Made by a program: the position numbers and the translations under genes
The notes under the pieces: model-generated
What the model was told of the DNA's origin: nothing
Seen by the model: only the letters and a program-made list of their open reading frames with translations
Databases searched by the model: none
Assembly (NCBI GenBank): GCA_048940445.1
Contig: JBHLON010000003.1
Coordinates: 50,626 to 114,625 of the forward strand
Origin: Promethearchaeota archaeon
GTDB taxonomy: Archaea > Asgardarchaeota > Lokiarchaeia > Sigyniarchaeales > SOKP01
Reading direction: 5' to 3'
Length of the DNA: 64,000 bases
Part shown: piece by piece, positions 1 to 64,000 of the stretch
Layout: every line of letters starts with the position of its first letter
Position numbering within the stretch: position 1 is the first letter of the stretch

Positions 1-2
1 AT

Positions 3-749
3 GTACGTATCGTCTATGGACCCCATGATGCAGTTAAAATAGCACAAAATAATCCAAATAAAGAAATTGTATTTTTTGCAATTGGATTTGAAACAACGGT
101 TCCTTTGACGGGATATGAAATAAAGGTTAAGCCTCCTTCTAATTTTTCAGTAATCTGTGCCCATAAATTAATTCCTGCTGCTTTAGAGCTTTTAATTAGT
201 CAATCTAAAATAGATATTGATGGTTTTATTTCTCCTGGGCATGTGTCTACAATTATAGGGTTGAAACCTTTTCAAATTTTTTCGGATGCATATAAAGTCC
301 CAAATGTGATAACTGGATTTGAACCCAATGATGTTTTATTAGCTATTCTTATGTTATTAAAACAGATTAAAGAGAAGAATTACAAGACCCAGAATGAATA
401 CTCTAGGGTTGTGAAACCTGAAGGAAATCTTGTAGCCCAGAAGATTATCGAAGAAGTTTTTGAGTCTGTTTCATCTCCTTGGCGAGGAATTGGGAGAGTC
501 TTGGATGGAGGATTAATTATTAGAGATAAATATGAAGAGTTTAATGCCGATAAAAAATTTAATATCAAAATATCTAAATCGCAAGACATACCCCCGGGTT
601 GTTCTTGCCATTTAGTAATGGTTGGTAAACTTTTTCCTTATGAATGCAAACTTTTTAGGAAGGAATGCACTCCTCTCTATCCAGTAGGTCCTTGTATGGT
701 TTCAAGTGAAGGTACTTGTTCAATATATTATAAATATTATCAGGAATAA
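3..749 (+). CDS. hypD: Hydrogenase maturation factor HypD (5'-partial, continues upstream of window)
   Basis: Frame is open from base 3 (VRIVYGPHDAV...FAIGFETT); SPGHVSTIIG, GFEP and C-terminal CSC..C..C.P..PVGPCMVSSEGTC motifs. Confidence 0.95.
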   Translation, partial: VRIVYGPHDAVKIAQNNPNKEIVFFAIGFETTVPLTGYEIKVKPPSNFSVICAHKLIPAALELLISQSKIDIDGFISPGHVSTIIGLKPFQIFSDAYKVPNVITGFEPNDVLLAILMLLKQIKEKNYKTQNEYSRVVKPEGNLVAQKIIEEVFESVSSPWRGIGRVLDGGLIIRDKYEEFNADKKFNIKISKSQDIPPGCSCHLVMVGKLFPYECKLFRKECTPLYPVGPCMVSSEGTCSIYYKYYQE

Positions 750-772
750 GTTTTGGTGTTTATATTAGTCGG

Positions 773-3175
773 ATGACTGAGAAAACTGTAGAGATTAATA
801 TAACAGGAATTGTTCAAGGAGTAGGATTTCGCCCGTTTTTATTTAACTTAGCAAAGGATTATAATCTGAATGGTGTAATTTTAAATAGGGGTAATGCAGG
901 AGTTCGATTAATTGTTCAAGGTGAACCAGTTAAAATTCAAACATTTATTGATACTATTCCCCTATCCAAACCAGTCATTGCTTATATTGAAAGTATAAAT
1001 AGTAAGGAAATTCAAACGAATAACAAATATGATAACCTTGAAATTATTAAAAGCGAACAAGGTCGTGGTATTAGTTTAACACTCCCACCAGATATAGCAA
1101 CGTGTATAGACTGTGTAAAAGATATGCGAGATAAGGACCTGGAGAAATACTTTAATTATCCTTTTATAGCATGTGCTGTTTGTGGTCCTAGATTTACCAC
1201 CGTTCGAACTTTGCCTTATGATAGAGAACGAACTACAATGAGCAATTTTCCACTTTGTAAACATGCATTTCCCCAATCATGTATTAAAGAATATAATTCT
1301 TTTAATAACAGACGATTTCACGCTCAAACATTTGCCTGTTCAGTTTGCGGTCCTAATTATACTCTCTATGACAAATCTAAAAAAGCAATACCTATAAACT
1401 CAATTGAAGAAATGTTGCTTGAAACTGCTAAAAAAATCAATAATGGTGAAATTGGAGCAATTAAAGGTATAGGGGGAGTTCATCTTGTTTGTTTAGCTGA
1501 AGATAGTGATGTCATATCAAAACTTCGAAATAGGAAGGGTGATCGAAAATTTAAGCCATTCGCTGTTATGATCCCAAATTTAGGATTAATAGAAAAAGAA
1601 TTCAAAATCTCTGAAAAAGAAAAAGAACTTTTAGAATCTTTCAGGAGACCTATTGTATTATTAGAGAGAAAAAATCTCTTTACAAATCCTGGAATAAGTG
1701 AAGAGGTAGCTCCAGGTTTAAATAATGTCGGTATAATGCTCCCCTATTCTGGTATACATTATTTATTGTTCGATTATATAGGAGAAAAACCATTAGTTTA
1801 TACTAGTGGGAATAAATCAAATATCCCGATGGGAATAGATAATAACATAATATTTGACCAACTTCATGATTTAGCCGATTTCTTTTTACTCCATAATCGT
1901 CCTATATTTCAAAGAGCTGATGATAGCGTTCTAAGAATTCATAATGATAAATCAAAATTAATTAGAAGATCACGAGGGTATGTTCCCGAATATTTATCTC
2001 TGCCTTTTAAAGTAGAGATTCAAGGTGCAATTGCAACTGGTCCTGAATTAACAACGACAGGAGCAATTTTACGGAGAAATCGAATTTTTCCCACTCAACA
2101 TATTGGAAACACCACTAACTTAGAGACTTATGAATTTTTAAAAGATGCTATCTTTCATATGAAAAATCTATTGCAAATAAAAGATTCTGAAATTGAGTTT
2201 GTTTGCTGTGATGCTCATCCTGCATTTGTTTCTACTAAATTAGGCAATGATTTGGCGTCATCTTTTAAGGTTAGGTTATATCCTATTCAACATCATTTTG
2301 CACATGTATTAGGTTTAATGGCTGAAAATAAAGTAGAAAAAAGTGAACGTGTAGTAGGTATAAGTGTTGATGGTGTTGGATATGGAGATGATGGTAACGT
2401 TTGGGGTGGTGAAATTTTATTAAGTTCTTATCATAATTATAAACGATTAGCTCATCTTCAATATCAGCCGATGATTGGAGCAGATAGGTGTACAAAATAT
2501 CCTGCAAGAATGGTCGCCTCAATATTATTAAACAAACTAGGCATTGAAGAAGCAACTAAACTCTTCACGCTTTTGAACTTAAAGAAGGATCTTGAATATA
2601 AGGAAAAAGAAATAAAAACCATAATATCTCAATATAATGCTGCAAATAACCATTTTCCCGCTCAAAATATTCCACTTACGAGTTCAGCTGGTAGAATTTT
2701 TGATTGTATCTCTTACATTTTAGGAGCCTCGAAAATAAAAACATATAGAGGAGAACCTGCTATGAGATTAGAGGGATTAGCTGCTAAAGGAAATCCAAAA
2801 GATGTAAATCTTGAAATTAACTATACTAAAAATGATGGAGTTTATGTTATTGAATCTTCGGACCTAATTTTACAAATATTAAAGCTAAAGCTTAATAATT
2901 CACATCTTGAAAGTGATATTGCTGCTGCTTTTCAAATTAAGTTCGCTGAAAAATTCGCTGAATTGGCTATAAAGATTGCTACAGACCATAACATTGATAA
3001 AATTGGATTAACTGGCGGTGTAGCATATAATTACTCTTTTTCTAATACAATTAAAAACTTTATAGAAGAGAATGGTTTTACTTTTTTAGAACATGATGTG
3101 ATTGCTTCAGGAGATGCTGGTATAAGCACGGGTCAATTAATAGGGGGATTATTTAAATCTTTAAAAAAAAATTAA
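773..3175 (+). CDS. hypF: Carbamoyltransferase HypF
   Basis: GIVQGVGFRPF acylphosphatase domain, Cys zinc fingers, RRFHAQ, KGIGG, QHHFAH, DGVGYGDDG, GDAGISTGQ. Confidence 0.97.
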   Translation: MTEKTVEINITGIVQGVGFRPFLFNLAKDYNLNGVILNRGNAGVRLIVQGEPVKIQTFIDTIPLSKPVIAYIESINSKEIQTNNKYDNLEIIKSEQGRGISLTLPPDIATCIDCVKDMRDKDLEKYFNYPFIACAVCGPRFTTVRTLPYDRERTTMSNFPLCKHAFPQSCIKEYNSFNNRRFHAQTFACSVCGPNYTLYDKSKKAIPINSIEEMLLETAKKINNGEIGAIKGIGGVHLVCLAEDSDVISKLRNRKGDRKFKPFAVMIPNLGLIEKEFKISEKEKELLESFRRPIVLLERKNLFTNPGISEEVAPGLNNVGIMLPYSGIHYLLFDYIGEKPLVYTSGNKSNIPMGIDNNIIFDQLHDLADFFLLHNRPIFQRADDSVLRIHNDKSKLIRRSRGYVPEYLSLPFKVEIQGAIATGPELTTTGAILRRNRIFPTQHIGNTTNLETYEFLKDAIFHMKNLLQIKDSEIEFVCCDAHPAFVSTKLGNDLASSFKVRLYPIQHHFAHVLGLMAENKVEKSERVVGISVDGVGYGDDGNVWGGEILLSSYHNYKRLAHLQYQPMIGADRCTKYPARMVASILLNKLGIEEATKLFTLLNLKKDLEYKEKEIKTIISQYNAANNHFPAQNIPLTSSAGRIFDCISYILGASKIKTYRGEPAMRLEGLAAKGNPKDVNLEINYTKNDGVYVIESSDLILQILKLKLNNSHLESDIAAAFQIKFAEKFAELAIKIATDHNIDKIGLTGGVAYNYSFSNTIKNFIEENGFTFLEHDVIASGDAGISTGQLIGGLFKSLKKN

Positions 3176-3350
3176 ATGTTAATCTGAAATTTTTAGATTT
3201 TAGTCTATTATTCCAAATAAATTAATCGATTTCCAAAATTCTTTACTTTTATTATTTAAAATTATAATAAATTAATTATTTCATTTAAGGTAAATAGCTA
3301 ACTAAAGGAAAAGGTATGCATTTATTGCTGTGATGGGTTAGAAAAACTCA

Positions 3351-4880
3351 CTATTTTTTAGCTCTTTCCATTGATATTGATTTTTCTAATTCAATTAATT
3401 TTTCTATAGACTTCAATGGATAATTACCAGTTAAACATGCCATACATAATTGGTTCTCAGTTTTGTGTAAAGCATCTGATAGATCATTTATCGTTTGATA
3501 CAGTAGTGAATCAGCACCAATCTGTTTTTCAATCTCTTTAACATAGTTTTCTTTATAAAGCATTTGGAACTTACCTGCTATCAGTTCTTCTTTTGTCGGA
3601 AAATCAATTCCCATATAGCATGGACTAATTATTGGAGGACAACTTATACGTAAATGCACTGCTTTAGCATTCCCAACATTTTTTAATATAGATACTATTT
3701 GTTGTGTAGTGGTACCTCGAACTATTGAATCGTCCAATAAAATTACATCTTTTCCCTCTACTATACTTCTAATTGGATTTAATTTATCTTTTACAGCAAT
3801 CTTTCTCTTTTGTTGACCAGGTAAAATAAAAGTTCTATGAATATATCGATTTTTCATCAAACCTTCCACGTAAGGTAAACCCGATTCTTTTGCATATCCT
3901 ACTGCAACACTTCTACCAGAATCTGGAACTGGAACGACTATAGCATTTTTTCTAAATTCTGGATCCTTTAAAAGAGGATCATTTTTAGCTAAGTTTATTC
4001 CTAATCTTAATCTTGCTTCAGCTACAGATACTCCATCAATAACTGAATCGGGACGAGCAAAGTATACAAATTCAAATTGACAAAGAGCTGTTCTCTCTTT
4101 TTTTAGTATTGCTTCTGAATGAATATCTTTTTGATGACTTAAATGAACAATTTCCCCTGGAATAACGTCTCTTATAAATTTTCCACCTACAGCATCAATT
4201 GCACATGATTCAGATGCCACAAAATATATGTTTCTCTTCTCGGTTTTTAATTCACCTATACATAAAGGTTTAAACCCCAAAGGATCGCGCATTGCGTAGA
4301 TATCACCCTCCGGTGATAAAAGTATCAGAGAATAGGAACCATCAAAAAACCTACTGGCAATCTTCAATATTTCTGGCCAATCTTCTGTTCCTAAAGCTAA
4401 TGAAGCTATAAATTGTGCAGCTATTTCAGTATCAGTATTCGTAATGAAAATCCGGCCCATATCTTCCATTCTCTTTTGAAGATCAGCATAATTTGGGATC
4501 GTTCCATTAAATGCCATAGAAAATTCAATTTCATTGTTTTTAAGGTGATACGGCTGCATATATTCGAGAGAGCTATACTCTTGAGCTCCTGTCGTGGCGT
4601 ATCTGGTATGACCTATACCAACATTTCCCCAAAATTTAGATAATATTTTATTGGTTAATACACTTGATACTAACCCTTTCTTTTTATATGTATATATTTT
4701 TCCACCTGTTTTTAAAATAGAAATCCCCGCTGATTCTTGTCCTCTATGTTGCTGCGCAATAAGACCTGTATATATCAAATTTGAAACTGAATAGCCAATA
4801 TCGTTACAAGTGGCCCCAAAAACAGCACAATTTTCCCTAACTTTCTCTCCTAAAGGGGTACAACTATAATTTAGAGTCAT
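3351..4880 (-). CDS. purF: Amidophosphoribosyltransferase
   Basis: Propeptide then ENC-AVFG, QHRGQES, GHTRYAT, CQFEFVYFARPDS, DDSIVRGTT, CYMGIDFP, CMACLTG. Confidence 0.96.
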   Translation of the reverse strand: MTLNYSCTPLGEKVRENCAVFGATCNDIGYSVSNLIYTGLIAQQHRGQESAGISILKTGGKIYTYKKKGLVSSVLTNKILSKFWGNVGIGHTRYATTGAQEYSSLEYMQPYHLKNNEIEFSMAFNGTIPNYADLQKRMEDMGRIFITNTDTEIAAQFIASLALGTEDWPEILKIASRFFDGSYSLILLSPEGDIYAMRDPLGFKPLCIGELKTEKRNIYFVASESCAIDAVGGKFIRDVIPGEIVHLSHQKDIHSEAILKKERTALCQFEFVYFARPDSVIDGVSVAEARLRLGINLAKNDPLLKDPEFRKNAIVVPVPDSGRSVAVGYAKESGLPYVEGLMKNRYIHRTFILPGQQKRKIAVKDKLNPIRSIVEGKDVILLDDSIVRGTTTQQIVSILKNVGNAKAVHLRISCPPIISPCYMGIDFPTKEELIAGKFQMLYKENYVKEIEKQIGADSLLYQTINDLSDALHKTENQLCMACLTGNYPLKSIEKLIELEKSISMERAKK

Positions 4881-4996
4881 AATTTAACATATCTTGAAAA
4901 AGAGATGTACATTTTCAACCATAAATACAATTAATACAAATGAATAATAATTTTTAATTATTAGTTTAATAGAATATATATAATTTACAATTTTAG

Positions 4997-5653
4997 CTGT
5001 TAAAAATTAAATTCAAAAATAAAGATTTTGCTTTTATTATCTTAATAGGCGGAAAGAGTAATCGTTTTGGAACAGATAAATGCCTTTTTCAATTTAAAGG
5101 AAAAGCTCTTATTGAACATCAATTAGACATATTGACTCAATTTCCCTACGATATTTTTATAACTGCTAGTTCTAAGAACCAAGTTCAAAAATGCTTAGAC
5201 CAAATTAACATTAAAAAGATTACAGCATTTATCATAGATGATGATCTTATTTTAAATGGGAATGTGCGAGTTGCTATGCTAGGATTGTACTCTGCTTTTA
5301 AAGAATTACGAGTCCTTGGGTATCAAAAAGCTTTTGCATTATCATGTGATAATCCACTGATCAAATATGAGGTTATTGATTATATGATAAAAGAATGTCA
5401 AAACTACGATTGTTGTATTCCAAGATGGAACAGTGGCTTTCTCGAGCCTTTATTTGCTATTTACTCTGTTGAAAAAGCTTATGTATCTTCATTAAACAAT
5501 TTAAAAAAAAGAAAGTATAGATTAGTTAATTTAATTAATGATTCTTGGCAAATTAATTACATTTCAATCGAAGATTCTATCAAAAAATTTGATTTGAATC
5601 TCTTTTCTTTTAAAAATATTAATAATCCGGAGGATATTGAAACTTTAGAATAA
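4997..5653 (+). CDS. mobA: Molybdenum cofactor guanylyltransferase MobA-like; real start lies upstream of the 5132 TTG, probably a non-canonical codon
   Basis: In-frame upstream sequence encodes IILIGGKSNRFGTDK (MobA GGxSxRFGxDK); also LSCDNP, LEPLFAIY and NINNPED. Confidence 0.85.
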   Translation: MLKIKFKNKDFAFIILIGGKSNRFGTDKCLFQFKGKALIEHQLDILTQFPYDIFITASSKNQVQKCLDQINIKKITAFIIDDDLILNGNVRVAMLGLYSAFKELRVLGYQKAFALSCDNPLIKYEVIDYMIKECQNYDCCIPRWNSGFLEPLFAIYSVEKAYVSSLNNLKKRKYRLVNLINDSWQINYISIEDSIKKFDLNLFSFKNINNPEDIETLE

Positions 5654-5689
5654 ATGAGATAAAAAAATAAAAAAAAGTTAAATCTAAAT

Positions 5690-6184
5690 TTACTTTCTTT
5701 CTAAGAACACACTGATAATTCCTAAAACTCCTCCAGAAATCAGTACATAAGTTCCTAACCCTAATTGGTCGATGGGTACATAAAATGGAAATATACCTGC
5801 AACTTGAGACGCTTCAAAATAGGTTTCAAAAAATTCGCTTTTAATGCCTAAAAAGTCTGTATAAGTTAAAAAGAAAAACATTAATCCAATTGCTAATGGA
5901 AAAAGGGAAAAGATAAAGCTAACAGCTCTATTGGCCATACCAATTATTTGCAATACACCAGCGGCAAGAAAAATTATAAATAACGCTACTAATAAATAAT
6001 AAACCCAAATGTCAACACCTAAATAGGCAGCATTTCCAGCAGGATCTGCAAATAACGAAGTTAAATTAGTTATGAATCCAACACCTGAACTTACACCGGT
6101 CAATGAAGCAGAAACCGCTAGAACATAGGTACCAATAATGGTTATTATCCCGCTTAATAATGCTAAAGCCCTTCCAGATTTCAT
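5690..6184 (-). CDS. Hypothetical multi-pass membrane protein
   Basis: 164-aa ORF with about 4 hydrophobic segments. Confidence 0.7.
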   Translation of the reverse strand: MKSGRALALLSGIITIIGTYVLAVSASLTGVSSGVGFITNLTSLFADPAGNAAYLGVDIWVYYLLVALFIIFLAAGVLQIIGMANRAVSFIFSLFPLAIGLMFFFLTYTDFLGIKSEFFETYFEASQVAGIFPFYVPIDQLGLGTYVLISGGVLGIISVFLERK

Positions 6185-6305
6185 TTAAATTCTACCTTTT
6201 ATAATTTGCTTTTTTTTAATTAAGATATTCTTAATAAGATTAATCAAAATAGAAAAGATATAAAAATTTAAGTGTTCTTAAATTATTGATTCAACATTTA
6301 TCTCT

Positions 6306-6977
6306 TTATTTGCGGCAGCTTATTATAAGGAAATTAGCCACAATGTTACAATCAGTTAAATGTGGAACTTTTTCAATTGCTTCTTTAGTTGCTTTAGGTT
6401 CACTTATTTTTTCTAGTTTAAATCCAACGTCAAATATTGTATTAAACCATATACTTAATGTTCTATGAAACCTGGGAACCTTAAATTTCTTCATATCTTT
6501 AGTTAATTCAATTGGAGCTGCATTAATAATCCATTCCTCAATAAAACCTTCCATTTCATTAAAATAATCTCCACATATTAACCCATTTTTATTCCCTTCT
6601 CGATCCTTTATCCATTCATGGATTGGGGTAGAATAGTATGGATGAAGAATAGAAAATTGAAAAAATCCACCACTTTTTACTATTCTATATATTTCTTTTA
6701 GTGCCTTATCTAATTGAGTCATATCCATGAAAGTCATAGTAGAAATTGCAAAATCAAACTCATCACTATTAAATGGTATATTTTTAGCATTTACCAGTTT
6801 ATATTTAATCCCGAGACGATGGTGCTTCTCTTCTTCCATTGCTTTTTCAATAAATACTTTAGAAATATCGATACCTACCATTTGCGCTCCCTTTTTATGC
6901 GCAATTCTCGTGTTATATCCTTTTCCACAGCCAATATCAATCCCTCTCATTTGAGAAATTTTTGGAACGATGCACAC
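6306..6977 (-). CDS. Class I SAM-dependent methyltransferase, probably N-terminally truncated
   Basis: IDIGCGKG motif I only ~12 aa from the GTG start, GIDIS motif II, ...GGFFQFSILHP. Confidence 0.75.
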   Translation of the reverse strand: MCIVPKISQMRGIDIGCGKGYNTRIAHKKGAQMVGIDISKVFIEKAMEEEKHHRLGIKYKLVNAKNIPFNSDEFDFAISTMTFMDMTQLDKALKEIYRIVKSGGFFQFSILHPYYSTPIHEWIKDREGNKNGLICGDYFNEMEGFIEEWIINAAPIELTKDMKKFKVPRFHRTLSIWFNTIFDVGFKLEKISEPKATKEAIEKVPHLTDCNIVANFLIISCRK

Positions 6978-7033
6978 AAATTTTTAAAATTTTTAACAAG
7001 ATACCGAAATCTGTCCTAAATCGTTGTTATACC

Positions 7034-7204
7034 ATTATTCTAGGTTTTGTGTTATATTTTCTGGTGCTATTAATCTTTTTTTTAATCTCAAGGCTTTTAC
7101 CAGTAGGTCCCATCTTAGCATATCTCTCTATTTCATATACATCTTCACAATATGATCAAATGTGTCATCAATTAGGATTTCATAGACCATTTTTTGAACA
7201 ATTC
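7034..7204 (+). pseudogene. Degenerate copy of the 5' end of the downstream ABC permease gene
   Basis: Encodes FLISRLLPVGPILAYLSISYTSSQYDQMCHQLG, versus FLLSRLIPGDPVLAYLPTPYTPSQYDQMYRQLG at ~7404-7562; clear DNA-level similarity. Confidence 0.8.
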
Positions 7205-7331
7205 AAAAAAAGTAATAAATTTAAAATATTAGGTTCTATTAAGATTTCTTAAAATCATAATATACTCACAAAAACGTTTAAATATTTATTTAATTTAATT
7301 CTAATAAAAATCCTGAAGGGTCAATATTATC

Positions 7332-9257
7332 ATGAATAATGTTAATAAGCGATTTGGTATAAAAAAAGTATTTTTTAACTTAATATATACGGTAACTATA
7401 GGAATTATTCTATTTTTTCTGGTAATTTATATCTCATTTCTGCTGTCAAGACTTATACCGGGAGATCCCGTCTTAGCCTATCTTCCTACGCCATATACAC
7501 CTTCACAATATGACCAGATGTATCGCCAACTGGGGCTTGATAAACCCCCCTTTCAACAATTCATCCTATATCTTGGAAGGATGTTTTCTGGCAATTGGGG
7601 GATTTCGAACTCAATTAATCATGGGATGCCAGTCACAGAACTATTTGGGCGTTATTGTTTACCAAGAACAATCGATCTATTACTCCTACCATTACTTATT
7701 GGAATAGTGCTGGGTGCGTTATTTGGAAATCTTTCCATGAAAGTCAAACATAAATGGATAGATAAACTAGTTCAAATTCTTACTTTAGTTGGATGCGCAT
7801 TGCCTTTATTTTTTCTTGGAATGTTATTTCAGTATGTTTTAGGGTATGTATTTCAAATATTTCCAACGATGGGTTATAAAACACCTTCATACCCAGATCC
7901 TACTTTGATAACAGGCTCCCGAATTATAGATTCATTTCTATCTGGACAATTTTATCTCATCCCTGATTATTTACTTCACTTTGTTCTGCCATGGTCAGTA
8001 TTAACAATCGGAATTGGTTCCTTAACCGCATTATTAGTGCGAATATACCTGTTAAATAAAGGTAAAAGACGTTCAATAGTGCCAAACTCTTTTAATACAG
8101 CAACAAGTTTTGGATTGATTTTTGGATTTATAGTAATAATAGAAACTACATTTGGTTTATATGGAGTGGGCCAATTATTTATCCAATCAATTATGAGTGC
8201 AGATTATTGGGTGCTTAATTCATTTATATTTTTGATACCTATTACGTTTGTCATTTTACTTGTGTTTTGCAATATCCTCTTTATAGTATACGGTTTAATC
8301 AAGCGCATTATTATTAAGAAACTTGCCTATAAGCGATCTATAACTAAGAAGTTAAAACATAAAAATGAAATCAAGTCTGAAAATAATGATCCTCCTGCGA
8401 TCAGTGGTTCTAATCAATTAGGTGTAAGGCAAGAGAAAGGAATTAAAAAGCAATTCAAAGATTTCTTAAGCTACTTTAATAAGAAATTATTATCTCCATT
8501 AACTATTTTTGGCTCAATAATTCTTTTGTTTTTCATTCTGATTTCAATTTTCCCTCAAATATTAACTCCCTATACATTTGAACAAGCAATTGAGCCTATT
8601 CCAGGAGCATGGGGTCCACCCTCACCGCTTCATCCATTTGGTCAAACTAAATTCGGTTGGGATGTTTTAGCAAGGGTTGTTTATAGTAGTCGAACTGCAT
8701 TATCAACCATACCTCCCATTATTGGAATTGGGTTGTTAGGAGGATTGATAATTGGCATCCCTATGGCATTATTAAATCGCCGATTTAAAATGTCAACTGA
8801 GATCTCAATGATAGTAATTTTTTGCGCTCCTATCTATTTTGGTATACTTGTAGTTCTTTCTTCAGTAGCACCAGTTACACTTGGCAATTCAATGCTTCTT
8901 TATGGAATCCTTCTGATTCCATTCTTTACTTTATTGATTGCAAAAACACGAATAAATGGATTTGAAATCATGAAGAAAGTGATTCCATATATCCCCCTAT
9001 TCATTGGCTTTATTTTAATAATTGACGCTGGTATTGGATTTTTGGGCTTTTCTGATCCCAGATTTATTTCATTTGGGAATGAACTCAACGAATCAAGGAT
9101 GTTTATCTATAATGCTCCTTGGGCTACCATTTGGCCCGGTCTATTCTTATTCTTACTCTCGTTAGGATTCTTTTTGCTCTATGCTGGTCTACAAAAGAAG
9201 CCCAGAGAAAATCCTTTACTATTTGCACCTGTACAAGAACAACCAATAAAAATATAA
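7332..9257 (+). CDS. Fused DppB-DppC-like ABC peptide permease, EAA loops deleted
   Basis: N half has PGDP, GLDKP..QF..YL, GNWG.S and ETTFG (DppB-like); C half has PPSPLHPFGQTKFGWDVLARVVY, FLGF and APWATIWPG (DppC-like). Confidence 0.85.
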   Translation: MNNVNKRFGIKKVFFNLIYTVTIGIILFFLVIYISFLLSRLIPGDPVLAYLPTPYTPSQYDQMYRQLGLDKPPFQQFILYLGRMFSGNWGISNSINHGMPVTELFGRYCLPRTIDLLLLPLLIGIVLGALFGNLSMKVKHKWIDKLVQILTLVGCALPLFFLGMLFQYVLGYVFQIFPTMGYKTPSYPDPTLITGSRIIDSFLSGQFYLIPDYLLHFVLPWSVLTIGIGSLTALLVRIYLLNKGKRRSIVPNSFNTATSFGLIFGFIVIIETTFGLYGVGQLFIQSIMSADYWVLNSFIFLIPITFVILLVFCNILFIVYGLIKRIIIKKLAYKRSITKKLKHKNEIKSENNDPPAISGSNQLGVRQEKGIKKQFKDFLSYFNKKLLSPLTIFGSIILLFFILISIFPQILTPYTFEQAIEPIPGAWGPPSPLHPFGQTKFGWDVLARVVYSSRTALSTIPPIIGIGLLGGLIIGIPMALLNRRFKMSTEISMIVIFCAPIYFGILVVLSSVAPVTLGNSMLLYGILLIPFFTLLIAKTRINGFEIMKKVIPYIPLFIGFILIIDAGIGFLGFSDPRFISFGNELNESRMFIYNAPWATIWPGLFLFLLSLGFFLLYAGLQKKPRENPLLFAPVQEQPIKI

Positions 9258-9294
9258 ATCCTATTTTTTATTCTTTTATTCTCTAATTTAAAAT

Positions 9295-10032
9295 TTAAGC
9301 AGACGGTTTTATTTTACGTACTTTAATCGTTTGAAGAATAAGTATTATTGTACCAAAAATTAAAAAGAACAATAAAAGTAAACCTATAGGGTCCTTTAAA
9401 ATTTGACTACCTTGAATAAATACAAAAAATAAATAAAAAACAAATCCAAAAATGTATATTATTAAATATAATGATACTCGAGGAATTACTCTGTTCCTAA
9501 TACGAATATAAAATTTGAAGATCCCATTTTTTATCTCCTCTTTTATATAATATTTTCCTTCCACTTCATCTTTCAACAACAATCCCGCATCAATAAGTTT
9601 AGTTATCTGATAAGAGACCGTTCCGGATGAAGATATATCCAAAGCTTTCTGAATCTCTCGTATTCCCGCTAATCCATGTGTAAATACATACCAATAAATT
9701 TGAAGAGTTTTGCCTTCCAATAGCAGTTCTTTAGTAGGTTTATGAGTAATCATCTCAATTTCAGGTTTATCTAAAAAACTTAGACTAAAGATAATAATAC
9801 CATATGCGATAAAAGCTGAAATCGAGATAAAAATATAAAGGTCTATCATCAAAATTCCTTGAGAATAGATTATCAAAAACGTAATTGTCATTATCCCATG
9901 AAGAATTATAATATAATGAAAAACTCTTTTAAGATAATAAACTATGAAATTTTTTGAATAAGCTTTTCGAGATTCAAATCCCCCAGAACTTTTAACTTTT
10001 TCATCTTGTTGGTTTGTTTTTTTTATTACCAT
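9295..10032 (-). CDS. Membrane-anchored winged-HTH regulator
   Basis: TM helices flank GIREIQKALDISSSGTVSYQITKLIDAGLL (HTH). Confidence 0.75.
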   Translation of the reverse strand: MVIKKTNQQDEKVKSSGGFESRKAYSKNFIVYYLKRVFHYIIILHGIMTITFLIIYSQGILMIDLYIFISISAFIAYGIIIFSLSFLDKPEIEMITHKPTKELLLEGKTLQIYWYVFTHGLAGIREIQKALDISSSGTVSYQITKLIDAGLLLKDEVEGKYYIKEEIKNGIFKFYIRIRNRVIPRVSLYLIIYIFGFVFYLFFVFIQGSQILKDPIGLLLLFFLIFGTIILILQTIKVRKIKPSA

Positions 10033-10238
10033 TAAAAATCCTAATCCTCCTTAATATAAGCTATTCTTTTTCAACTTTTAAACCTTGCTCAAATCTATTG
10101 GATTAATTGTTCAAAAGTTCGAACACGAAAACCTATTTAAATCTATTAGTGCTTTTTAATTATAGCAAAAATAGTTCGATATTCAGTTTCCTTTATTAAA
10201 ATTTACTTAATAGAAAAAATTAAGGATGTTTTTGGACA

Positions 10239-11258
10239 ATGAGTATGATAAAATATATTATTAGAAGATTGCTCGCAATTATACCAGTACTCTTTGGTGT
10301 ACTGACATTAACATTTATTTTATCAAGATTTATGCCCGGGGATCCTGTTCTCGCATATTTACCGGAAGGTCATGTAAATCCTGAACAGTACAGACGGGTG
10401 ATGCATTTACTAGGATTAGATCAACCCCTCTATATACAATATTTTCGGTATCTTGGTGATTTATTTACGGGGAATTGGGGTATTTCTGTCTCGATTGTGC
10501 GAGGGATGCCAGTTTGGGATTTAATTATGGTCAGTTTACCTCGAACCGTTGATATTGCTATTTTATCCATTATTATAGCTGCGTTTGTGGGTATAAAAAC
10601 AGGAGTCATTTCTGCAAAACATCGAAATAAAGCAAAGGACACCATCTTCAGAGGCATGTCATTAATTGGGGTCGCTGTCCCGGTTTTCTTTCTTGGTATG
10701 TTATTACAATATATTTTGGGTTACATCTGGCCTATTTTTCCGACAACTGGATTTAAGACATATAGTTATCCTGATCCCAACTTTGTCACTGGATTCAGGT
10801 GGATCGATGCGTTAATTTCTGGTAAAATTTATATGGTGTCTGACTATTTTTATCATTTGATCTTACCCGTGTTTTGCTTATCATTCATCTCATTGGCAGG
10901 AATCGTAAGACAGACGCGATCCAGCATGTTGGAAGTATTAGAGCAGGATTACGTAAGAACTGCAAGGGCAAAAGGCTGTAAAGAGAAGGATGTTATCAAT
11001 ACCCATGCTAGAAAAAATGCTATGATCCCTACCACTACTGTGATTGGCTTGAGTTTTGCTGGTCTTTTATCAGGTGCTGTTCTCACAGAGACAACATTTG
11101 GATTAAATGGAATAGGTCAATTGCTTATTCAATCCATTCGTAATTCAGATTATTGGGTGCTCAATGGATTAGTCTTTTTCTTCTCGATAATATTTGTTAT
11201 TATCAATTTAATCACAGATTTAATCTATGGGATGCTAGATCCAAGGATTCGATATTAA
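10239..11258 (+). CDS. dppB: ABC oligopeptide/dipeptide permease DppB/OppB
   Basis: PGDP, RSSMLEVLEQDYVRTARAKG EAA loop, C-terminal LDPRIRY. Confidence 0.93.
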   Translation: MSMIKYIIRRLLAIIPVLFGVLTLTFILSRFMPGDPVLAYLPEGHVNPEQYRRVMHLLGLDQPLYIQYFRYLGDLFTGNWGISVSIVRGMPVWDLIMVSLPRTVDIAILSIIIAAFVGIKTGVISAKHRNKAKDTIFRGMSLIGVAVPVFFLGMLLQYILGYIWPIFPTTGFKTYSYPDPNFVTGFRWIDALISGKIYMVSDYFYHLILPVFCLSFISLAGIVRQTRSSMLEVLEQDYVRTARAKGCKEKDVINTHARKNAMIPTTTVIGLSFAGLLSGAVLTETTFGLNGIGQLLIQSIRNSDYWVLNGLVFFFSIIFVIINLITDLIYGMLDPRIRY

Positions 11259-11311
11259 AGTAATTAAGGAGGGTGATTTTTGCGAAAAGAAGAAGTATAT
11301 AAAATCCAATT

Positions 11312-11350
11312 GGGAAAAAAGAGACAAAAAATTCTTGTCTCTTATTTCCC
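11312..11350 (+). terminator. Strong hairpin downstream of dppB (terminator-like)
   Basis: GGGAAAAAAGAGACAA-7nt-TTGTCTCTTATTTCCC inverted repeat with a single mismatch. Confidence 0.5.
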
Positions 11351-11572
11351 TCCTTACATTTTATTACATCAACCTTCTAAAACCTTAAAAATAATCTTTT
11401 AGATACTCCCCAATTATTTTTAAAAAAATCTTAACTCCTCCAACCCATCTATTTATATTATATAGAAGGTGCCCAAATTTTTATTAATAACTTTGAATAA
11501 CATATATCTTAGTTCAATTTTTTAAGAATTGAATTCCATCAGCAAAAATAGAGTAAATATGAGGAGGGAGAT

Positions 11573-12106
11573 ATGAAAGCTGGAAAGCTTCTTACAATCA
11601 TTGCAGCAAGTATTGCAGTTGTAAGTATTCTTTTAGGATTGATTGCACCTCAATATTTTGGTTGGTATAGGATAGAAGGCTATACTGGAGATTCATTAGT
11701 AGTTGGACTCTATACTACTGGTTTTGGTACAATAGTCACAATGCCACCGGGTTATGTACCTTTTCAAATTATGAATCTAACACTAGTATCAGGAATAGTA
11801 TTAATAATTGGAGCTATTCTCTGTATTAATGGAGCATTAGTAGAAAAAAGAACTCTAATTAATATTGGAGGAATCTTAATAATTATAACACCTTTACTTT
11901 CTTTAATAGATGTCCAACTGGTTTCTGGGAATTTTTATATCAATGTTTTAGATATATTGGGAGGACCCGAATTTGGCACATTAATCTGGGGCAGCTATAC
12001 AATAGGACCGGGCTCCGTTCTTATTTGGGGTATTTGGATTGGTGCTTTCATAGCATTTGGAGCTGGAATCTTAGCATTAGTAGGTGCAGGCTTAAAATTA
12101 AAATAA
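11573..12106 (+). CDS. Hypothetical membrane protein
   Basis: GAGGAGGG SD before the ATG; 4 hydrophobic Gly-rich segments. Confidence 0.75.
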   Translation: MKAGKLLTIIAASIAVVSILLGLIAPQYFGWYRIEGYTGDSLVVGLYTTGFGTIVTMPPGYVPFQIMNLTLVSGIVLIIGAILCINGALVEKRTLINIGGILIIITPLLSLIDVQLVSGNFYINVLDILGGPEFGTLIWGSYTIGPGSVLIWGIWIGAFIAFGAGILALVGAGLKLK

Positions 12107-12370
12107 AATTCTTTTTTTTCTTTTAATGAAAATAGTTTTTAATTTTTAAAATAAGATAAAAATTTATAGGCTTTAGAGCTAGACTCTTTATTTTCTTCTT
12201 ATTTTTTATTACACCAACTTTTTAAATCTAAAATCTATTCCCCTTTTTAACCTAAAAATAATAATAAATCTTTATAAAAATCATTGATTTTTCTCTTTAA
12301 TAGAACAAATGTAATTTTAAACCAAAAGGTTTAATCTAACATTAATAGAGTAGAATATAGGAAATCAACT

Positions 12371-14152
12371 ATGAGCAACTTAATAATTAAAAATGGATTT
12401 GTATATGACCCGCTCAATAAAATCGACGGCGAAAAGAAAGATATCTACATTAAAGATGGACTCATTGCCGAAAAAGTTAATACCGACGCAAAAGTAATCG
12501 ATGCTTCTGGAATGGTAGTGATGCCGGGTGGTGTTGATATGCATACCCACATCGCTGGACCCAAAGTCAACATTGGACGAGCTCTACGACCCGAAGATAA
12601 AGTCCCTGAATCAAACCTAAAGAAAACTAAGACTACACGATCTGGAACAGGTTTTAGCGTGCTCAGTACATGGTATACCGGTTATAAGTACGCCCAAATG
12701 GGCTATACTACAGCTGTTGAACCTGCAATGCCACTTCTCGAAGCTCGACACACCCATGAAGAATTCCTTGAAATTCCAATCATCGATAAAGCTGCCTTAC
12801 CCATATACGGAAATAATTGGTTCGTCCTGAAATATATACGCGACAATGATATTGATAAACTCACTGCTTACGTGAATTGGATACTCCAAGCAACCAAAGG
12901 ATATGCCATTAAAATCGTAAATCCCGGAGGGGTAGAAAACTGGGCATGGGGAAATGTGTGGCTTTTTATAGTCTGCACCCTAGAAAATTGTGAAAGTTTA
13001 GATGACCTAGTTTTCCATTGGAGCGTAACGCCTCGAAAGATTATTGAAAGTTTGGCAAAGGTTGCTGAGATTTTGAAACTGCCACATTCAATCCATGTTC
13101 ATTGTAATAATTTAGGGCATCCAGGAAACTTCAAGCATTCCCTTGAGACATTTAAAGTTTGCGAGAGCATAAAAGCTAATAATGGTCGAAAAACAAGTCT
13201 TCATGTAACCCATTGTCAATTTAATGCATACGGTGGTACAAATTGGAATGATTTCACCTCTGGAGCCGGTGAGATTGCCGAATACGTAAATGCACATAAG
13301 CATCTTACCATTGATTGCGGTCAAGTAGTATTTACTAAATATGCAACCACTACGATGACTGGAGACGGACCATGGGTCACAGATGAGTATCTTGTCTGTG
13401 CATGAAAGTTCGCGCTCCATCATTTAGGTGGGTATTCCAGCTGGGGTTCAAAGCCAGGCATTAAGTGGGTCAACGGGCAAGTAGAGGCAGAGTCAGGTTC
13501 GGGTATCGTGCCCTATTTTTTTGATCCTAAAAATAGTGTGAATGCGGTTCAATGGGCGATAGGTCTGGAGTTGATGCTTCTGATAAAGGATCCGTTTCAA
13601 ATTGGCTTTTCCACTGATCATCCAAACGGAGCGCCCTTTACCACTTATCCGATGGCGTTCAAATGGTTGATGGATCGAAAAAGTCGAGACGAGATGCTCA
13701 AGAATTCGGTCCATAAGAAGGCAAGTACAGCATCGACTTTATCTGATCTTGATAGAGAATTATCGCTCTACGAGCTTGCAATTGTCACACGAGCCGGTAC
13801 TTCGAAGATTCTTGGGATGAGGGATCGCGGTCATCTGGGTGTGGGAGCTCTTGGAGACGTTTCGGTATATAAATTAAACCCAAATAACTATACGGGACAT
13901 GATATTGAGAAGGCGTTTAGTTCGACAGCATACACAATTAAAGAAGGCACAATCGTGGTAAAGGATGGGGAAATCACGGCAGCTCCAATGGGAACTTTAC
14001 TGCGTGCTGAAGGCACACTAAAGGAGAATCTTATGGAGGAGATGCTTGATGACGTGCGCCATAGCTGGAGAGACCATTATAGCATAAACTTCAATAACTA
14101 TGCGGTTCAGGATGCTTACGCACCAAAAGAGAAAGTATTCAGAGGAAATTAA
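12371..14152 (+). CDS. fwdA: Formylmethanofuran dehydrogenase subunit A; join(12371..12953,12984..13376,13407..14152), 573 aa after removing two 30-nt introns
   Basis: PGGVDMHTHIAGPKVN, IKIVNPGG, LPHSIHVHCNNLG, HVTHCQF, TTMTGDGP, STDHPNGAPF. ORFs 12371 and 13508 are the same frame, separated by one TGA lying inside an insertion. Confidence 0.95.
12954..12983 (+). other. Putative 30-nt BHB-type mRNA intron 1 in fwdA
   Basis: GGGG-AA^A-TGTG...TGCA-CCCT-AG^A; excision turns WG-NVWLFIVCTLE-NC into WGKNC; outer exon helix is weak. Confidence 0.8.
13377..13406 (+). other. Putative 30-nt BHB mRNA intron 2 in fwdA (contains in-frame TGA)
   Basis: GGAC-CATG-GG^T-CACAGATGAG-tat-CTTGTCTGTG-CATG-AA^A-GTTC is a full BHB; excision gives GPWEFALHHL. 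Confidence 0.92.
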
Positions 14153-14161
14153 TTTTTTCTT

Positions 14162-15982
14162 TTATTTTTTTCTATTTAGGAATTCAACTTTATTATTTGT
14201 TTTCCAATATCCATTCGGTGGCATCTTAATATTCCATTCGCTTCTTAATTTGTGAAATGTACTTTTTGATGTAGAAAAGCGATCAACCAATTCATAATTA
14301 CGATATTGATATACTAGATCTTGAAGCTCTTGTTTATTGATACCCAAGTTTTTAAGTTTCATCTTTAAGTTTTCAAATGCTACACGTGATTCCGAAAAAT
14401 GTTTATCTTTTCTTTCTAATACTTTAATGTTTGATTTTTTACATAGATTTGTCATTTTATTAAAATATTTTGCCCCAACAAATAAAGAATATTGAGCTTG
14501 TTGCAAGTGTATCTTTCCACTTTTATCTTTATAGTATTTTGATTCAATAGTTCTTAAAATTGAATTATCTACATTCAATGCATGTTTCATTCTAACTAAG
14601 AATTGTTTGGAGGTAGAACAGATACGGGTAGTTCCACTAAATCCATCTCCATCATAATAACCTCGGATATAACCCATTAATAATTCTTTTTTTGAATTCA
14701 TATTAACTCCTTTTGGAATATCTTGTTTATAAAATTTTGGTAGTGATTTTCTTTTTGCCTTTGAAGAGCTGAAACCTTGTAATTCCAGATCTTTAGCAAT
14801 TTTATTATTTACAAAATTTAAATAAGCGTAATTATGGGATTTTCCCGTTTTATAATGATTTCTGGTTCTATATCTGATACGATTTTTATCTATTCCTATG
14901 TCTTGACATAATCTTTTTATTAGGACATCATCTTTTTTTGATAATTCTATGAAGATAACTTTCTTAGGAGTTTTTCTTTTGGTTTTAATTCCATTTTTGT
15001 AATAATGTTTCTTAGTCATAACACTTCCATCAGCCATCAAAAATCCGAGCCAATAAGCTTTTTGAAGAGTATTGATTTTGTTAAAATAGTTTATTTTCAA
15101 GTTGGGTTTATGCAAGTGCCATTGTTGGCAAGACTTATCTTTTAAGTCAGTATGGTGGCTAACATAACTGTTAATATGATTAACAAGGTTTTTAGCTTTC
15201 TCATTTGGAAAGTTAGATTGTATATTTTTTATGAATCTATTCAGAATTTCTTTAGAGAATTTATATATTGGATTATATAGTTTAGAATTTGGATTAAATC
15301 TTGGCATTATAGCTTGTTGGATGTAATCATATCCTTTCTTGCTGTTGATGTCATAAATATATTTGCTTAATTTCCAGTAAGATAATTCATCACGGTATTT
15401 TTCGTTTGGGACGAGTTTTCCGACTTCTTTTCGTAGTTTTTCGACGAGCCATAAGGTTGAGTACTTGGGGAGTATATTTCCTTGTTTATCTTTTATGATA
15501 TCGTTATTATGTTGTTTTGTAGAGGAGGGTTGTTTTATTTCATTATTTTTGGAGAATTTTTTATAGAGAAGGGCATCTTTGGGGTTAATAATTTTATTTT
15601 TTGATTTAATATTGTTGGTTAGCTGTGGTGGTTGGATTTTGTTGAAACTTGGATGTTTAAGTTCGGATTTGTTCTTGGAAGGTTTGTTGGGAGAGATTAA
15701 GATTCCTTTGGGTATTTTTAGTTTGGGGATACCTTTTGGATCAAGCCCCCAGCATTTGGGAGGTGGGGATATATCATTAATTTTGGGGTTGAGAATATCT
15801 TCTGGTGAGACTATTCTTGGATCAAGAATTTTGTTGTACTGAGGCGTGGTATAAGAACCAGATGGGTATTTAGGATGAGTTATTTTATTATGGGGGGTGT
15901 CTTCCTCCTGGATTTCAGGGTTGTGGAGTTCTTCTTTGATATCTTTTTTCGGGGATTGTGATTTACATTTACATTTTTCCAT
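14162..15982 (-). CDS. Free-standing LAGLIDADG homing-endonuclease-family protein with long low-complexity N-terminus
   Basis: Two motifs, AYWLGFLMADGSV and YIRGYYDGDGF; C-terminal IKMPPNGYW. Confidence 0.85.
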   Translation of the reverse strand: MEKCKCKSQSPKKDIKEELHNPEIQEEDTPHNKITHPKYPSGSYTTPQYNKILDPRIVSPEDILNPKINDISPPPKCWGLDPKGIPKLKIPKGILISPNKPSKNKSELKHPSFNKIQPPQLTNNIKSKNKIINPKDALLYKKFSKNNEIKQPSSTKQHNNDIIKDKQGNILPKYSTLWLVEKLRKEVGKLVPNEKYRDELSYWKLSKYIYDINSKKGYDYIQQAIMPRFNPNSKLYNPIYKFSKEILNRFIKNIQSNFPNEKAKNLVNHINSYVSHHTDLKDKSCQQWHLHKPNLKINYFNKINTLQKAYWLGFLMADGSVMTKKHYYKNGIKTKRKTPKKVIFIELSKKDDVLIKRLCQDIGIDKNRIRYRTRNHYKTGKSHNYAYLNFVNNKIAKDLELQGFSSSKAKRKSLPKFYKQDIPKGVNMNSKKELLMGYIRGYYDGDGFSGTTRICSTSKQFLVRMKHALNVDNSILRTIESKYYKDKSGKIHLQQAQYSLFVGAKYFNKMTNLCKKSNIKVLERKDKHFSESRVAFENLKMKLKNLGINKQELQDLVYQYRNYELVDRFSTSKSTFHKLRSEWNIKMPPNGYWKTNNKVEFLNRKK

Positions 15983-16128
15983 TTTAATTATTTATTGTGA
16001 TAATTATTCTTGAGAGTTGATTAGGAGTAGATCTATTTAAATGAAAAATCGTGAAATGAGGATAGAGAATATTTAATAGTGATACCATCATTTTGAAATA
16101 TGTTAGCCGATATGGTAAATCTTTTTAG

Positions 16129-17037
16129 GTGGTTGTTGTCGGTTTGATTTTAAATATGATTGTCTTAATTTCATCATCTATTTATATTATATTTTTATTT
16201 TGGAAAAAAACCAGTACAAAGAACCAGAAACGAGGAAAGTATGATCTTTTTATAAAGAAACTCCAAAAGAAACTAATATATAGACCAGATAGTCATATTC
16301 TATGGGATAATTTAGGTCTTGCTTATTATGTGAGCGGAGAATTAAATCTTGCGTGTGATGCTTATAAAAAAGCTCTTGAGACTAGCGAAGATTCAAGGTC
16401 TGCTTTACTAGGGATAAGTGATGTTTATGTGGCAATGGAGGAATTTGAATTAGCTTTAGAGTTTTGCTATCAAGCTTTTAAGGGTAAAGCGGAGATGAAG
16501 ATTGATGCAACTACAATGGATATGATGGAGCAAGCATTAGTAAAACCTTATATAGGAGATGAACATATTTGGCATACTCTTAGTTCCATTTATGCGAAGA
16601 TGGAAGATTATGAACAAGCAATCACTGCAGCGGAAAAAGCCTTAGAGATTAATCCTAAATTAAAAGAATCCTGGTTAATATTAGCATCAATCTATAACAA
16701 TATTGGTGAACATGATAAAGCTATCGATGCTGCTGAAAAGGCATTAGAGATTGATGCTAAGGAGTATCTTGCATTGGGGCATAAGGGGTATGCTTATTAT
16801 AAAAAAGGAAATAAAGACTCGGCATTTGAATTATTGAATAAAGCAATCTCTCTCAATCCGAAATCTGCACATCTTTGGTATCTATCAGCTGTAATCAATT
16901 TAAACATGAAAAATTATGATAAGGCTCTTGAGGCTGTTGATATTAGTTTACATTACAGATCTCATGACAAAGTAATACAGAAACTTCGAAAGGAAATTAT
17001 TGATTTAAGATTGAAAGATTTGGCGAGCAAGGCTTAA
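16129..17037 (+). CDS. Membrane-anchored TPR protein
   Basis: N-terminal TM, then repeats such as W.NLG.AY and A..A.EKALEINP. Confidence 0.88.
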   Translation: MVVVGLILNMIVLISSSIYIIFLFWKKTSTKNQKRGKYDLFIKKLQKKLIYRPDSHILWDNLGLAYYVSGELNLACDAYKKALETSEDSRSALLGISDVYVAMEEFELALEFCYQAFKGKAEMKIDATTMDMMEQALVKPYIGDEHIWHTLSSIYAKMEDYEQAITAAEKALEINPKLKESWLILASIYNNIGEHDKAIDAAEKALEIDAKEYLALGHKGYAYYKKGNKDSAFELLNKAISLNPKSAHLWYLSAVINLNMKNYDKALEAVDISLHYRSHDKVIQKLRKEIIDLRLKDLASKA

Positions 17038-17284
17038 CAACTTGTTTAAAGCGGACTATCTAAGATTTTAGTAATATATTCTTCTCTGGTGGCACTATTG
17101 AAAAGTAAGGCATATTACTTTTTTGATTTTTAGAATAATTTAGTTCATTTTCATAGAGAGTATCGTAACATTTGTTTGGTCATGTCCTAAACCTAATAAT
17201 CAAAGGTTTTTTGTATTCGAAATGTTTTAAATTAAAAGTAAAATTTCAACCTAATAGAATACTAGAAAGAATTTTAATTTTAAA

Positions 17285-18559
17285 ATGGTAAGAGAACGTA
17301 TATTTTGGCAACTTTTTGGTAAACGATTAGTGAGTTATAAAGAACTTGAGAATGGGGAAATAGTAGGTACTGGATTTTTAAACCCAATTATAGATAGATT
17401 TCGCCTAATAATTATGCTTATTTTTCAGACTAACTATTATAAAAATTATAACTTGGGTCAATGGCGTGGAAAAAGAGTCGCAAATACATTTTCCCCCCCA
17501 ATAGGCAGTCGAGCTATGTTCCGAGCTATAAAGAACGTGATTAGAGGAAAAATATTAAGACATGCTCGACCGATTGCTATGACATTTGCAGTTACGTATA
17601 AATGCCAATGCAATTGTGTCCATTGTAGTGCAGGGAAGTTTCAAAAAGTAAACATTCCTGAATTAAGTACAGAGGAGGCAAAAAGGGTAATTGAAGAAAG
17701 CCAAAAGCTTGGAGTATCAATCATAGCTTTTACAGGTGGCGAACCTTTATTACGTAAAGATATTTTTGAGTTGATCTCACATGTCAATCAAAAAAAGACA
17801 GTTCCGATACTATTTACTAATGGCTTACTTCTTACTCAAGAGAATGTAGATAAATTATCTAAAGCAGGATTATACTCCCTCTTTGTAAGCATAGATAGTC
17901 CAGTTCCAGATGAACATAATAAATTAAGAGGTATGATTGGTCTTTTTGAAACAGCTATAGAAGGAATTAAACGCGCGAAAGAGATAGGTATATTTGTTGG
18001 ATTTTCATCCTATGCTACGCAATCATCTACTAAAGCAGGAAAGTATAAAGAAATTCATGAACTCGCAAAAAAATTGGGATTACATAATGTGATGTTATTT
18101 GATGGTGTTCCAACTGGAAAAATCTTGAAAGATACAAGAGAACTTCTAACAGTGGAGCAACATGAAGAAATTCGTGAATTTTCATCAAGATTACATAAAA
18201 GTAAAATTGTTCCCCCGCTCTCTTCACAATCTTGGCAAAATTCTATTGAATCTTATCTTGCAGGTGTTGGATGTTTAGCAGCATATATTCAATACTATAT
18301 CACAGCATATGGGGAGGTAACTCCATGTGACTTTACTCCTTTATCATTTGGTAATATTCGTGATGAACCTTTAAAGAAAATTTGGATAAAGATGATCCAT
18401 CATCCCGTTTATAGACATCGAGTAACTGCTTGTAGAATGCAGAATGCAAAATTTCGCTACTTTTATATTGATCCAATTCCTGATGAGGTTAAACTTCCAT
18501 ATGATATCAATAAACTTCCAGCGGTAGATTACCGAAAAGAACAAATTCCTAATAATTAA
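17285..18559 (+). CDS. Radical SAM/SPASM-domain protein
   Basis: CQCNCVHC (CxxxCxxC), FTGGEPLL, C-terminal GCLA...GEVTPCDF. Confidence 0.92.
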   Translation: MVRERIFWQLFGKRLVSYKELENGEIVGTGFLNPIIDRFRLIIMLIFQTNYYKNYNLGQWRGKRVANTFSPPIGSRAMFRAIKNVIRGKILRHARPIAMTFAVTYKCQCNCVHCSAGKFQKVNIPELSTEEAKRVIEESQKLGVSIIAFTGGEPLLRKDIFELISHVNQKKTVPILFTNGLLLTQENVDKLSKAGLYSLFVSIDSPVPDEHNKLRGMIGLFETAIEGIKRAKEIGIFVGFSSYATQSSTKAGKYKEIHELAKKLGLHNVMLFDGVPTGKILKDTRELLTVEQHEEIREFSSRLHKSKIVPPLSSQSWQNSIESYLAGVGCLAAYIQYYITAYGEVTPCDFTPLSFGNIRDEPLKKIWIKMIHHPVYRHRVTACRMQNAKFRYFYIDPIPDEVKLPYDINKLPAVDYRKEQIPNN

Positions 18560-18603
18560 TTATATTACTTAAAAATCAAGGTTAATTATCAAAATACAAT
18601 TTA
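18466..18603 (+). repeat. Direct repeat copy A (3' end of radical SAM gene plus downstream sequence)
   Basis: Core ATCAATAAACTTCCAGyGGTAGATTACCGAAAAGAA recurs at ~21340-21477. Confidence 0.85.
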
Positions 18604-18721
18604 CACATGATAAGCACAAATCCTAAAAAACTTTAAATGCAAATATCTTTAATTTCAATTTTTATTTGATTAATTTTATTTTTTTAAAAGAAAAATGGGA
18701 ACAAAAAAAAATAAATAATGA

Positions 18722-21196
18722 TTAATCTATTTTTTTCTTTCTATGTCTTACTATTGATAAAACTGCTATACTTATCACAGCAGCTACACTAATAATATAA
18801 ATTAAAATAATCAGTTCGATTGGAACTCCGCTGGTTCCTTGACCATACATGCAATCACCATTATTGCTAAAAGAATTTCCTTGGCAAAATTGTTCAACGA
18901 TACATTCATTATTTCCTATTAACGTATTTCCCGAAATTGTATTATAATTACTGCGATATAAGGATATCCCGAAATTATTTTCATTGGCAGTATTACCCTG
19001 GATAGTGTTATAATAACTGTAAAATAATTCTATCCCATTAAAAGGGTTATTATTTGCGGTGTTTCCTGAAACTGTGTTATAATAACTGGAAATTAATTCT
19101 ATCCCATTAAAAGAGTTATTATTTGCGGTGTTTCCTGAAACTGTGTTATAATAGCTGTAAAATAAGATTATCCCACTAAGAAAGTTATTATTTGCGAAGT
19201 TTCCTGAAATGTCGGAACTATTACAACCTATTAGACAAATACCATAATCATTGTTATTTGCAATGTTTCCCGAAATGGTGTTATGATCACAACGTACTAG
19301 GTTTATCCCATAAAGATTATTATCTACAGTGTTTCCCAAGAGGGTATTGTTATAAGAATAGTATAATGAAATTGCATTAGTACTATAAGAAATCTCCAAG
19401 TCTCTTATTAATGAATCATTGCAATTGACCAGTATAACTTGTCCAGCATCAAAAAAATCGTCTGATCTTAAATTTTTTTCATTAACATAATAATATAATG
19501 GTTTTCCATTCACTAGATTTGTAGTGCTAATATCTTGGGAACTCAAAAGTTCAACTGAACCCTCAATAATTAATCCACATTTATTCATAATATTTCCTGA
19601 AACTGTGGTATGATTATTTGAGTATAAGACTATTCCATATGAGCTATCATCTATGATGTTTCCCGAAATGGCGGTATGATCACATTTTTCCATTCGTATC
19701 CCATATTGATTGTTATTTGCGTTGTTTCCTGAAACTGTGATATGATTATTTGAGAATAAGTCTATTCCATCTGTGTTATCATCTATGATGTTTCCCGAAA
19801 TGATGGTATGATTACAGCCTTCCAGTTGTATCCCATCGTTATTATCATTTACAGTGTTTCCCGAAATAGCGGAATTATTACTACTCAATAGATAAATACC
19901 AAAAAAGGCATTATCATTTGCGTTGTTTCCCGAAATAATGGAATTATTACTATTTAATAGAAAAATACCAAGGGTATTGTTATTTACGATGTTTCCTAAA
20001 ACAGTGATATTAACGCTATTTATTAAAGAGACACCGTAATAATTGCAACTTGCGTTGTTTCCCGAAATGGTGGTATAATTACTCTCAGATAAAGGTATCC
20101 CAAATAGATTATTATTTGCGATATTTCCCGAAATAGTGGAATTGTTACTATCTAATAGATAAATACCATTAGTATTGTTATTTACGATGTTTCCGAAAAC
20201 AGTGATATTAACGCTATTTATTAAAGAGATACCATAATAATTGTTATTTGCAGTATTACTCAAAATGTTAATATCATTACATGACCTTATGTCGAATCCA
20301 TTATTATTACTATTTGCTATATTTCCTGAAATTGTAATGTTAGTACAATAAGAGACTGAAAATCCTATAGCAATATGAGAAACACTCAAGTTTGATACCA
20401 ATGAATTATGACAATTGATCAGTATCACTTGCCCTCCATTTATAAAATCGTTCAATCCCAAATTAATTTCATTAATGTAATAATATATTGGTTTATCATT
20501 CACTAAATTTGTGGTGTCTATTCTATTTGGTAATATTCCCTCCCACAACCTAATTCCACAATTAATCATTTTATTACCTGAAATCGTGTTATTAATACTA
20601 TAGTATAAATTTATCCCCATATAGTTGTTATTTAAAGCGTTTTCTGAAATTATATTATTGTTACTATTGAATAAATTTATCCCATCATTATTATCATTTA
20701 CACTGTTTCCAGAGATCGTATTATTAATACTAAAGATTAAAGTTATTGCTGTATCAAAATTATTACTCACGTTATTGTTCATTATTAGTCCATTCGTAAC
20801 GTTACTTAAATAAATACCTGAACCAACAGCATAATTTCCTGAATTATGTAATGTACAATTTTTAATTATAAAAGATACATTAGAGTTTTGAATCAAGATA
20901 CAATTTCCTAGACCACCTCCATCTATCTCCACATCTTCTATAACAAAGGGCTCTGAGTAAGTGCCATTCCCAGTACATATTCCAGTATTTTTAGCCACAA
21001 ACCAATTAGAACTTGGATCATTATCATCAATATAAATTGGGGGGGATAAAGCTGAAATTTTAAAATTTTCATGATCTGAATTAATATATTCTCTAAAATC
21101 TGAAATTTCATAATTAAAACTAAAGGAAATCATTGGTGAAAAAAGGAAAAGGATACCTAAAATAATTAAGACTATTTCATCGTGATTTGATTTCAT
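18722..21196 (-). CDS. NosD/CASH right-handed beta-helix surface protein with C-terminal TM
   Basis: Many NN.ISGN.ANNN..GI.L repeats; likely ATG start at 21196 (MKSN, matching the paralog); C-terminal TM plus RKKK. Confidence 0.9.
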   Translation of the reverse strand: MKSNHDEIVLIILGILFLFSPMISFSFNYEISDFREYINSDHENFKISALSPPIYIDDNDPSSNWFVAKNTGICTGNGTYSEPFVIEDVEIDGGGLGNCILIQNSNVSFIIKNCTLHNSGNYAVGSGIYLSNVTNGLIMNNNVSNNFDTAITLIFSINNTISGNSVNDNNDGINLFNSNNNIISENALNNNYMGINLYYSINNTISGNKMINCGIRLWEGILPNRIDTTNLVNDKPIYYYINEINLGLNDFINGGQVILINCHNSLVSNLSVSHIAIGFSVSYCTNITISGNIANSNNNGFDIRSCNDINILSNTANNNYYGISLINSVNITVFGNIVNNNTNGIYLLDSNNSTISGNIANNNLFGIPLSESNYTTISGNNASCNYYGVSLINSVNITVLGNIVNNNTLGIFLLNSNNSIISGNNANDNAFFGIYLLSSNNSAISGNTVNDNNDGIQLEGCNHTIISGNIIDDNTDGIDLFSNNHITVSGNNANNNQYGIRMEKCDHTAISGNIIDDSSYGIVLYSNNHTTVSGNIMNKCGLIIEGSVELLSSQDISTTNLVNGKPLYYYVNEKNLRSDDFFDAGQVILVNCNDSLIRDLEISYSTNAISLYYSYNNTLLGNTVDNNLYGINLVRCDHNTISGNIANNNDYGICLIGCNSSDISGNFANNNFLSGIILFYSYYNTVSGNTANNNSFNGIELISSYYNTVSGNTANNNPFNGIELFYSYYNTIQGNTANENNFGISLYRSNYNTISGNTLIGNNECIVEQFCQGNSFSNNGDCMYGQGTSGVPIELIILIYIISVAAVISIAVLSIVRHRKKKID
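19005..19200 (-). repeat. Near-identical 66-bp tandem coding repeats in the beta-helix gene
   Basis: SYYNTVSGNTANNNxxNGIEL units are nearly identical at DNA level. Confidence 0.8.
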
Positions 21197-21339
21197 ATCA
21201 GTTTCGCTAATATAATTTTTTTTAGAACTAAAATATATTTTAAAGCTTTCCTTTATAAAGCTTTGTTTCAATTATAGGGGTAAATTTTTATTCAGGTAAG
21301 CTAAAAATTGTTTGAAAGCTCTATTAATTCAAAAGCCAT

Positions 21340-21477
21340 TATTGAAGCTAATTCCTAATGGTGTTATATTTCTATATAACATCAATAAACTTCCAGTGGT
21401 AGATTACCGAAAAGAAGTAATTCCTAATTCTTAATTAAATTACTTTAAAATCACGAAAGTTATTAAAAGACAATTTA
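21340..21477 (+). repeat. Direct repeat copy B (orphan radical SAM 3' fragment)
   Basis: Matches 18466-18603. Confidence 0.85.
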
Positions 21478-21495
21478 AGGATATACTGAAAAATT

Positions 21496-22587
21496 TTATG
21501 TACAATTATCTTTAATTTCAAAATTCTTTTTTTTTATATAGATTATAATTACTATGATTGAAAGTGTACTAAATAAAAAGATTAAGCTATACCCTGAAAT
21601 TAATGGTGTTGATACTTGATCATATGTACAATCTCCATTATTACTAAAAGAATTTCCTTGGCACCTTTCTTCAGAGATGCATTCATTATTTCCTATTAAA
21701 GTATTTCCCGAAACTATGTTAAAATCACTATATGATAAATATATTCCACGATCATTGTTATTGGCGGTGTTTCCCGAAATTATGTTAAAATCACTATAGG
21801 AGAAAAATAACCCACGATCATTATTATTGGCGGTGTTTCCCGAAATGATGTTATTATGACTAAGTCCTAAATATATCCCCAGGCTATTGGAATTTACGAT
21901 GTTTCCCGAAATGACATTGTCATAACAATTTATATGTAAATAGATTCCCCAATTAGTATTATTACTTACGATGTTTCCCGAAATAATGTTATTATTACAA
22001 TTATCTAATTTTATCCCATAACCATTATTATTTGCAATGTTTCCTGACATAGTGATATTATTGCAATTTTCTAAATAGAACCCATAACCATTATTATTCG
22101 CAATATTTCCTGACATGGTGATATTATTACAATTTTCTAAATAGAACCCATTAGCACTAAATATACAATAGTTAATAACCAAATATCCTTCAATAACATT
22201 GTTCAGGTGAATACCTGAATTTGGATAAGGAAATCCTGCTGTGAGTGTACAATTTTCAATTTTAAAATAGACATCGGAATTCTCAATCAAAATACAAGTT
22301 CCTGATTCTCCACTATTTATTTCTAAATCCTCTATAACATAAGGCTCGGAATACGTACCATTTCCTGTACAGATTCCAGCAATCTTGGCAGTTGTCCAAT
22401 TATTATTAATATGAATTTGTCCCGAAATTTTTGAAGGTTGCAAAATGTCAACATTTGAATTAAAATCATCATTATAGCTTAAATTCTTGTTAGTACCTAT
22501 AATATAACTAGAATTATTAAAAATTGATGGTAAAAAAGCAAAAATGAGTACTAAAATTATTAAGTTCGATTTTGTGTTTGATTTCAT
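21496..22587 (-). CDS. NosD/CASH beta-helix surface protein with Loki-CTERM-like tail
   Basis: GICTGNGTYSEPYVIED shared with the paralog; ISGY-hydrophobic-KKK tail. Confidence 0.9.
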   Translation of the reverse strand: MKSNTKSNLIILVLIFAFLPSIFNNSSYIIGTNKNLSYNDDFNSNVDILQPSKISGQIHINNNWTTAKIAGICTGNGTYSEPYVIEDLEINSGESGTCILIENSDVYFKIENCTLTAGFPYPNSGIHLNNVIEGYLVINYCIFSANGFYLENCNNITMSGNIANNNGYGFYLENCNNITMSGNIANNNGYGIKLDNCNNNIISGNIVSNNTNWGIYLHINCYDNVISGNIVNSNSLGIYLGLSHNNIISGNTANNNDRGLFFSYSDFNIISGNTANNNDRGIYLSYSDFNIVSGNTLIGNNECISEERCQGNSFSNNGDCTYDQVSTPLISGYSLIFLFSTLSIIVIIIYIKKKNFEIKDNCT

Positions 22588-22832
22588 AATAATTTCGCCA
22601 ATATTTTTTTAAGATTCAAGTAAGATCAAGGAAAATTTCTTTAATATAATTTTGTTTCAACTGTTACAAATTATTATTTATGATTAATATCATTAGGTTA
22701 TTCATCATTATTTCATATACTAAATTCAGTTTTAATAGAAGTCTTAGTGTTTCTCTGAGTTTGATACTAAGTTTTATATAGAATAAGAGTATTATTTTTT
22801 TTTATTAAAAAATAGAATTAAATTGAAATCTA

Positions 22833-24098
22833 ATGCCAACCGAATTCGAGAAGAATTTAGAAAAATATGCCGAAGTCATATTAAAAGTTGGTTTGAATCT
22901 CCAACCTAAACAGCATTTACTGATTGGAGGACCTACTTCCTTCAGCGATGGCGTCCCTTTTGAAGTCGCTCCGTTAGTACGCATAATTGCAGAAAAAGCA
23001 TATAGAATGGGGGCAAAACTTGTTGATGTAATATGGGCAGATGAGCAATTACGCATGATTCGACTTCAGAATAGTCCTAAAAAGTTACTTAGAGAATATC
23101 CAAAATGGAAAATAGATGCAAGATTTAATATTTCTCAGGCAGGTGATGCTAATCTTATATTTTTATGTCCAAACCCAAATTTATTGAAAAATGTGGATCC
23201 TAGTTCGATTTTAAAGTTTCAATTCTTCTTAAATAAACAACTTCAATCAGTTACTAAGCTTGTAGGAGCGAACGCATTAAATTGGTCAATAATTTCAATA
23301 CCAACGGCAGCCTGGGCAGAAAAACTATTTCCAAATATTAAATCAGAGGAAGCAACTCGGAAATTATGGGATATTATTTTTGAAGTTTGTCGAGTAATTG
23401 AAGACGATCCTGTTTCTGCTTGGCAAACTCATATTGAAAATCTAAATAAACGTTGCAGTTATTTAAATAAGAAACAATATAAAGCACTTAAATTAACCTC
23501 TCCTGAAACAGATCTAACAATTGGGATAGCAAAAGACCACATTTGGCATGGAGGAAATGAAATCTCGCAAAAAGGTATTAGCTTTACAGCAAATATGCCT
23601 ACTGAAGAGATATTTACAATCCCGCATAAAGATAAAGTTGAAGGGGTCGTTAAAATCACTAAACCTTTAATTATTGAAGGACAACTTATTGAGGAGGCTA
23701 CTTTTCAATTTTCAAATGGGGAAGTTATGAACGTAAATGCCAAATTTGGTGAGAATACTATAAATTCAATAATTAATTTTGATGATGGAGCCCGAAGATT
23801 GGGAGAGATTGCTTTAGTACCTCATAGTTCCCCTGTGTCAAGGAAAGGGATGATTTTTTATAATGCATTAATCGACGAGAATGCTTCAAACCACATTGCA
23901 CTGGGTAGTGCATATCGTCCCTCTTTAAAAAATGGTAATGATATGACTGATGAAGAATTCACATCTGCTGGAGGAAATGACAGCATAATCCATCTTGATA
24001 TGATGATTGGGTCAGGAGAGATGAATGTTGATGGAATTACAGAAGATGATAAGGTTGAAGCTATAATGCGAAATGGAGAATGGGCATTTGAAGTTTGA
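22833..24098 (+). CDS. M29 aminopeptidase (AmpS/PepS/AmpT)
   Basis: ANMPTEEIFT, LGEIALVP, DENASNHIALG, HLDMMIG. Confidence 0.95.
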   Translation: MPTEFEKNLEKYAEVILKVGLNLQPKQHLLIGGPTSFSDGVPFEVAPLVRIIAEKAYRMGAKLVDVIWADEQLRMIRLQNSPKKLLREYPKWKIDARFNISQAGDANLIFLCPNPNLLKNVDPSSILKFQFFLNKQLQSVTKLVGANALNWSIISIPTAAWAEKLFPNIKSEEATRKLWDIIFEVCRVIEDDPVSAWQTHIENLNKRCSYLNKKQYKALKLTSPETDLTIGIAKDHIWHGGNEISQKGISFTANMPTEEIFTIPHKDKVEGVVKITKPLIIEGQLIEEATFQFSNGEVMNVNAKFGENTINSIINFDDGARRLGEIALVPHSSPVSRKGMIFYNALIDENASNHIALGSAYRPSLKNGNDMTDEEFTSAGGNDSIIHLDMMIGSGEMNVDGITEDDKVEAIMRNGEWAFEV

Positions 24099-24222
24099 AA
24101 ACCTCAAATCTTTTTATACAATTATGTAAAATTTTAAATGCTTTGTCATTAAATTGTACTCTATATTGAAATCTAATTTAAAAAATGAATTAAAAATCAA
24201 ATTATATAGGTGATAAATAGAA

Positions 24223-24537
24223 ATGATGTTCATTACATATTGGGAGATAAATCCAGATTTCGATCCAGCAGAATTGGCTGAAATAGCTCAAGAACTTATA
24301 AGCAAAAAGGTTTATCCTGCAGAAGGAATTAAAGAGCATGCATTTTATATTAGTACATCAGATTATTGGGGTATTGGTATAGATGAGGCTGAAAGTGAAG
24401 AAGCATTAGCCAGGAATGTTAATATGTGGAGAATAGCTAAACCCGGCTTTATTAAATTTATAAAATCCACTCCTGCTATGGAAGTTGTTAAAGTACTCCC
24501 GGTATTGGTAAAATTGAAAAAACAAATAAAAGGGTAA
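24223..24537 (+). CDS. Small DUF3303-like protein
   Basis: 104-aa ORF with AGGTGA SD; MFITYWE start pattern. Confidence 0.6.
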   Translation: MMFITYWEINPDFDPAELAEIAQELISKKVYPAEGIKEHAFYISTSDYWGIGIDEAESEEALARNVNMWRIAKPGFIKFIKSTPAMEVVKVLPVLVKLKKQIKG

Positions 24538-24645
24538 TAATATAGAGACTCTGTATCGTTCTGAAAAATCTTAACCCTTTAAATTCAACTTTTTTTCTTT
24601 ATTCTGTTTATAAGAGTATTATTTAGATTTTTATGCATTTAGCAA

Positions 24646-24948
24646 TCAATCGCTACTTTTAGAGAGCAATATATGATTATCATAAACATCATAAAGCAGC
24701 TCAAAGAATTTGAAAAAATTAAGAACTTGATATTTTTTCGGTGATTTAGCTTCAAATCTTTTTATAACTTTATGTTTTTCAAGGTAATGTAAGGATCTCC
24801 AATAAAAATTAATTTTGGAGTGATCTAATGGGTCAATCTTATATAATTTTCTTATTTTTTTTACAGATATAAGTGAATTATATTTGGATTTCGTTATAGT
24901 TCCTATGGCACGAATAGTTTCATCTAGGTATTTTTCTGGTATTTTCAT
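24646..24948 (-). CDS. Hypothetical basic protein (possible wHTH)
   Basis: 100-aa ORF, GGGG upstream, ...LHYLEKHKVIKR. Confidence 0.65.
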   Translation of the reverse strand: MKIPEKYLDETIRAIGTITKSKYNSLISVKKIRKLYKIDPLDHSKINFYWRSLHYLEKHKVIKRFEAKSPKKYQVLNFFKFFELLYDVYDNHILLSKSSD

Positions 24949-24975
24949 TAATCCCCATCGATACTTTTTATGTTT

Positions 24976-26184
24976 TCATTGATTATAAATATTTTTCCTT
25001 TGACTTGATTTCGTAAGCAATTTCCTACATATTAGATAAATTGATATTAAACCAATTATTCCCAGTAGGATAATTATATCATAACCAGGAATCCTTCTGA
25101 GAAATGTGAATGGTGGTAATTCGGAAGGAGGATTTACAATTAATGTAATTACATACGTTTCAAAAGTATAATCATCTCCTGCGAAAGCCAATATTGATAT
25201 GCTATAAACTCCTTCTTGGACATTTGACAAAATTGCTTCATATATTCCATCAGAATCTATATCTTCAAGTTCTTCCTGTCCATAAACCCAAAGATATGTT
25301 ACTGTAGCATCTTTAATAGTATTATTTTGAGGATCTTTTAAAATAATTTTTAATAACACATCTTCTCCACTAAGAACTTCTATATGAGGCCCTCCATCTT
25401 CTCGATAAATGGTTCCAATTATTTTATAAATATCAATTCTTAAATTCATAATGTTAATTAAATAATTTGGGGCTTGAGCAATAATTGCAAAAAAATTAAT
25501 TCCAAGCGATAGATTGGTTGTATTGAGAAGGAGATTATATTGTTCTAAGATAGAACTTTCTGTTAGATTTAAAGTTAGCCCGTCACCTATTAATTGAATC
25601 GTTGCATTTGTAATATGAAGTCCAGTTTGACTATCTCTATATTTCATGGTTATATTTAGAATATTTCTTATGGTAGTTTCAACAAAAGGATCAAGAGTTT
25701 TATTAACGCTATCTACAAATAAGTCTAATTGAGATTCTTTTTCGACTAATTCAACGAAAAATTGAATACTTTGAGGTTGGTAATTTTCTTTTTCAGCAAA
25801 TATGGTTAATATAGTAATACCTTGCTCTAGATCATATCCTTTTATTGTAATGTTGTAAGATTGATGGCTATTTTCACTTAAATTAGACCACCCAATTAAT
25901 ATTACTGTTGCATTAGGGATGTGTGTTCCATTTTCAAGATTTCTGTAGAATACTGTAACATTTAAAACATCATCACTTCTAATTTGAATCATTTCTCCAC
26001 CATTTCTATGAACTCCATTAATAAATAACTCTAAAGAAGAGTTGTTTGAAGATTCTAAGTGATGGTTAACTTGACTACCACATATAGAATTAGAGCCCCA
26101 GATTAAAACTGACATATCTGGAGATAAAGGTGCATATGAAATTATAATGAGAGGAATTATTAAGGTTAATGTTGTTATTCTCAT
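24976..26184 (-). CDS. Ig-like repeat surface protein with Loki-CTERM-like tail
   Basis: Signal peptide, repeated beta domains with many N-x-T sequons, IPGYDIIILLGIIGLISIYLICRK tail. Confidence 0.85.
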   Translation of the reverse strand: MRITTLTLIIPLIIISYAPLSPDMSVLIWGSNSICGSQVNHHLESSNNSSLELFINGVHRNGGEMIQIRSDDVLNVTVFYRNLENGTHIPNATVILIGWSNLSENSHQSYNITIKGYDLEQGITILTIFAEKENYQPQSIQFFVELVEKESQLDLFVDSVNKTLDPFVETTIRNILNITMKYRDSQTGLHITNATIQLIGDGLTLNLTESSILEQYNLLLNTTNLSLGINFFAIIAQAPNYLINIMNLRIDIYKIIGTIYREDGGPHIEVLSGEDVLLKIILKDPQNNTIKDATVTYLWVYGQEELEDIDSDGIYEAILSNVQEGVYSISILAFAGDDYTFETYVITLIVNPPSELPPFTFLRRIPGYDIIILLGIIGLISIYLICRKLLTKSSQRKNIYNQ

Positions 26185-26516
26185 TTTTTTTTTACTTATT
26201 TAATTTCGTCTGGGATTTAAATAGGATATTTTTAATTATATATGTTTTTATAAGTAAGAGTAGAATAAGCTAGGCTTTTTTATATTTGAAAATTTAAATC
26301 CTTCCCTATAAAATATAATGATAGGATTTTAAATGCTTTTTCTTGGACTGATTGATTTATCACATATACCAGTATCTGGTATTTTTACTCTTGTTTTAAA
26401 CTTAATTGCTGCAATAATTATTTCAATAAATGATATTACTTTTCGGGCTGAATAATTGGGATAATAATATTAAATATGAATAGTTATTCTCTTTTCTATT
26501 TCATTTTCGCGCATTT

Positions 26517-26915
26517 TTACATAACATATAATAATATAATGGTACACGCTGTAATTGTAAATACTATACAGCAGCTTATCATAATTACTTTTTGTAATTT
26601 AGTATACAATTTCTTTTTACAAAAAGGACATCTAACCCCACGCATCATTGTTGGGTCCCCTATCAGCCATCCTATTGTGTGTTTCAGAGAATAAGGCTCT
26701 CTTTCAGGGACGACATCCTTCTTGCATCTTTTGCAATATATCAATTGTTGAGTGATGTTTTTATATAATTTTTCCTTATCAAAGGCATGATTAGGTGGGG
26801 TTTTCTCCACTGTTTCGTGAGTCATCAATTTATTATAACAAATGGAGCAAAGTCCATTATATTTCTCGCTAGTCTTATTTGAGGTTTGGATTCCACATTT
26901 AACACAGGCGGGCAT
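26517..26915 (-). CDS. Double zinc-ribbon protein with C-terminal TM
   Basis: CVKC..CSIC and CKRC..CPFC; probable start MPAC at 26915. Confidence 0.7.
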   Translation of the reverse strand: MPACVKCGIQTSNKTSEKYNGLCSICYNKLMTHETVEKTPPNHAFDKEKLYKNITQQLIYCKRCKKDVVPEREPYSLKHTIGWLIGDPTMMRGVRCPFCKKKLYTKLQKVIMISCCIVFTITACTIILLYVM

Positions 26916-27147
26916 GATAATAAAAATTGCATTAAAATATTTATTGTATAATAACATCGATAATTATACATTTAAGTCTTTCGAGAAGAAAACCTAGAAT
27001 TGATGCTATTTATGTTTTTACAAAATTTCTTTCTAATCCCTTTCTTAAATTTTAAATTCTTAATCTTTAAAAATTTAAATTTGTTAAACTATTTAACTTT
27101 GAAATTAAAATGTACTTAGAAGTAGAAAGATTAAGGAATTTAATTGA

Positions 27148-27939
27148 GTGGAAAGATTGAATATTGACCAAATAATGGAAGGATACCAAAATGTTGGAGG
27201 ATTTAAATTATATTTTAAAAGAACTATTAATGGGAGCCCTACTGTGATTTTTGACTCCGGTTTAGGTGATGATATAACATCTTGGGAAAAAATCTTTCCT
27301 TATATTGCATCTCGAACCTCAGCACTAGTATATGATAGAGCTGGAATTGGCAAGTCAGATTTTAGTTTGTATTCTCGTAGTGCTGAACAAGTAGCTCAAG
27401 AATTACATACTTTATTAAAAGAGTTAAAAATAAATCCTCCTTATATTTTGGTAGGACATTCTCTTGGAGGTTGGCATATTCGTGTTTTCGCTGGACTTTA
27501 TCCTAAAGAAGTATGTGGATTATTACTTATTGATCCGCAAGAGATTAGTTTCTACAAAGAATGGAAACGTATGTACCCTAAACATTTTGAATATGAATAT
27601 CAGACATGGCTTGAATATTTTAATAATTCGCCTCAAGGGGAAAAATTAGAGTGGGAAATATTAAAAAACAGAATTGAAGCTCCTTCTAACCCTACTCCAA
27701 CTTTAGTTGATGTACCAACGATTTTAATCACAAGTATACAAAAAGAAGAACTGCCAACTGAAGAAGGATTCAATCCCGAGATCCGTAAATTAAAATTTGA
27801 AATATCCTCAAAATGGATGTCTAGATTAAATAAAGCTACTAATATTCTTAAGGCTGATGTTGGACATTATATTCATAAAGAGGATCCCGCCTTAATTCGT
27901 AGGCTAATAGATTACTTAATTGATATAAATAGAGAATGA
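27148..27939 (+). CDS. Alpha/beta hydrolase
   Basis: YDRAGIGKS, GHSLGG nucleophile elbow, GHYIH. Confidence 0.93.
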   Translation: MERLNIDQIMEGYQNVGGFKLYFKRTINGSPTVIFDSGLGDDITSWEKIFPYIASRTSALVYDRAGIGKSDFSLYSRSAEQVAQELHTLLKELKINPPYILVGHSLGGWHIRVFAGLYPKEVCGLLLIDPQEISFYKEWKRMYPKHFEYEYQTWLEYFNNSPQGEKLEWEILKNRIEAPSNPTPTLVDVPTILITSIQKEELPTEEGFNPEIRKLKFEISSKWMSRLNKATNILKADVGHYIHKEDPALIRRLIDYLIDINRE

Positions 27940-28147
27940 AAAGATGATTATACTATTCCAAACCAATCTGTATAGTAATTTATAACTTCGACAAATGGAA
28001 TATTCTCTTTTTTAATTTTTTCTATGTCTCGTAGAGCAATAAATTCAAGATCCGTAGTCTCAATGCTATGAAATAATGCCATAAAAAAATAAGTTTTATC
28101 ACAATGATTAAAAAATTCTCTTTTTGAACAAACATTCATTTTTTTTT

Positions 28148-29140
28148 TTACTCTCCAGGGTATTTAAAATTCCATTGAGAGCGTAAAGTATCCATCGTTT
28201 TCATGATTTCCAGAGTTTCATTTAAAGGCATGGTTTCACTTTCGAGTTTACCAGTTATTAAGCAATTATTTACTTCCATCGCTTCATAGTTATATCCTGG
28301 ATATTTAAAAGGTACTTTGATTGTTTTTTTCAGTTTACCTTCCAATTTTAAAATAAACTTTGATGGATGGTAAAAATTGGGAATTCCTATATAACCTTTC
28401 GTACCAAATATAAAGGCTTCGTGCGGCATAATCATTCTGTTTGAAGCAGAAAGCATCGCAGTCTGTCCTTTTTTATATTCAAATAAATAACAAGATTTTT
28501 CGTCCACTCCCGTTTCTCCAATATATGCGCTGCTTCTTACTTTATATGGAGTTTCTTTATAGATCATACTTGCAAAAGAAATAGGGTAAATTCCTAAATC
28601 TAACAATGCGCCTCCTCCCAATTCAGGATTAAATGATCGTTCTTTGGGGTTAAACTCTTGCTTAATTCCAAAATCAGCTCTAAAATGTTGAATTTTTCCT
28701 AATATTTTCTTATCCAAATATTCATTTAATTTTAAAATACAAGGTAAAAATCTTGACCACATCGCCTCCATCAAAAATAAATTATTATTACGGGCAGTTT
28801 CTATTAACTCTTCTGCTTGTTTAGAATTCAATGTAAAAGGTTTTTCACAAAGAACTGGCTTTCCATGATTTAAACACAATGAGGCATTTTCATAATGAAA
28901 ATTGTTAGTCGTAGCAATATATATCACATCAACAGCAGAATTATTCACTAATTTTTCATAATTATCATAAATACTTTTCACATGAAAAATTTTACCAAGA
29001 CGTTCAGCTTTCCCTTCAGTTTTAGATGCAACAGCTTCTAGTATTGTATTAGGAAGAGCTTTTAATCCTTCAGCAAACATATGTGAAATGTTTCCACAAC
29101 CTAAGATTCCCCATCTTACTGTTTTTCTCATACTATTCAA
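28148..29140 (-). CDS. Gfo/Idh/MocA oxidoreductase
   Basis: WGILGCGNI, LCEKP, GGGALLDLGIY. Confidence 0.95.
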   Translation of the reverse strand: MNSMRKTVRWGILGCGNISHMFAEGLKALPNTILEAVASKTEGKAERLGKIFHVKSIYDNYEKLVNNSAVDVIYIATTNNFHYENASLCLNHGKPVLCEKPFTLNSKQAEELIETARNNNLFLMEAMWSRFLPCILKLNEYLDKKILGKIQHFRADFGIKQEFNPKERSFNPELGGGALLDLGIYPISFASMIYKETPYKVRSSAYIGETGVDEKSCYLFEYKKGQTAMLSASNRMIMPHEAFIFGTKGYIGIPNFYHPSKFILKLEGKLKKTIKVPFKYPGYNYEAMEVNNCLITGKLESETMPLNETLEIMKTMDTLRSQWNFKYPGE

Positions 29141-29176
29141 TTATAAGTTTAATTTTAAAATTCTTTTGAATCTCTC

Positions 29177-30397
29177 TTAATCCACGCGTTCTGTGTCTTT
29201 CTTAAGATTTTTCTTAAAATGAATTTTTTCAATAACAAAATGACTCAATAAATAGCATAACATAACCGTTAAAAGAAATATAATAGCAAGTTTTATAATA
29301 GGATAAAGGCTTACAGATGCAAATCCAAGTGATATGGCGACAAGGATAGGTGGATGAACGAGATACATATGATATGCACTAGCGGACAAGTTCCGTAATA
29401 TAGGTTCCTGTTTATTGAATTTTGCATAAAAAACTTTTATTAAAACAAAAATTACTCCCATGCAAATGATATTATCTACTAAAGCAAATATAAGAGCATG
29501 TAAATTATTCCCTCCTGTAAAATCGATAAGATTAACATTAATTACTATAGCTATAAAAAAATCGATATAAATTGCCACAAGTGAAATGATTATTGTAATT
29601 AACCAGATTTTTACATGTTTTTTAGACATTTTTTCGAACCACAAATACCTAATACATATAATACCGATGCTGAACATCATTAGATACTGAATGAGTTGCC
29701 CCCATGGTATTTCTAAAGGGCGTTGATCTATAGGTAAGAATATACGGATTAAAAAAGTAAGAAATCCTAATCCAATAGCTAAAAGGAGGAGAGAACAATA
29801 TCTTGGGATGGAAAATAGCTTTGGAACTTTTTTCTGTATGGCCTTTAGTTTAGTTATTTGACGCCAGAAAGTATAAACCGCAGTGAAGATTAGTAAAACC
29901 TTAAGAAACCACATAGGTCCTGCAAACGATAGAAATTCAATAAATGTTTCCCATGATACAAATCTACTTAAATAATATTCTAGAAACGTTCCTTGCAACA
30001 TAGGGTTAGTATTCCAAGGAGAAATTCCTAATTTAGCTAGAACATATATCATAAGAGGATTAATTAATATAGTATATAGAAGGAGAGGGATACCAAGACG
30101 AATTAGTCGTTCTTTCCAGAATCTACGAACCCCTTTTCGATCATAACTTTTTGGAGTAAAATATCCCCCCAATAAAAAGAATAATCCTAAGAGTGAAGTT
30201 TGAAACACACCTCCAATTGAGGTTAAAAGTAAAAAGAATATATAACTGAAAGGATCTTCTGGATTAGACTCTTTATAATACCACCAACCCACCTCACCAT
30301 AAGTGACCGTCACGTGCCAAAAAATCACTAGAATAGTAAAAAGGACCTTTATATTATCAAGGAAGAGATACCGGATCTTTTGAAATTCTGTTTTCAT
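29177..30397 (-). CDS. Acyltransferase family 3 (OpgC/MdoC-like)
   Basis: R.LFLDNIK..LVIFWH, LFFLLGGYF, R..RLGIP, GPMWFL, YLVH; multi-TM. Confidence 0.9.
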   Translation of the reverse strand: MKTEFQKIRYLFLDNIKVLFTILVIFWHVTVTYGEVGWWYYKESNPEDPFSYIFFLLLTSIGGVFQTSLLGLFFLLGGYFTPKSYDRKGVRRFWKERLIRLGIPLLLYTILINPLMIYVLAKLGISPWNTNPMLQGTFLEYYLSRFVSWETFIEFLSFAGPMWFLKVLLIFTAVYTFWRQITKLKAIQKKVPKLFSIPRYCSLLLLAIGLGFLTFLIRIFLPIDQRPLEIPWGQLIQYLMMFSIGIICIRYLWFEKMSKKHVKIWLITIIISLVAIYIDFFIAIVINVNLIDFTGGNNLHALIFALVDNIICMGVIFVLIKVFYAKFNKQEPILRNLSASAYHMYLVHPPILVAISLGFASVSLYPIIKLAIIFLLTVMLCYLLSHFVIEKIHFKKNLKKDTERVD

Positions 30398-30675
30398 GGG
30401 AATGGAACATCTTATTTTTCAATTAATTATATAAGGGTGTTGATTTCTAATATAAAGTTGATCTTTTTTCAATACCTTTGAATTTTCTAATTACCAAATG
30501 ATTTCTCTTCTCAAATGAATATCATAATTAGTCTTTAGATCAAGTCTTCAAATTCTTAGGAAATTAAATTCTGAATTTTAATTATCTTATTAATTAAATA
30601 GTTCTACTCTTTAAATAGAATGATTAACTATATTGCAGAAATTCAATAATTAAAATAGTAAAAATGTGATATTAA

Positions 30676-30990
30676 TTGCCAAAATGCCCATATTGTAAAA
30701 ATGAACTCGAAGTAAAAATTGAAATAAACTCTGCACCTATCAATGATAAGTTTAGAGATGATATATTAAAAGTTTACGAGGCTTTCATAGAAATTCAAGC
30801 TGAGATTGCCCCATTTGGGGGAAAGATGCTAAAAAGTATGGCAAAATGGGGTCTGAAGTTTGTTGATAAATACTTAGATCGGATTGGGGCCATGCCCTTA
30901 ATATGGCACTCTTGTTCAAAATGTGATTCTGTAATATCATCCGAATCCTTAGTTGATTTGATGTCTTCAAGGACGTCAGGCTCATCATAA
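30676..30990 (+). CDS. Zinc-binding small protein
   Basis: CPYC...CSKC. Confidence 0.65.
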   Translation: MPKCPYCKNELEVKIEINSAPINDKFRDDILKVYEAFIEIQAEIAPFGGKMLKSMAKWGLKFVDKYLDRIGAMPLIWHSCSKCDSVISSESLVDLMSSRTSGSS

Positions 30991-31124
30991 AAAGAATTAC
31001 AATTTAATTCCAGTAAAATGGAATTTTAATTTTTTTTATTATTTTTTCCAGAAAAAAATATATTAATTTGTACTTACTTCTCTCTGTAATTAATCCTTAA
31101 TATTTCTTTTAAAACATTAAAACT

Positions 31125-31640
31125 ATGGTCCGAATAGTCGAGGTTTCACCACATAATCGAAAATGGAAAAAGAAGTTTGACTTGGAGGCTAGAATTATTA
31201 AATCAATTTTTAACAAAGAAATATTAGCCATCCATCATATAGGCAGTACTGCTATACCTGAAATTAGTACCAAACCTATCATTGATATTTTAGTTGAGGT
31301 TTGTAACATAGATGTAATAGATAACTATAATGCTAAAATGATTACTCAGGGTTATATTCCAAAAGGAGAGTCTGGTATCCCTAGAAGAAGATTATTTATC
31401 AAAGGTAGTGAAGAATTAAGAACATTTCATATTCATATCTTCGAAAAAGATAATTCTGAAATAACTCGTCTTCTAAATTTCAGAGATTATTTGAAAGCTC
31501 ATCCTAAAGAAGCACAAAAATATAGTAAATTAAAAGAAAGACTCGCGCGAGAATATTCAGAAAATATTGATGGTTATTTAAAGGGAAAAGATAATTTTAT
31601 TAAAAAAATTGATAAAAAAGCTAAAGATTGGAGATGTTAA
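31125..31640 (+). CDS. GrpB/UPF0157 nucleotidyltransferase-fold protein
   Basis: HHIGSTAIP, KPIIDI, FRDYL, Y..GKD.FI. Confidence 0.93.
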   Translation: MVRIVEVSPHNRKWKKKFDLEARIIKSIFNKEILAIHHIGSTAIPEISTKPIIDILVEVCNIDVIDNYNAKMITQGYIPKGESGIPRRRLFIKGSEELRTFHIHIFEKDNSEITRLLNFRDYLKAHPKEAQKYSKLKERLAREYSENIDGYLKGKDNFIKKIDKKAKDWRC

Positions 31641-31682
31641 ATAATTTTTAATAGAAATTAGATTCTGAATTTACATTTGAAA

Positions 31683-33560
31683 TTATAATAAACCCTCTTT
31701 TTTAAGCTTCGATTCAACATTATTTAAATTTAGCCTTTGCAATATTTCAGAAGTGGGCACACCTTTATCATTCCACCCCACCGCTGTGTAATATTCGGAT
31801 TTTAATTTCTCAAATATATCTTTATCTATTGATTTCCCTTTATATGGTCCCGATGGGAGAGGTTCCCAAAATCTAGATGGCAGATTATCGTCTTGCTCTG
31901 ATCTCCATTCTGCATCTGGTCCTCCAAGCAATGACACTGCTCTCTGTAATTGTAAAATTCTTAATCCTTTTTCACTGAACCAACTTTCTTTTAGTAATTC
32001 CCAACCCGTTACAGTTTGATAGAAACTTGCGATTTGATCAAAATCGAGAGTAAAGGTGGTAAAGAAACAATATACGGCAGAATCGCTCAGAATTGAGTTT
32101 AATTCACTTCCATCTCCATCAATAGGAAGTGCGGCTGATGATGTATGATCTCCTGCTTGAACTGATACGCTATATCCAATGGAGGTTTGTGTAACCATAT
32201 CTTTGCCGCTTTTAAGGCCGTGAGCTCCGATTGCCATGCCTTTAAGATGAATCGCATACTTAAGTATTTCGGTTTTTTTCATTTCTTCAAGTTTTAAAGC
32301 TGCTCGATATATACCTTCTGCTAATATATCTCCAATACCTTCTCTAAATGCAATTTTTCTGGCCAATTCTGCAAACGCGTCAACATTTCCCCATTCAAGA
32401 TTAATTCCTCCTAAATCTTCTTTTGAAAGGATACCCCTTTGGAATAATTCTCCAGTAAATCCCAAAATAGCGCCACCTTGAATGCCACAAAATCCTAATT
32501 CTTCGATTATATACGAGAGATAAATATTCTGTTCTGGTGAAAAAATACCCAAATTTGTTCCCAAGAATGCTTCAAGCTCATAGTCGGGATTATCACAGAT
32601 TGCCCCAGCGTATTTTCCATCTCTTAATACCGCTAACTTTAGGCACGTAACAGGACAGCCGTAGTCTCCCCAGTACTTTTTTACCCAAAGTTTGTCGAAT
32701 TCTTCACCTCTATAACTTTTTTCATTATGCCATTCTTCCTGCCAATTTCTAACTGGCTCTGAACTTGAGTCAGCACCAAATGTATATCCTCCTGATCCTG
32801 TCCCCCAACGTCTAAAAAATTCTATTGTAAAACAATTCTTTGAAAATTCTTGCGATAGCTCAAGCATTTTATCTTGATCGATCACATCTGGTAAGGGCCC
32901 AAAACCTTTTACGACCACTGCTTTCAAGTTTTTAGAACCCATTACACCGCCGTATCCTCCATAACCAGCCGCGTGAGCATATTTTGCTTCTACGGCTGCT
33001 ACTCGGGATTTATTTTCTCCAGCAGGACCAATATAAAGAACTGAAGGTTCCTTAAACTCACCATAATTAGGATGAATCTTTTTGATGTCATTAATCGAAT
33101 CTTTTATGAGGTAACGCATAGATTCTCTGCTAGTTTTTCCCCATATGTGTGAAGCATTCTTAATCTCTACGTAATCATCGCAAATAAATACATAACTCGG
33201 TTTTTCAGCCTTTCCCGTAAAGATTATTCCGTCATAACCTGCACATTTCAATTCCACACCAAACTCTCCTGCGACTGTTGATCCTATAATTCCATTACCC
33301 TGGGGAGACTTCCCTGTTACACAAATTCTAGCACCAAGAAAATATCCCGTAAAAGGGCCAGTAAGCATGAGTAAAATATTTTCAGGATCTAGAGGATCAA
33401 TAGTCTCCCACTTATTTCCAAGCCGATCCCATAATATCTTTACTCCTAAACCCCTACCTCCGATGTAATCCCGAAGAATTTCATCTGAAAATGTAATTTC
33501 TTCGATTTTATTATTTGTCAGATTTATTTCCAGAAATTTTCCCGCATAACCATTCACCAT
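31683..33560 (-). CDS. Tungsten aldehyde:ferredoxin oxidoreductase family, large subunit (GOR/WOR-like)
   Basis: GYAGKFL.INL, IGGRGLG, GKSP, IGPAGEN, GGVMGSKNLKA, PDYE, GWN..GVP. Confidence 0.92.
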   Translation of the reverse strand: MVNGYAGKFLEINLTNNKIEEITFSDEILRDYIGGRGLGVKILWDRLGNKWETIDPLDPENILLMLTGPFTGYFLGARICVTGKSPQGNGIIGSTVAGEFGVELKCAGYDGIIFTGKAEKPSYVFICDDYVEIKNASHIWGKTSRESMRYLIKDSINDIKKIHPNYGEFKEPSVLYIGPAGENKSRVAAVEAKYAHAAGYGGYGGVMGSKNLKAVVVKGFGPLPDVIDQDKMLELSQEFSKNCFTIEFFRRWGTGSGGYTFGADSSSEPVRNWQEEWHNEKSYRGEEFDKLWVKKYWGDYGCPVTCLKLAVLRDGKYAGAICDNPDYELEAFLGTNLGIFSPEQNIYLSYIIEELGFCGIQGGAILGFTGELFQRGILSKEDLGGINLEWGNVDAFAELARKIAFREGIGDILAEGIYRAALKLEEMKKTEILKYAIHLKGMAIGAHGLKSGKDMVTQTSIGYSVSVQAGDHTSSAALPIDGDGSELNSILSDSAVYCFFTTFTLDFDQIASFYQTVTGWELLKESWFSEKGLRILQLQRAVSLLGGPDAEWRSEQDDNLPSRFWEPLPSGPYKGKSIDKDIFEKLKSEYYTAVGWNDKGVPTSEILQRLNLNNVESKLKKEGLL

Positions 33561-34090
33561 TCATACACCTCTTTAGTTGCTTTTTCACCTAATATTTTTA
33601 CTGCAGTTTCATGTGCGAGTTCTTTAGGGGTTTTAGCTGGTGTTTTATTCGTTTCTATATCTTGACTTTCTAAGAGAATCAAAGTATCCCACTTTCCTTC
33701 TTGACAACTAACTGTACATTTCGGTTTACCACCACATAAATCGCAAATTACTATGTAATCATCTCGAGGATGGAGATGTGGTATTCTTCCAGGGCAGGCA
33801 TTAATACATGTTCCACAAGCGGTACATTTCAATTTGTCAGTGATTACAGCTCCAGTAAGATCGTTTATAGATAAAGCTTCTTCGGGACAAGCTTCAACAC
33901 AAGGATAATCATTACATTGAAAGCAAAGATGAGGTATTTCTACTCCGGGAACGAACATAAAAACTCTCACTCTTGAAGCTTCCGGCCAAATTTTCCCTTC
34001 GTGATAAAGAGAACACGCAATCTCGCATCTTCTACATCCGCTACATTTTTCATAATTTCTTTTTATCCATAGATTATTTACATCTTCCAT
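33554..34090 (-). CDS. 4Fe-4S multicluster subunit of the oxidoreductase
   Basis: CSGCRRCEIACS, CFQC..PCVEACP, CTACGTCINACP, CDLCGG; overlaps the start of the large subunit. Confidence 0.93.
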   Translation of the reverse strand: MEDVNNLWIKRNYEKCSGCRRCEIACSLYHEGKIWPEASRVRVFMFVPGVEIPHLCFQCNDYPCVEACPEEALSINDLTGAVITDKLKCTACGTCINACPGRIPHLHPRDDYIVICDLCGGKPKCTVSCQEGKWDTLILLESQDIETNKTPAKTPKELAHETAVKILGEKATKEVYEW

Positions 34091-34513
34091 ATCAATACCT
34101 CATTACTTGTAAATGGTCATTTTTTATTAAATTTTCTCTTATTTGTAATAAGCTTATACGCAATGATGAAATACACATCTGATAATTTAGAGAAGTGAAT
34201 ATTTAAAGCAAATCGTGCTCCAAATTATCTTAATTATAGGGATTAAAGATGTAAGTAGAGATAATTATTAATTTCTTAAAAGTATTAAAATTTAAACCCA
34301 ATCCTCTTTTTTTAAACCATTAGAAAAAAGACATGTATAATAGTAACTTTTAGATCGTACATATTTATGGCATATCTTAAAGAAGAGTTATTGCAAGAAA
34401 TTGAAGGAAAAATTGCTAAAAGAATAACATTTACTGTGAATTAGGGACTACTTTTATAAAAAAAAAAAAAGGATTTTAAAATATTGTTCTCATCTATCAC
34501 ATTTGATTTAGCT

Positions 34514-35206
34514 TTATAAGAACCAATGTTCCATATAATTTGTCAGACAGGATGCCGGACCGACCGGCAATTCCATTGGGCCAAAAGGTGTTTCAACTTC
34601 CCATATCGCTCCAACAAGAGCCCATCCTCCTCCTTCCCAAATTAAAGGTTCTTCGTCCCAGGGAATTGTCGCAGGATTCATGGGATCATCAGGATCAGCT
34701 TCATAATATTTGGCTGTAGGACTTAGAAACATCAAAATCTGTGCTGATACATATTTACCTTCAGTATTTGGCATGGTTATTGGAAATGAATTACGAAAAA
34801 ATACTTCGAAATTGGTATCAGTAGTTTTAAACATTCCCTCACCCATTACCCACGTAACGTTAATCCACCAGACATTAAAGATTGGGCAATAAAAGTAATG
34901 ATTAGTCGTTAGAACTAATCCATCTTGGAGCTTTCCTATCATCATATACACTTTTTTACCTGATTCATAGATTTTTTGATTGAATTCTATATGCACTTTA
35001 TCATCTTTAATCTTTGCCATGATAAAATTCGTTGCCCCAGCAAAACCTGGATCTATGTCATCTCCTTTTGCCATGATATCAACCATTAAGATACGATTAG
35101 GATTAGTAGCTTTCACCGGTGCTATCATTGCTACAATACCAAGTAAAAGTGACATCGTAATCAAAATTGTAGTTAATTTTAATTTCTTTTTCACTACCAC
35201 TTTCAC
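34514..35206 (-). CDS. Hypothetical secreted protein
   Basis: KKKLK plus hydrophobic stretch plus PVKA signal peptide. Confidence 0.7.
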   Translation of the reverse strand: MKVVVKKKLKLTTILITMSLLLGIVAMIAPVKATNPNRILMVDIMAKGDDIDPGFAGATNFIMAKIKDDKVHIEFNQKIYESGKKVYMMIGKLQDGLVLTTNHYFYCPIFNVWWINVTWVMGEGMFKTTDTNFEVFFRNSFPITMPNTEGKYVSAQILMFLSPTAKYYEADPDDPMNPATIPWDEEPLIWEGGGWALVGAIWEVETPFGPMELPVGPASCLTNYMEHWFL

Positions 35207-35599
35207 CCCATATTTTTTTTAATATAGATCTTTTACTCGCCTCGAAAGGATTGATCCTTTAAACAAGGCGTTAATTTTAACATAAAAAAAAATGTTATAA
35301 AATGTTTCGAGACATCATATTTATAATTGAGGCTTCGATAGTTCCATGGAACACATACATTGGGATGGATGTTTAATTTTATCCCGCCTTCTATTGGAAT
35401 TCAAATAAAAATATAAGAATAATAAATATATAACGCTTTCTACATATTTATAAGAGTTCCTCAGTGCAATTTTCAAAGAAACCAGATTATGAATTTAGGT
35501 GAATAAGGAAGAAAATAGAATAATAAACTTATCTTTTCGTAACCTACTTTAAATGACAGGGATTTTTCACTCAATTTTCATTGAAATCAGATGGTGAAT

Positions 35600-36691
35600 T
35601 TAACTTTCAAAATTGAGGGGATATGTACCCCATTTTTTTATCGCTTTTGGGATTGTCATAATATTATTCAATGAGACGCCCCAAGGTAAGCAACAAATAG
35701 GGCTCACAGCATATCTTCCTCCAGGAGCTAATTTCTTGATGTTTTCTTTTACTATATTTTCAACATCACGTGAAGTACCATTGAGTAATTCCCTACTTAC
35801 ATCTATATTCGCTCCTAATATTGTCACCTCAGGATGATTCTTCTTAAATTCAACCCAATATTCAATATCTAATGGATGTGAACCATTCACCGCCAATAAC
35901 TCTAGTTCATTACACATTTCATCAAAATAAGGATTAGTTCCACAATTATGGAGAATAATCCTTGCTTTTGTTTCTTTCTGTAATTGTTTAATAAATTGTC
36001 CTTCATATTTCATAGCATTTTCAAAACTCATCATGTGTTTATTAAACGCATAACCAGTAAAGAAAATTGTTCGACTGGCTCCCACTTTTTCAATAAAGAA
36101 GTTATACAAATCCAATTGAGATTGATACACTTTTTCACAGAGCTTTAATAACAGTTCAGGGTTACGACGCATATCTCGATATGCTTGTACCCCTCTCAAT
36201 TCTTGGACTACCGACCAAATTCCAAGAGAACAACTCAGTTGAAACCTTGTTTTTTCTTTAACAAGATTAGTTGCTGAGAGACAAGTATCCCATAATGAGA
36301 TTTTACTATGATCTGGTATCTCTAATCTTTCGATATCTTCTTCAGATTTGCAAATATCACCTTGCTTAACCATAAATACTTTATAGTCAGACCATTTAAT
36401 TACATTTTCTTTATTATTTGCTTCTGCAAATGCCAATGCTTCAGCAGGACCGGCATAAGCCGTTGGAATTGAAAGTGTGTCTGCTTTTATGAATTCATAT
36501 GTCGCAATAGCAGCATTTGCATAAGCTTTAGGTGAAGAAAGAAGCTCTCGAAGGGTTTTACCTGATATTCGGCATATTAATTCTTCGCATGCGAGCGGAA
36601 AAAAGGGTACTCGGTCAATATCTGATAATCCAGCAAAAGTAGCTCTTATTCTACGGGTAGATGCTTCCCAATCATGTGGCACTTTAAACAA
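35600..36691 (-). CDS. MtaA/CmuA (uroporphyrinogen decarboxylase family) corrinoid methyltransferase
   Basis: DRVPFFP, ILHNCG zinc motif, SPICCLP; next to a corrinoid protein. Confidence 0.85.
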   Translation of the reverse strand: MFKVPHDWEASTRRIRATFAGLSDIDRVPFFPLACEELICRISGKTLRELLSSPKAYANAAIATYEFIKADTLSIPTAYAGPAEALAFAEANNKENVIKWSDYKVFMVKQGDICKSEEDIERLEIPDHSKISLWDTCLSATNLVKEKTRFQLSCSLGIWSVVQELRGVQAYRDMRRNPELLLKLCEKVYQSQLDLYNFFIEKVGASRTIFFTGYAFNKHMMSFENAMKYEGQFIKQLQKETKARIILHNCGTNPYFDEMCNELELLAVNGSHPLDIEYWVEFKKNHPEVTILGANIDVSRELLNGTSRDVENIVKENIKKLAPGGRYAVSPICCLPWGVSLNNIMTIPKAIKKWGTYPLNFES

Positions 36692-37334
36692 CTCCCATTA
36701 GTTCTTTAATTAATTTCACACCTTCCCAACCATCTTTGGTCCAAGCATCGGCACCGATATGTTCACATGATTCTTCAGATAAAATGCCGCCACCTAAGAC
36801 AATTTTTGCTTTAATCCCTTCTCTTTTAAGTAAACTAACAATCTCTGTCATTTTAGATATTGTTACAGTTAGTAATCCACTTAATCCTATAATATCTGGA
36901 TTTTCTTTTTTTGCCATATATAGGAATTTTTCAGGAGGAACGTCTACACCTAAATCGATGACATCAAATCCTTGACCTTGTAATAGCGCTACTATTACAG
37001 TCTTCCCAATATCATGTAAATCTCCCTCAGGAGTTCCAATTAATAGTTTACCCTGTGAATGATGAGTTCCTTCTTCTAATTTAGTTTTAATCAGATTCAT
37101 GGAATCATTAATGGCATCAGCAGCTAAAATCATATCCGCTAAAAAAAATTCTCCCTTTTCATATTTTTTTCCAACTTCTTCAGCCCCACTGATTATTGCT
37201 TCATTTAATATACGTTTAGGTTTAACTTGTGTATCTAATGCTTGTTTGACAAGATAAGTTGCATCTTCTGATAATCCTTCAATAATGGCATTTTTTAGTC
37301 TCAGTAGTGTTTCATGTTCACCCAAAATTCTCAA
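36684..37334 (-). CDS. Corrinoid (B12-binding) protein, MtaC/MtbC-like
   Basis: GDLHDIGK, DLGVDVPPE, GLSGLL, LGGG, GAD. Confidence 0.95.
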   Translation of the reverse strand: MRILGEHETLLRLKNAIIEGLSEDATYLVKQALDTQVKPKRILNEAIISGAEEVGKKYEKGEFFLADMILAADAINDSMNLIKTKLEEGTHHSQGKLLIGTPEGDLHDIGKTVIVALLQGQGFDVIDLGVDVPPEKFLYMAKKENPDIIGLSGLLTVTISKMTEIVSLLKREGIKAKIVLGGGILSEESCEHIGADAWTKDGWEGVKLIKELMGVV

Positions 37335-37693
37335 TCACAATTGAGTAGTTAATTCAAGAATCAAATAGCTTAGATTATATGATATTCTAATAAAAACCAA
37401 TTTCTATAAAAATTTTATGATATATTTGATTCGTCAACTAACCATGGTGGAAAGATAACTTCAGAAACAAATTTAGGTTTTAATTTCTATGTATAAGATA
37501 AAACCTTATTTTCTTAAAAAATACTCTTAGTGAAATTCTCATTGAAATCAGATGCTGAATTTACACTTCATGAACCTTTTTATCATTCCAAATCCAAAAT
37601 TATAAACAATAGCAATTAATGGACTCCCACTCTTTAATCAATCATCTTTGAAATATATATATTAAATATCTAAAATTAAAATTCGAAAATAAA

Positions 37694-38437
37694 ATGTCAA
37701 AAATAGATATTAGAAAAGATCTCCATGATTTTGGGAAATATATTCAAGTTGCTGCAATTTTAACGATTGTGAGCATTTTCGCTGGAATAACTGGTTTTAT
37801 TGCAATTATTTTTGTTTTTATTGCGATAAGAAGTCTTAAGAGAGTAAATTATTCCTTAAATAACTTATCATTACATGAATTTCGCTCAAAATACATCAAA
37901 GGTTATATCTCAAGAATATGTGGTATGGTTGTCTTTATTATCGGAGGAGTTAATCTTGCTTTATTTTTCTTTAGCTCAACCTCAATTCCAATCTATATCT
38001 CACTCTCTATCCCTATAATTCTTATGATCTCCGGTATAATATTTATATACGTAGGCGTGGCAGCCGAAATGAAAGCGTGGAAAAACTTAAAAATGTTTTT
38101 TGAGAATAATTTTAAGTTGTTTCCAGCTTATATGTCTGAAGAGGCAATTAAGGGGTGCGATAAACTAAAAACGGGTACACTCTTAAGCTCCTTAGGATTT
38201 TTAATTGTTCCGGCAATCATCGGCTTTATCTATCATATCAAAGGATATTTCATGCTCGCAACACTAAAAAAGTTGCCAATTTATGACACTCCAGAATCTT
38301 CGGAGCTGCAAACTCCTGTACCTGAATCACAATCCATAAAAAGCTATGAACTAAGAATAAATTTTTGCCCAAATTGTGGGGCTAAATTATCTGGAATAGG
38401 GAATTTTTGTGCCCAGTGCGGTTCAGAAATCAGCTAA
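37694..38437 (+). CDS. Membrane protein with C-terminal zinc ribbon
   Basis: TM helices, FCPNCG...FCAQCG. Confidence 0.8.
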   Translation: MSKIDIRKDLHDFGKYIQVAAILTIVSIFAGITGFIAIIFVFIAIRSLKRVNYSLNNLSLHEFRSKYIKGYISRICGMVVFIIGGVNLALFFFSSTSIPIYISLSIPIILMISGIIFIYVGVAAEMKAWKNLKMFFENNFKLFPAYMSEEAIKGCDKLKTGTLLSSLGFLIVPAIIGFIYHIKGYFMLATLKKLPIYDTPESSELQTPVPESQSIKSYELRINFCPNCGAKLSGIGNFCAQCGSEIS

Positions 38438-38532
38438 AATTTATTTAAAATACTTTCTTTTTTTTTAAATCTCTAAAATTTAAATTCAAACTTTTCTTTT
38501 CTGAATTACACTTATTTGATCATTAATGTAAT

Positions 38533-39327
38533 ATGTCAACGATTTATTTTACCAAAAATCCGGATAGAAAAAGATTTGTCGCGTCGCTAATACCAAGATT
38601 TATAAAACATATTGACGGGAGAGTTCTTATAAAAGTAAATCTAGTCTCATATAACGCGTATCCAACAACAACTCATCCTGAAATGATAGAAGCTGTGTAT
38701 GAGCAAATTAAATCAAGCTCCTCTGAAATAATATGTGGGGATGGTCAAAGCATAGATTTATCAGCCAAGAAGATAGAAAATCATCCAATTATTGAAAAAT
38801 GTGAAGAGTTAGGTATTCCTTTTGTAAACTTTTATGATCATTCTTTTAAAAAAGTAAAAAGCACGAGAGGATTTTCTTTAAAAGTATCGGAAATTCCATT
38901 TCAGCAAGACTTTATAATCTCTCTTCCGATTTTAAAGGATCATTTTATTGTAAAACTAACTAATGCTTTAAAGGATAAGTTTGGATATCTACCAAAAACC
39001 GAACGATTAAAAATGCATACAAAGCTTAAAGATATTCACAAAGGAATCGCTGAATTAAACACTATATTTAAATCCCATTTAATTATTTGCGATGCCTTAA
39101 AAGTAATGGTAAAGGCTCAGGAATTTAGGCATGGTGGAGAAGAAAAAGATTTAGGGTATCTCTTTGCAGGAACAGATCCTATTGCTTTAGATTTTTATGG
39201 TTTTAAGATATTGCAACCAATTTCAATTAAATTAAAAGATATAGATAATCCATTGGAAATAAAATATATTAAATATGCTTTAGATTATGGAGTTGGATCC
39301 ACGGATTATAATATGGAAGAACTTTAG
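38533..39327 (+). CDS. DUF362 family protein
   Basis: LIKVNLV, TTHPE, SLPILKDH, LTNALK, DPIALD. Confidence 0.88.
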   Translation: MSTIYFTKNPDRKRFVASLIPRFIKHIDGRVLIKVNLVSYNAYPTTTHPEMIEAVYEQIKSSSSEIICGDGQSIDLSAKKIENHPIIEKCEELGIPFVNFYDHSFKKVKSTRGFSLKVSEIPFQQDFIISLPILKDHFIVKLTNALKDKFGYLPKTERLKMHTKLKDIHKGIAELNTIFKSHLIICDALKVMVKAQEFRHGGEEKDLGYLFAGTDPIALDFYGFKILQPISIKLKDIDNPLEIKYIKYALDYGVGSTDYNMEEL

Positions 39328-39628
39328 ATGTAAATCTCTACAATACTTGTATCTAAAATAAATTAGAGATAATATTATTAAATTGTTAAAGATAAGATCA
39401 CAGTTCTTAAAGAGTTAAAAGAAATTGTCAATAGAAGAGCATAATTCTTCATTAAAAAATTTTAAAAAGTATTTAGCTTTATTCATTTAATTTATTATAA
39501 ATAAAAACAAGTAATCTTTAATTTTTTTAAATAAAAATATTAAAATTTAATTTTGAATTTCTGATTTTAAAGTTCTTATTCTCTACTAAATATTTACATA
39601 ATCAAATATCTTCAAAGAAAATTATATT

Positions 39629-40585
39629 ATGGATTTTTTCACTCATTTAGTTTTTGGAGCCCTAATATACATCCTTTTCTTAAAGGATTTTGGTTTTAGT
39701 TATATCTTTCTAGCGGTTCTATTTTCGGTATTACCAGACTTAGATATTTTCATCATACCATTAAAAAGGATAATTAAGTCAAATTATCTGGAACATCGTG
39801 GAGGTTCTCACTCCTATATCATAGGTATAATGATTTCCGGTATTGGTGGCATTTTATATTCTTTAATAACACAACAATCATTCATTAACGCCTGGTTTAT
39901 AAGCATGGCTTTTTACAGTTTACATGTGTCTATGGACCTTCTCACGACTACAAAAATTCCTTACTTATATCCACTATCTAAACAAGAAAAAAGCTTTTAT
40001 GTTGAAAAAGCTGGGAGCTTATTCACTATGATAATTTCAGTATCTTTCCTGGTTTTATTAGGCTTTTTATATAATTTCTCAGCCGATCTATCTCTGCTTA
40101 ATTTATTCATTAACGTTTATACTTCCTTCTTCTTCTTATATTACTTGTATCGAATTATATCTAAGGTTTGGATATCTTCAAATCTTGAAAACAATCAGAA
40201 ATACTTTCCTGGAATTTTACCTTTTTATTATACTATCTATAATCATGACATTATAGGCAATCAATTTTCTTTGGGCATAGAAAAGAGATCTCATTTTTCA
40301 AACACGAAAGGAATTGAAATTTTCAATAATGTTTTAGATGCCAAGGAATTTTCTCTCTTTAAAAAGGGAACAAAGTTATGTAAGGCAGATTACTATTATG
40401 CAAAATGGACTTTATTTCCAACATTTACCAGGAATCAGGATACCTTCTCAATTAGATATTTCTTTTTAGAAACAATGATGAGAAGCAGGACTATGTATAT
40501 TCAATTTATTTTTAGAAAGTCTACACAAGAGTTAATTAGTTTTAATCGAGGATCTGGACGTATCCAACAAAGCATAATTAATTGA
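39629..40585 (+). CDS. Membrane metal-dependent hydrolase (YdjM/DUF457-like)
   Basis: MDFFTH, LPDLD, HRGGSHS, LHVSMD. Confidence 0.9.
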   Translation: MDFFTHLVFGALIYILFLKDFGFSYIFLAVLFSVLPDLDIFIIPLKRIIKSNYLEHRGGSHSYIIGIMISGIGGILYSLITQQSFINAWFISMAFYSLHVSMDLLTTTKIPYLYPLSKQEKSFYVEKAGSLFTMIISVSFLVLLGFLYNFSADLSLLNLFINVYTSFFFLYYLYRIISKVWISSNLENNQKYFPGILPFYYTIYNHDIIGNQFSLGIEKRSHFSNTKGIEIFNNVLDAKEFSLFKKGTKLCKADYYYAKWTLFPTFTRNQDTFSIRYFFLETMMRSRTMYIQFIFRKSTQELISFNRGSGRIQQSIIN

Positions 40586-40620
40586 ATGGGATAATAGATG
40601 TATATCATTAATCAAATCTT

Positions 40621-41037
40621 ATGAAGAAAATATATAAATACAATATTATAATTTTTGAATATATCATAAAATTTGATCAAAAAGGAGCGAAATTTAATTA
40701 TGAATTTTTAAATTTCAATAACAAAAGGGCAAAGGGTGTTCTATTACTAACATTACTCCTTCTAGTAAACTTTTATACATTCGTGTTTGTACTAGATGAA
40801 CTTAATCCTAATAAATCTAAATTAATTAATGAAACAAATGAACTGAATGACCTTGAAGATAATTTAAAGAGCAATGGTGTATCTTCTTTATTTGACGGTA
40901 TGTATATTCAACATAATTTTACTGAATATCCCTCAATTTCGGATTCTAATATTACTTATAGCGAGATATCAGCAGACATTTTTAATGTTTCATGGTCATT
41001 TAATGGTATATATAACATTAAGACATCTAATCAATAA
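40621..41037 (+). pseudogene. Probable truncated fragment of a secreted/surface protein gene
   Basis: Internal signal-peptide-like segment followed by a short beta domain and an early stop. Confidence 0.4.
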
Positions 41038-41068
41038 TAAATGCATTTAAATACTTACAAGTATAAGA

Positions 41069-41665
41069 TTGTTCAAAAAAAGGAGTACTAATAAAATGTT
41101 GAAAAAAAAACTAAGAAAGCCAAGAACGTTATTATATCCAATGCCGGCAGTTATTGTAGGATCAATTGTTGATGAAAAACCAAATTATTGCACTATTGCA
41201 TTCTGTGGAGTAGTAAATCTTTCTCCCCCAATGATTTCAATTGAATGTGGTCCCGGCCATTATACAACAAAAGGCATTCTAAATAATATGGAGTTTAGTG
41301 TGAACATTCCTTCATTAGAAATGGTAGAAATTACAGACTTCCTTGGTATGAAATCAGGAGTAGAAATTGACAAATCACAACTTTTTGAAACATTTTTTGG
41401 AGAATTAAAAAAAGCACCTTTAATAAGTGAAGCACCAGTTAATCATGCTTGTAAAGTAGTAAAGATTGTAGAACTTGCAGAAAGAAAGGATTTATACATT
41501 GGTCAGATAATTAATACTTATATTAATAAAGATTGTCTAACTAACGAGGTTCCAGATGTTAAAAAAATCAATCCAATAATCTATTCACCATCTAATAGAA
41601 CCTATTGGAATATAGGTCAAGAAGTTGGAAAAGCATGGAAAATTGGAAGGAAATATAAAAAGTAA
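41069..41665 (+). CDS. Flavin reductase/flavoredoxin family protein
   Basis: LYPMPAVIVG, FSVNIP, G.KSG..IDK, APLI.E.P. Confidence 0.92.
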   Translation: MFKKRSTNKMLKKKLRKPRTLLYPMPAVIVGSIVDEKPNYCTIAFCGVVNLSPPMISIECGPGHYTTKGILNNMEFSVNIPSLEMVEITDFLGMKSGVEIDKSQLFETFFGELKKAPLISEAPVNHACKVVKIVELAERKDLYIGQIINTYINKDCLTNEVPDVKKINPIIYSPSNRTYWNIGQEVGKAWKIGRKYKK

Positions 41666-41694
41666 ATAAAAATAAAAGAAAAATGTTAAAAAAC

Positions 41695-43212
41695 TTATAA
41701 TTGTGGACTATTATTAAAACACCATAAATCCTTGATTCCTAGATTATCTCGTATCAAAGGAGTTTGAATTTGGTTTATATTTTTTAAAAATCCAGAGGGC
41801 ATGAAATTTATTGCATAGTTAAATGCGGCTCCTATTGTCTGATTTTGGTTTAATTGATCCCAAAACTGATGAAAAAACCATGAACCAGCAAATCCATCAG
41901 GATTATTGTTATCTCGCCAGTACCATGAAAGAATATCAGTTGTAGATGTGATTAATATAGAATTAGGAATATTGTACCAGCTTAATCCAATGTTTGAGTT
42001 TTGGTTCAAAAAGTTCCCACTAAAACAAATATCAATATTTATCAAAATCCTTTCGCAATTTATTTGTCTAATTAGACTAAAAAATTCCAACTCAGTAATA
42101 TAACTATCATCTGCTTCAAAATGAAACGTAGCATTACCATCTCCTAGAATTTTATTTGAACCGTGATCTACCAAATAAATAATTAATTGATCATTTGATT
42201 GAATCCTAGAGGCAAAAGAACCTGTGATTGACACATTTAACTCCTGTTTGAACCTGCTAGCATTTACATCATCATTTTCGACATCTACATCAGCAAGAGT
42301 CCCTGATCTATTTAGATCGTTAGGAAATCCATCAAATGCGTCAATATCGATTATGTTATCTCCAGTATGATATAACATTAAAAAAATATTGTCATCTGTA
42401 TATCCATGAGTTTTTAAAGTCCAGTAAACTTGAAGAGCTTGGGCAGGAAATCCATCTGAGTCTATATTACTCAAGGGTGGATTTGGGATAGGTGGTGGAA
42501 ACCAATACTCTACTTTAACATCATCAAAAAGTACCATATCATTACCATTCATATAACCCTCAACTGCTAAAACTAAATTTAATTGTGTGATTTCATTTAG
42601 AGTCGAATTATCGGCAATCCCAGTTACATTCAAAAACATCCATCCCCAGAAACCTCCATATAATCCTTTCGACCAATCCTCTCTTACTATACCATTGCTT
42701 GAATTCAACCACCGAAGTCCTATTCTTACCCCTGATCCAGGAGGTGTTATAATAGCAGGTGTAACTGGTGGAAAGTTTGTATTGGTTGTAATATTAACCC
42801 AGGCAGTAAGTCTGTATGCAGCAAATTTAAGTAACTCAAAATAATTTGTCCAATTGTATACAAATTCAGTATTAACATATTTAGGTTGGGGAGGAGATGT
42901 TAATGCATATAGAAATATAAATCCAGGAGTATTATGACCAGGGAGTGAGGTATCAACTCCTCCAGATGCATTACTAAAATCTGGTATCCACATAGGTTCC
43001 CCTTCAATATCAAATTTTGAGTCCTTTCCATTATTAAAGTCAGGTTCCCCATCTTTTCTGTAATAATCATTTGCACTACTAAGAATGAGTGCTTTTCTTA
43101 AACCATAAGTTGATGGCTGATTTAATGGTAAAATGATAATAACTAAAGCAATAATTAATATTCCAACGAAAAGGATTATTATAAAAGGGACGTTCTTCTT
43201 TATATTCATCAT
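41695..43212 (-). CDS. Membrane-anchored C13 (legumain/GPI8-like, caspase fold) peptidase with inserted beta-sandwich domain
   Basis: N-terminal TM; GYTDDNI, IYLVDHG (His), IDICFSG (Cys), FFHQFW, QTP. Confidence 0.75.
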   Translation of the reverse strand: MMNIKKNVPFIIILFVGILIIALVIIILPLNQPSTYGLRKALILSSANDYYRKDGEPDFNNGKDSKFDIEGEPMWIPDFSNASGGVDTSLPGHNTPGFIFLYALTSPPQPKYVNTEFVYNWTNYFELLKFAAYRLTAWVNITTNTNFPPVTPAIITPPGSGVRIGLRWLNSSNGIVREDWSKGLYGGFWGWMFLNVTGIADNSTLNEITQLNLVLAVEGYMNGNDMVLFDDVKVEYWFPPPIPNPPLSNIDSDGFPAQALQVYWTLKTHGYTDDNIFLMLYHTGDNIIDIDAFDGFPNDLNRSGTLADVDVENDDVNASRFKQELNVSITGSFASRIQSNDQLIIYLVDHGSNKILGDGNATFHFEADDSYITELEFFSLIRQINCERILINIDICFSGNFLNQNSNIGLSWYNIPNSILITSTTDILSWYWRDNNNPDGFAGSWFFHQFWDQLNQNQTIGAAFNYAINFMPSGFLKNINQIQTPLIRDNLGIKDLWCFNNSPQL

Positions 43213-43278
43213 TTCTCAATAAATCATTTAAATTTTATTTGAAATATTTTTAATCCAAAACTATTTTTTCAAAAAACT

Positions 43279-43536
43279 TTAAATTTTTATTTTAAAGATG
43301 CTAATTCTTTTGTCAAATGGATCTTTAAATTTTTGAATAAAGTCATATTCTTGCAACTTTTTTAGTGCGTATGCGACTGTACGTTTAGGAAGAAGACTCT
43401 TCTTTAATATTTGCATTTGATTTAAGGACCCTCGTTCTTTTAATATATACAATATAAATTTACTTGATGGTGATAAAGAATATAGATTAATTTTCTCTTC
43501 ATAACTAGAAACTGAATATTTATCTTCTACAATCAT
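43279..43536 (-). CDS. Small MarR-like HTH protein
   Basis: LSPSSKFILYIL...LPKRTVAYALKKL...DKR. Confidence 0.85.
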   Translation of the reverse strand: MIVEDKYSVSSYEEKINLYSLSPSSKFILYILKERGSLNQMQILKKSLLPKRTVAYALKKLQEYDFIQKFKDPFDKRISIFKIKI

Positions 43537-43867
43537 TTATTTTATCTTTCCAGAGACTAATTATTTGAATATAATTCTTCAATTTAATATACTCTTTTTT
43601 CTTTAATAAGTATTTTGAATAATAATATACTTAAACGATTCCTTTAATCCTAATTTCGATTTGAAACTAAAACTAAAATAATGTTTAAATCTGAAACCCT
43701 CAATAGAAATTCAAGAGATGAACTTACATTATTGGAAGTTGAAATATATGTAAAAATGGCACTTAATTTTTTATAAAAAAAAAGATTTGTTAATTAGCGG
43801 ATGTTCATCTCATATAACACTTCTTTGATCTATATAAAAATTTTAGAAAAGTGAGCAAGCACTCAGG

Positions 43868-44416
43868 ATGAATAATAATCAGATAAAATTAGATAAAATT
43901 GATTTGAAGCTGATCTCAGTTTTACAAAAAGATCCCAGTTTAACTCATTACCAAATTGCCGAAATTATTAATCGGAGTCAACCGACTGTAGGAACTAGGG
44001 TAAGAAAACTTAAAGAAAAAGGAATTTTACAATTTCAAGCAGGGATAAATTTCAAAAAAATTGGAATTCAATTAGCAATTGTAAATTTAAATACAAAAAA
44101 TCCAGAGGAAATAGTAGACATGGTAAATGATTGCCCTTTTATGCTAAATGCGTTTAGGCTAAGTGGAACGTTTAATATGTCTGTTTTAATCGCAAATACA
44201 AATCTAAGAAAGTTAAATAACGTGGTCGATCAACACTTTAGAAATAATTCCAATGTTCAAAAAATTGTGATAGAATTCATAACAGATACTGTAAAAAATT
44301 TTATTCTTCCAATTGACATTGATTCTGAACTTATTTTACCAAATTTAGAAGATGGTTGTAGCTCTAATTGCAGATATTGTGAATATAATAGAATAATGAG
44401 GTTCAAAAAATCTTAA
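43868..44416 (+). CDS. Lrp/AsnC transcriptional regulator with Cys-rich tail
   Basis: LDKIDLKLI..LQ, IAE...RSQPTVG.RVRKL. Confidence 0.9.
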   Translation: MNNNQIKLDKIDLKLISVLQKDPSLTHYQIAEIINRSQPTVGTRVRKLKEKGILQFQAGINFKKIGIQLAIVNLNTKNPEEIVDMVNDCPFMLNAFRLSGTFNMSVLIANTNLRKLNNVVDQHFRNNSNVQKIVIEFITDTVKNFILPIDIDSELILPNLEDGCSSNCRYCEYNRIMRFKKS

Positions 44417-44440
44417 ATAATTGAATCTTCAACTAAAAAA

Positions 44441-45460
44441 TCATAAAATCAAAGATTTAATTTTATCGTCTTCAATTTTTTTACATGTAATTATATTATC
44501 CAATTTTTTAGAGTCAAATCCATAAATTATTGATCCACAGCTTTCTTTCAAGTCTGAATACCTAAGTGTGACTCCAGCAGCAAAATTAATCGTATCATTA
44601 TCATATTTTCCTTGAATAATAGTTGTAGGTCCTGGTACTTCTTTAGCTTCCATCATTAAATCTTTTGAATTTTTAATTTGAGTTAGCATATTATTTTCGA
44701 ATTCATTCCTACCTATAATTATTTTAGAATTTTTATACCTAATATGTCTTCCGTATTTAAGAAAATTAATCTCGGGCATTGCTAAATCTTCATTAAAAGT
44801 AATATAGTCTCTCATTCTTCTAGAAAATTGTTTATCGGTTAATAAGCAACCACCACATGCAAAATATTTATTCAGAAGGCCATATTTTCTTGCTAGTTCG
44901 AGTTGTATTTTTCTACTCCTACCCTTTATTCCCATCAATTTAGATCTATCAATTAATCCACTTTTTTCTACATTAGTAGGTGGTAATAATAAAGCGGACA
45001 ATGGTCTTAATAACTGACCTGTAAGACCAGATTCATTTTCTACTATTTTTAAAGCCTTTAAATTTTGAGATTTAGGTCTCTGATCTAAAACTTCTCCAGT
45101 AAATACAAAATCTGCTCCCAATTTTTTCATAATTTTCATTGCTTTTTTGAGGATGTAAATCCTACAATCAATACAAGGATTTAAGTTTTTCCCGTATCCA
45201 AATTTTGGATGGCGTATGATCTCTAAATAGTCATCTCCTTTTTGAGCAAATAAAACGGAAATTCCTAACTTTTCATAATAGAGATTTAACCCACATTCTG
45301 AACTTTTTAATGCTTTATCGCAGATACAAAATGGAGATTTAAAATTAAGTCCGATAACTTCTATACGTTGTAACTTTATTAATAGCGAAGAAATTAGACT
45401 GTCCAATCCTCCTGAGACTAATCCTATTCCGACAATACTTGCATTTTTTTTATTTTTCAC
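44441..45460 (-). CDS. ThiI/MnmA-like tRNA thiouridylase with DUF814-like C-terminus
   Basis: SGGLDS PP-loop, NPCIDCR, TGEVLDQRPKSQ, GGCLLTD, GRH, IIGRNE. Confidence 0.88.
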   Translation of the reverse strand: MKNKKNASIVGIGLVSGGLDSLISSLLIKLQRIEVIGLNFKSPFCICDKALKSSECGLNLYYEKLGISVLFAQKGDDYLEIIRHPKFGYGKNLNPCIDCRIYILKKAMKIMKKLGADFVFTGEVLDQRPKSQNLKALKIVENESGLTGQLLRPLSALLLPPTNVEKSGLIDRSKLMGIKGRSRKIQLELARKYGLLNKYFACGGCLLTDKQFSRRMRDYITFNEDLAMPEINFLKYGRHIRYKNSKIIIGRNEFENNMLTQIKNSKDLMMEAKEVPGPTTIIQGKYDNDTINFAAGVTLRYSDLKESCGSIIYGFDSKKLDNIITCKKIEDDKIKSLIL

Positions 45461-45855
45461 GCTATAGCACCATAATTTATTTAGGTTAAAAATGTGGGAA
45501 TTTTTCTTCTTTATTCTTTTAATTAATCTATTTATTATTCAAATAATCTAACCATATTATATTAAGTAATCGGTGATTTAAGAACATCATTTTTAAAAAA
45601 GGATGCAAAAATTGCATTTAATTATATATATAAAAAATTGTAATTCTAATTAAAAGAAATTAAATTCAATCCAATATTGGATTTTGTCCTCTATTAAACC
45701 TTGGTTTAATCTTCCTATTTGAATTATTTTCTTTAATTGAATTTAACTTCTTTTTTACTTTTTTCTAGAGATTTTCCTGGGAAAACCTTATGAAAGAAAA
45801 TTTATGAACCAGCAAAAAATTTTAGAGAATTTAAAATCATTATTAAGATAAATTA

Positions 45856-46398
45856 TCAATCAGAATTTCGAATTTTATTAATATTGGAGCGTCTTGAAAT
45901 AATCAAGGAGATTAGACTCTTTAAAATAGTAGAAAAAACTGCCAAACAACCACCAATTAATGGTAATATTCCACCAGAAAGAGTCCAATAATTCCAGAAT
46001 GATGAGTCCATTAAATTCATTTCGATATAAAAGAATAATACTCCAGAAATCATTAATAGACCACTAACTAGCCAAAAAATGGAAGAAATCCATACTTTTG
46101 ACCAAGTTTTAACTTTTCTTAGTAATAATGGTAAAGAATTTATCAATAAGAAAATACAAGCAATTATAATAACTAATAAGGTGGTCATACCAACTCTATA
46201 CAATACACTATCGGTTCCATAATAATCATACTGGGGGCCTATGGGATAATGATCTATCTTAAATCCTAAAAGAAAATAATCACTATTAAAACCAGTTTCA
46301 GAATGGTGGACAAAAGGAGAAAATACTGATAAAAAACCTAGAATCACTGATATGATATTTAGCAGCCAAATATAATCCTTTATATTTTCTAATTTCAT
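45856..46398 (-). CDS. Hypothetical 4-TM membrane protein
   Basis: 180-aa hydrophobic ORF. Confidence 0.7.
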   Translation of the reverse strand: MKLENIKDYIWLLNIISVILGFLSVFSPFVHHSETGFNSDYFLLGFKIDHYPIGPQYDYYGTDSVLYRVGMTTLLVIIIACIFLLINSLPLLLRKVKTWSKVWISSIFWLVSGLLMISGVLFFYIEMNLMDSSFWNYWTLSGGILPLIGGCLAVFSTILKSLISLIISRRSNINKIRNSD

Positions 46399-46563
46399 TT
46401 TTCATTATCATTCTCAAATTTCTGAATTAATTATTCTATTAAGAGAGAAGTTTATATAAAAAATTTTACATAAAGTTTTATAAATAGAAAGTTTATGCCT
46501 TGATTTTTTAGATAATTTTTTTTAAATTTTAAATTAAATACTATAAATTGAATAATTAATTTT

Positions 46564-48006
46564 CTATAATTTCTTATCTTCTACTTCTATATCCATTTCT
46601 ATTAACCTTTTTCTAATATAATCGCTGATGTCAAATATCTTTTTTTCTCTCAGTTTCTCTCGCGTTTTGGTCAAAATATCGATTAAATCTTTTATTTTTT
46701 TATCTTTCTCACTAAATTCTTCAATTTGAACATCACTAAGCTTTTGTTCTATATTCGGAAAAATACCTAAGATTTCTTCTATGAAATCAACGAATTCGAA
46801 AAACTTTTCTTTGAATTTAGTATTTATTTTTATACTTTCTTCGAATATTTTTTTATTTATTTCTCTAAATAGAGTGAATAATTCTGCTAATGCGACAGGA
46901 GTATCAAAATCATCATCCATTGCAGTGATTATTTTTTTTGATGTTTCATTTATTTGGGTTAATAATTGTTGGATTTGTTTAGATGAGTCATCATTAATTT
47001 CAACCTGATTGATTCTTTTTATAGTATTAAATAATCTTTCATAATTTTTACTGGCTTGATTTATATTATCAAGTGAATAATTTATGGAATTTCGATAATG
47101 ACTAGATACAAGAAATAAGCGAATAACCATGGGATCAAATTCTTTTAGAAGCTCTGATACCAAGAAATAATTGCCTAAACTTTTCGACATTTTTTCATCA
47201 TTAATATTAACAAATCCATTATGGAGAAAATAATTGGCAAAAGGTTTTCCAGTATATGATTCAGATTGGGCAATTTCATTTCGATGATGAGGGAATTTCA
47301 AATCCTGACCTCCTCCATGTATATCAATAGTCTCACCTAAGAAATTTAGAACCATGGCTGAGCATTCTATATGCCATCCTGGTCTTCCTTTACCCCAAGG
47401 ACTTTCCCAGAAAGGTTCACCTTCCTTCATTTTTTTCCATAAAGCAAAGTCTCTAGTATCCAATTTATCTTCTCCGAAAGCTGTATCTTGATCTCCTAAA
47501 TAATCTTCATTTTCTTCCTCAACATTACTTTCTTTTACATTTTGCAGGATTGTGTTATATATTGGAAATGTCTTGACTGAAAAATAAACAGATTCATTTC
47601 TTTCATAAGCATGACCTTTTTTAATTAACTCTTTAATAAATTCAATTATAAATGGAATGACTTCAGTAGCTCGTGGATTTTTTGTTTCCTTCTTAATGTT
47701 CAGAGCTTTTGTAACATCTTGATACTCTTTAATATATTTTTTGGCTAACTCCTGAACATCAGCATTTAATTCATGGGCTCGTTTTATGATTTTGTCGTCT
47801 ATATCCGTATAGTTCTTAACAATGGTCACATCATACTTTTTATATTTAAAATACCGATGAATTACATCAAATGCAACTGCTGATTTTGCATGACCCAGAT
47901 GTGGGCTATCATATACAGTCGGTCCACATACATACATTTTAATTTTATTTGGTTCAAGAGTCTTAAATTCTTCTTTTTCAAATGTCAAACTATTGTATAT
48001 TCTCAT
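46564..48006 (-). CDS. cysS: Cysteine--tRNA ligase
   Basis: MYVCGPTVYD..HLGH, DFALWK, GRPGWHIECSAM, HGGGQDLKFPHH, KMSKS. Confidence 0.98.
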   Translation of the reverse strand: MRIYNSLTFEKEEFKTLEPNKIKMYVCGPTVYDSPHLGHAKSAVAFDVIHRYFKYKKYDVTIVKNYTDIDDKIIKRAHELNADVQELAKKYIKEYQDVTKALNIKKETKNPRATEVIPFIIEFIKELIKKGHAYERNESVYFSVKTFPIYNTILQNVKESNVEEENEDYLGDQDTAFGEDKLDTRDFALWKKMKEGEPFWESPWGKGRPGWHIECSAMVLNFLGETIDIHGGGQDLKFPHHRNEIAQSESYTGKPFANYFLHNGFVNINDEKMSKSLGNYFLVSELLKEFDPMVIRLFLVSSHYRNSINYSLDNINQASKNYERLFNTIKRINQVEINDDSSKQIQQLLTQINETSKKIITAMDDDFDTPVALAELFTLFREINKKIFEESIKINTKFKEKFFEFVDFIEEILGIFPNIEQKLSDVQIEEFSEKDKKIKDLIDILTKTREKLREKKIFDISDYIRKRLIEMDIEVEDKKL

Positions 48007-48031
48007 ATTTAATCACCTTAAGAAAAAAGAA

Positions 48032-48134
48032 AGCCAGTGATGGGAATTGTAGATTAGAGAGAATTCCAAAAATCTTTTGCACCCATGAATAACGGCTCTG
48101 CAGGCCGCCTCCTTAACTGCTCGGATACACTGGC
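48032..48134 (-). tRNA. tRNA-Cys(GCA) with a 30-nt intron in the T-loop (48046-48075)
   Basis: Acceptor GCCAGTG/CACTGGC plus U73, anticodon arm GCGGC-CTGCAGA-GCCGT, T stem ATGGG/CCCAT enclosing 37 nt instead of 7. Confidence 0.95.
48046..48075 (-). other. Non-canonical (59/60) BHB tRNA intron, 30 nt
   Basis: ATGGG-TGCA-AA^A-GATT...AATC-TACA-AT^T-CCCAT; excision yields T-loop TGCAAAT. Confidence 0.88.
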
Positions 48135-48359
48135 AATACACATCTTTGATTTCAACCTCCAGTCCAACCCAATCTAGGATTGGAAGAGTCATTTAATCAG
48201 GTTAATTTTTTTATTGTTTATTCTTCTTTTTATATTTTAATTTTAATAAATTCTCTATAATAAACTATATAGTTCAAATTAATCTAAAAGTTTTCTTTTT
48301 ATAGAACAGAGAAAATATATAAAAATAGATAGTTTAAAATAAATTAATTACGAAAAGAT

Positions 48360-48887
48360 CTATTTTTTACAAACTTTATTCATACATGAATCACAACAGA
48401 GTCCTTCTTTGGTGATTCCACATTTACCAAAATCAAAGTCAAAATTTAATACAAAATCCTCAACAATTTCCGTGATAACATCAATAGATACAGAGATGAC
48501 ATTAGGATTTTTTCTAAAATGATGATTTACAATATGATCTAGGCGTTCTAATTTAGGACTGGCCATTAGCACACTAATATTAGAAGAACCACTTAACTTA
48601 AATGCATTTAACATATAAGGGCATTTCTTCACTAAATCAATTATTTCCGAAGTATTTAATGTTTGGATTTCAGCTCTAGCAAGAAACAAATCAGTTGTTT
48701 TAACATTAATGCCAGCTTGAAACTTTAAAATTCCATTTTCTTCTAATTTTCTGATACGCATTCCAATAGTTGGTTGAGAGCGATTAACTTTTTTAGCAAT
48801 CTCGGTATGGGTAAGCGTCGGCTCTTTTTGGATTAATTGAATTATATTTCTATCAATATCGTCAATTTCGAATAATTCAGTTGCCAT
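48360..48887 (-). CDS. Lrp/AsnC transcriptional regulator with Cys-rich tail
   Basis: IDDIDRNII.LIQ, RSQPTIG.RIRKL; paralog of 43868. Confidence 0.9.
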   Translation of the reverse strand: MATELFEIDDIDRNIIQLIQKEPTLTHTEIAKKVNRSQPTIGMRIRKLEENGILKFQAGINVKTTDLFLARAEIQTLNTSEIIDLVKKCPYMLNAFKLSGSSNISVLMASPKLERLDHIVNHHFRKNPNVISVSIDVITEIVEDFVLNFDFDFGKCGITKEGLCCDSCMNKVCKK

Positions 48888-48933
48888 TTTTCAACACTTT
48901 TAATATTTTTATATATGTTTATCCTTATTGATA

Positions 48934-48991
48934 TATGTTGATATGCCGATATTTAAATATTTCGGTTGATATATATTTCCTTATCAACATA
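48934..48991. promoter_or_regulatory. Palindromic operator candidate between divergent Lrp and ArsR genes
   Basis: TATGTTGATA...TATCAACATA inverted pair around CCG-ATATTTAAATAT-TTCGG. Confidence 0.55.
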
Positions 48992-49064
48992 AATAAGTTA
49001 TAATAAGAATAATTAAAAACGACCTTTATGAATAATTTAATTAACAGAGTTAGGAATTAATAAG

Positions 49065-49412
49065 ATGTCAGAAGCTAACACGGAACTAATTAAACTTTTA
49101 AAAATAATCAGTGATGATACTCGTTTAAATATCCTAGAACAATTAAAAGATGACAGTAAATCCTCTAAACAATTAGAAGAAATATTAGGAAAAAAGCAAT
49201 CAACGATCTCGCATCACTTAAACACTTTGATTGAGGCTAATTTAATTGAATCTCAAATTAGAGAAATTGATAAAAAGAATATTAACTTTTATAGAATAAA
49301 AAATGAAGAGATACTTAAGTTACTCTCTCAGATAAGAAATTTCGTGGAAAATCTTAACAGTAAAGAATTTTTAGAGAGAAAAAAAAGAGGATTATATGAT
49401 ATACTAAGTTAG
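49065..49412 (+). CDS. ArsR/SmtB family regulator
   Basis: SDDTRLNIL..L, QSTISHHL..L. Confidence 0.92.
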   Translation: MSEANTELIKLLKIISDDTRLNILEQLKDDSKSSKQLEEILGKKQSTISHHLNTLIEANLIESQIREIDKKNINFYRIKNEEILKLLSQIRNFVENLNSKEFLERKKRGLYDILS

Positions 49413-49448
49413 CTAATTTAAATTCTACTATAGTATAATGGTAATTTA

Positions 49449-49997
49449 ATGACAAAAAAAATTGACAATTTAAATGAAAAATCTATAAAAAAGATCATTT
49501 TCATTGGTTTAGATAATGGTGGTAAAACTTCTATAATTTTGAGCTTAAAAGGAATTAATTTAATGTCATTAAACACTTCAAATCCCACAAGAGGAATTGA
49601 AACTTCAAATTTAACGTTAAGTGATGAAAGATTTAATATCTGGGATTTCGGTGGTCAAGAACAATATAGAATTAAACATTTAGAGGAATTTAGAATTAAC
49701 TTCAAAGAAACTGATAAATTGATATATGTTATTGATATCCAAGACCTTGAAAGGTATGACTTGGCAATAAATTATCTAAAAAAAATTTTGAATAAAATAA
49801 ATAAAGGATTTAATCAAATTAAGTTTTCTCTCTTTTTACATAAATACGATCCTAATTTAAAGGAAGTTAAACCTGAAATTACTGATGCTATAGTGGAAGA
49901 TTTAATCTCAAAAATAAAAGAGCTTCTTCCTTCCAAATTTTGGGACGAAATCTATAAAACAACAATTTATACCGTTTTCGAAAGAACAAATGTTTAA
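49449..49997 (+). CDS. Small GTPase (Arf/Rag-like, Asgard type)
   Basis: G1 GLDNGGKTS, G2 PTRG, G3 WDFGGQ, G4 HKYD. Confidence 0.92.
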   Translation: MTKKIDNLNEKSIKKIIFIGLDNGGKTSIILSLKGINLMSLNTSNPTRGIETSNLTLSDERFNIWDFGGQEQYRIKHLEEFRINFKETDKLIYVIDIQDLERYDLAINYLKKILNKINKGFNQIKFSLFLHKYDPNLKEVKPEITDAIVEDLISKIKELLPSKFWDEIYKTTIYTVFERTNV

Positions 49998-50062
49998 AAA
50001 AGTAATTAATAACATAATACTTTAATATATAATATAAATTTTCAAACTCCTTTAAAGATAAC

Positions 50063-52705
50063 ATGAACAAATTATATGAAAGAAAGAAATCTCATTTAGA
50101 CTATTACATTTTCTTTTTAATCCTAATTCTTATAATCTTAACAAGTTTCTATAGTTATTTGCTATTTCATACTCTTGCTGAATTTTTTAGTATTGTAATA
50201 AAAATTACAATATTCTCTATTTTATGGAATTCAAGAGAACATCTAGATAATTCATTCTTTTTAGTTGTGGGTTTATCTTTTATATTTATAGGATTTATAG
50301 ACTTACTCCACACATTAGCCTATACTGGAATGAATATTTTCTTTGGTTATGGTACCAATCTTCCTACGCAATTATGGATAGCCGCGAGGTATTTGCAAGC
50401 AATAACATTTTTAATAGCTTCTTTAGTTTTAAGGAAAACAGTCAACGGAAACTATTTCCTCATTGGATTCTCTCTTTACACAGGATTAATTATAACATTT
50501 ATTTTTATGGGAATATTCCCAGTATGCTATATAGATCCAAATTTAGGATTAACACCTTTTAAAATAATAAGTGAATATGTTATCGACACTATATTAATAA
50601 TAACTATTTATATACTGTATAGGAAGCGTTCCACTTTTGATAAGAACATATTCTTTTTAATCATCAGCTCAATGATCATAACTATAGCTTCCGAGTTATC
50701 ATTTACATTATATACTACTGCTGTTGGCATCCCCAATTTAATTGGTCATATCTTTAAAATTATGGCTTTTTTTCTATTATATAAAGCAATAATTAGTATA
50801 GGATTAAAAAATCCAATTGATCTTTTATACCGAAAATTAAAATTGAGCGAAGAGAAGTATAGACTATTTGTAGAGAGTGCCCATGAAGGCATTTGGGTAA
50901 TCGATAAAAATGCTTATACTACCTATATCAATAAAAGAATAATGGAAATTCTGGGATACTCTGAACAAGAAATGATTGGAAAACATTTATTTGTTTTTAT
51001 GGATAAGGAAAATATTGAAAGATCCAAGTATTATTTGAAAAGGAGACAACAAGGTATTAAAGAACAACATGATTTTGAATTTTTACATAAAAATGGTAAA
51101 AAAGTTTATACTAGATTAGAAACAGCACCCTTTCTTGATGAAAAACAAGAGTATGATGGTGCAATTGCTTTTATATCAGATATAACAGAAAAAAAAAAAG
51201 CAGAAGAAGCACTCATCAACAGTGAAAAAAAATATCGCAATTTAGTTGAGAATATACCCAACGTAATTTATTCAACTTTGGCAAATGAAAGAAGGACTGT
51301 AATCTTTATTTCAGATTTGTGGAAAGTATGGACGGGTATAACTCCAGAAGAACATTATAATGATGAGAACATGTGGCTAAAAATCATTCATCCTGAGGAT
51401 CGAGATAAAATAAAGAAGCAATTTCATGAAAATATTTCTTCAAAAAGAGGATATGATCTAGAATATCGTGCAATTCATAAGGATACAGAGGAAGTGTTTT
51501 ATTTAAGAGACCAAGGAGTCCCTATTGAGGATGAAACAGGTAAAATAATTCGATATGATGGAATTATCTCAAATATAACTTTACAAAAAAAATTTGAAAA
51601 AGCTCTAAAGAAAAGCGAAAGTGAATTGAAGGAAATTGTAAAAGAGATAACATGCTTATATCGAATTTCAGGTTTCGCTTCTAGCTTTAACAAGGATGAA
51701 TCGGATTTATTTAAAGAAATTCTTGAAATACTTCCCTCAGCGTTTCAATTTCCAGAAAGAACATACGCAAGAATCATATTTGATGGACAAGAATTTAGTT
51801 CTAAAAATTTTAAATTCTCTGATTGGAATATAAAAGCAGATATTAAAGTACATGATAAAAAAATGGGTTTAGTTGAAATATTTCTACACAACAATATTCC
51901 TAAGTCTAATGAGAAACCTTTTTTAAAAGAAGAAGAGGATTTAAATCGTGCAATTGCTGAAATAATCAGTAGATTTATAGAACATAAAAAAGCCGAACAA
52001 AAATTAGAGCAATTTGTATCTACTGTGTCGCATGAATTACGTAATCCTATAGCGGTTTTAATGATGTCGTTAAATTACTTAAATAAATACAAAGAAAATA
52101 TTACAGATGAGCAAAAAGGTAGTTTAATGCGTGGAATCATAAGAAACGTTAATTTACTTAATGAATTAGTTAATGATCTTCTAACATTATCAAGAATAGA
52201 AGAGAAAAAAATGGTGTTAGAATGGAAGATTTATTCACCTCCTGAGATGGTCTCTGAAGTTCTGGACTTAATGGAACCAAACTTTAGATCAAAAGATATT
52301 ATAATAGAATTGGATATAAAAAAAGATCTAATGTTAATGGGAGATGTTAATATTGTTAAACAAATTTTTAGAATCTTCATAGATAACGCTTGCAAATATT
52401 CTGAGAGGGGATCTAAAATCGTCATTAAAGCTATTGATCAATATTTTGGAAAGTTTAATCCTGAAAGAAAAGATGGAATTCTATTTCAAATTATAGATTT
52501 TGGAATAGGAATACATAAAGAGGATATTCCTTTTATTTTCGATAGATTTTATCGAGCCAACTCGGTCAAAGATATACCCGGAACGGGACTTGGATTGACA
52601 ATAGCAAAAGAGTTGATTCAGCTTCATCAAGGAAAAGTATATGTTGAAAGCGAATTTGGAAATGGAACGATTTTTTCAATTTTTTTTCCAAAGATTCAAA
52701 TTTAA
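50063..52705 (+). CDS. MASE3-PAS-PAS sensor histidine kinase
   Basis: SYLLFHTLAE/DLLHTLAY membrane domain, PAS/PAC, SHELRNP, N box, DFGIGI, GTGLGL. Confidence 0.95.
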   Translation: MNKLYERKKSHLDYYIFFLILILIILTSFYSYLLFHTLAEFFSIVIKITIFSILWNSREHLDNSFFLVVGLSFIFIGFIDLLHTLAYTGMNIFFGYGTNLPTQLWIAARYLQAITFLIASLVLRKTVNGNYFLIGFSLYTGLIITFIFMGIFPVCYIDPNLGLTPFKIISEYVIDTILIITIYILYRKRSTFDKNIFFLIISSMIITIASELSFTLYTTAVGIPNLIGHIFKIMAFFLLYKAIISIGLKNPIDLLYRKLKLSEEKYRLFVESAHEGIWVIDKNAYTTYINKRIMEILGYSEQEMIGKHLFVFMDKENIERSKYYLKRRQQGIKEQHDFEFLHKNGKKVYTRLETAPFLDEKQEYDGAIAFISDITEKKKAEEALINSEKKYRNLVENIPNVIYSTLANERRTVIFISDLWKVWTGITPEEHYNDENMWLKIIHPEDRDKIKKQFHENISSKRGYDLEYRAIHKDTEEVFYLRDQGVPIEDETGKIIRYDGIISNITLQKKFEKALKKSESELKEIVKEITCLYRISGFASSFNKDESDLFKEILEILPSAFQFPERTYARIIFDGQEFSSKNFKFSDWNIKADIKVHDKKMGLVEIFLHNNIPKSNEKPFLKEEEDLNRAIAEIISRFIEHKKAEQKLEQFVSTVSHELRNPIAVLMMSLNYLNKYKENITDEQKGSLMRGIIRNVNLLNELVNDLLTLSRIEEKKMVLEWKIYSPPEMVSEVLDLMEPNFRSKDIIIELDIKKDLMLMGDVNIVKQIFRIFIDNACKYSERGSKIVIKAIDQYFGKFNPERKDGILFQIIDFGIGIHKEDIPFIFDRFYRANSVKDIPGTGLGLTIAKELIQLHQGKVYVESEFGNGTIFSIFFPKIQI

Positions 52706-52778
52706 ATATTGAAAAATCTTAAATAATGATTCAATAAATATAAAAATTAAGACATCCATTTTAATGTAGGGCTTATTA

Positions 52779-53672
52779 ATGAAACCCCTAATCATGATTG
52801 TAGAGGATAATGTGGATCTCCTTTATGCTATTAAATTGACTTTAGAAGCTAATAAATTTCGAGTAATTTCAGCTAAAAATGGAAGGGAAGCACTCGATCT
52901 TATTTCACAATCATATAATCCTCCTGAAGTTATAATAAGTGACATTATAATGCCCGATATAGATGGATACGAATTCTTTACAGAAGTTTCAAAAAACCCG
53001 AGATTAAATCAAATTCCTTTTATCTTCCTAACAGCTAAATCGTCTCCAGAAGATATTCGTTTCGGTAAACTATTAGGAGTAGATGACTATTTAACGAAAC
53101 CCTTTAATGAAGATGATTTATTAGCTGTTATTTCCGGTAAAATAGCAAGAAATGAGAAAAGAAAAAATATAAAAGAAAAGATGGAAGTAATCTTATCGTC
53201 TCTTGATATTGAACCTTCAATTTCAATGGATGATCAAGAAAAAATTTTTTTGCTCTTAATGTATTGGGATGATAAATATGGTCCAAAATTACAAGATCAT
53301 TACCCTAAAACTAATATACTTTCTGTATCTTTTGAAGATATTGGAAATCAGCTTTTTCAGGCAACATTATTTATATATGGGCATGGAAAAATCACGAATG
53401 CCGAAGGAATTCTTTTAAATCTTGAAAACATCAAAATGTCTGGTTATGCTTACTTCGATTCATATCCCGCAGAACATGAACGATTTGGTCAAAAGCAATA
53501 TATGTTAGCTGTTATTGCACCAAATATTAGTTATTTTCATTCTTTAAAGATAAAGGCAATATTTAACCAAATTTCAAGAAGAATAAATAGTAAAATGAAA
53601 ATTGATCTCAAAGCTTTATGGACAGAAATTACTACTATCCTAACTTCAAGTATAATTCCTTTGAATCCTTGA
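52779..53672 (+). CDS. Response regulator receiver with C-terminal longin/uDENN-like domain
   Basis: VEDN, SDIIMP..DG, FLTAK, YLTKPF; C-terminal LLLMYWDDKYGPKLQDHYP. Confidence 0.85.
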   Translation: MKPLIMIVEDNVDLLYAIKLTLEANKFRVISAKNGREALDLISQSYNPPEVIISDIIMPDIDGYEFFTEVSKNPRLNQIPFIFLTAKSSPEDIRFGKLLGVDDYLTKPFNEDDLLAVISGKIARNEKRKNIKEKMEVILSSLDIEPSISMDDQEKIFLLLMYWDDKYGPKLQDHYPKTNILSVSFEDIGNQLFQATLFIYGHGKITNAEGILLNLENIKMSGYAYFDSYPAEHERFGQKQYMLAVIAPNISYFHSLKIKAIFNQISRRINSKMKIDLKALWTEITTILTSSIIPLNP

Positions 53673-53691
53673 TTTCTCCTTGCTCTTAATT

Positions 53692-54630
53692 TTAATCTTC
53701 AAACAAGTCTGTTGATAAGTATCTCTCTCCGGTATCAGGTAAAATTATTACGATATTTTCACCTTTCTTAAACTTTTTTGAAACTATATGAATACCTGCC
53801 CATGTTGCAGCCCCACTAGAGACACCTACAAAAATTCCTTCTAATTTAGCTAATTTTCTTGAGGTTTCTACGGCATCTTCATATTCAACTTGAATTATTT
53901 CATCATAAATTTCAGTGTTTAATACATCAGGTATAAACCCTGCACCAATCCCTTGAATTTTGTGAGGGCCTGGTTCACCTCCAGATAACACAGGAGAATC
54001 TTTTGGCTCTACGGCATAAATTTTTATACTTGGCCCGATTTTCTTTTTAAGCATTTCACCAACACCCGTAATTGTTCCTCCAGTTCCTATTCCTGCTATA
54101 AATCCATCAACTTTCCCTTCTAGATCATTGTATATTTCATTTGCAGTAGTTATACGGTGTATTTGAGGATTAGCTTCATTTTTAAATTGTTGAGGTATGA
54201 ATACTTTGTCTTTTTCTTTAGATAACTCTTCGGCCTTTTCAATAGCACCTTTCATTCCTTTAGCGGCTGGAGTCAAGACTAATTCAGCTCCATATGCTTT
54301 TAAAATCTTCCTTCTTTCAACGGACATGCTCTCAGGCATAGTAAGAATTAATTTATAACCTTTGGCAGCGCAAACTAAAGCTAAACCAATTCCTGTGTTA
54401 CCTGATGTTGGTTCAATAATTATTGTATCTCTTTTTAAAATATTAGCCTTTTCAGCCGCTTCAATCATAGCCATACAAATCCTATCCTTAACACTAGAAC
54501 CAGGATTGAAAGCTTCAATTTTTACAAAAATATTTGGTTCTATTCCTTCAGTAACTTTATTAAGTTTTACTAAGGGCGTATTTCCTATTGTTTCAATTAT
54601 GTTATCATATACTTTCATTATTTTAAGCAC
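53692..54630 (-). CDS. cysK: Cysteine synthase A
   Basis: [40 protein letters not shown]. Confidence 0.97.
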
Positions 54631-54657
54631 TCTTTTATTTTAATTTTAAAATTCAAA

Positions 54658-55503
54658 TTAAATTCCTCCCCCATAATTTCCATAGAATATCTCTATTTCA
54701 TCCTGTCGTTTGTCCGAAGATATTGAAAAAGTGGTCTCTAAATGTTTAATTCTTTTTTCTAAACTTGAGAGTGCTATTGAAATAGGATCAGGTAAATCCC
54801 CATGTCTTAAATCAATTTTCTCAATTTTCTCTCCTTTTCGGGATATAACTTTCCCAGGCACTCCAACAACTACTGAATTTGGTGGAACATCTTCAACGAC
54901 CACTGAATTTGCTCCTATTCTTACATTGTCTCCTATCGTAACAGGTCCTAATATTTTCGCTCCAGTGCCAATCACTACATCATTACCAATAGTTGGATGA
55001 CGTTTTCCCTTTTCTAGTCTAGTGCCTCCAAGTACTACTCCAGCATATATCGTAACATTATTACCAATAATGCTGGTCTCACCAATAACTACGCTTCCTC
55101 CATGATCGATGAAGAAATCACTTCCAATTTTCGCTCCTGGATGAATTTCAATACCGCTAAGATCTCGAGAAATCTCTGAAAGATACCTTGGTACAAAAGG
55201 CATTTTAATTTTCCAGAAAAAATGTGCTATACGATGCATCAAAATGGCCTTGATTCCAGGATAGCTAGTTAATACTTCTATTAAGGTGTTAGCAGCAGGA
55301 TCTTTATTAAAAGCAGCGTTTACATCGGAGATAAAGAAATCCAAAATTCTTTGCAGATTCTCATTGATTTCTTTGTGATTTATATCTTCTGATTTGAAAT
55401 CTAATTTTAGCATACATTCTGTGCATTCACTATGAAATTTTGCGGCTTTGACTCCTAATTTCTTACCACAATTCAAACATCTTATAAATTCTTCGGTTTT
55501 CAT
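54658..55503 (-). CDS. cysE: Serine O-acetyltransferase with N-terminal Cys4 extension
   Basis: DPAA, YPG..A...[29 protein letters not shown]. Confidence 0.95.
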
Positions 55504-55645
55504 TCTGTCATATTTTAGATTATCTTAATAATGAAAATAAATTCACTACAAACAAATAAGTTTTGTTTATAAATCATAAAAGTTTATCATCTTTTTTTTA
55601 ATATGAATAATATAATAACTCAAAATGAAACTTAAATGAAAACAA

Positions 55646-56827
55646 GTGAGGAAAACTATGAGTGTAAATTGGCAAAAAATAAGAAATGAACAATTTCCAT
55701 CTTTAAAAAAAATAACTTATATTATGGCAGGATCTGCATCTCCCTTAAGTATGGAAGCATATAGGAGAGGTGTATCTTATTTTGAAGATATGTTGTATTA
55801 TGGTGACATTCATTATGACGATTTTATTGAACAGGTTGAGCAAACTAGAAAAAATGTTGCTGAATATCTTAATGTTAAACCAGAAAATATAGCTTTTTTG
55901 ACAAATACTTCATCAGGGATGAATATTGTTGCTAGATTTTTAGAAAATGGTGAATTTTTATATCCCTCAATCGAATTTCCTGCTTCTGTGCATATTTTTA
56001 AGCGCTTAAAGTTTCCAAGTATAAAAGTAAACGATACAAACCATCGCTATTTAATTGAAAATTTCAATCAATATATATCAGATAAGACTAAATATATCAT
56101 CCATAGCCACGTCCAATCACTCACAGGATTTAGGCAAGATCTTAAAAAACTAGGTGCATTTTGCGAAGAATATCATATACTTAATATAATAAATGCAACC
56201 CAGTCATTTTGTTCTTTTAATATTGATACAAAAAATTCTAATATTGATATCCTTACTGCTAATCCATTAAAATGGGGTGCATGTGGCTATGGAGTAGGAA
56301 TTCTCTATATGAATCCTACTCTTTTAAGTGAAAAAGAGATTCCATTTTCTAGTTGGTTAAGTGTTGCTGATCCTTTTTATTTAAATAATGAAAATATTAA
56401 TGTAATTAACAAAGTAAAGTATATGGATGCTTTTGGAGGGTGCTCTAACATTCCAGCACTTCTATCGTTTACTGGTAGTCTAGATTTAATTAAATATCAA
56501 ATAGGGAAAGGTAAGATTAAGGATGGTATTAAAAGAATCCAAGAAAGAATCATTCATTTAACAGATATTTTCCTTGAAGAGATTAAAGCTTATAATATTA
56601 AGATAATAACACCTTTAGAAACTGAATTTAGATCAGGAATAATTACTCTCGAACACCAAAAAGCAGAGAAAATTTATAATGACTTAGTAAAAAATCAGAT
56701 TTATATTACCTTGAAACGTTATCCAAATGTTCCCGAACAAACATTACTTCGATTTGCTTTTCATTACTATAATAACGAAAACGATATTAAGAGAGTAATG
56801 AAAGTTTTTAGAATCCTAAATATATAA
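55646..56827 (+). CDS. PLP-dependent aminotransferase class V fold protein
   Basis: NTSSG, EFP, NATQS, PLKW (PLP Lys), RSGII, RFAFHYYN. Confidence 0.85.
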   Translation: MRKTMSVNWQKIRNEQFPSLKKITYIMAGSASPLSMEAYRRGVSYFEDMLYYGDIHYDDFIEQVEQTRKNVAEYLNVKPENIAFLTNTSSGMNIVARFLENGEFLYPSIEFPASVHIFKRLKFPSIKVNDTNHRYLIENFNQYISDKTKYIIHSHVQSLTGFRQDLKKLGAFCEEYHILNIINATQSFCSFNIDTKNSNIDILTANPLKWGACGYGVGILYMNPTLLSEKEIPFSSWLSVADPFYLNNENINVINKVKYMDAFGGCSNIPALLSFTGSLDLIKYQIGKGKIKDGIKRIQERIIHLTDIFLEEIKAYNIKIITPLETEFRSGIITLEHQKAEKIYNDLVKNQIYITLKRYPNVPEQTLLRFAFHYYNNENDIKRVMKVFRILNI

Positions 56828-56935
56828 GAAATTCAAATTGACTTCAAATTTTCTTCGAAGTATGAATGAACTTCATTTTTAAAAACTTTATTTTGAATTA
56901 AAATATAATATGAACTAGAAAAAAATACAAAGAAT

Positions 56936-58810
56936 GTGGTAAAAATGGAATTTGGTTATAGTGGCAATATTTTAAGAGTTAATCTTTCAACAAACAAAAT
57001 TTCTATTGAACATCCAGAGGAACTTTTTTATAGAAAGTATATTGGAGGAGAAGGATTCGTAGCATATTTTCTTCTTAAAGAAACACAAAAGGGATTAAAT
57101 CCATTAAGCGATAAAAATAAGTTAATTTTTGCTACTGGGCCTTTAACTGGAACGAATATTCCCGGTACGGGACGAAACAGCATAGGTGCTAAATCTCCTT
57201 TAACAGGAGCTATTGGAGTATCTGAAGTAGGTGGATATTGGGGAGCTGAGTTAAAGCATGCGGGATATGATGTGATCATTATTGAAGGTAAAGCACATGA
57301 ACCAAAATATCTCTGGATTCATGACAAAGAAGTTCAAATAAAACCAGCTGGTCATTTATGGGGTAAAGTCACAGGAGATACACAGAAATTAATTCTAAAG
57401 GAATTAGAAGATAAGTACATCCGTGTGGCAAGCATTGGTAAAGCAGGTGAAAATCTAGTGCGATATGCTTGCATTATTAATGATTATAGAAATGCTGCGG
57501 GACGTAGTGGAATGGGAGCAGTTATGGGGTCAAAGAATTTAAAAGCAATTGCTATTAGGGGTAGTAATAAGCCAAGAGTAAATAATAAAGAGAAAATCAA
57601 GCAAATCCTAAAAGATAGCTATGACATCTTTAAAGGATATAGTCAATATTTTGCCTTTGGTACCGGAGGAAATCGAATGGAAGAATTTGCATTATCAGGA
57701 AATTTACCTACCAGAAATTTTAGAGATGGGAAATTCAAGGATGCAAAATTATTAGATCCTGCTATTTTTAGTGAAAAAATTAATTTAAAAAGAGAAACTT
57801 GTTATGCTTGTCCAATTCGATGCAAAAAAGTTGTTTCTATAAATAGCCCAAATCAAATAGATCCAACATATGGAGGGCCAGAGTACGAAACTATTGCTGC
57901 TTTTGGTTCAAATTGTGGTATCAATGACCCGCTAGCAATTTGCAAGGCAAATGAATTATGTAATAAATACTCTTTAGATACAATTTCAGCAGGGGTTTCG
58001 ATAAGTTTTGCAATGGAGTGTTATGAAAATGGAATATTCACAAAAGAAGATACAAATGGATTAAAATTGAATTTCGGAAATGTTCAAAGTATGTTGAAGT
58101 TATTAGAAATGATTGGAAATCGTGAGGGTTTGGGTGATTTATTAGCTAAAGGTGTTAAAAAAGCAGCAGAAAAAATAGGAAATGGAGCTCATAGATTTGC
58201 TATTCATGTCAAAGGTCAAGAAGTTCCTATGCATGAACCGCGCTTAAAACATGGTTTAGGAATCGGATATGCACTGTCCCCAACTGGAGCAGAACATATG
58301 AAAAATTTTCATGATACTGGATTAACAAATCAGGATCGAATGCAAGGTTTTGCTACTTTTAGTATTTTTGATGCTCTGCCCTTAGATGATTTAAGCTCAA
58401 AAAAGATTAAAACTCTAATTTATCTAACTAATTGGAGAGCGGTGGAAAATAGTCTATTGTTTTGCTTCTTTATGCCGTTTAGTATTAATCAAGAGGCTGA
58501 ATTGGTAAAGGCAGTTACTAATTGGGATGTATCTACTTGGGAGTTAATGAAACTAGGAGAGAGGATAAATATTATGGAGAGAATGTTCAATATTAGAGAG
58601 GGATTTAATAGAAATGACGATTGGCTCCCTACAAGATTCTTTAAACCACACACTTCAGGAGCACTAAAAGAGATTTCTATAGATCCAAAAAAGTTTGAAA
58701 ATGCGAGGAATATTTATTATAATATTATGGGTTGGAATCAAGATGGTATACCTACTCGTATTAAGCTTAATGAGCTTGACATTGAGTGGATTAATTTTGA
58801 TTCAAAATGA
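56936..58810 (+). CDS. aor: Aldehyde:ferredoxin oxidoreductase (tungsten)
   Basis: GYSGNILRVNL, AKSPLTG, AGRSGMGAVMGSKNLKA, CYACPIRC, GPEYET, LDTISAG. Confidence 0.93.
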   Translation: MVKMEFGYSGNILRVNLSTNKISIEHPEELFYRKYIGGEGFVAYFLLKETQKGLNPLSDKNKLIFATGPLTGTNIPGTGRNSIGAKSPLTGAIGVSEVGGYWGAELKHAGYDVIIIEGKAHEPKYLWIHDKEVQIKPAGHLWGKVTGDTQKLILKELEDKYIRVASIGKAGENLVRYACIINDYRNAAGRSGMGAVMGSKNLKAIAIRGSNKPRVNNKEKIKQILKDSYDIFKGYSQYFAFGTGGNRMEEFALSGNLPTRNFRDGKFKDAKLLDPAIFSEKINLKRETCYACPIRCKKVVSINSPNQIDPTYGGPEYETIAAFGSNCGINDPLAICKANELCNKYSLDTISAGVSISFAMECYENGIFTKEDTNGLKLNFGNVQSMLKLLEMIGNREGLGDLLAKGVKKAAEKIGNGAHRFAIHVKGQEVPMHEPRLKHGLGIGYALSPTGAEHMKNFHDTGLTNQDRMQGFATFSIFDALPLDDLSSKKIKTLIYLTNWRAVENSLLFCFFMPFSINQEAELVKAVTNWDVSTWELMKLGERINIMERMFNIREGFNRNDDWLPTRFFKPHTSGALKEISIDPKKFENARNIYYNIMGWNQDGIPTRIKLNELDIEWINFDSK

Positions 58811-59043
58811 TAAAGAAATAAATTCGATTTTTTATTATTTGCTGTATGTAATTCTTACAAACGCTAATTATAAAGCTACATTGAATGAGTTTTATGAATA
58901 GATCATTATATTTGAATCTATAATAATTATAAAAAATCAAAGGCATATACTAATATATAAATAGATGTGTCTTTACTTCAGTTATAGAAGATTAAAATAT
59001 CATTCTGCAGAAGAATAGAAAAGAATCTTCCAAGGTATTCTCT

Positions 59044-61866
59044 ATGATTACTGATGAGAAAGATCATGAAAATCTCGAAACACAGCTCCAACTTTTTATG
59101 GATACTGTAGATGATTTAATACTCATAATTGATACATCAGATGAATTAAGATTAGAATACGTTAATAAATGTTCTTTTTTATACAAATTAGGATATTCTT
59201 CTGTTGATTTAATAGGACAGCCATTTTTAAGTATTATCTCTCCAGAGGATATTAAGAAAGCTATAAGAACCCTAAAGAAAGGAACCGAACTTCCTGATAG
59301 AATTCAAGAACTTAAAGTTAGAGGCTCAAAAGACGAGCTGATCTGGGTTGCACTTAGGTCAAAAAAGTTTAAATTAGACAACGGATCTAAGAAATATTTC
59401 GTAATAATAAAGGATATTTCAAGAAGGAAAAATTTAGAGGAACAATTAAGACTGAATGAAGACCGATTTAAAAAAATAACCGAAACGATACCAGAAATTC
59501 GCTTTTGGAAGCTATTCAATCCCAAAAAATATGAAGAAGCATTACAGAGCTCCTATGAAATGCTTGAAATGGTTATGGAAAATATTCCTCAATATATTTT
59601 CTGGAAAGATACTGAACTAAATTATCAAGGCTGTAATGATAATTATGCAAAATTGATAGGAATTGATCATCCTGACAATATAATTAATAAAAAAGATGAA
59701 GAGCTTCCTTGGACACCAAAAGATATAAGTGATATTCAAAAACATGAACGTAAAGTTATAGAATCAAGAAAACCGGAATTACATGTTATTAATCCTTGGA
59801 TTTTAATTAATGGTAATGAAGTATGGTTTGATATTAATAGGATTCCCTTATATGACTCTGAAGAAAAAGTTGTGGGAGTTTTAGTATCGTTTGAAGATGT
59901 CACAGAAAGAATTATTGCTGAACAAAATTTAAAAGAATCAGAAGAAAAGTATCGTCATTTGATTGAAAGTTCACCATATTCCATCCTTCTTTTTGATAAG
60001 AAAGGGATAATTATTGATTATAATTCAACCACAGAAAAATTGTTTGGATATACTAAAGAGGATTTTATAGGAAGATCATATGAAGAATTACCTCTTGCTC
60101 CAATAGAAGTTTTTTCTATTTTAAATAAAAAGTTTCTTAAATTATATAGAGGAGAACAAATTGAATCAACTGAATTCCAGGTATATCGAAAGAACGGAAC
60201 AATTGCGTGGGTTAATACAGATTTAACTTTAATTCAATTGGCAGATAAAACCTACTTCCAAGCAATTTCACAAGATATTACTGACAAAAAAGAAACTGAA
60301 GAAAAATATCGCGATTTATTAGAAACTTCAACAGTTGGTATTTTGGAATATGATGAAATTAACAAAAGTCTCTCTTATATCAATCCAAAATTGTTGGAAA
60401 TTATAGGATATGAAGATATCGGAGGTGTGAATCAGGATTTAAGGGATAAAATAATTCATCCTGATGACATTGAAAAAGTATTTGAGTCAACTGATGAAAA
60501 AGATTTAGAATTCCGAATATCTTCTAAAGATGAGAAGGAAAAATGGTTACAAGGAAAAAGAACAAATCAATATGATGATAAAGGTAATCTAATGAGCTTT
60601 AGAATGTGGTTAGAAGATGTAACTGAAAAAAAAATATACGAAAAATTAATCTATGAATTAAATATTGATTTTCTAAGCTTTTCTACAGAAATTCAAAATA
60701 ATATTATCTCATTACTTAAAACCTGCAATAAATTAATAAATGGTACTTTAGCTTTATACATCAATAAAACTATAACTAAAGATGAAATCCAATATAAAGT
60801 AATATCATCCAAAGGGGAGACATTTAATTACTCTAATAAGGAATTAAAGAATGAACCTTTTATTTTTGAGTTATTCAGAGAAAGTCATGACTTTCCTCAA
60901 ACTTCTTATAGTATCAATGAAACAGATTATGCTAAAACCGACGAAATGATCAAGAAATACAAAATCAAGGCAAGTTATAGTAAGCTAATTAAGTCTGGGG
61001 AAGAGTATAATGATGCATTGTGTGTACTTTATCAAACTAATCCCATCCTTACTAATCAGGATAAATTAGTCCTGTTTTTAATTAGTGATGCAATTGAAAT
61101 TGAAAAGAGAAGATGGGAAGTACAACAACATCTGGAAGAACAAAATAAAATGTTAAGCGAGATTAACAAATTAAAAACAGGTTTATTAACCAGAACTTCC
61201 CATGAGTTAAAAACTCCTCTTATCTCTATCAAAGGTTTTACAGAACTCTTATTAACTCTTCACAAAAGTAAATTAGATGATGAAATAAAATCTATTTTGG
61301 AAGAGATTAAGGAGGGCAGTAAACGGCTTGAACTGTATATCAATTCTATTGTAGAAAGTTCACAATTAGATCAAGGACTATTAACATTAAATACTTCGAA
61401 AGACGATTTATCATCTATTATTAGATATTGTGTTGAACAATTAAGAGGAACTGCAGAATTAAGAAAGCAGAAAATTGAAGTAAAGGCTGAGAAAAACTTA
61501 ATTACAACTTTCGATAAAGAGAGAATTTATGAAGTTCTCGCTAATTTGTTAATAAATGCAATAAAATATACTCCTCTAAATGGGCATATTGAAATTAAGA
61601 CTTCTAAAGAAGATGGGTTTTATATAATTTCTGTAAAAGATAATGGCATTGGTATAACTGAGAGCGAAAAAAAACAACTTTTTAAACAATTTGGAAAAAT
61701 CGAACGATATGGGCAAGGTTGGGATGTGGGTATTGAAGGAACAGGTTTAGGTTTATATATCTCAAAGGAAATTATAGATCTCCATGGTGGTAAAATTTGG
61801 GTTGAATCTAAAGGGAGAAATAAAGGAAGTACATTTAATTTTTCTATTCCAATCTTAAATAAGTAA
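59044..61866 (+). CDS. Cytoplasmic multi-PAS sensor histidine kinase
   Basis: About 4 PAS/PAC domains, SHELKTPL, NLLINAIKY, DNGIGI, GTGLGL. Confidence 0.95.
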   Translation: MITDEKDHENLETQLQLFMDTVDDLILIIDTSDELRLEYVNKCSFLYKLGYSSVDLIGQPFLSIISPEDIKKAIRTLKKGTELPDRIQELKVRGSKDELIWVALRSKKFKLDNGSKKYFVIIKDISRRKNLEEQLRLNEDRFKKITETIPEIRFWKLFNPKKYEEALQSSYEMLEMVMENIPQYIFWKDTELNYQGCNDNYAKLIGIDHPDNIINKKDEELPWTPKDISDIQKHERKVIESRKPELHVINPWILINGNEVWFDINRIPLYDSEEKVVGVLVSFEDVTERIIAEQNLKESEEKYRHLIESSPYSILLFDKKGIIIDYNSTTEKLFGYTKEDFIGRSYEELPLAPIEVFSILNKKFLKLYRGEQIESTEFQVYRKNGTIAWVNTDLTLIQLADKTYFQAISQDITDKKETEEKYRDLLETSTVGILEYDEINKSLSYINPKLLEIIGYEDIGGVNQDLRDKIIHPDDIEKVFESTDEKDLEFRISSKDEKEKWLQGKRTNQYDDKGNLMSFRMWLEDVTEKKIYEKLIYELNIDFLSFSTEIQNNIISLLKTCNKLINGTLALYINKTITKDEIQYKVISSKGETFNYSNKELKNEPFIFELFRESHDFPQTSYSINETDYAKTDEMIKKYKIKASYSKLIKSGEEYNDALCVLYQTNPILTNQDKLVLFLISDAIEIEKRRWEVQQHLEEQNKMLSEINKLKTGLLTRTSHELKTPLISIKGFTELLLTLHKSKLDDEIKSILEEIKEGSKRLELYINSIVESSQLDQGLLTLNTSKDDLSSIIRYCVEQLRGTAELRKQKIEVKAEKNLITTFDKERIYEVLANLLINAIKYTPLNGHIEIKTSKEDGFYIISVKDNGIGITESEKKQLFKQFGKIERYGQGWDVGIEGTGLGLYISKEIIDLHGGKIWVESKGRNKGSTFNFSIPILNK

Positions 61867-61876
61867 AAAAGTTGTT

Positions 61877-62932
61877 TTATTTATTTTTTATCGAAAATTC
61901 TAAAATCAAATGACGTCTATCTCGAATACCCTTCATTTTTCGAGCAGCAGCAGCATTAGCTTCATTATCTGCACCTACTGGCCAAGAACCCCACCTTAAG
62001 CCTCTTTTATAAACATTCATAGAAGTACAACCATACATAAGCATTGCAAGCCCAGAACGCCTATGATCTGGGTGCACTACCCAATCATGGAAGCTTGCAG
62101 AATCAATCCGGTTTCTCTTATCTCTTGAGAAAGGATTAGGCACAATAAAACCACAAGCTACCATTTTATGTGTAGGTTTGTGATAAACAATCCATATATA
62201 GTGTTCTGATCCGAATTCATAAATAAATTCTATATGCACTTGGGTATTGATTGGATTTAAAGGACTAATTTGAGCCGATGCTGGCATGAATTTTAGATGT
62301 AACTCTACAATATCATCAACAACTTTCCATATTTCATTTTTTTTTGGATTCTTATATTCATAACTGGAAAAATCATAATAAGAACCATTTTTTTTTTTTA
62401 ATTTATATGGATTTAATTTAATTGTAATTACATCGTATCTATCTTCTTTAAATTTTACATAGAATCCTTTTTCTAAGAATTCGCGTTGATAAATTGGGGG
62501 ATTTGTTGGGCAACAAATAAATAAAGATTTATTACTACCTTCTGCCATGAATCCCCAACCAAAAATCACAGCAGGTATATTTACTGGTCCTCTGATGTAA
62601 TTATAATCATTTTTTTTAGCATATTCAATTAATTGAGTAATTAAAAATTTAATTTTTTCCTTCTCATGATCAAATACTCCAAAAAAGCCAAAAAATAATT
62701 TATCCGCTCCATCATCATAAATAATTGTAATCCCTTGAGTATTATCTACTTTCTCACCAAAAATATCATTATGTAAGGTTTTTTCTAATAATAAAGCCTT
62801 TACATTATAGGCTCTGAAAGTTTTTAAAATATATTTTTCGAATTCTGGCAAAATGGGAATTGAAGTCCCTAAATATAAATATTTAAGAATTTCATTATGA
62901 TTTTCTAATATCTTAACTTTTAAATCCTTCAT
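61877..62932 (-). CDS. GNAT-fold (YghO-like) protein
   Basis: FFGFF, IRGPVN, NPPIY, VVHPDHRRSGLA acetyl-CoA motif. Confidence 0.8.
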   Translation of the reverse strand: MKDLKVKILENHNEILKYLYLGTSIPILPEFEKYILKTFRAYNVKALLLEKTLHNDIFGEKVDNTQGITIIYDDGADKLFFGFFGVFDHEKEKIKFLITQLIEYAKKNDYNYIRGPVNIPAVIFGWGFMAEGSNKSLFICCPTNPPIYQREFLEKGFYVKFKEDRYDVITIKLNPYKLKKKNGSYYDFSSYEYKNPKKNEIWKVVDDIVELHLKFMPASAQISPLNPINTQVHIEFIYEFGSEHYIWIVYHKPTHKMVACGFIVPNPFSRDKRNRIDSASFHDWVVHPDHRRSGLAMLMYGCTSMNVYKRGLRWGSWPVGADNEANAAAARKMKGIRDRRHLILEFSIKNK

Positions 62933-63020
62933 TATTACTTACTAGAATGTTCTAATAATAAGTAATTAACTTTTCTTTATTTAAAATAGACTGATATTTT
63001 CTTGAATACCTGATAAGTAT

Positions 63021-63728
63021 CTATAATTTATGTATAATCCCATAATAAATAAATATCCCTGAAGGAACTACAATAAAAAAAACTAGGAATGCCCATATCG
63101 TTCTAAAAATTACATTATACCAAGTGTTAAAAAGTATTAATCCATAAAAAGCAATGAACATTCCAATTATTCCTACGAAGAAATATAAAAATCTCTTTCT
63201 CAATTTTTTGTCAGCGAATGATTTATATAACTTAAGAGATAAGATTAATGAGGGAACAAATATCGCTGATGAAAAGAAAATATACATGGTAATAAAGAAC
63301 GGAAAACTAAATATTGGAGACCAATCCGTACTTTCACTTATAGTTATACCACCTGGTAAAAATAAAATTATTAAACCTATAGAAATGTAAATAAGAATAA
63401 TAATAATTTGCCTTTTAGATGAATGATAAGGCTTTATGTTAGTTAAATTAAGCATAAAAATGATTAGAAAAATAAACCCGCTTAAAGTGCAGAATGCAGA
63501 GAAATAATAGAGAATATACCCAATGATACTCGTGCTTAAAAGTAGAAAAATGAGACTTAGTAAAAATCCAGTAGCAGGTAAGAAATAAAATAAACTTAAA
63601 GTTAAATTCATTCGATTAAAATTTCTTCTTAAAATTTTAAAGGATAAGAAATACAATAATAATGAAATAAATGAATGCATCAAAAGGACAATAAGAATTC
63701 TCACAATTTCAAATCCTTGGAATATCAA
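63021..63728 (-). CDS. 7-TM membrane protein (HisKA-7TM-like sensor domain, stand-alone)
   Basis: About 7 hydrophobic helices, basic loop KKLRKR. Confidence 0.65.
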   Translation of the reverse strand: MIFQGFEIVRILIVLLMHSFISLLLYFLSFKILRRNFNRMNLTLSLFYFLPATGFLLSLIFLLLSTSIIGYILYYFSAFCTLSGFIFLIIFMLNLTNIKPYHSSKRQIIIILIYISIGLIILFLPGGITISESTDWSPIFSFPFFITMYIFFSSAIFVPSLILSLKLYKSFADKKLRKRFLYFFVGIIGMFIAFYGLILFNTWYNVIFRTIWAFLVFFIVVPSGIFIYYGIIHKL

Positions 63729-64000
63729 ACAATCACATAATAATATTTTTTATTATTATTATAATGTATTTCTATTCTTTATAAAATTACTTTTCACTGA
63801 TATTGTTAGAGTGTTTTAAAGGTATTAAATGAATAATTACACTCGATATTCAATTAATATTAATTAAAATTAAATTCAAAAGATTTCATTTTAAGATAAT
63901 CATAACCAACAACTTTCGGAGCTTTTACCATTTGTTTTATTTTTAAAATACCACTAAATATAATCTCATATGCTAAATAAGATGCATTTAATCTAACAAT

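What the first reader, a model, noticed from the sequence alone, without database searches (positions are those of the whole stretch)
13367..13411. Full bulge-helix-bulge mRNA intron hiding an in-frame stop in fwdA
Seen: the two fwdA ORFs are one frame broken by TGA (13403-13405). The TGA lies in a 30-nt insert folding as GGAC/GTTC exon helix, CATG/CATG 4-bp central helix, 3-nt bulges GGT and AAA, and a 10-bp intron hairpin (CACAGATGAG-tat-CTTGTCTGTG). Cutting after the 2nd base of each bulge (the established archaeal EndA rule) removes exactly 13377-13406 and gives TMTGDGPWEFALHHL, fitting the FwdA consensus DGP-aromatic-E-aromatic. Established: BHB introns are typical of tRNA and rRNA, and mRNA cases are rare (cbf5 in some crenarchaea). 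Inference: a core C1-metabolism enzyme in a probable Asgard archaeon needs endonuclease/RtcB splicing to be expressed, and automated annotation would call it a split pseudogene.
Basis: partly seen in the sequence, partly recalled or inferred. Interest (0 to 1): 0.96.

Follow-up and report, generated by a model that had tools for sequence, protein, structure and literature searches.

The report
Spliced mini-intron inside archaeal fwdA gene
A 30-base RNA-structure intron of the kind normally found in tRNA interrupts an essential carbon-metabolism gene of an Asgard archaeon, and similar mini-introns sit in at least two other protein genes of the same genome.

Summary
fwdA (12371-14152, +) is one frame broken by TGA 13403-13405. 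The minimum-energy fold of 13355-13425 is a textbook bulge-helix-bulge (BHB) motif. Cutting after the second base of each bulge removes 13377-13406. The joined sequence equals the DNA of intron-less relatives.

Ten distinct sequences from genomes and metagenomes carry a 30-nt insert at this site. They keep the BHB fold with strong covariation: 10 of 19 pairs changed on both sides, 0 of 500 shuffles as good. Both exons are under strong purifying selection (dN/dS 0.03). The genome encodes two EndA paralogues and RtcB.

A genome-wide scan found two further ORF-restoring BHB introns. One is 30 nt, in an AIR-synthase-like gene. The other is 31 nt and frame-shifting, in a uvrA-like gene. Both recur patchily in the genus.

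No RNA data could be obtained, so splicing is inferred, not shown.

Six literature searches found mRNA BHB introns only for crenarchaeal cbf5 and one Haloferax 5'UTR. This is therefore a new, multi-gene Asgard case of a known mechanism. A second 30-nt insert in fwdA (12954-12983) may be a relaxed BHB intron.

The parts
12371..13376 (+). fwdA exon 1. It holds a possible second intron at 12954-12983.
   Evidence: NCBIfam TIGR03121 hit of 463.7 bits, profile positions 2-321. dN/dS against G017 is 0.037.
13366..13412 (+). Complete hBHBh' motif. Its parts are h 13366-13370/13408-13412, H 13371-13374/13401-13404, bulges 13375-13377 and 13405-13407, and h' 13378-13387/13391-13400.
   Evidence: It is the minimum-energy fold. 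Covariation was measured on 10 sequences.
13377..13406 (+). 30-nt BHB intron containing the in-frame TGA (13403-13405).
   Evidence: It is a clean 10-codon insert relative to all homologues. The junction equals intron-less DNA.
13407..14152 (+). fwdA exon 2, including the stop codon. Its first 33 full codons (13409-13507) have no in-frame start codon yet are conserved as protein.
   Evidence: NCBIfam TIGR03121 hit of 276.6 bits, profile positions 330-555. In 13409-13507 there are 20 of 99 nt but only 2 of 33 aa differences from G017, and no ATG/GTG/TTG. dN/dS is 0.011.
12954..12983 (+). Candidate second intron of relaxed HBh' type: 30 nt, in frame, no stop. H is GGGG (12948-12951) with CCCU (12978-12981), the 5' bulge is AAA, h' is UGUG/UGCA plus GGCU/AGUC, and the exon helix is almost absent.
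   Evidence: The insert is absent from G017, G035 and all other homologues. Its removal gives G-K-N, as in the homologues. Such a motif at a fixed 30-nt site has frequency 2.6e-4. The minimum-energy fold shows the H, bulge and h' parts.
14162..15982 (-). Neighbouring ORF with LAGLIDADG-like motifs. It is not part of the intron.
   Evidence: ORF listed. Weak Pfam LAGLIDADG_3 hit, E 2.7e-4, 21.6 bits, below the cut-off of 22.5.

Best explanation
13377-13406 is an archaeal bulge-helix-bulge (BHB) intron inside the fwdA mRNA.

Proposed mechanism:
1. The primary transcript folds so that exon 1 bases pair with exon 2 bases (helix h) and with the 3' end of the intron (central helix H). This leaves two 3-nt bulges on opposite strands.
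2. The splicing endonuclease EndA, here apparently an alpha-beta heteromer, cuts after the second base of each bulge.
3. RtcB joins the exons. This creates the Glu codon G|AG and a continuous 573-codon FwdA reading frame. If the second insert is also removed, the frame matches the homologues throughout.
4. The 30-nt intron is released, probably as a circle.

Without splicing, translation stops at TGA 13403-13405 and the conserved C-terminal 248 residues are not made.

What is shown: the structure, its exact register, its conservation and covariation, selection on both exons, and the presence of the enzymes.
What is inferred: the cutting and the joining.
For: Structure:
- The strict BHB is the minimum-energy fold, with z = -3.53.

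Precise removal:
- The 10-codon insert is absent from all 8 homologues aligned.
- The predicted junction (…CCATGGG|AGTTCGC…) equals the uninterrupted DNA of the 14 intron-less genus loci read, for example L006.

Recurrence:
- The same-site 30-nt insert occurs in 3 of the 33 genus genomes that have a fwdA match.
- It also occurs in 2 further genome contigs and 5 metagenome contigs.
- Five database ORFs end 7-10 residues after DGPW.

Covariation on 10 sequences:
- 88.9% of cells are paired, against 23.7-40.5% when the partner is slid.
- 10 of 19 pairs changed on both sides, in 26 cells.
- 0 of 500 shuffles reach the covariation score.
- One covarying pair lies in the central helix. It links a synonymous Pro-codon base of the exon with an intron base (UA in 5 sequences, AU in 4).

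Selection on the exons:
- G000 against G017 gives dN/dS 0.033 with dS above 1.
- The 33 codons between the intron and the first possible restart codon are conserved as protein and hold no start codon.

Enzymes and need:
- Two EndA paralogues are present. One has the Tyr/His/Lys motif context and the other lacks the His. RtcB is present.
- This is the only fwdA copy in the genome. fwdB and fwdC are intact elsewhere.

Cut rule:
- The same rule on two tRNA introns of this genome gives 7-nt anticodon loops with U33, for a class II tRNA-Ser(UGA) and a tRNA-Gly(GCC).

Two further genes of the same genome:
- An AIR-synthase-like gene holds a 30-nt intron with 3 compensatory pairs among 3 species.
- A uvrA-like gene holds a 31-nt frame-shifting intron. 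Its removal gives the FSFNEPSG-M-CLxCKGRG sequence of intron-less homologues.
Against: - There is no RNA, circular-intron or peptide evidence. No RNA run was listed for this sequence.
- All sequences are from metagenome-assembled genomes or metagenome contigs. None is from a cultured strain.
- For the three closest fwdA carriers alone, covariation is weak: 1 pair changed on both sides, and 341 of 500 shuffles do as well.
- One of the 10 sequences (L069) has a mismatch in the central helix. In five sequences (L061, L062, L065, L067, G035) the contiguous intron helix next to the bulge is only 1-2 bp, followed by a mismatch or small internal loop.
- EndA subunit roles were read from motifs by eye, not tested.
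Confidence: 0.88

Rival explanations
1. The gene is broken or split. A small palindromic insertion inactivated fwdA (a pseudogene), or the two halves are made as separate polypeptides without any RNA joining.
For: By table 11 the gene reads as two ORFs. Gene callers in public databases report the N-terminal half as a 332-337 aa protein.
Against: - dN/dS is 0.037 for exon 1 and 0.011 for exon 2, with saturated dS, since the split from a species that also carries the insert.
- The 33 codons after the stop have no start codon yet are conserved as protein: 2 aa against 20 nt differences.
- The insert keeps a register-exact BHB in 10 sequences.
- A 31-nt insert in the uvrA-like gene also shifts the frame, and a split protein would not explain that.
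- This is the only fwdA copy, while fwdB and fwdC are intact.
Confidence: 0.04
2. The interruption is overcome by translational recoding. Either TGA is read as selenocysteine or tryptophan, or is read through, so the 10 extra residues are part of the protein. Or the ribosome hops over the insert, as in phage T4 gene 60.
For: The insert is a multiple of three and in frame. A stable hairpin sits over the stop codon.
Against: - No homologue has these residues as protein.
- Other carriers use TAA instead of TGA at the equivalent place, for example L061 and L062 and the AIR-synthase-like gene of G000.
- The conserved Glu codon exists only after joining G|AG. In frame, the codon after the stop is AAG.
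- The uvrA-like insert is 31 nt.
- Covariation involves exon-intron pairs in exact BHB geometry, which recoding does not need.
Confidence: 0.03
3. The insert is removed from the RNA, but not by EndA and RtcB. Another nuclease or ligase pair, or an unknown activity, recognises the hairpin.
For: The enzymes were not assayed here. Animals have an RTCB-dependent system that excises inverted-repeat insertions from mRNA (PMC12779559, abstract in the search listing).
Against: The geometry is exactly that of the EndA substrate: 3-nt bulges, a 4-bp helix and symmetric cuts. The same rule correctly processes two tRNAs of this genome. EndA and RtcB are both encoded.
Confidence: 0.05

Closest known systems
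BHB intron in cbf5 pre-mRNA of Crenarchaeota (Watanabe et al. 2002; Yokobori et al. 2009, PMC2738675)
   Same: Both are BHB-type introns inside a protein-coding sequence. Both are in archaea with a hetero-oligomeric EndA, and both are patchily distributed among related species, with gain and loss. From PMC2738675 I saw the abstract and passages. PMC7714728 states that cbf5 was the only coding-gene case known in 2020 (passages).
   Different: The gene (fwdA), the phylum (Asgard) and the organisms differ. At least three genes of one genome are affected here. The introns are uniform 30-31 nt mini-introns. The fwdA intron recurs in lineages that are scattered over the FwdA tree.
BHB intron in the 5'UTR of Haloferax volcanii HVO_1309 mRNA (PMC7714728)
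   Same: An mRNA is an EndA substrate. For Haloferax this was shown in vivo and in vitro (passages).
   Different: That intron lies in the untranslated leader and does not interrupt a reading frame. Here the intron sits in the coding sequence and carries a stop codon.
tRNA BHB introns of Asgard archaea (bioRxiv 10.64898/2026.10.13.758758)
   Same: The motif, the enzyme and the lineage are the same, and gains are repeated. Most genomes there have two EndA paralogues (passages). In this genome ARAGORN finds only 13 tRNA genes, 6 of them with introns.
   Different: That preprint deals with tRNA genes. The word mRNA does not occur in its main text.
Unconventional HAC1/XBP1 mRNA splicing, and RTCB-dependent 'SOS splicing' of transposons from animal mRNAs (PMC12779559)
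   Same: Both are spliceosome-independent. An endonuclease excises a structured segment from an mRNA and an RtcB-type ligase joins the ends, restoring the reading frame. My knowledge of HAC1/XBP1 is recalled. For SOS splicing I saw only the abstract in the listing.
   Different: The nucleases differ (IRE1, or an unknown one) and so do the recognition structures. These are eukaryotic systems. The likeness is one of working, not of family membership.

Membership tests
Archaeal BHB intron (EndA substrate) | [quoted passage not shown] | tested here: met
   The minimum-energy fold shows bulges GGU and AAA around CAUG/CAUG. The central helix is 97.5% paired over 10 sequences.
Archaeal BHB intron (EndA substrate) | Flanking helices h (exon-exon) and h' (intron-intron), the strict hBHBh' form | tested here: met
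   h is 5 bp and 100% paired in 10 sequences. h' is 10 bp in the window, 80% paired overall, with 9 of its 10 pairs changed on both sides.
Archaeal BHB intron (EndA substrate) | Symmetric cuts in the bulges give a functional joined product | tested here: met
   The in-silico junction equals the DNA of intron-less homologues. The same rule gives correct anticodon loops in two tRNAs of the genome.
Archaeal BHB intron (EndA substrate) | The host encodes the splicing endonuclease and the RtcB ligase | tested here: met
   PF01974 matches at two loci (104.2 and 72 bits) and PF01139 at one locus (560.4 bits).
Archaeal BHB intron (EndA substrate) | Excision and exon ligation observed in RNA | not testable with these tools
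   No RNA run was listed, so read laying could not be used.
Formylmethanofuran dehydrogenase subunit A (TIGR03121 / NF042911) | Full-length match to the family profile over the curated cut-off | tested here: met
   The N-terminal half alone scores 463.7 bits (cut-off 392.75) on profile positions 2-321. The C-terminal half scores 276.6 bits on positions 330-555. The two halves are consecutive parts of one profile.
Selenocysteine or stop-codon recoding | The stop codon is conserved as one type and the flanking residues are conserved as protein in homologues | tested here: not met
   Carriers use TGA or TAA. Homologues lack the residues.
Relaxed BHB (HBh') intron, for the second insert 12954-12983 | Central 4-bp helix, one canonical 3-nt bulge and helix h' in a register that restores the homologous sequence | tested here: inconclusive
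   H is GGGG/CCCU, the bulge is AAA and h' is at least 4 bp, in the right register. The exon helix is 1 bp. The insert is known from one genome only, so no covariation can be measured. It carries no stop, so it could also be translated.

The most novel reading that the evidence does not exclude
The 30-31 nt inserts may be a population of mobile BHB mini-introns that colonise protein-coding genes of Asgard archaea at sites where the exons can supply half of the motif. EndA and RtcB would then act as an mRNA repair system that makes such insertions harmless.

Several observations point to spread between lineages, or to homing-like co-conversion, rather than simple vertical descent with loss:
- The fwdA intron needs at least 6-8 gains or losses on the FwdA tree.
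- Intron sequences are far better conserved than synonymous exon sites. L062 and L067 share 30 of 30 intron bases but only 50% of third codon positions.
- L066 shares 26 of 30 intron bases with L062, at 39% third-position identity. It shares only 17 of 30 with the carrier G000, whose FwdA lies in the same large clade of the tree.
- L066 is one of the two rows of its exon class (about 93% identical to intron-less G015). It differs from G015 mostly in the bases just 3' of the intron site.
Probability: 0.3. Interest if true: 0.9.

Novelty: new member of a known kind. Interest (0 to 1): 0.82.

Why it matters
- Annotation and metabolism: gene callers split or truncate these genes. Truncated 332-337 aa FwdA entries are already in public databases. 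Metabolic reconstructions of the Asgard Wood-Ljungdahl pathway may therefore wrongly score fwdA as missing or as a pseudogene. The same risk applies to the AIR-synthase-like and uvrA-like genes.
- RNA biology: this would extend EndA/RtcB splicing of coding mRNAs from one crenarchaeal gene (cbf5) to several genes in Asgard archaea. Stops or frameshifts make splicing obligatory for expression.
- Evolution: it gives a tractable case of recent intron gain and loss in protein-coding genes of the closest prokaryotic relatives of eukaryotes. In eukaryotes the same enzyme families (TSEN, RTCB) also act on some mRNAs.

Tried and rejected
- RNA evidence: the look-up of sequencing runs (kind rna) on 12371-14152 listed no RNA holder. 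Read laying could therefore not be used, and its cap was left unspent.
- Copies of the intron elsewhere in the genome: blastn-short of 13355-13425 against the genome found only itself, plus three chance matches of 13-14 nt. The three introns of G000 are not alike in sequence.
- In-frame BHB-like hits without stops: 8,650 candidates with top scores of 41 or less and no outliers. Those inspected look like ordinary coding hairpins and were not counted as introns. They are C3:44892-44915 in the ATP synthase A subunit, C82 in a PhoU-like gene and C58 in a membrane protein. A census of in-frame introns needs homology, which I could not run genome-wide.
- Long (over 100 nt) 'ORF-restoring' hits have weak AT-rich helices and span intergenic gaps. 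I rejected them as chance.
- The idea that CATG…CATG is a target-site duplication of a miniature transposon was rejected. The central helices of the other two introns (AUGU/GCGU and CUGG/CCAG) are not direct repeats, and other fwdA carriers have CUUG/CAAG.
- Literature: six searches found no report of BHB introns in Asgard protein-coding genes or in fwdA. Supplements were not opened, and subscription papers are not in the library.
- The tree left out L019 and L020 (motif not found by my regular expression) and L068 (199 aa, under my 250-aa limit).
Full report
**What is in the sequence.**
The window holds a formylmethanofuran dehydrogenase subunit A gene at 12371-14152 on the + strand. It reads as one frame with a single TGA at 13403-13405. 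The part before the stop matches NCBIfam TIGR03121 at profile positions 2-321 (463.7 bits, above the whole-protein cut-off). The part after the stop matches positions 330-555 (276.6 bits), so the two ORFs are consecutive pieces of one FwdA.

- exon helix CGGAC/GUUCG
- 4-bp helix CAUG/CAUG
- 3-nt bulges GGU and AAA on opposite strands
- a 10-bp intron hairpin

The fold has -26.4 kcal/mol and z = -3.53, and 0 of 200 shuffles fold as well. Cutting after the second base of each bulge removes 13377-13406.

**Is it more than chance?**
I wrote a scanner for the hBHBh' geometry and ran it over both strands of the 3.64-Mb genome.
- At intron length 30, a motif as strict as this one occurs once in 7,263,320 positions, at this site.
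- A relaxed scan gave 104,286 hits, of which 280 were 'ORF-restoring'. That means at least 70 open codons on both sides after removal, and a stop soon after the 5' site without removal.
- Two of the 280 stand out with scores 49 and 44. The fwdA site is the 44. The next best scores 29.

**Check of the cut rule inside the same genome.**
The same scanner picks up tRNA introns.
- Applied to G000:C94, the rule gives an 84-nt class II tRNA with anticodon loop CUUGAGA, that is Ser(UGA).
- Applied to G000:C101, it gives a tRNA-Gly(GCC) with loop CUGCCAC.
- Both loops have U33 and a purine at position 37.

The position of the cut within the bulge is otherwise recalled knowledge. The papers I read state only that there is one cut in each bulge.

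**Comparison with homologues.**
- All 8 database FwdA proteins aligned lack exactly the 10 codons.
- At the DNA level, the 14 intron-less genus loci I read have …CCN TGG GAR TTY GC…. That is the predicted joined sequence, and L006 is identical to it over the junction.
- In the genus, 33 of 42 genomes have a fwdA match at E of 1e-100 or better. Three of these 33 (G000, G017, G035) have one TGA inside, and none of the other 30 has a stop inside.
- A search aimed at the intron-encoded tail found five database ORFs of 332-337 aa ending 7-10 residues after DGPW.
- A degenerate DNA pattern (exon motif, a gap of 26-56 nt, exon motif) found 4 loci in genome contigs and 5 in metagenome contigs. Two of the genome-contig loci are identical to G017 and G035 over the stretch compared.
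- All of them carry a 30-nt insert at the same site. The pattern could only find inserts of 20-50 nt between those exon motifs.

**Structure conservation.**
I aligned the 10 distinct sequences without gaps and counted pairs for the BHB structure.
- 88.9% of cells are paired, against 23.7-40.5% when partners are slid by 1-3 columns.
- 10 of 19 pairs changed on both sides, in 26 cells.
- 0 of 500 shuffles reach the covariation score.
- The intron helix h' is built from quite different sequences in different carriers.
- One pair of the central helix switches between A-U and U-A. It couples the synonymous third base of the Pro codon in exon 1 to an intron base.

Results that weaken this picture:
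- The three closest carriers alone give weak covariation.
- L069 has one mismatch in the central helix.
- In five carriers (L061, L062, L065, L067, G035) only 1-2 contiguous pairs of h' sit next to the bulge, followed by a mismatch or small internal loop.

**Not a pseudogene and not recoding.**
- Between G000 and G017, which both carry the insert, dN/dS is 0.037 for exon 1 and 0.011 for exon 2, with dS above 1.
- The 33 codons after the junction codon (13409-13507) contain no ATG, GTG or TTG. They differ from G017 at 20 of 99 bases but only 2 of 33 residues. They are therefore translated as a continuation of exon 1.
- Other carriers have TAA instead of TGA.
- The conserved Glu codon exists only after joining.
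- G000 has a single fwdA, and intact fwdB and fwdC lie on another contig.
- The genome encodes two EndA paralogues of about 200 aa and one RtcB. One EndA has the Tyr, His and Lys context of a catalytic subunit and the other lacks the His. This fits the alpha-beta type with broad specificity reported for Asgard archaea (PMC5829648, passages). The subunit assignment is my reading of the sequences, not a test.

**The phenomenon is wider than the finding.**

*AIR-synthase-like gene.* The best-scoring hit of the scan is a 30-nt BHB intron with an in-frame TAA at G000:C61:8911-8940. The gene carries Pfam AIRS_C.
- The minimum-energy fold is again a strict BHB.
- Removal gives …CGFHV-T-RAALRD…, the sequence of intron-less relatives.
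- In the genus, 8 of the 36 genomes with a match have a stop inside.
- I verified the same site and the fold in five of them.
- Three sequences show 3 compensatory pairs and 98.6% pairing.

*uvrA-like paralogue.* A third case is a 31-nt, frame-shifting insert at G000:C63:31206-31236 on the minus strand.
- Removal gives FSFNEPSG-M-CLACKGRG, as in 10 of the 14 loci read; the other 3 besides G000 carry an insert or were not shown.
- In the genus, 4 of the 28 genomes with a match have a short open frame.
- I verified the intron in three of them. The central and intron helices are 100% paired, but the canonical exon helix is only 3 bp.

The carriers differ from gene to gene, so the distribution is patchy.

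**A second insert in fwdA.**
G000 alone has another 30-nt in-frame insert, without a stop, between …NWAWG and NCESL….
- Removing 12954-12983 gives G-K-N, as in the homologues.
- The sequence can form GGGG/CCCU as the central helix, an AAA bulge and a 4-8 bp intron helix in the right register. The exon helix is almost absent.
- A motif of this quality at a fixed 30-nt site has frequency 2.6e-4, and two registers would give the same product.
- I rate it at about 45% as a relaxed (HBh') intron. Otherwise it is a very recent hydrophobic 10-residue insertion.

**History of the fwdA intron.**
On a maximum-likelihood tree of the exon-1 protein (41 rows, 12 with the insert), the insert needs at least 8 changes, of which 6 are forced by well-supported branches.

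Intron sequences fall into three types and are much better conserved than synonymous sites:

| Pair | Intron identity | Third codon positions identical |
|---|---|---|
| L062 vs L067 | 30 of 30 | 50% |
| L066 vs L062 | 26 of 30 | 39% |
| L066 vs G000 (same large clade of the FwdA tree) | 17 of 30 | 46% |

L066 is about 93% identical in its exons to intron-less G015. It differs from G015 mostly in the first bases of exon 2, where it resembles the other carriers of its intron type and gains an outer helix. This suggests either strong selection on the intron sequence with many losses, or spread between lineages. I cannot decide between the two.

**What is known.**
The papers found describe BHB introns in mRNA only for crenarchaeal cbf5 and for a Haloferax 5'UTR (PMC7714728 and PMC2738675, passages). 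A 2026 preprint on Asgard tRNA introns reports repeated gains and two EndA paralogues in most genomes, but does not mention mRNA. Six searches found nothing on Asgard coding-gene BHB introns or on fwdA introns.

The best named protein hits are metagenome-assembled genomes labelled Promethearchaeota, Lokiarchaeota and Hermodarchaeota. ARAGORN finds only 13 tRNA genes in a genome that is 93% complete. Both points are consistent with an intron-rich Asgard lineage.

**Verdict.**
It is a new, multi-gene and multi-lineage instance of a known mechanism.

Noticed in passing
window 12954-12983 (+): Second 30-nt in-frame insert in fwdA, found only in G000. It encodes a hydrophobic stretch (NVWLFIVCTL) and is compatible with a relaxed HBh' BHB motif. 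Its removal restores G-K-N.
   Followed up: partly
G000:C61:8911-8940 (+) = L021:1412-1441: 30-nt strict BHB intron with an in-frame TAA in an AIR-synthase-like gene. In the genus, 8 of the 36 genomes with a match have a stop inside. Three compensatory pairs were seen among three species.
   Followed up: yes
G000:C63:31206-31236 (-) = L038:2307-2337: 31-nt frame-shifting BHB-like intron in a uvrA-like paralogue. It is also present in G002 and G010 and probably in G053. The canonical exon helix is only 3 bp, and the minimum-energy fold prefers a 7-nt 3' bulge.
   Followed up: yes
window 14162-15982 (-): 606-aa ORF directly downstream of fwdA on the other strand, with two LAGLIDADG-like motifs and a long Lys/Asn/Pro-rich N-terminal region. 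It has only a sub-threshold Pfam LAGLIDADG_3 hit (21.6 bits against a cut-off of 22.5).
   Followed up: partly
G000, whole genome: ARAGORN finds only 13 tRNA genes (6 with introns) in a genome that is 93% complete. It places one intron 2 nt off and so calls a class II tRNA-Ser(UGA) a tRNA-Thr. Most tRNA genes are probably too interrupted to be detected.
   Followed up: partly
L062, L065, L066, L067 (fwdA intron region): Nearly identical 30-nt introns (26-30 of 30 bases) sit in fwdA genes whose third codon positions are only 39-62% identical. The intron type does not follow the FwdA tree.
   Followed up: partly
L066 compared with L010 (G015): These two fwdA alleles are about 93% identical and differ by presence of the intron. 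Their exon differences cluster in the first roughly 12 bases after the intron site, where the carrier gains an outer GAG/CUC helix.
   Followed up: partly
G000:C110:58518-60590 (-): fwdC and fwdB lie side by side and intact on another contig. fwdA in the window stands alone between an ABC permease gene, a small membrane-protein gene and the LAGLIDADG-like ORF.
   Followed up: no

What the first reader, a model, noticed from the sequence alone, without database searches (positions are those of the whole stretch)
12944..12990. Second, 'silent' 30-nt BHB intron in fwdA that keeps the ORF open
Seen: GGGG-AAA-TGTG(T)GGCT...AGTC-TGCA-CCCT-AGA gives a central helix GGGG/CCCT, two 3-nt bulges and an intron hairpin. 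Canonical cuts remove 12954-12983 and convert WG-NVWLFIVCTLE-NC into WGKNC, the usual FwdA W.WGKN motif just after the metal-ligating Lys of IKIVNPGG. The outer exon helix is only about 1 bp, so this is a relaxed BHB/BHL-like motif. The intron is in frame and stop-free, so it is invisible to gene callers. Inference: retention would add 10 hydrophobic residues near the active site, and similar cryptic introns may hide in other apparently intact genes.
Basis: partly seen in the sequence, partly recalled or inferred. Interest (0 to 1): 0.9.

Follow-up and report, generated by a model that had tools for sequence, protein, structure and literature searches.

The report
Hidden in-frame mini-intron in fwdA
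An Asgard archaeon's fwdA gene carries a 30-base insertion, absent from every relative examined, whose ends sit where a tRNA-type splicing enzyme would cut, so it is probably a hidden intron that gene callers cannot see, although no RNA data exist to show that it is removed.

Summary
Window 12954-12983 is a 30-nt, in-frame, stop-free insertion in fwdA. It occurs only in this genome. The 26 other orthologous loci of the order that cover the site read W.W, then two residues (mostly GK), then N. So do 96 of 114 loci overall. Removing 12954-12983 gives WAWGKNC, the sequence of the closest ortholog. DNA contigs from three studies span the insertion without gaps, so it is not an assembly artefact.

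The fold is not special by energy (z -0.24 and -0.47). In a 120-nt context, however, the minimum-energy and centroid structures both show a 4-bp helix, two 3-nt bulges at the insertion's ends and an intron hairpin. Only 6.5e-4 of random 30-nt windows match that geometry, and none of 56 other real indels does.

The genome has a two-gene EndA and RtcB. It also has three other mini-introns in mRNAs, each with an in-frame stop; one shows covariation across five species.

I read it as a recently gained HBh'-type BHB intron, confidence 0.65. Splicing itself is untested because no RNA run holds the stretch. No second stop-free case turned up in about 660 compared ORFs.

The parts
12371..12953 (+). 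fwdA exon 1 (codons 1-194 plus the first base of the split Lys codon)
   Evidence: The ORF 12371..13405 matches TIGR03121 with E 6.3e-139 and aligns to solved FwdA structures.
12954..12983 (+). Candidate 30-nt in-frame, stop-free BHB (HBh'-type) intron, the subject of the finding. Placement 12955-12984 gives the same product.
   Evidence: It is an insertion relative to all 26 other orthologous loci and to solved structures. It is unique among 42 genomes of the genus. DNA contigs of three studies contain it.
12948..12951 (+). 5' strand (exon, GGGG) of the 4-bp central helix H; it pairs with 12978-12981
   Evidence: Pair probabilities are 0.65-0.68 in the 86-nt context. The weakest H pair has probability 0.80 in the 120-nt context.
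12952..12954 (+). 5' bulge AAA; predicted cut between 12953 and 12954
   Evidence: Unpaired in the minimum-energy folds. That the cut falls after the second bulge base is recalled knowledge.
12955..12977 (+). Intron hairpin h' (4 bp, a 1-nt bulge, 4 bp, 6-nt loop). Three of its eight pairs are G-U.
   Evidence: The antisense strand does not form it.
12978..12981 (+). 3' strand (intron, CCCT) of the central helix H
12982..12984 (+). 3' bulge AGA; predicted cut between 12983 and 12984
   Evidence: It is a 3-nt bulge in the 120-nt fold, in both the minimum-energy and centroid structures. In the 86-nt fold, A12982 pairs with U12947 and the bulge is 6 nt.
12985..12999 (+). Small hairpin in the 3' exon, directly after the 3' bulge
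   Evidence: The G000-specific changes at 12995-12996 (TC to AG, a switch between Ser codon families) create two of its pairs.
12935..12947 (+). 5' strand of a 13-bp exon-exon closing helix; it pairs with 13002-13015
   Evidence: The G000-specific synonymous changes at 12940 and 12946 improve or create pairs.
13002..13015 (+). 3' strand of the exon-exon closing helix, with one bulged A
   Evidence: The G000-specific change at 13008 weakens one pair from G-C to G-U.
12984..13376 (+). fwdA exon 2
13377..13406 (+). fwdA intron 1: a canonical hBHBh' intron of 30 nt, phase 1, with an in-frame TGA
   Evidence: The minimum-energy fold shows h 5 bp, H 4 bp, 3-nt bulges and h' 10 bp. It is present in the orthologs of two other species and absent from the rest. 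It is the second-best hit of the genome scan.
13407..14152 (+). fwdA exon 3 (includes the stop codon)
   Evidence: ORF 13508..14152 matches TIGR03121 positions 347-555. With both 30-nt segments removed, the product is 573 aa and collinear with orthologs of 572-573 aa.

Best explanation
Window 12954-12983 is a recently gained archaeal bulge-helix-bulge mini-intron of the relaxed HBh' class, sitting inside the coding sequence of fwdA in an Asgard (Promethearchaeota) genome.

The proposed mechanism is as follows. In the pre-mRNA, exon GGGG pairs with intron CCCU to form the 4-bp central helix. The rest of the intron forms a hairpin. A small 3'-exon hairpin and a 13-bp exon-exon helix close the motif. 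The two-subunit splicing endonuclease EndA cuts in the two 3-nt bulges, after 12953 and after 12983. RtcB then joins the exons, rebuilds the Lys codon (A|AA) and yields the ancestral WAWGKNC motif.

Shown here: the insertion, its uniqueness, its presence in DNA, the geometry, the enzymes, and related introns in the same genome. Inferred: cleavage and ligation at these sites.

Because the intron is 3n long and has no stop codon, an unspliced message would still be translated, into an FwdA with ten extra, mostly hydrophobic residues 13 residues after the conserved Lys of IKIVNPGG.
For: 1. It is an exact insertion. Of 27 orthologous loci of the order that cover the site, 26 read W.W, two residues, then N; only this genome is interrupted. 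Of 114 loci, 96 show the uninterrupted motif, 17 did not match the search pattern, and 1 (this genome) is interrupted. The nearest ortholog is 92% identical over the full spliced length (94% over the first ORF) and reads GGC AAG AAT there. Solved FwdA chains 9sw6_I and 5t5i_A align with a 10-residue gap.

2. The BHB cut sites fall on the insertion's ends. The minimum-energy and centroid folds of 12909-13028 contain H, both 3-nt bulges and h'. Among random 30-nt windows, 6.5e-4 show H 4/4 with h' of 4 bp or more (4,722 of 7,257,204). Of 58 real indels of 4 aa or more between this genome and G017, 2 reach that class: this one and a 21-nt insertion with a stop codon. The other 56 do not.

3. The structure is strand-specific. 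Four of the 12 pairs are G-U. The sense strand folds at -27.9 kcal/mol and the antisense at -15.8, without the motif.

4. The machinery is present. There are two EndA genes. One has the motif I recall as the catalytic His, and the other lacks it (my reading of the sequences; both are Pfam EndA). RtcB is present. PMC5829648 (passages) reports (alpha-beta)2 EndA with the L1 loop in Asgard archaea. Aragorn finds only 13 tRNAs, 6 of them with introns, in a genome that is 93% complete.

5. The same genome splices mRNAs this way. fwdA intron 1 (13377-13406) is a canonical BHB with an in-frame TGA, and the orthologs of two other species also carry it. An AIR-synthase-like gene (G000:C61:8911-8940) has a 30-nt BHB intron in 5 of 30 loci, with 5 pairs changed on both sides and 0 of 500 shuffles reaching that. 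A phosphatase-like gene (G000:C84:60575-60595, minus strand) has a 21-nt intron. All four are 3n long and in phase 1.

6. The gene is not decaying. Amino-acid changes polarised to this genome and to G017 number 17 and 17; synonymous changes number 82 and 73.

7. The native exon context presents the motif well. Its score, the smaller of the probability that H forms and the probability that all six bulge bases stay unpaired, is 0.68 (H alone 0.80). Only 1 of 68 chimeras made of ortholog exons plus this intron reaches that score.

8. It is not an artefact. Contigs from runs of three studies span it with 0, 0 and 1 differences and no gap.
Against: No RNA evidence exists.

The insertion occurs in one genome only, so no covariation test is possible.

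The fold energy is ordinary (z -0.24 and -0.47), and at least 11 other BHB-like motifs with as many or more flanking-helix pairs lie within the scanned 140 nt around the site (12900-13039).

The stacked outer helix is 1 bp. In the 86-nt fold, U12947-A12982 extends H to 5 bp and makes the 3' bulge 6 nt.

By total or constrained energy, the native exons are not exceptional: 24 of 68 chimeras are as good or better. Reverting the G000-specific exon changes costs only about 3 kcal/mol and leaves the probability of H at 0.8-0.9. The metric was chosen after seeing the data, and the orthologs are not independent.

Being stop-free is unremarkable; my estimate from base composition is about 0.4 for ten codons.

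A tolerated translated insertion would leave the same DNA evidence. Four G000-specific amino-acid changes lie 8-28 residues downstream, which could be read as protein-level compensation. However, an equal cluster occurs at residues 464-482 of the same protein.

No second stop-free BHB-flanked insertion was found.
Confidence: 0.65

Rival explanations
1. It is a plain in-frame insertion that is translated. FwdA of this organism then carries ten extra residues (NVWLFIVCTL plus a K-to-E/N change) in the loop after the conserved Lys strand, and is either tolerated or inactivated. On this view the BHB-like fold is a coincidence.
For: The segment is in frame and stop-free. The fold energy is ordinary. 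BHB-like motifs are common nearby. The adjacent outer helix is nearly absent. There are no RNA data. Four lineage-specific amino-acid changes lie just downstream.
Against: The fold's cut sites coincide with the insertion's ends, at 6.5e-4 per placement and in 0 of 56 other indels. The site lies in a motif that is uninterrupted in 96 of 96 matched loci. The other 56 indels lie in less conserved alignments (55-86% identity), most with poorly conserved flanks. The only other BHB-flanked insertion has a stop codon inside an active-site motif and so must be removed. The gene shows no relaxed constraint. The length (30 nt) and phase (1) equal those of two canonical introns in this genome.
Confidence: 0.25
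2. It is an intron that is removed only in part or only under some conditions, so that one gene gives both an active (spliced) and an altered or inactive (retained) FwdA.
For: The motif is relaxed, with a probability of H near 0.8 and alternative pairings. The lack of a stop codon lets the retained form be translated.
Against: Nothing here bears on splicing efficiency or regulation. The three related introns all carry stop codons, so a stop-free state may be an accident of a young intron.
Confidence: 0.08
3. It is an assembly or binning artefact, or a chimeric contig.
For: The genome is assembled from a metagenome. A near-identical contig of another bin (G019) breaks at codon 144 of the same gene.
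Against: Independent contigs from runs of three studies cover 12911-13231, 12817-13259 and 12900-13279 with 0, 0 and 1 differences and no gaps.
Confidence: 0.02

Closest known systems
cbf5 pre-mRNA intron of Crenarchaeota (Watanabe et al. 2002, seen only as a reference; Yokobori et al. 2009, PMC2738675, passages)
   Same: A short BHB-type intron inside a protein-coding gene. The motif is often relaxed. It is thought to depend on a hetero-oligomeric EndA with relaxed specificity. Its distribution among related species is patchy, pointing to gain and loss.
   Different: A different gene (fwdA) and a different lineage (Asgard). This one is 3n long with no stop codon, so the unspliced message keeps its frame. 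It is found in a single genome, and splicing has not been shown.
[quoted passage not shown]
   Same: The same motif class: all four central pairs plus an intron helix, which that preprint scores among its canonical classes. The same predicted enzymes. Repeated, recent, lineage-specific gains with no known route of arrival.
   Different: [quoted passage not shown]
fwdA intron 1 (13377-13406) and the AIR-synthase-like gene intron (G000:C61:8911-8940) of the same genome
   Same: All are 30 nt, in phase 1, with one bulge base, a 23-nt hairpin, a 4-nt helix strand and two bulge bases. All lie inside very conserved protein motifs.
   Different: Those two have full hBHBh' motifs (h of 5 and 11 bp), in-frame stops, and presence in 3 and 5 genomes; the second shows compensatory changes. 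The candidate has a 1-bp stacked h, no stop codon and one carrier.
EndA-cleaved mRNA HVO_1309 in Haloferax volcanii (PMC7714728, passages)
   Same: An mRNA that is a substrate of the archaeal splicing endonuclease.
   Different: I did not read what the cleavage does in that case. That paper names only one earlier mRNA with a BHB motif.
HAC1/XBP1 unconventional splicing by IRE1 and RtcB in eukaryotes (recalled, no call)
   Same: A very short intron is removed from an mRNA by a protein endonuclease at paired stem-loops and the ends are sealed by an RtcB-type ligase. Splicing changes the protein made.
   Different: The endonuclease and motif are unrelated. That splicing is regulated and shifts the frame, whereas here the frame is kept.

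Membership tests
Archaeal BHB (EndA-dependent) intron | [quoted passage not shown] | tested here: met
   GGGG/CCCU with bulges AAA and AGA. Both 3-nt bulges appear in the minimum-energy and centroid folds of 12909-13028. In the shorter 86-nt fold the 3' bulge is 6 nt.
Archaeal BHB (EndA-dependent) intron | At least one flanking helix (h from exon or h' from intron) of 2 or more pairs, as in the hBHBh', hBH and HBh' classes | tested here: met
   h' is 4 bp, a 1-nt bulge, then 4 bp. The stacked h is only 1 bp, so the class is HBh'. A distal 13-bp exon-exon helix closes the motif.
Archaeal BHB (EndA-dependent) intron | The cut positions give an exon junction equal to the uninterrupted gene of relatives | tested here: met
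   Removing 12954-12983 gives GGA AAA AAT TGT (GKNC). Orthologs read GKNC in 63 of 96 matched loci; the other 33 have other two-residue variants, such as GKNV and GRNC, and no insertion.
Archaeal BHB (EndA-dependent) intron | The host encodes the splicing endonuclease and an RtcB-type ligase | tested here: met
   Two PF01974 genes, E 1.4e-29 and 1.6e-19. RtcB, E 2.7e-168.
Archaeal BHB (EndA-dependent) intron | Helices kept by compensatory changes among carriers | not testable with these tools
   Only one genome carries it: 1 of 42 genomes of the genus, and none of the 52 metagenome or 32 genome loci.
Archaeal BHB (EndA-dependent) intron | Excision seen in RNA (junction reads, excised or circular intron) | not testable with these tools
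   All 15 listed runs are DNA; no RNA holder is listed.
Pre-mRNA BHB intron of the cbf5 kind | Lies inside a protein-coding frame, and its removal is needed for the conserved protein sequence | tested here: met
   It lies inside fwdA (TIGR03121) and interrupts a motif that is uninterrupted in 96 of 96 matched loci.
Pre-mRNA BHB intron of the cbf5 kind | The host has a hetero-oligomeric EndA with relaxed specificity | tested here: inconclusive
   Two EndA paralogues of 201 and 205 aa; one has the His motif and one lacks it (my reading). The L1 loop was not examined here. PMC5829648 reports (alpha-beta)2 with L1 for Asgard archaea.
Translated in-frame indel (no RNA processing) | The insertion lies in a variable, poorly conserved region and has no processing signal at its ends | tested here: not met
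   The flanks match in 14 of 16 residues within a 91%-identical alignment. It is one of only 2 of 58 indels with a BHB at the ends.

The most novel reading that the evidence does not exclude
This Asgard genus carries a small, turning-over population of 21-30-nt EndA introns that are 3n long and in phase 1, placed inside the most conserved catalytic motifs of enzymes (FwdA twice, an AIR-synthase-like protein, a phosphatase-like protein). The stop-free member in fwdA lets one gene give two proteins, so that EndA/RtcB splicing acts as a post-transcriptional switch on the first enzyme of the CO2-reducing C1 pathway. That would be an archaeal counterpart of intron retention in the closest prokaryotic relatives of eukaryotes.
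Probability: 0.12. Interest if true: 0.85.

Novelty: new variant of a known kind. Interest (0 to 1): 0.6.

Why it matters
In the library I searched, BHB introns in protein-coding genes are documented for one gene, cbf5 of Crenarchaeota, together with one further EndA-cleaved mRNA in Haloferax. No paper there links fwdA or Asgard mRNAs to BHB introns.

Here one Asgard genome shows four candidates in three genes. The one examined leaves no trace in an ORF call, so annotation pipelines would report an FwdA with a ten-residue insert in its active-site region.

If it is spliced, three things follow:
- Protein catalogues of intron-rich archaea contain hidden errors.
- Intron gain in mRNAs is ongoing in Asgard archaea, just as it is in their tRNAs.
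- A frame-preserving intron offers a simple way to make two protein forms from one gene.

If it is not spliced, it is an ordinary indel in a notable place.

Tried and rejected
Expression. The look-up of sequencing runs listed 15 DNA runs and no RNA holder, so splicing could not be tested.

Donor search. Neither 30-mer has another copy in the genome. The candidate's 30-mer, allowing up to 3 mismatches, occurs in 1 of 42 genomes of the genus. It shares the 11-mer TGTGTGGCTTT with the exon next to the AIR-synthase-like gene's intron. That looked like a lead, but the gapped alignment score (22) is below about 20 unrelated genome windows, so I treat it as chance.

Genome-wide structural scan. I looked for BHB motifs whose removal joins long open frames. 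It gave no excess over two decoy geometries: 2,645 against 2,578 and 2,495 at low stringency, and 17 against 14 and 11 at h and h' of 5 or more. There was also no excess of 30-nt silent candidates. The two best real hits were fwdA intron 1 and the AIR-synthase-like gene's intron.

Split tblastn hits. Looking for introns that shift the frame gave nothing convincing.

Co-adaptation by energy. The native exons are not exceptional: 24 of 68 chimeras are as good or better.

G019. Its contig is 99% identical over codons 1-144, but the rest of the gene was not found in that assembly, which is 91% complete.

Not done:
- Structure prediction of the unspliced product. Every aligned row would have a gap at the insert, so low confidence there would follow by construction.
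- Assembling the full unspliced gene by naming another genetic code, because that would be using a code to make a sequence.
- Supplementary files of papers were not consulted. Those of the Asgard tRNA-intron preprint may list EndA types and genomes of this genus.

Full report
What is there.

The window carries fwdA (formylmethanofuran dehydrogenase subunit A) at 12371-14152 on the plus strand, all in one frame. ORF listing splits it into 12371..13405 (344 aa) and 13508..14152 (214 aa). These match TIGR03121 at profile positions 2-321 (E 6.3e-139) and 347-555 (E 1.4e-73). The first ORF has about ten residues more than the profile stretch it covers.

The organism.

It is a metagenome-assembled Asgard archaeon; close relatives are titled Promethearchaeota. 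The genome has 30% G+C, 3.64 Mb in 139 contigs, and is 93% complete.

The segment is an insertion found only in this genome.

I searched 41 genomes of the order, this one included. In the 27 loci that cover the site, every one except this genome's own reads W.W, two residues (GK, GR or SR), then N. The closest ortholog is G017, which is 94% identical in protein and 79% in DNA. It has TGGGGCAAGAATTGT where this genome has TGGGGAA, 30 nt, then AAAATTGT.

I then pooled 52 metagenome loci and 32 loci from the species collection. Of the 114 loci examined, 96 show the uninterrupted motif, 17 did not match my pattern (site not covered, or too divergent), and one, this genome, is interrupted. Some loci are the same record reached by two routes.

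The 30-mer, allowing up to three mismatches, occurs in 1 of 42 genomes of the genus. It has no second copy in this genome.

Removing 12954-12983 or 12955-12984 gives GGA AAA AAT (GKN). Neighbouring placements give GEN or GNN (read).

The insertion is real DNA.

Logan contigs from four runs were laid on 12400-14100. A contig from each of three studies spans the insertion: 12911-13231 with 0 differences, 12817-13259 with 0, and 12900-13279 with 1. No gaps were reported.

Other contigs in the same runs leave the stretch at 12943 or 12954 and continue as insertion-free relatives of other species.

Is the BHB more than chance?

Not by energy. The 86-nt fold has z = -0.24 and the 120-nt fold has z = -0.47. 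Between 12900 and 13040, at least 11 other (start, length) choices have a full central helix and as many or more flanking-helix pairs.

The meaningful test is whether a BHB sits on the ends of an insertion that was defined without reference to structure. In this genome, 4,722 of 7,257,204 arbitrary 30-nt windows (6.5e-4) have all four central pairs and an intron helix of at least 4 bp. With either flanking helix allowed, 9,387 do (1.3e-3). Two placements are equivalent here, so the chance is roughly 1 to 3 in a thousand.

As a control with real insertions, I compared about 778 kb of G017 with this genome by tblastn:
- First set: 345 ORFs with a hit, 94,097 aligned columns, and 33 indels of 4 aa or more.
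- Second set: 314 ORFs at 55% identity or more, 91,240 columns, and 25 indels.

Each indel was allowed to shift by up to 6 nt. Only two of the 58 reach "H 4/4 and a helix of 4 bp or more". One is the fwdA insertion. The other is a 21-nt insertion with an in-frame TAG inside the CxGNxxRS-like motif of a phosphatase-like gene.

The other 56 indels sit in alignments of 55-86% identity, most with poorly conserved flanks. The fwdA insertion sits in a 91%-identical alignment with 14 of 16 flanking residues identical.

Anatomy in context.

In 12909-13028, the minimum-energy and centroid structures agree. They contain:
- a 13-bp exon-exon helix, 12935-12947 with 13002-13015, with one bulged A;
- continuing into H, 12948-12951 with 12978-12981;
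- the 3-nt bulge 12952-12954;
- the intron hairpin 12955-12977;
- the 3-nt bulge 12982-12984;
- a small 3'-exon hairpin, 12985-12999.

In the shorter 86-nt fold, A12982 pairs with U12947 and the 3' bulge grows to 6 nt, so the 3' site is the weak one.

Four of the 12 H and h' pairs are G-U. The antisense strand folds at -15.8 against -27.9 kcal/mol and lacks the motif. This fits an RNA-level, sense-strand feature rather than a DNA palindrome.

Machinery and precedent in the same genome.

There are two EndA genes of 201 and 205 aa. By my reading of the sequences, one keeps the His-containing catalytic motif and the other does not. This fits the (alpha-beta)2 enzyme with the L1 loop that PMC5829648 reports for Asgard archaea and links to relaxed motifs (passages). 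RtcB is present. Aragorn recognises only 13 tRNA genes, six with introns, as expected where tRNA genes are heavily interrupted.

The same gene has a textbook hBHBh' intron at 13377-13406. It is 30 nt long and in phase 1, with h 5 bp, H 4 bp, h' 10 bp and an in-frame TGA. It is shared with G017 and with isolate YT2_053 and absent from the other orthologs. Its hairpin differences include U-G to C-G, U-G to U-A and G-U to G-C, and one pair is lost.

My genome scan ranked that intron second. First was a 30-nt, phase-1 intron in an AIR-synthase-like gene (G000:C61:8911-8940; h 11 bp, h' 9 bp, in-frame TAA). That intron is present in 5 of 30 orthologous loci. Five of its pairs are changed on both sides, 96.7% of cells are paired, and 0 of 500 shuffles reach the observed value.

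So BHB introns in mRNAs are real and under structural selection in this genus. All four candidates in this genome are 3n long and in phase 1. Two of them were found by a method that can only see 3n lengths, so I do not lean on that pattern.

Is the gene still in use?

With both 30-nt segments removed, the product is 573 aa and collinear with orthologs of 572-573 aa. Using four outgroups, amino-acid changes assigned to this genome and to G017 number 17 and 17, and synonymous codon changes number 82 and 73. There is no sign of decay, though a very recent insertion would leave none.

Do the exons fit the intron?

G000-specific changes at 12940, 12946 and 12995-12996 are all synonymous, the last being a switch between Ser codon families. 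They create or improve pairs in the closing helix and the small hairpin. The change at 13008 (Pro to Leu) weakens one pair.

The effect is modest. Reverting all eight changes costs about 3 kcal/mol, and H stays probable. By constrained energy, 24 of 68 chimeras (ortholog exons plus this intron) are as good as the native sequence.

One measure favours the native context. For the smaller of "probability that H forms" and "probability that all six bulge bases are unpaired", the native sequence scores 0.68 and only 1 of 68 chimeras reaches it. I chose that measure after seeing the data and the orthologs are related, so I count it as weak support.

What remains open.

No RNA run holds the stretch, so excision is inferred. 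With one carrier there is no covariation to test. A translated, tolerated insertion would leave the same DNA record. The four lineage-specific amino-acid changes 8-28 residues downstream could be read that way, although residues 464-482 of the same protein show an equal cluster.

It cannot be tested by structure alone, because silent candidates are as frequent with decoy geometries.

Comparison with what is known.

The nearest precedent is the cbf5 pre-mRNA intron of Crenarchaeota. It often has a relaxed motif and is tied to the heterotetrameric endonuclease (PMC2738675, passages). PMC7714728 states that a BHB motif had been found in one mRNA and adds one Haloferax mRNA substrate (passages).

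My searches were:
- bulge-helix-bulge, protein-coding, intron, archaea, mRNA: 39 papers;
- Asgard, bulge-helix-bulge, intron: 12 papers;
- Cbf5, pre-mRNA, archaea, splicing endonuclease, intron: 7 papers;
- formylmethanofuran dehydrogenase, intron, archaea: 5 papers;
- "protein-coding genes in Archaea" with BHB: 6 papers.

Judged from the titles and abstract openings listed, and from the passages I read, none reports BHB introns in Asgard mRNAs or in fwdA. Subscription journals are largely outside that library.

Verdict.

The most likely reading is a young HBh'-type BHB intron that restores WAWGKNC when removed (0.65). The main rival is a translated in-frame insertion (0.25). It is a new variant of a known kind: the known mechanism in a new lineage and gene, with the unusual property that it does not break the frame.

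Noticed in passing
window 13377-13406: There is a canonical 30-nt hBHBh' intron in fwdA with an in-frame TGA, in phase 1. The fwdA orthologs of G017 and of isolate YT2_053 also carry it, and the other orthologs of the genus lack it. The flanking exons pair over about 25 further bases.
   Followed up: partly
G000:C61:8911-8940 (L118 1912-1941), outside the window: An AIR-synthase-like (PF02769) gene has a 30-nt, phase-1 hBHBh' intron with an in-frame TAA between FHV and TRAAL. It is present in 5 of 30 orthologous loci, and 5 pairs show compensatory changes.
   Followed up: yes
G000:C84:60575-60595, minus strand, outside the window: A small phosphatase-like gene has a 21-nt, phase-1 BHB-flanked insertion with an in-frame TAG inside the motif C-T-G|N-T-A-R-S (H is CTGG/CCAG; h is 5 bp). 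The G017 ortholog lacks it. The family name comes from my reading of the motif, not from a search.
   Followed up: partly
whole genome G000: Aragorn finds only 13 tRNA genes (6 with introns) in a genome that is 93% complete. This suggests that most tRNA genes are interrupted in ways the program misses.
   Followed up: no
window 14162-15982, minus strand: A 606-aa lysine-rich ORF lies directly downstream of fwdA on the other strand. It has a weak LAGLIDADG_3 match (E 2.7e-4, 21.6 bits, below the 22.5-bit cut-off).
   Followed up: no
G019:C97 (L029, L115): A contig of another bin is 99% identical to fwdA codons 1-144 and ends there. The rest of the gene was not found in that assembly. Other genes of that bin are much less similar (69% for the AIR-synthase-like gene), so the contig may belong to this species.
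   Followed up: partly
window 12984-13080: Four of the 17 amino-acid changes specific to this genome's FwdA lie 8-28 residues after the insertion (spliced positions 203, 208, 213, 222), and none lies before it. A similar cluster at 464-482 makes this unremarkable.
   Followed up: partly
window 12955-12965 and G000:C61:8893-8903: The candidate intron shares the 11-mer TGTGTGGCTTT with the exon arm of the outer helix at the AIR-synthase-like gene's intron. The alignment score is at chance level.
   Followed up: yes

What the first reader, a model, noticed from the sequence alone, without database searches (positions are those of the whole stretch)
12954..48075. A uniform 30-nt micro-intron class shared by mRNA and tRNA
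Seen: all three BHB introns in the window (12954-12983, 13377-13406, 48046-48075) are exactly 30 nt despite different sequences. The two fwdA introns share GTCTG at the same intron positions 18-22. All three 5' exons have CATGGG ending 3, 0 and 6 nt before the cut. Inference: a common birth or mobility mechanism (reverse splicing, or a size-ruled insertion process) or a size-selective splicing machinery, i.e. a family of tiny introns spreading from tRNA into coding genes. With n=3, coincidence is possible, since Trp codons supply TGG.
Basis: partly seen in the sequence, partly recalled or inferred. Interest (0 to 1): 0.82.

Follow-up and report, generated by a model that had tools for sequence, protein, structure and literature searches.

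The report
Thirty-base introns in Asgard genes
An Asgard (Loki-type) archaeon carries tiny, about 30-base introns of the tRNA-splicing kind not only in its tRNA genes but also inside protein-coding genes, which matters because such introns in protein genes were known almost only from one gene of distant archaea.

Summary
Window 12954-12983 and 13377-13406 are exact 30-nt insertions in fwdA. Each is a 10-residue gap against solved FwdA, and each is a clean 30-nt gap in 19 and 18 of 20 same-genus genes. Window 48046-48075 is a 30-nt T-loop insertion in the only tRNA-Cys gene I could find. All three fit bulge-helix-bulge (BHB) geometry.

Splicing was inferred, not seen; no RNA data were available.

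The genome holds two more such introns in protein genes: 30 nt in an AIR-synthase-like gene and 31 nt in uvrA. Covariation across species supports two of the structures. The genome encodes a two-paralogue EndA and RtcB.

The size claim is partly right:
- 14 of 16 curated mRNA and non-anticodon tRNA introns are 28-33 nt (median 30).
- Orthologous introns stay at 30±1 nt while their sequences diverge.
- Anticodon-loop introns are mostly 18-20 nt.

The "family spreading by copying" idea is not supported:
- The introns are no more alike than shuffled sequences.
- No donor copy turned up in this genome, 153 related genomes, or the viral and metagenome collections.
- GTCTG is near chance, and CATGGG occurs at only 3 of 19 sites.

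How the introns arise, and why they are about 30 nt, remains open.

The parts
12371..12953 (+). fwdA exon 1 (formylmethanofuran dehydrogenase subunit A)
   Evidence: ORF and translation. Collinear with solved FwdA chains.
12954..12983 (+). fwdA intron 1: 30 nt, in frame, no stop codon. Relaxed BHB with central helix GGGG/CCCU, bulges AAA and AGA, and a weak outer helix.
   Evidence: Shows as a 10-residue gap in solved FwdA. Present in 1 of 20 genus genes and at this site in 0 of 80 further loci. It is the only indel of 14 nt or more in 33.6 kb aligned to G017. DNA contigs of runs X4, X5 and X7 bridge it. Its motif score alone lies within background.
12984..13376 (+). fwdA exon 2
13377..13406 (+). 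fwdA intron 2: 30 nt, canonical hBHBh', carrying the gene's only in-frame stop (TGA 13403-13405)
   Evidence: Fold z = -2.9. Shows as a 10-residue gap in solved FwdA. Present at exactly 30 nt in G000, G017, L023, L044 and L064. 91.6% of cells pair, and there is an exon-intron compensatory change in the central helix.
13407..14152 (+). fwdA exon 3, including the stop codon
48076..48134 (-). tRNA-Cys(GCA) 5' exon: acceptor, D arm, anticodon arm, and T stem with T-loop up to position 59
   Evidence: ARAGORN call on the spliced sequence, score 113.7. Intron-free orthologues in G019 and G012 reach 58.7 and 57.9 bits with Rfam tRNA.
48046..48075 (-). tRNA-Cys T-loop intron (between positions 59 and 60), 30 nt. 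The outer helix is the T stem (5 bp), the central helix is UGCA/UACA with one C.A mismatch, and the inner helix is 4 bp.
   Evidence: Present in 2 of 25 genus orthologues (G000 and G017, both 30 nt, 7 differences). The T arm is continuous in the other 23.
48032..48045 (-). tRNA-Cys 3' exon: last T-loop base, T stem, acceptor strand and discriminator U

Best explanation
The three elements are real archaeal bulge-helix-bulge introns in an Asgard (Promethearchaeota, Loki-type) genome.

Inferred mechanism: the transcript folds so that the two cut sites lie in 3-nt bulges either side of a 4-bp helix. A two-subunit EndA endonuclease cuts both bulges, and RtcB joins the exons. This restores the FwdA reading frame and the tRNA-Cys T-loop.

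They belong to a larger set. Protein-coding genes (fwdA twice, uvrA, an AIR-synthase-like gene) and non-anticodon sites of tRNAs in this genus carry BHB introns of a narrow size, about 28-33 nt with a mode of 30. Seven of those nucleotides are fixed by the motif and 21-26 form the inner hairpin. Anticodon-loop introns form a separate, shorter class.

The shared size does not come from shared sequence ancestry or copying. Orthologous introns keep 30±1 nt while their hairpins turn over by compensatory changes. I therefore infer either a constraint on total length or a birth process that delivers about 30 nt. Which of the two applies is not known.

The introns were gained at different times. fwdA intron 1 is in this species only. 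The tRNA-Cys intron is shared with the nearest relative. The others are older and patchily distributed, which needs repeated precise loss or exchange between species.
For: Insertions at exact sites:
-.

The genes are broken unless the insert is removed, yet they stay intact on both sides:
- fwdA intron 2 carries a TGA.
- The AIR-synthase-like intron carries a TAA, and the read-through still matches AIRS and AIRS_C.
- The uvrA intron is 31 nt, so it shifts the frame. Exon 1 ends at FSFNEPSG, aligned to residue 274 of chain 3pih_A. Exon 2 begins at residue 296 of a different chain, 9gxk_A (CxxCxGxG). Collinearity rests on this motif order.

Motif strength among ORF-breaking candidates of 24-40 nt:
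- Of 838 candidates, three score 23.5, 19.2 and 15.8. The next scores 9.9.

Covariation:
- AIR-synthase-like intron, 5 species: 96.7% of cells pair, against 30-54% when partners are slid. Five pairs changed on both sides, reached by 1 of 500 shuffles.
- fwdA intron 2, 5 genomes: 91.6% of cells pair, 5 pairs changed on both sides, and the central helix changes A-U to U-A between an exon base and an intron base.

tRNA-Cys:
- It is callable only after splicing.
- The other ARAGORN 'Cys' call fits Gly(GCC) better once its BHB intron is removed (score 122.6).

Enzymes:
- EndA alpha-like, 201 aa, matches 3p1z_B at 3e-38 and keeps Tyr, His and Lys.
- A second paralogue of 205 aa lacks the His.
- RtcB scores 560 bits.

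Sizes:
- 16 curated mRNA and non-anticodon introns have median 30. Six are exactly 30, nine are 29-31, and fourteen are 28-33.
- 9 anticodon-loop introns have median 20. Mann-Whitney p = 0.008.
- Orthologue lengths: AIR-synthase-like 30 in 5 of 5; fwdA intron 2 30 in 5 of 5; uvrA 31, 31, 31, 30; tRNA-Trp T-loop 30, 31, 30, 30; tRNA-Cys T-loop 30, 30.

Against: - No RNA evidence. Splicing itself was not observed for any of these introns.
- fwdA intron 1 has a weak outer helix. Its fold is no better than shuffles and its motif score of 11.2 lies within background. It is in frame without a stop, so it could be translated as a 10-residue insertion.
- A strong motif alone can mislead. The best in-frame candidate (C2:23966-23998, score 20.4) proved to be ordinary conserved coding sequence.
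- My tRNA census is incomplete, at about 30 loci. Seven ambiguous loci were dropped before the length count, and several boundaries are uncertain by 1-2 nt.
- Related species have 26-29-nt D-loop introns, so the size class is a narrow band and not an exact ruler.
- A preprint on other Asgard families reports median lengths of 22-23 nt (10.64898/2026.10.13.758758, passage seen).
- Length conservation among orthologues could simply reflect few indels in short hairpins.
Confidence: 0.8

Rival explanations
1. A mobile intron family. One 30-nt element copies itself, by reverse splicing or another copy-paste route, from tRNA genes into coding genes. On this view the shared length, GTCTG and CATGGG are marks of common descent or of a target site.
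For: - Three gains confined to G000 or to G000 plus G017 are all exactly 30 nt.
- All three have CATGGG within 6 nt upstream. That hexamer occurs only 762 times on both strands of the genome, about 0.1 per kb per strand.
- fwdA intron 2 is scattered on the FwdA tree, needing at least 4 state changes among 74 genes. Transfer between lineages could produce this.
Against: - No second copy of any of the three introns exists in this genome.
- The 24-nt core of the newest intron, allowing up to 3 mismatches, is in 0 of 153 other genomes of the order. It has no exact match in the metagenome or viral collections.
- The best pairwise score among 19 introns is 16, against a shuffle mean of 18.1.
- CATGGG is present at 3 of 19 sites. 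It serves as T stem, as central helix, and as central helix plus bulge in the three cases, at offsets of 6, 3 and 0.
- The nearest empty fwdA site (G017) reads CTTGGG, not CATGGG.
Confidence: 0.12
2. Coincidence. BHB introns here have a broad length range, and three of exactly 30 nt in one window is luck.
For: - Anticodon-loop introns of 18-48 nt exist.
- Among the 13 other mRNA and non-anticodon introns only 3 are exactly 30, so three exact hits have a chance of about 1%. Part of the exactness is therefore luck.
- A motif-only scan shows no peak at 30: 312 candidates at that length against 279-362 per length overall.
Against: - 14 of 16 curated introns lie in 28-33 nt.
- The ORF-breaking introns found by a scan open to 12-120 nt are 30, 30 and 31 nt.
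- Orthologues keep 30±1 nt.
Confidence: 0.08
3. Not introns. The fwdA inserts are translated or tolerated, through TGA read-through or selenocysteine, as a 10-residue insertion, or because the gene is dying.
For: - Both fwdA inserts are multiples of three.
- Intron 1 has no stop and only a weak motif.
- No RNA data exist.
Against: - Intron 2 has exact BHB geometry with covariation that includes an exon base.
- It has been kept with its stop in 5 genomes whose flanking reading frames stay intact.
- uvrA carries a 31-nt insert that no recoding of a stop could repair.
- The residues encoded by intron 1 (NVWLFIVCTL) are absent from all 19 genus orthologues and from the solved enzymes.
Confidence: 0.05

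Closest known systems
BHB intron in cbf5 pre-mRNA of Crenarchaeota (Watanabe 2002; Yokobori 2009, PMC2738675)
   Same: A BHB intron inside a protein-coding gene, tied to hetero-oligomeric EndA, with gain and loss among related species. The sizes are similar: 33, 36 and 39 bp in some species, not changing the reading frame (passages seen).
   Different: - The host genes differ (fwdA, uvrA, an AIR-synthase-like gene).
- The lineage differs (Asgard).
- There are several introns per genome and two in one gene.
- The band is narrow at about 30 nt and is shared with non-anticodon tRNA introns.
- Splicing is not shown here, whereas it was shown for cbf5 (abstract).
[quoted passage not shown]
   Same: Many introns at D-arm and T-arm sites, sitting at BHB motifs. 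Gains are repeated and often terminal. Two EndA paralogues are common. No route of arrival was found (abstract and passages).
   Different: - That study treats tRNA genes only; the word 'mRNA' occurs 0 times in its text.
- It reports median lengths of 22-23 nt in its panels, against about 30 nt here.
Intron transposition among tRNA genes in Thermoproteales (recalled from memory; not read here)
   Same: Short non-canonical BHB introns at many tRNA positions in lineages with broad-specificity EndA.
   Different: As I recall, that case rests on sequence-similar introns at different sites. Here similarity was tested and not found.
XBP1/HAC1 unconventional mRNA splicing in eukaryotes
   Same: A small mRNA intron removed without a spliceosome and sealed by RtcB. 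RtcB's role in XBP-1 splicing is named in the abstract of PMC8718801 (listing).
   Different: The cutting enzyme is IRE1, not EndA, and the RNA motif differs (recalled). No regulatory role is shown here.
Putative 12-bp introns inserted into genes of an archaeal virus (Peng et al., as cited in PMC2738675)
   Same: Fixed-size mini-insertions appearing in protein-coding genes by an unknown mechanism (passage).
   Different: 12 bp instead of about 30 nt. The host is a virus genome. Splicing was not demonstrated there either.

Membership tests
Archaeal BHB introns | Two 3-nt bulges on opposite strands separated by a 4-bp helix, with cuts after the second base of each bulge | tested here: met
   - fwdA intron 2: 4 of 4 pairs, CAUG/CAUG.
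- fwdA intron 1: 4 of 4 pairs, including one G.U.
- tRNA-Cys: 3 of 4 pairs, with a C.A mismatch.
Archaeal BHB introns | Flanking helices outside (h) and inside (h') the motif | tested here: inconclusive
   - fwdA intron 2: h 5 bp, h' 10 bp.
- tRNA-Cys: h 5 bp (the T stem), h' 4 bp.
- fwdA intron 1: h only 1 bp, h' 4+4 bp with one bulge, which is a relaxed form.
Archaeal BHB introns | Removal restores a functional product | tested here: met
   The FwdA product becomes collinear with solved FwdA. tRNA-Cys is called only after removal. Intron-free orthologues reach 58 bits with Rfam tRNA.
Archaeal BHB introns | Structure maintained by compensatory change | tested here: met
   Met for fwdA intron 2 and for the AIR-synthase-like intron. 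Not testable for fwdA intron 1, which has a single sequence.
Archaeal BHB introns | Excision by EndA and ligation by RtcB, seen in RNA | not testable with these tools
   The enzymes are encoded. No RNA run is listed for this DNA.
cbf5-type pre-mRNA BHB introns | Host gene is cbf5, in Crenarchaeota | tested here: not met
   The hosts are fwdA, uvrA and an AIRS-family gene. The organism is labelled Promethearchaeota in the relatives' record titles. It works like the cbf5 intron but is not a member of that set.
Transposed (sequence-related) tRNA intron families | Introns at different sites share sequence beyond what the motif forces | tested here: not met
   The best pair score is 16, against a shuffle mean of 18.1 and a 95th percentile of 22. 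There are no extra copies in this genome or across the order.
(alpha-beta)2 splicing endonuclease | Two paralogous subunits, one with the catalytic Tyr/His/Lys and one without | tested here: met
   The C3 ORF (201 aa) aligns to the A. pernix chain 3p1z_B with Tyr, His and Lys kept. The C62 ORF (205 aa) reads EEAAKY where relatives have REHSKY. Both hit PF01974 and PF02778. Assembly into a heterotetramer was not tested.

The most novel reading that the evidence does not exclude
In this Loki-type genus a still-active process creates new hairpin introns of about 30 nt from no detectable template. It places or retains them wherever the transcript can form a BHB, in tRNAs and protein-coding genes alike. 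The introns then move between species or are lost precisely. That would be ongoing intron gain in protein genes, with a size ruler, in the closest prokaryotic relatives of eukaryotes.
Probability: 0.3. Interest if true: 0.88.

Novelty: new variant of a known kind. Interest (0 to 1): 0.78.

Why it matters
BHB introns in protein-coding genes have been a curiosity tied to one gene, cbf5, in Crenarchaeota. Here an Asgard genome has at least four, in three unrelated genes: fwdA (central carbon metabolism), uvrA (DNA repair) and an AIR-synthase-family gene of unassigned role. Two of them have covariation support, and their ages are datable, one being species-specific.

This has three consequences:
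- It gives a natural series for asking how protein-gene introns are born, kept and lost in the lineage nearest to eukaryotes.
- The narrow size of about 30 nt is a concrete, testable clue to the birth process or to a constraint in the splicing machinery.
- Gene callers will split or truncate such genes, and tRNA finders miss the tRNAs. Metabolic reconstructions of Asgard genomes, for example 'fwdA broken' or 'no tRNA-Cys', can be wrong for this reason.

Tried and rejected
RNA evidence: no RNA holder is listed for fwdA, and only DNA contigs could be laid.

Scans that did not discriminate:
- A motif-only BHB scan of the whole genome is dominated by chance hits in this 30% G+C DNA. It gave 20,076 candidates with h>=3 and h'>=4, between 279 and 362 per length, with no peak at 30.
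- Of 1,760 ORF fusions, nearly all are A+T-rich and look like neighbouring genes. I accept only three. C88:2541-2605 (65 nt) and C73:6099-6156 (58 nt) remain unresolved.
- In-frame scan, sense against antisense: the tail at score >=16 holds 10 against 4, a weak excess.
- The top in-frame hit, C2:23966-23998, was rejected as conserved coding sequence. C62:16374-16412 and C61:47656-47691 were fetched but not tested.

tRNA calls:
- ARAGORN's tRNA-Leu with a 421-nt intron (C47:86488-87005, window about 35863-36380) has no Rfam support at E<=1. I treat it as spurious.
- Seven tRNA loci were dropped before the length count because several solutions scored alike: C66 (Ala or Ser), C67:18063 (Phe), C72 (Ile), C97:3201 (Pro), C97:10688 (Arg or Asp), C61:59341, and C119 (Lys or Gln).
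- Anticodon-loop lengths of 25, 27, 29, 48 and one of the 18s are ARAGORN's own and were not checked against a BHB.

Donor searches for the introns all found nothing:
- This genome.
- 153 other genomes of the order.
- Metagenome and viral collections, exact matches only.

Literature: five searches found no report of BHB introns in Asgard protein-coding genes. Subscription journals and supplementary files were not visible.

Considered and set aside: TGA as selenocysteine or read-through, and a target-site duplication (none is seen at the filled sites).

Full report
WHAT IS AT THE COORDINATES

The window is 30% G+C DNA. It comes from a 3.64-Mb, 139-contig assembly that is 93% complete. The nearest FwdA relatives carry record titles 'Promethearchaeota' or 'Promethearchaeia archaeon', that is, Loki-type Asgard archaea.

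fwdA occupies 12371-14152 in one reading frame, interrupted by a single TGA at 13403-13405. Against solved FwdA structures (E about 1e-184) the protein is collinear except for two 10-residue insertions, exactly at 12954-12983 and 13377-13406.

I aligned the gene with its orthologues from 19 other genomes of the same genus:
- The first segment is present in 1 of 20 (this genome only).
- The second is present in 2 of 20 (this genome and G017).
- All other genes have clean 30-nt gaps and an unbroken codon series across the site.

Contigs from other public runs carry both segments in DNA, so they are not assembly errors.

STRUCTURE

Segment 2 folds into a textbook motif:
- outer helix CGGAC/GUUCG
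- 4-bp helix CAUG/CAUG
- 3-nt bulges GGU and AAA
- 10-bp inner hairpin

Its MFE is -25.3 kcal/mol with z = -2.9.

Segment 1 has the 4-bp helix GGGG/CCCU, bulges AAA and AGA, and an 8-bp inner hairpin with one bulged base. Its outer helix is only 1 bp, and its fold is no better than shuffles.

On the minus strand at 48032-48134 lies a tRNA-Cys(GCA) with U73. Its T-loop is split after position 59 by 30 nt. The T stem serves as the outer helix, and the central helix has one C.A mismatch. Neither ARAGORN nor Rfam sees the gene as it stands. After the 30 nt are removed, ARAGORN scores it 113.7. Intron-free orthologues in G019 and G012 reach 58.7 and 57.9 bits with the Rfam tRNA model. The odd T-loop UGCAAAU is conserved through the genus.

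THE SET IS LARGER THAN THE WINDOW

I scanned the genome for BHB motifs of 12-120 nt whose removal fuses two open frames of at least 60 codons that are otherwise broken. There were 313,226 motifs and 1,760 fusions. Ranked by pair strength, the leaders are a site on contig C61, fwdA intron 2, and, among inserts of 16-45 nt, a site on contig C63. Everything else is A+T-rich and looks like neighbouring genes. A second scan of 24-40 nt scored by hairpin energy gives 23.5, 19.2 and 15.8 for these three and 9.9 for the next of 838.

C61:8911-8940, 30 nt with a TAA inside:
- It splits an AIR-synthase-family gene (Pfam AIRS and AIRS_C).
- It is present, always at exactly 30 nt, in 5 of 25 aligned genus genes.
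- 96.7% of cells pair, and five base pairs changed on both sides, one of them in the exon-exon outer helix.

C63:31206-31236, 31 nt, frame-shifting:
- It splits uvrA between FSFNEPSG and CLACKGRG.
- Exon 1 ends at residue 274 of chain 3pih_A. Exon 2 begins at residue 296 of a different chain, 9gxk_A. Collinearity rests on the conserved FSFNxPxG-CxxCxGxG order.
- It occurs in 4 of 19 aligned genes, at 31, 31, 31 and 30 nt.

fwdA intron 2 is older than the genus alignment suggested:
- Among 80 further fwdA loci (71 near full length), three carry a 10-codon insert with a stop at the same site (L023, L044, L064).
- All five copies are 30 nt and share a central TATCT.
- 91.6% of cells pair.
- In L044 and L064 the central helix reads CUUG/CAAG instead of CAUG/CAUG. 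This is a compensatory change between a synonymous exon base and an intron base.
- On a FwdA tree of 74 genes the bearers are scattered, needing at least 4 changes of state.

AGES

- fwdA intron 1 is found only in this genome. It is the only indel of 14 nt or more in the 33.6 kb of the window that aligns to G017.
- The tRNA-Cys intron is in 2 of 25 orthologues (G000 and G017, both 30 nt, 7 differences).

LENGTHS

Standard tools find only about 20 tRNAs. To find the rest I removed BHB candidates, singly or in pairs, from G+C-rich islands and re-ran ARAGORN. This recovered the following.

T-loop introns:
- Trp 30
- Cys 30
- Lys 30
- Tyr 28
- Met 32

Other non-anticodon introns:
- Met position 48: 33
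- Gly position 16: 28
- Val position 15: 31
- Arg: 31
- Leu(UAA): 28 and 36
- Ser(GCU) position 25: 18

Anticodon-loop introns are 18, 18, 18, 18, 20, 25, 27, 29 and 48 nt.

Seven loci with several equally good solutions were dropped. With the four mRNA introns this gives 16 introns: median 30, six exactly 30, nine within 29-31, and fourteen within 28-33. The anticodon-loop class has median 20 (Mann-Whitney p = 0.008). The tRNA-Trp T-loop intron is 30, 31, 30 and 30 nt in four species although the hairpin sequences differ strongly. Relatives carry 26-29-nt D-loop introns in tRNA-Cys.

So the size is a narrow band with a mode at 30, not an exact ruler. Given 3 of 13 other introns at exactly 30, three exact hits in one window still hold some luck.

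IS IT A SEQUENCE FAMILY?

No:
- None of the three introns has another copy in the genome.
- The core of the newest one, with up to 3 mismatches, is in none of 153 other genomes of the order. It has no exact match in the metagenome or viral collections.
- Among 19 introns the best local alignment score is 16, against a shuffle mean of 18.1.
- The shared GTCTG has P = 0.024 for that pair and 0.08 over the three pairs.
- CATGGG is rare in the genome (762 sites on both strands), and its presence upstream of all three window introns is striking on its face. But it is absent from the other 16 sites.
- CATGGG also lies at three different offsets and forms three different parts of the motif.
- At the empty fwdA intron 1 site of the nearest relative, the sequence reads CTTGGG.

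I leave CATGGG as unexplained and probably chance.

MACHINERY

There are two EndA paralogues:
- A 201-residue protein is closest to the catalytic subunit of the A. pernix heterotetramer (3p1z_B, 3e-38). It keeps Tyr, His and Lys and aligns without gaps through the stretch that I take, from memory, to be the specificity loop.
- A 205-residue protein lacks the His.

Both hit the EndA Pfam families, and RtcB is present. This fits the (alpha-beta)2 type with the L1 loop that PMC5829648 reports for Asgard (passages).

WHAT IS SHOWN AND WHAT IS INFERRED

Shown:
- exact insertions
- BHB geometry
- covariation for two introns
- intact genes around frame-breaking inserts
- the size band
- the lack of sequence kinship
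- presence of the enzymes

Inferred:
- that the RNA is cut and ligated at these sites
- that intron 1 is spliced and not translated
- that length is under constraint or is set at birth

COMPARISON WITH THE LITERATURE

BHB introns in pre-mRNA are documented for cbf5 in Crenarchaeota. Sizes there are 33-39 bp in some species, with gain and loss among relatives (PMC2738675: abstract, passages). A 2026 preprint describes heavily interrupted Asgard tRNA genes, repeated gains at BHB sites, and no route of arrival. It does not mention mRNA, and it reports medians of 22-23 nt. Five full-text searches found no report of such introns in Asgard protein genes. Subscription journals and supplements were not visible.

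VERDICT

- The wider finding, several BHB introns of about 30 nt in protein-coding genes of an Asgard genus, is a new variant of a known kind and well worth follow-up.

Noticed in passing
G000 contig C61:8911-8940 (+), outside the window: A 30-nt BHB intron with a TAA inside an AIR-synthase-family gene. It is present at exactly 30 nt in 5 of 25 genus orthologues, with compensatory changes, one of them in the exon-exon helix.
   Followed up: yes
G000 contig C63:31206-31236 (-), outside the window: A 31-nt frame-shifting BHB intron in uvrA between FSFNEPSG and CLACKGRG. It is present in 4 of 19 genus orthologues (31, 31, 31, 30 nt) and absent from the two closest ones.
   Followed up: yes
window 14162-15982 (-): A 606-residue lysine-rich ORF directly downstream of fwdA. 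It has a weak LAGLIDADG_3 match (E 2.7e-4, below the cut-off) and four diverged paralogues in the genome. Window 14178-18831 has no counterpart in the syntenic G017 stretch. It may be a free-standing homing-endonuclease-like mobile gene.
   Followed up: partly
window 18832-22516: This stretch aligns many times, at 65-71% identity, to one roughly 1.2-kb region of G017 (C17, about 373.7-375.0 kb). It looks like an internally repetitive gene or repeat array.
   Followed up: no
window 13430-13456 (approximate): FwdA has a further 9-residue insertion (GYSSWGSKP) relative to the solved enzymes. All genus orthologues share it, so it is a lineage-specific protein loop and not an intron.
   Followed up: partly
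whole genome G000: Standard tools find only about 20 tRNA genes in a 93%-complete genome. ARAGORN's anticodon assignments for intron-bearing genes are often wrong; for example, 'Cys' at C101:114284-114374 is better read as Gly(GCC) with a 20-nt BHB intron.
   Followed up: partly
L161, L174-L180 (tRNA-Cys orthologues of G007, G013, G044, G022, G015, G020, G016, G011): The same tRNA-Cys carries 26-29-nt D-loop introns in seven relatives. It also appears to have a longer variable region (gctttcagcatc) in many. G044 seems to be interrupted near the acceptor stem.
   Followed up: partly
window 48032-48134 (-) and genus orthologues: The T-loop of tRNA-Cys reads UGCAAAU, with G where U55 is expected, throughout the genus.
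   Followed up: no
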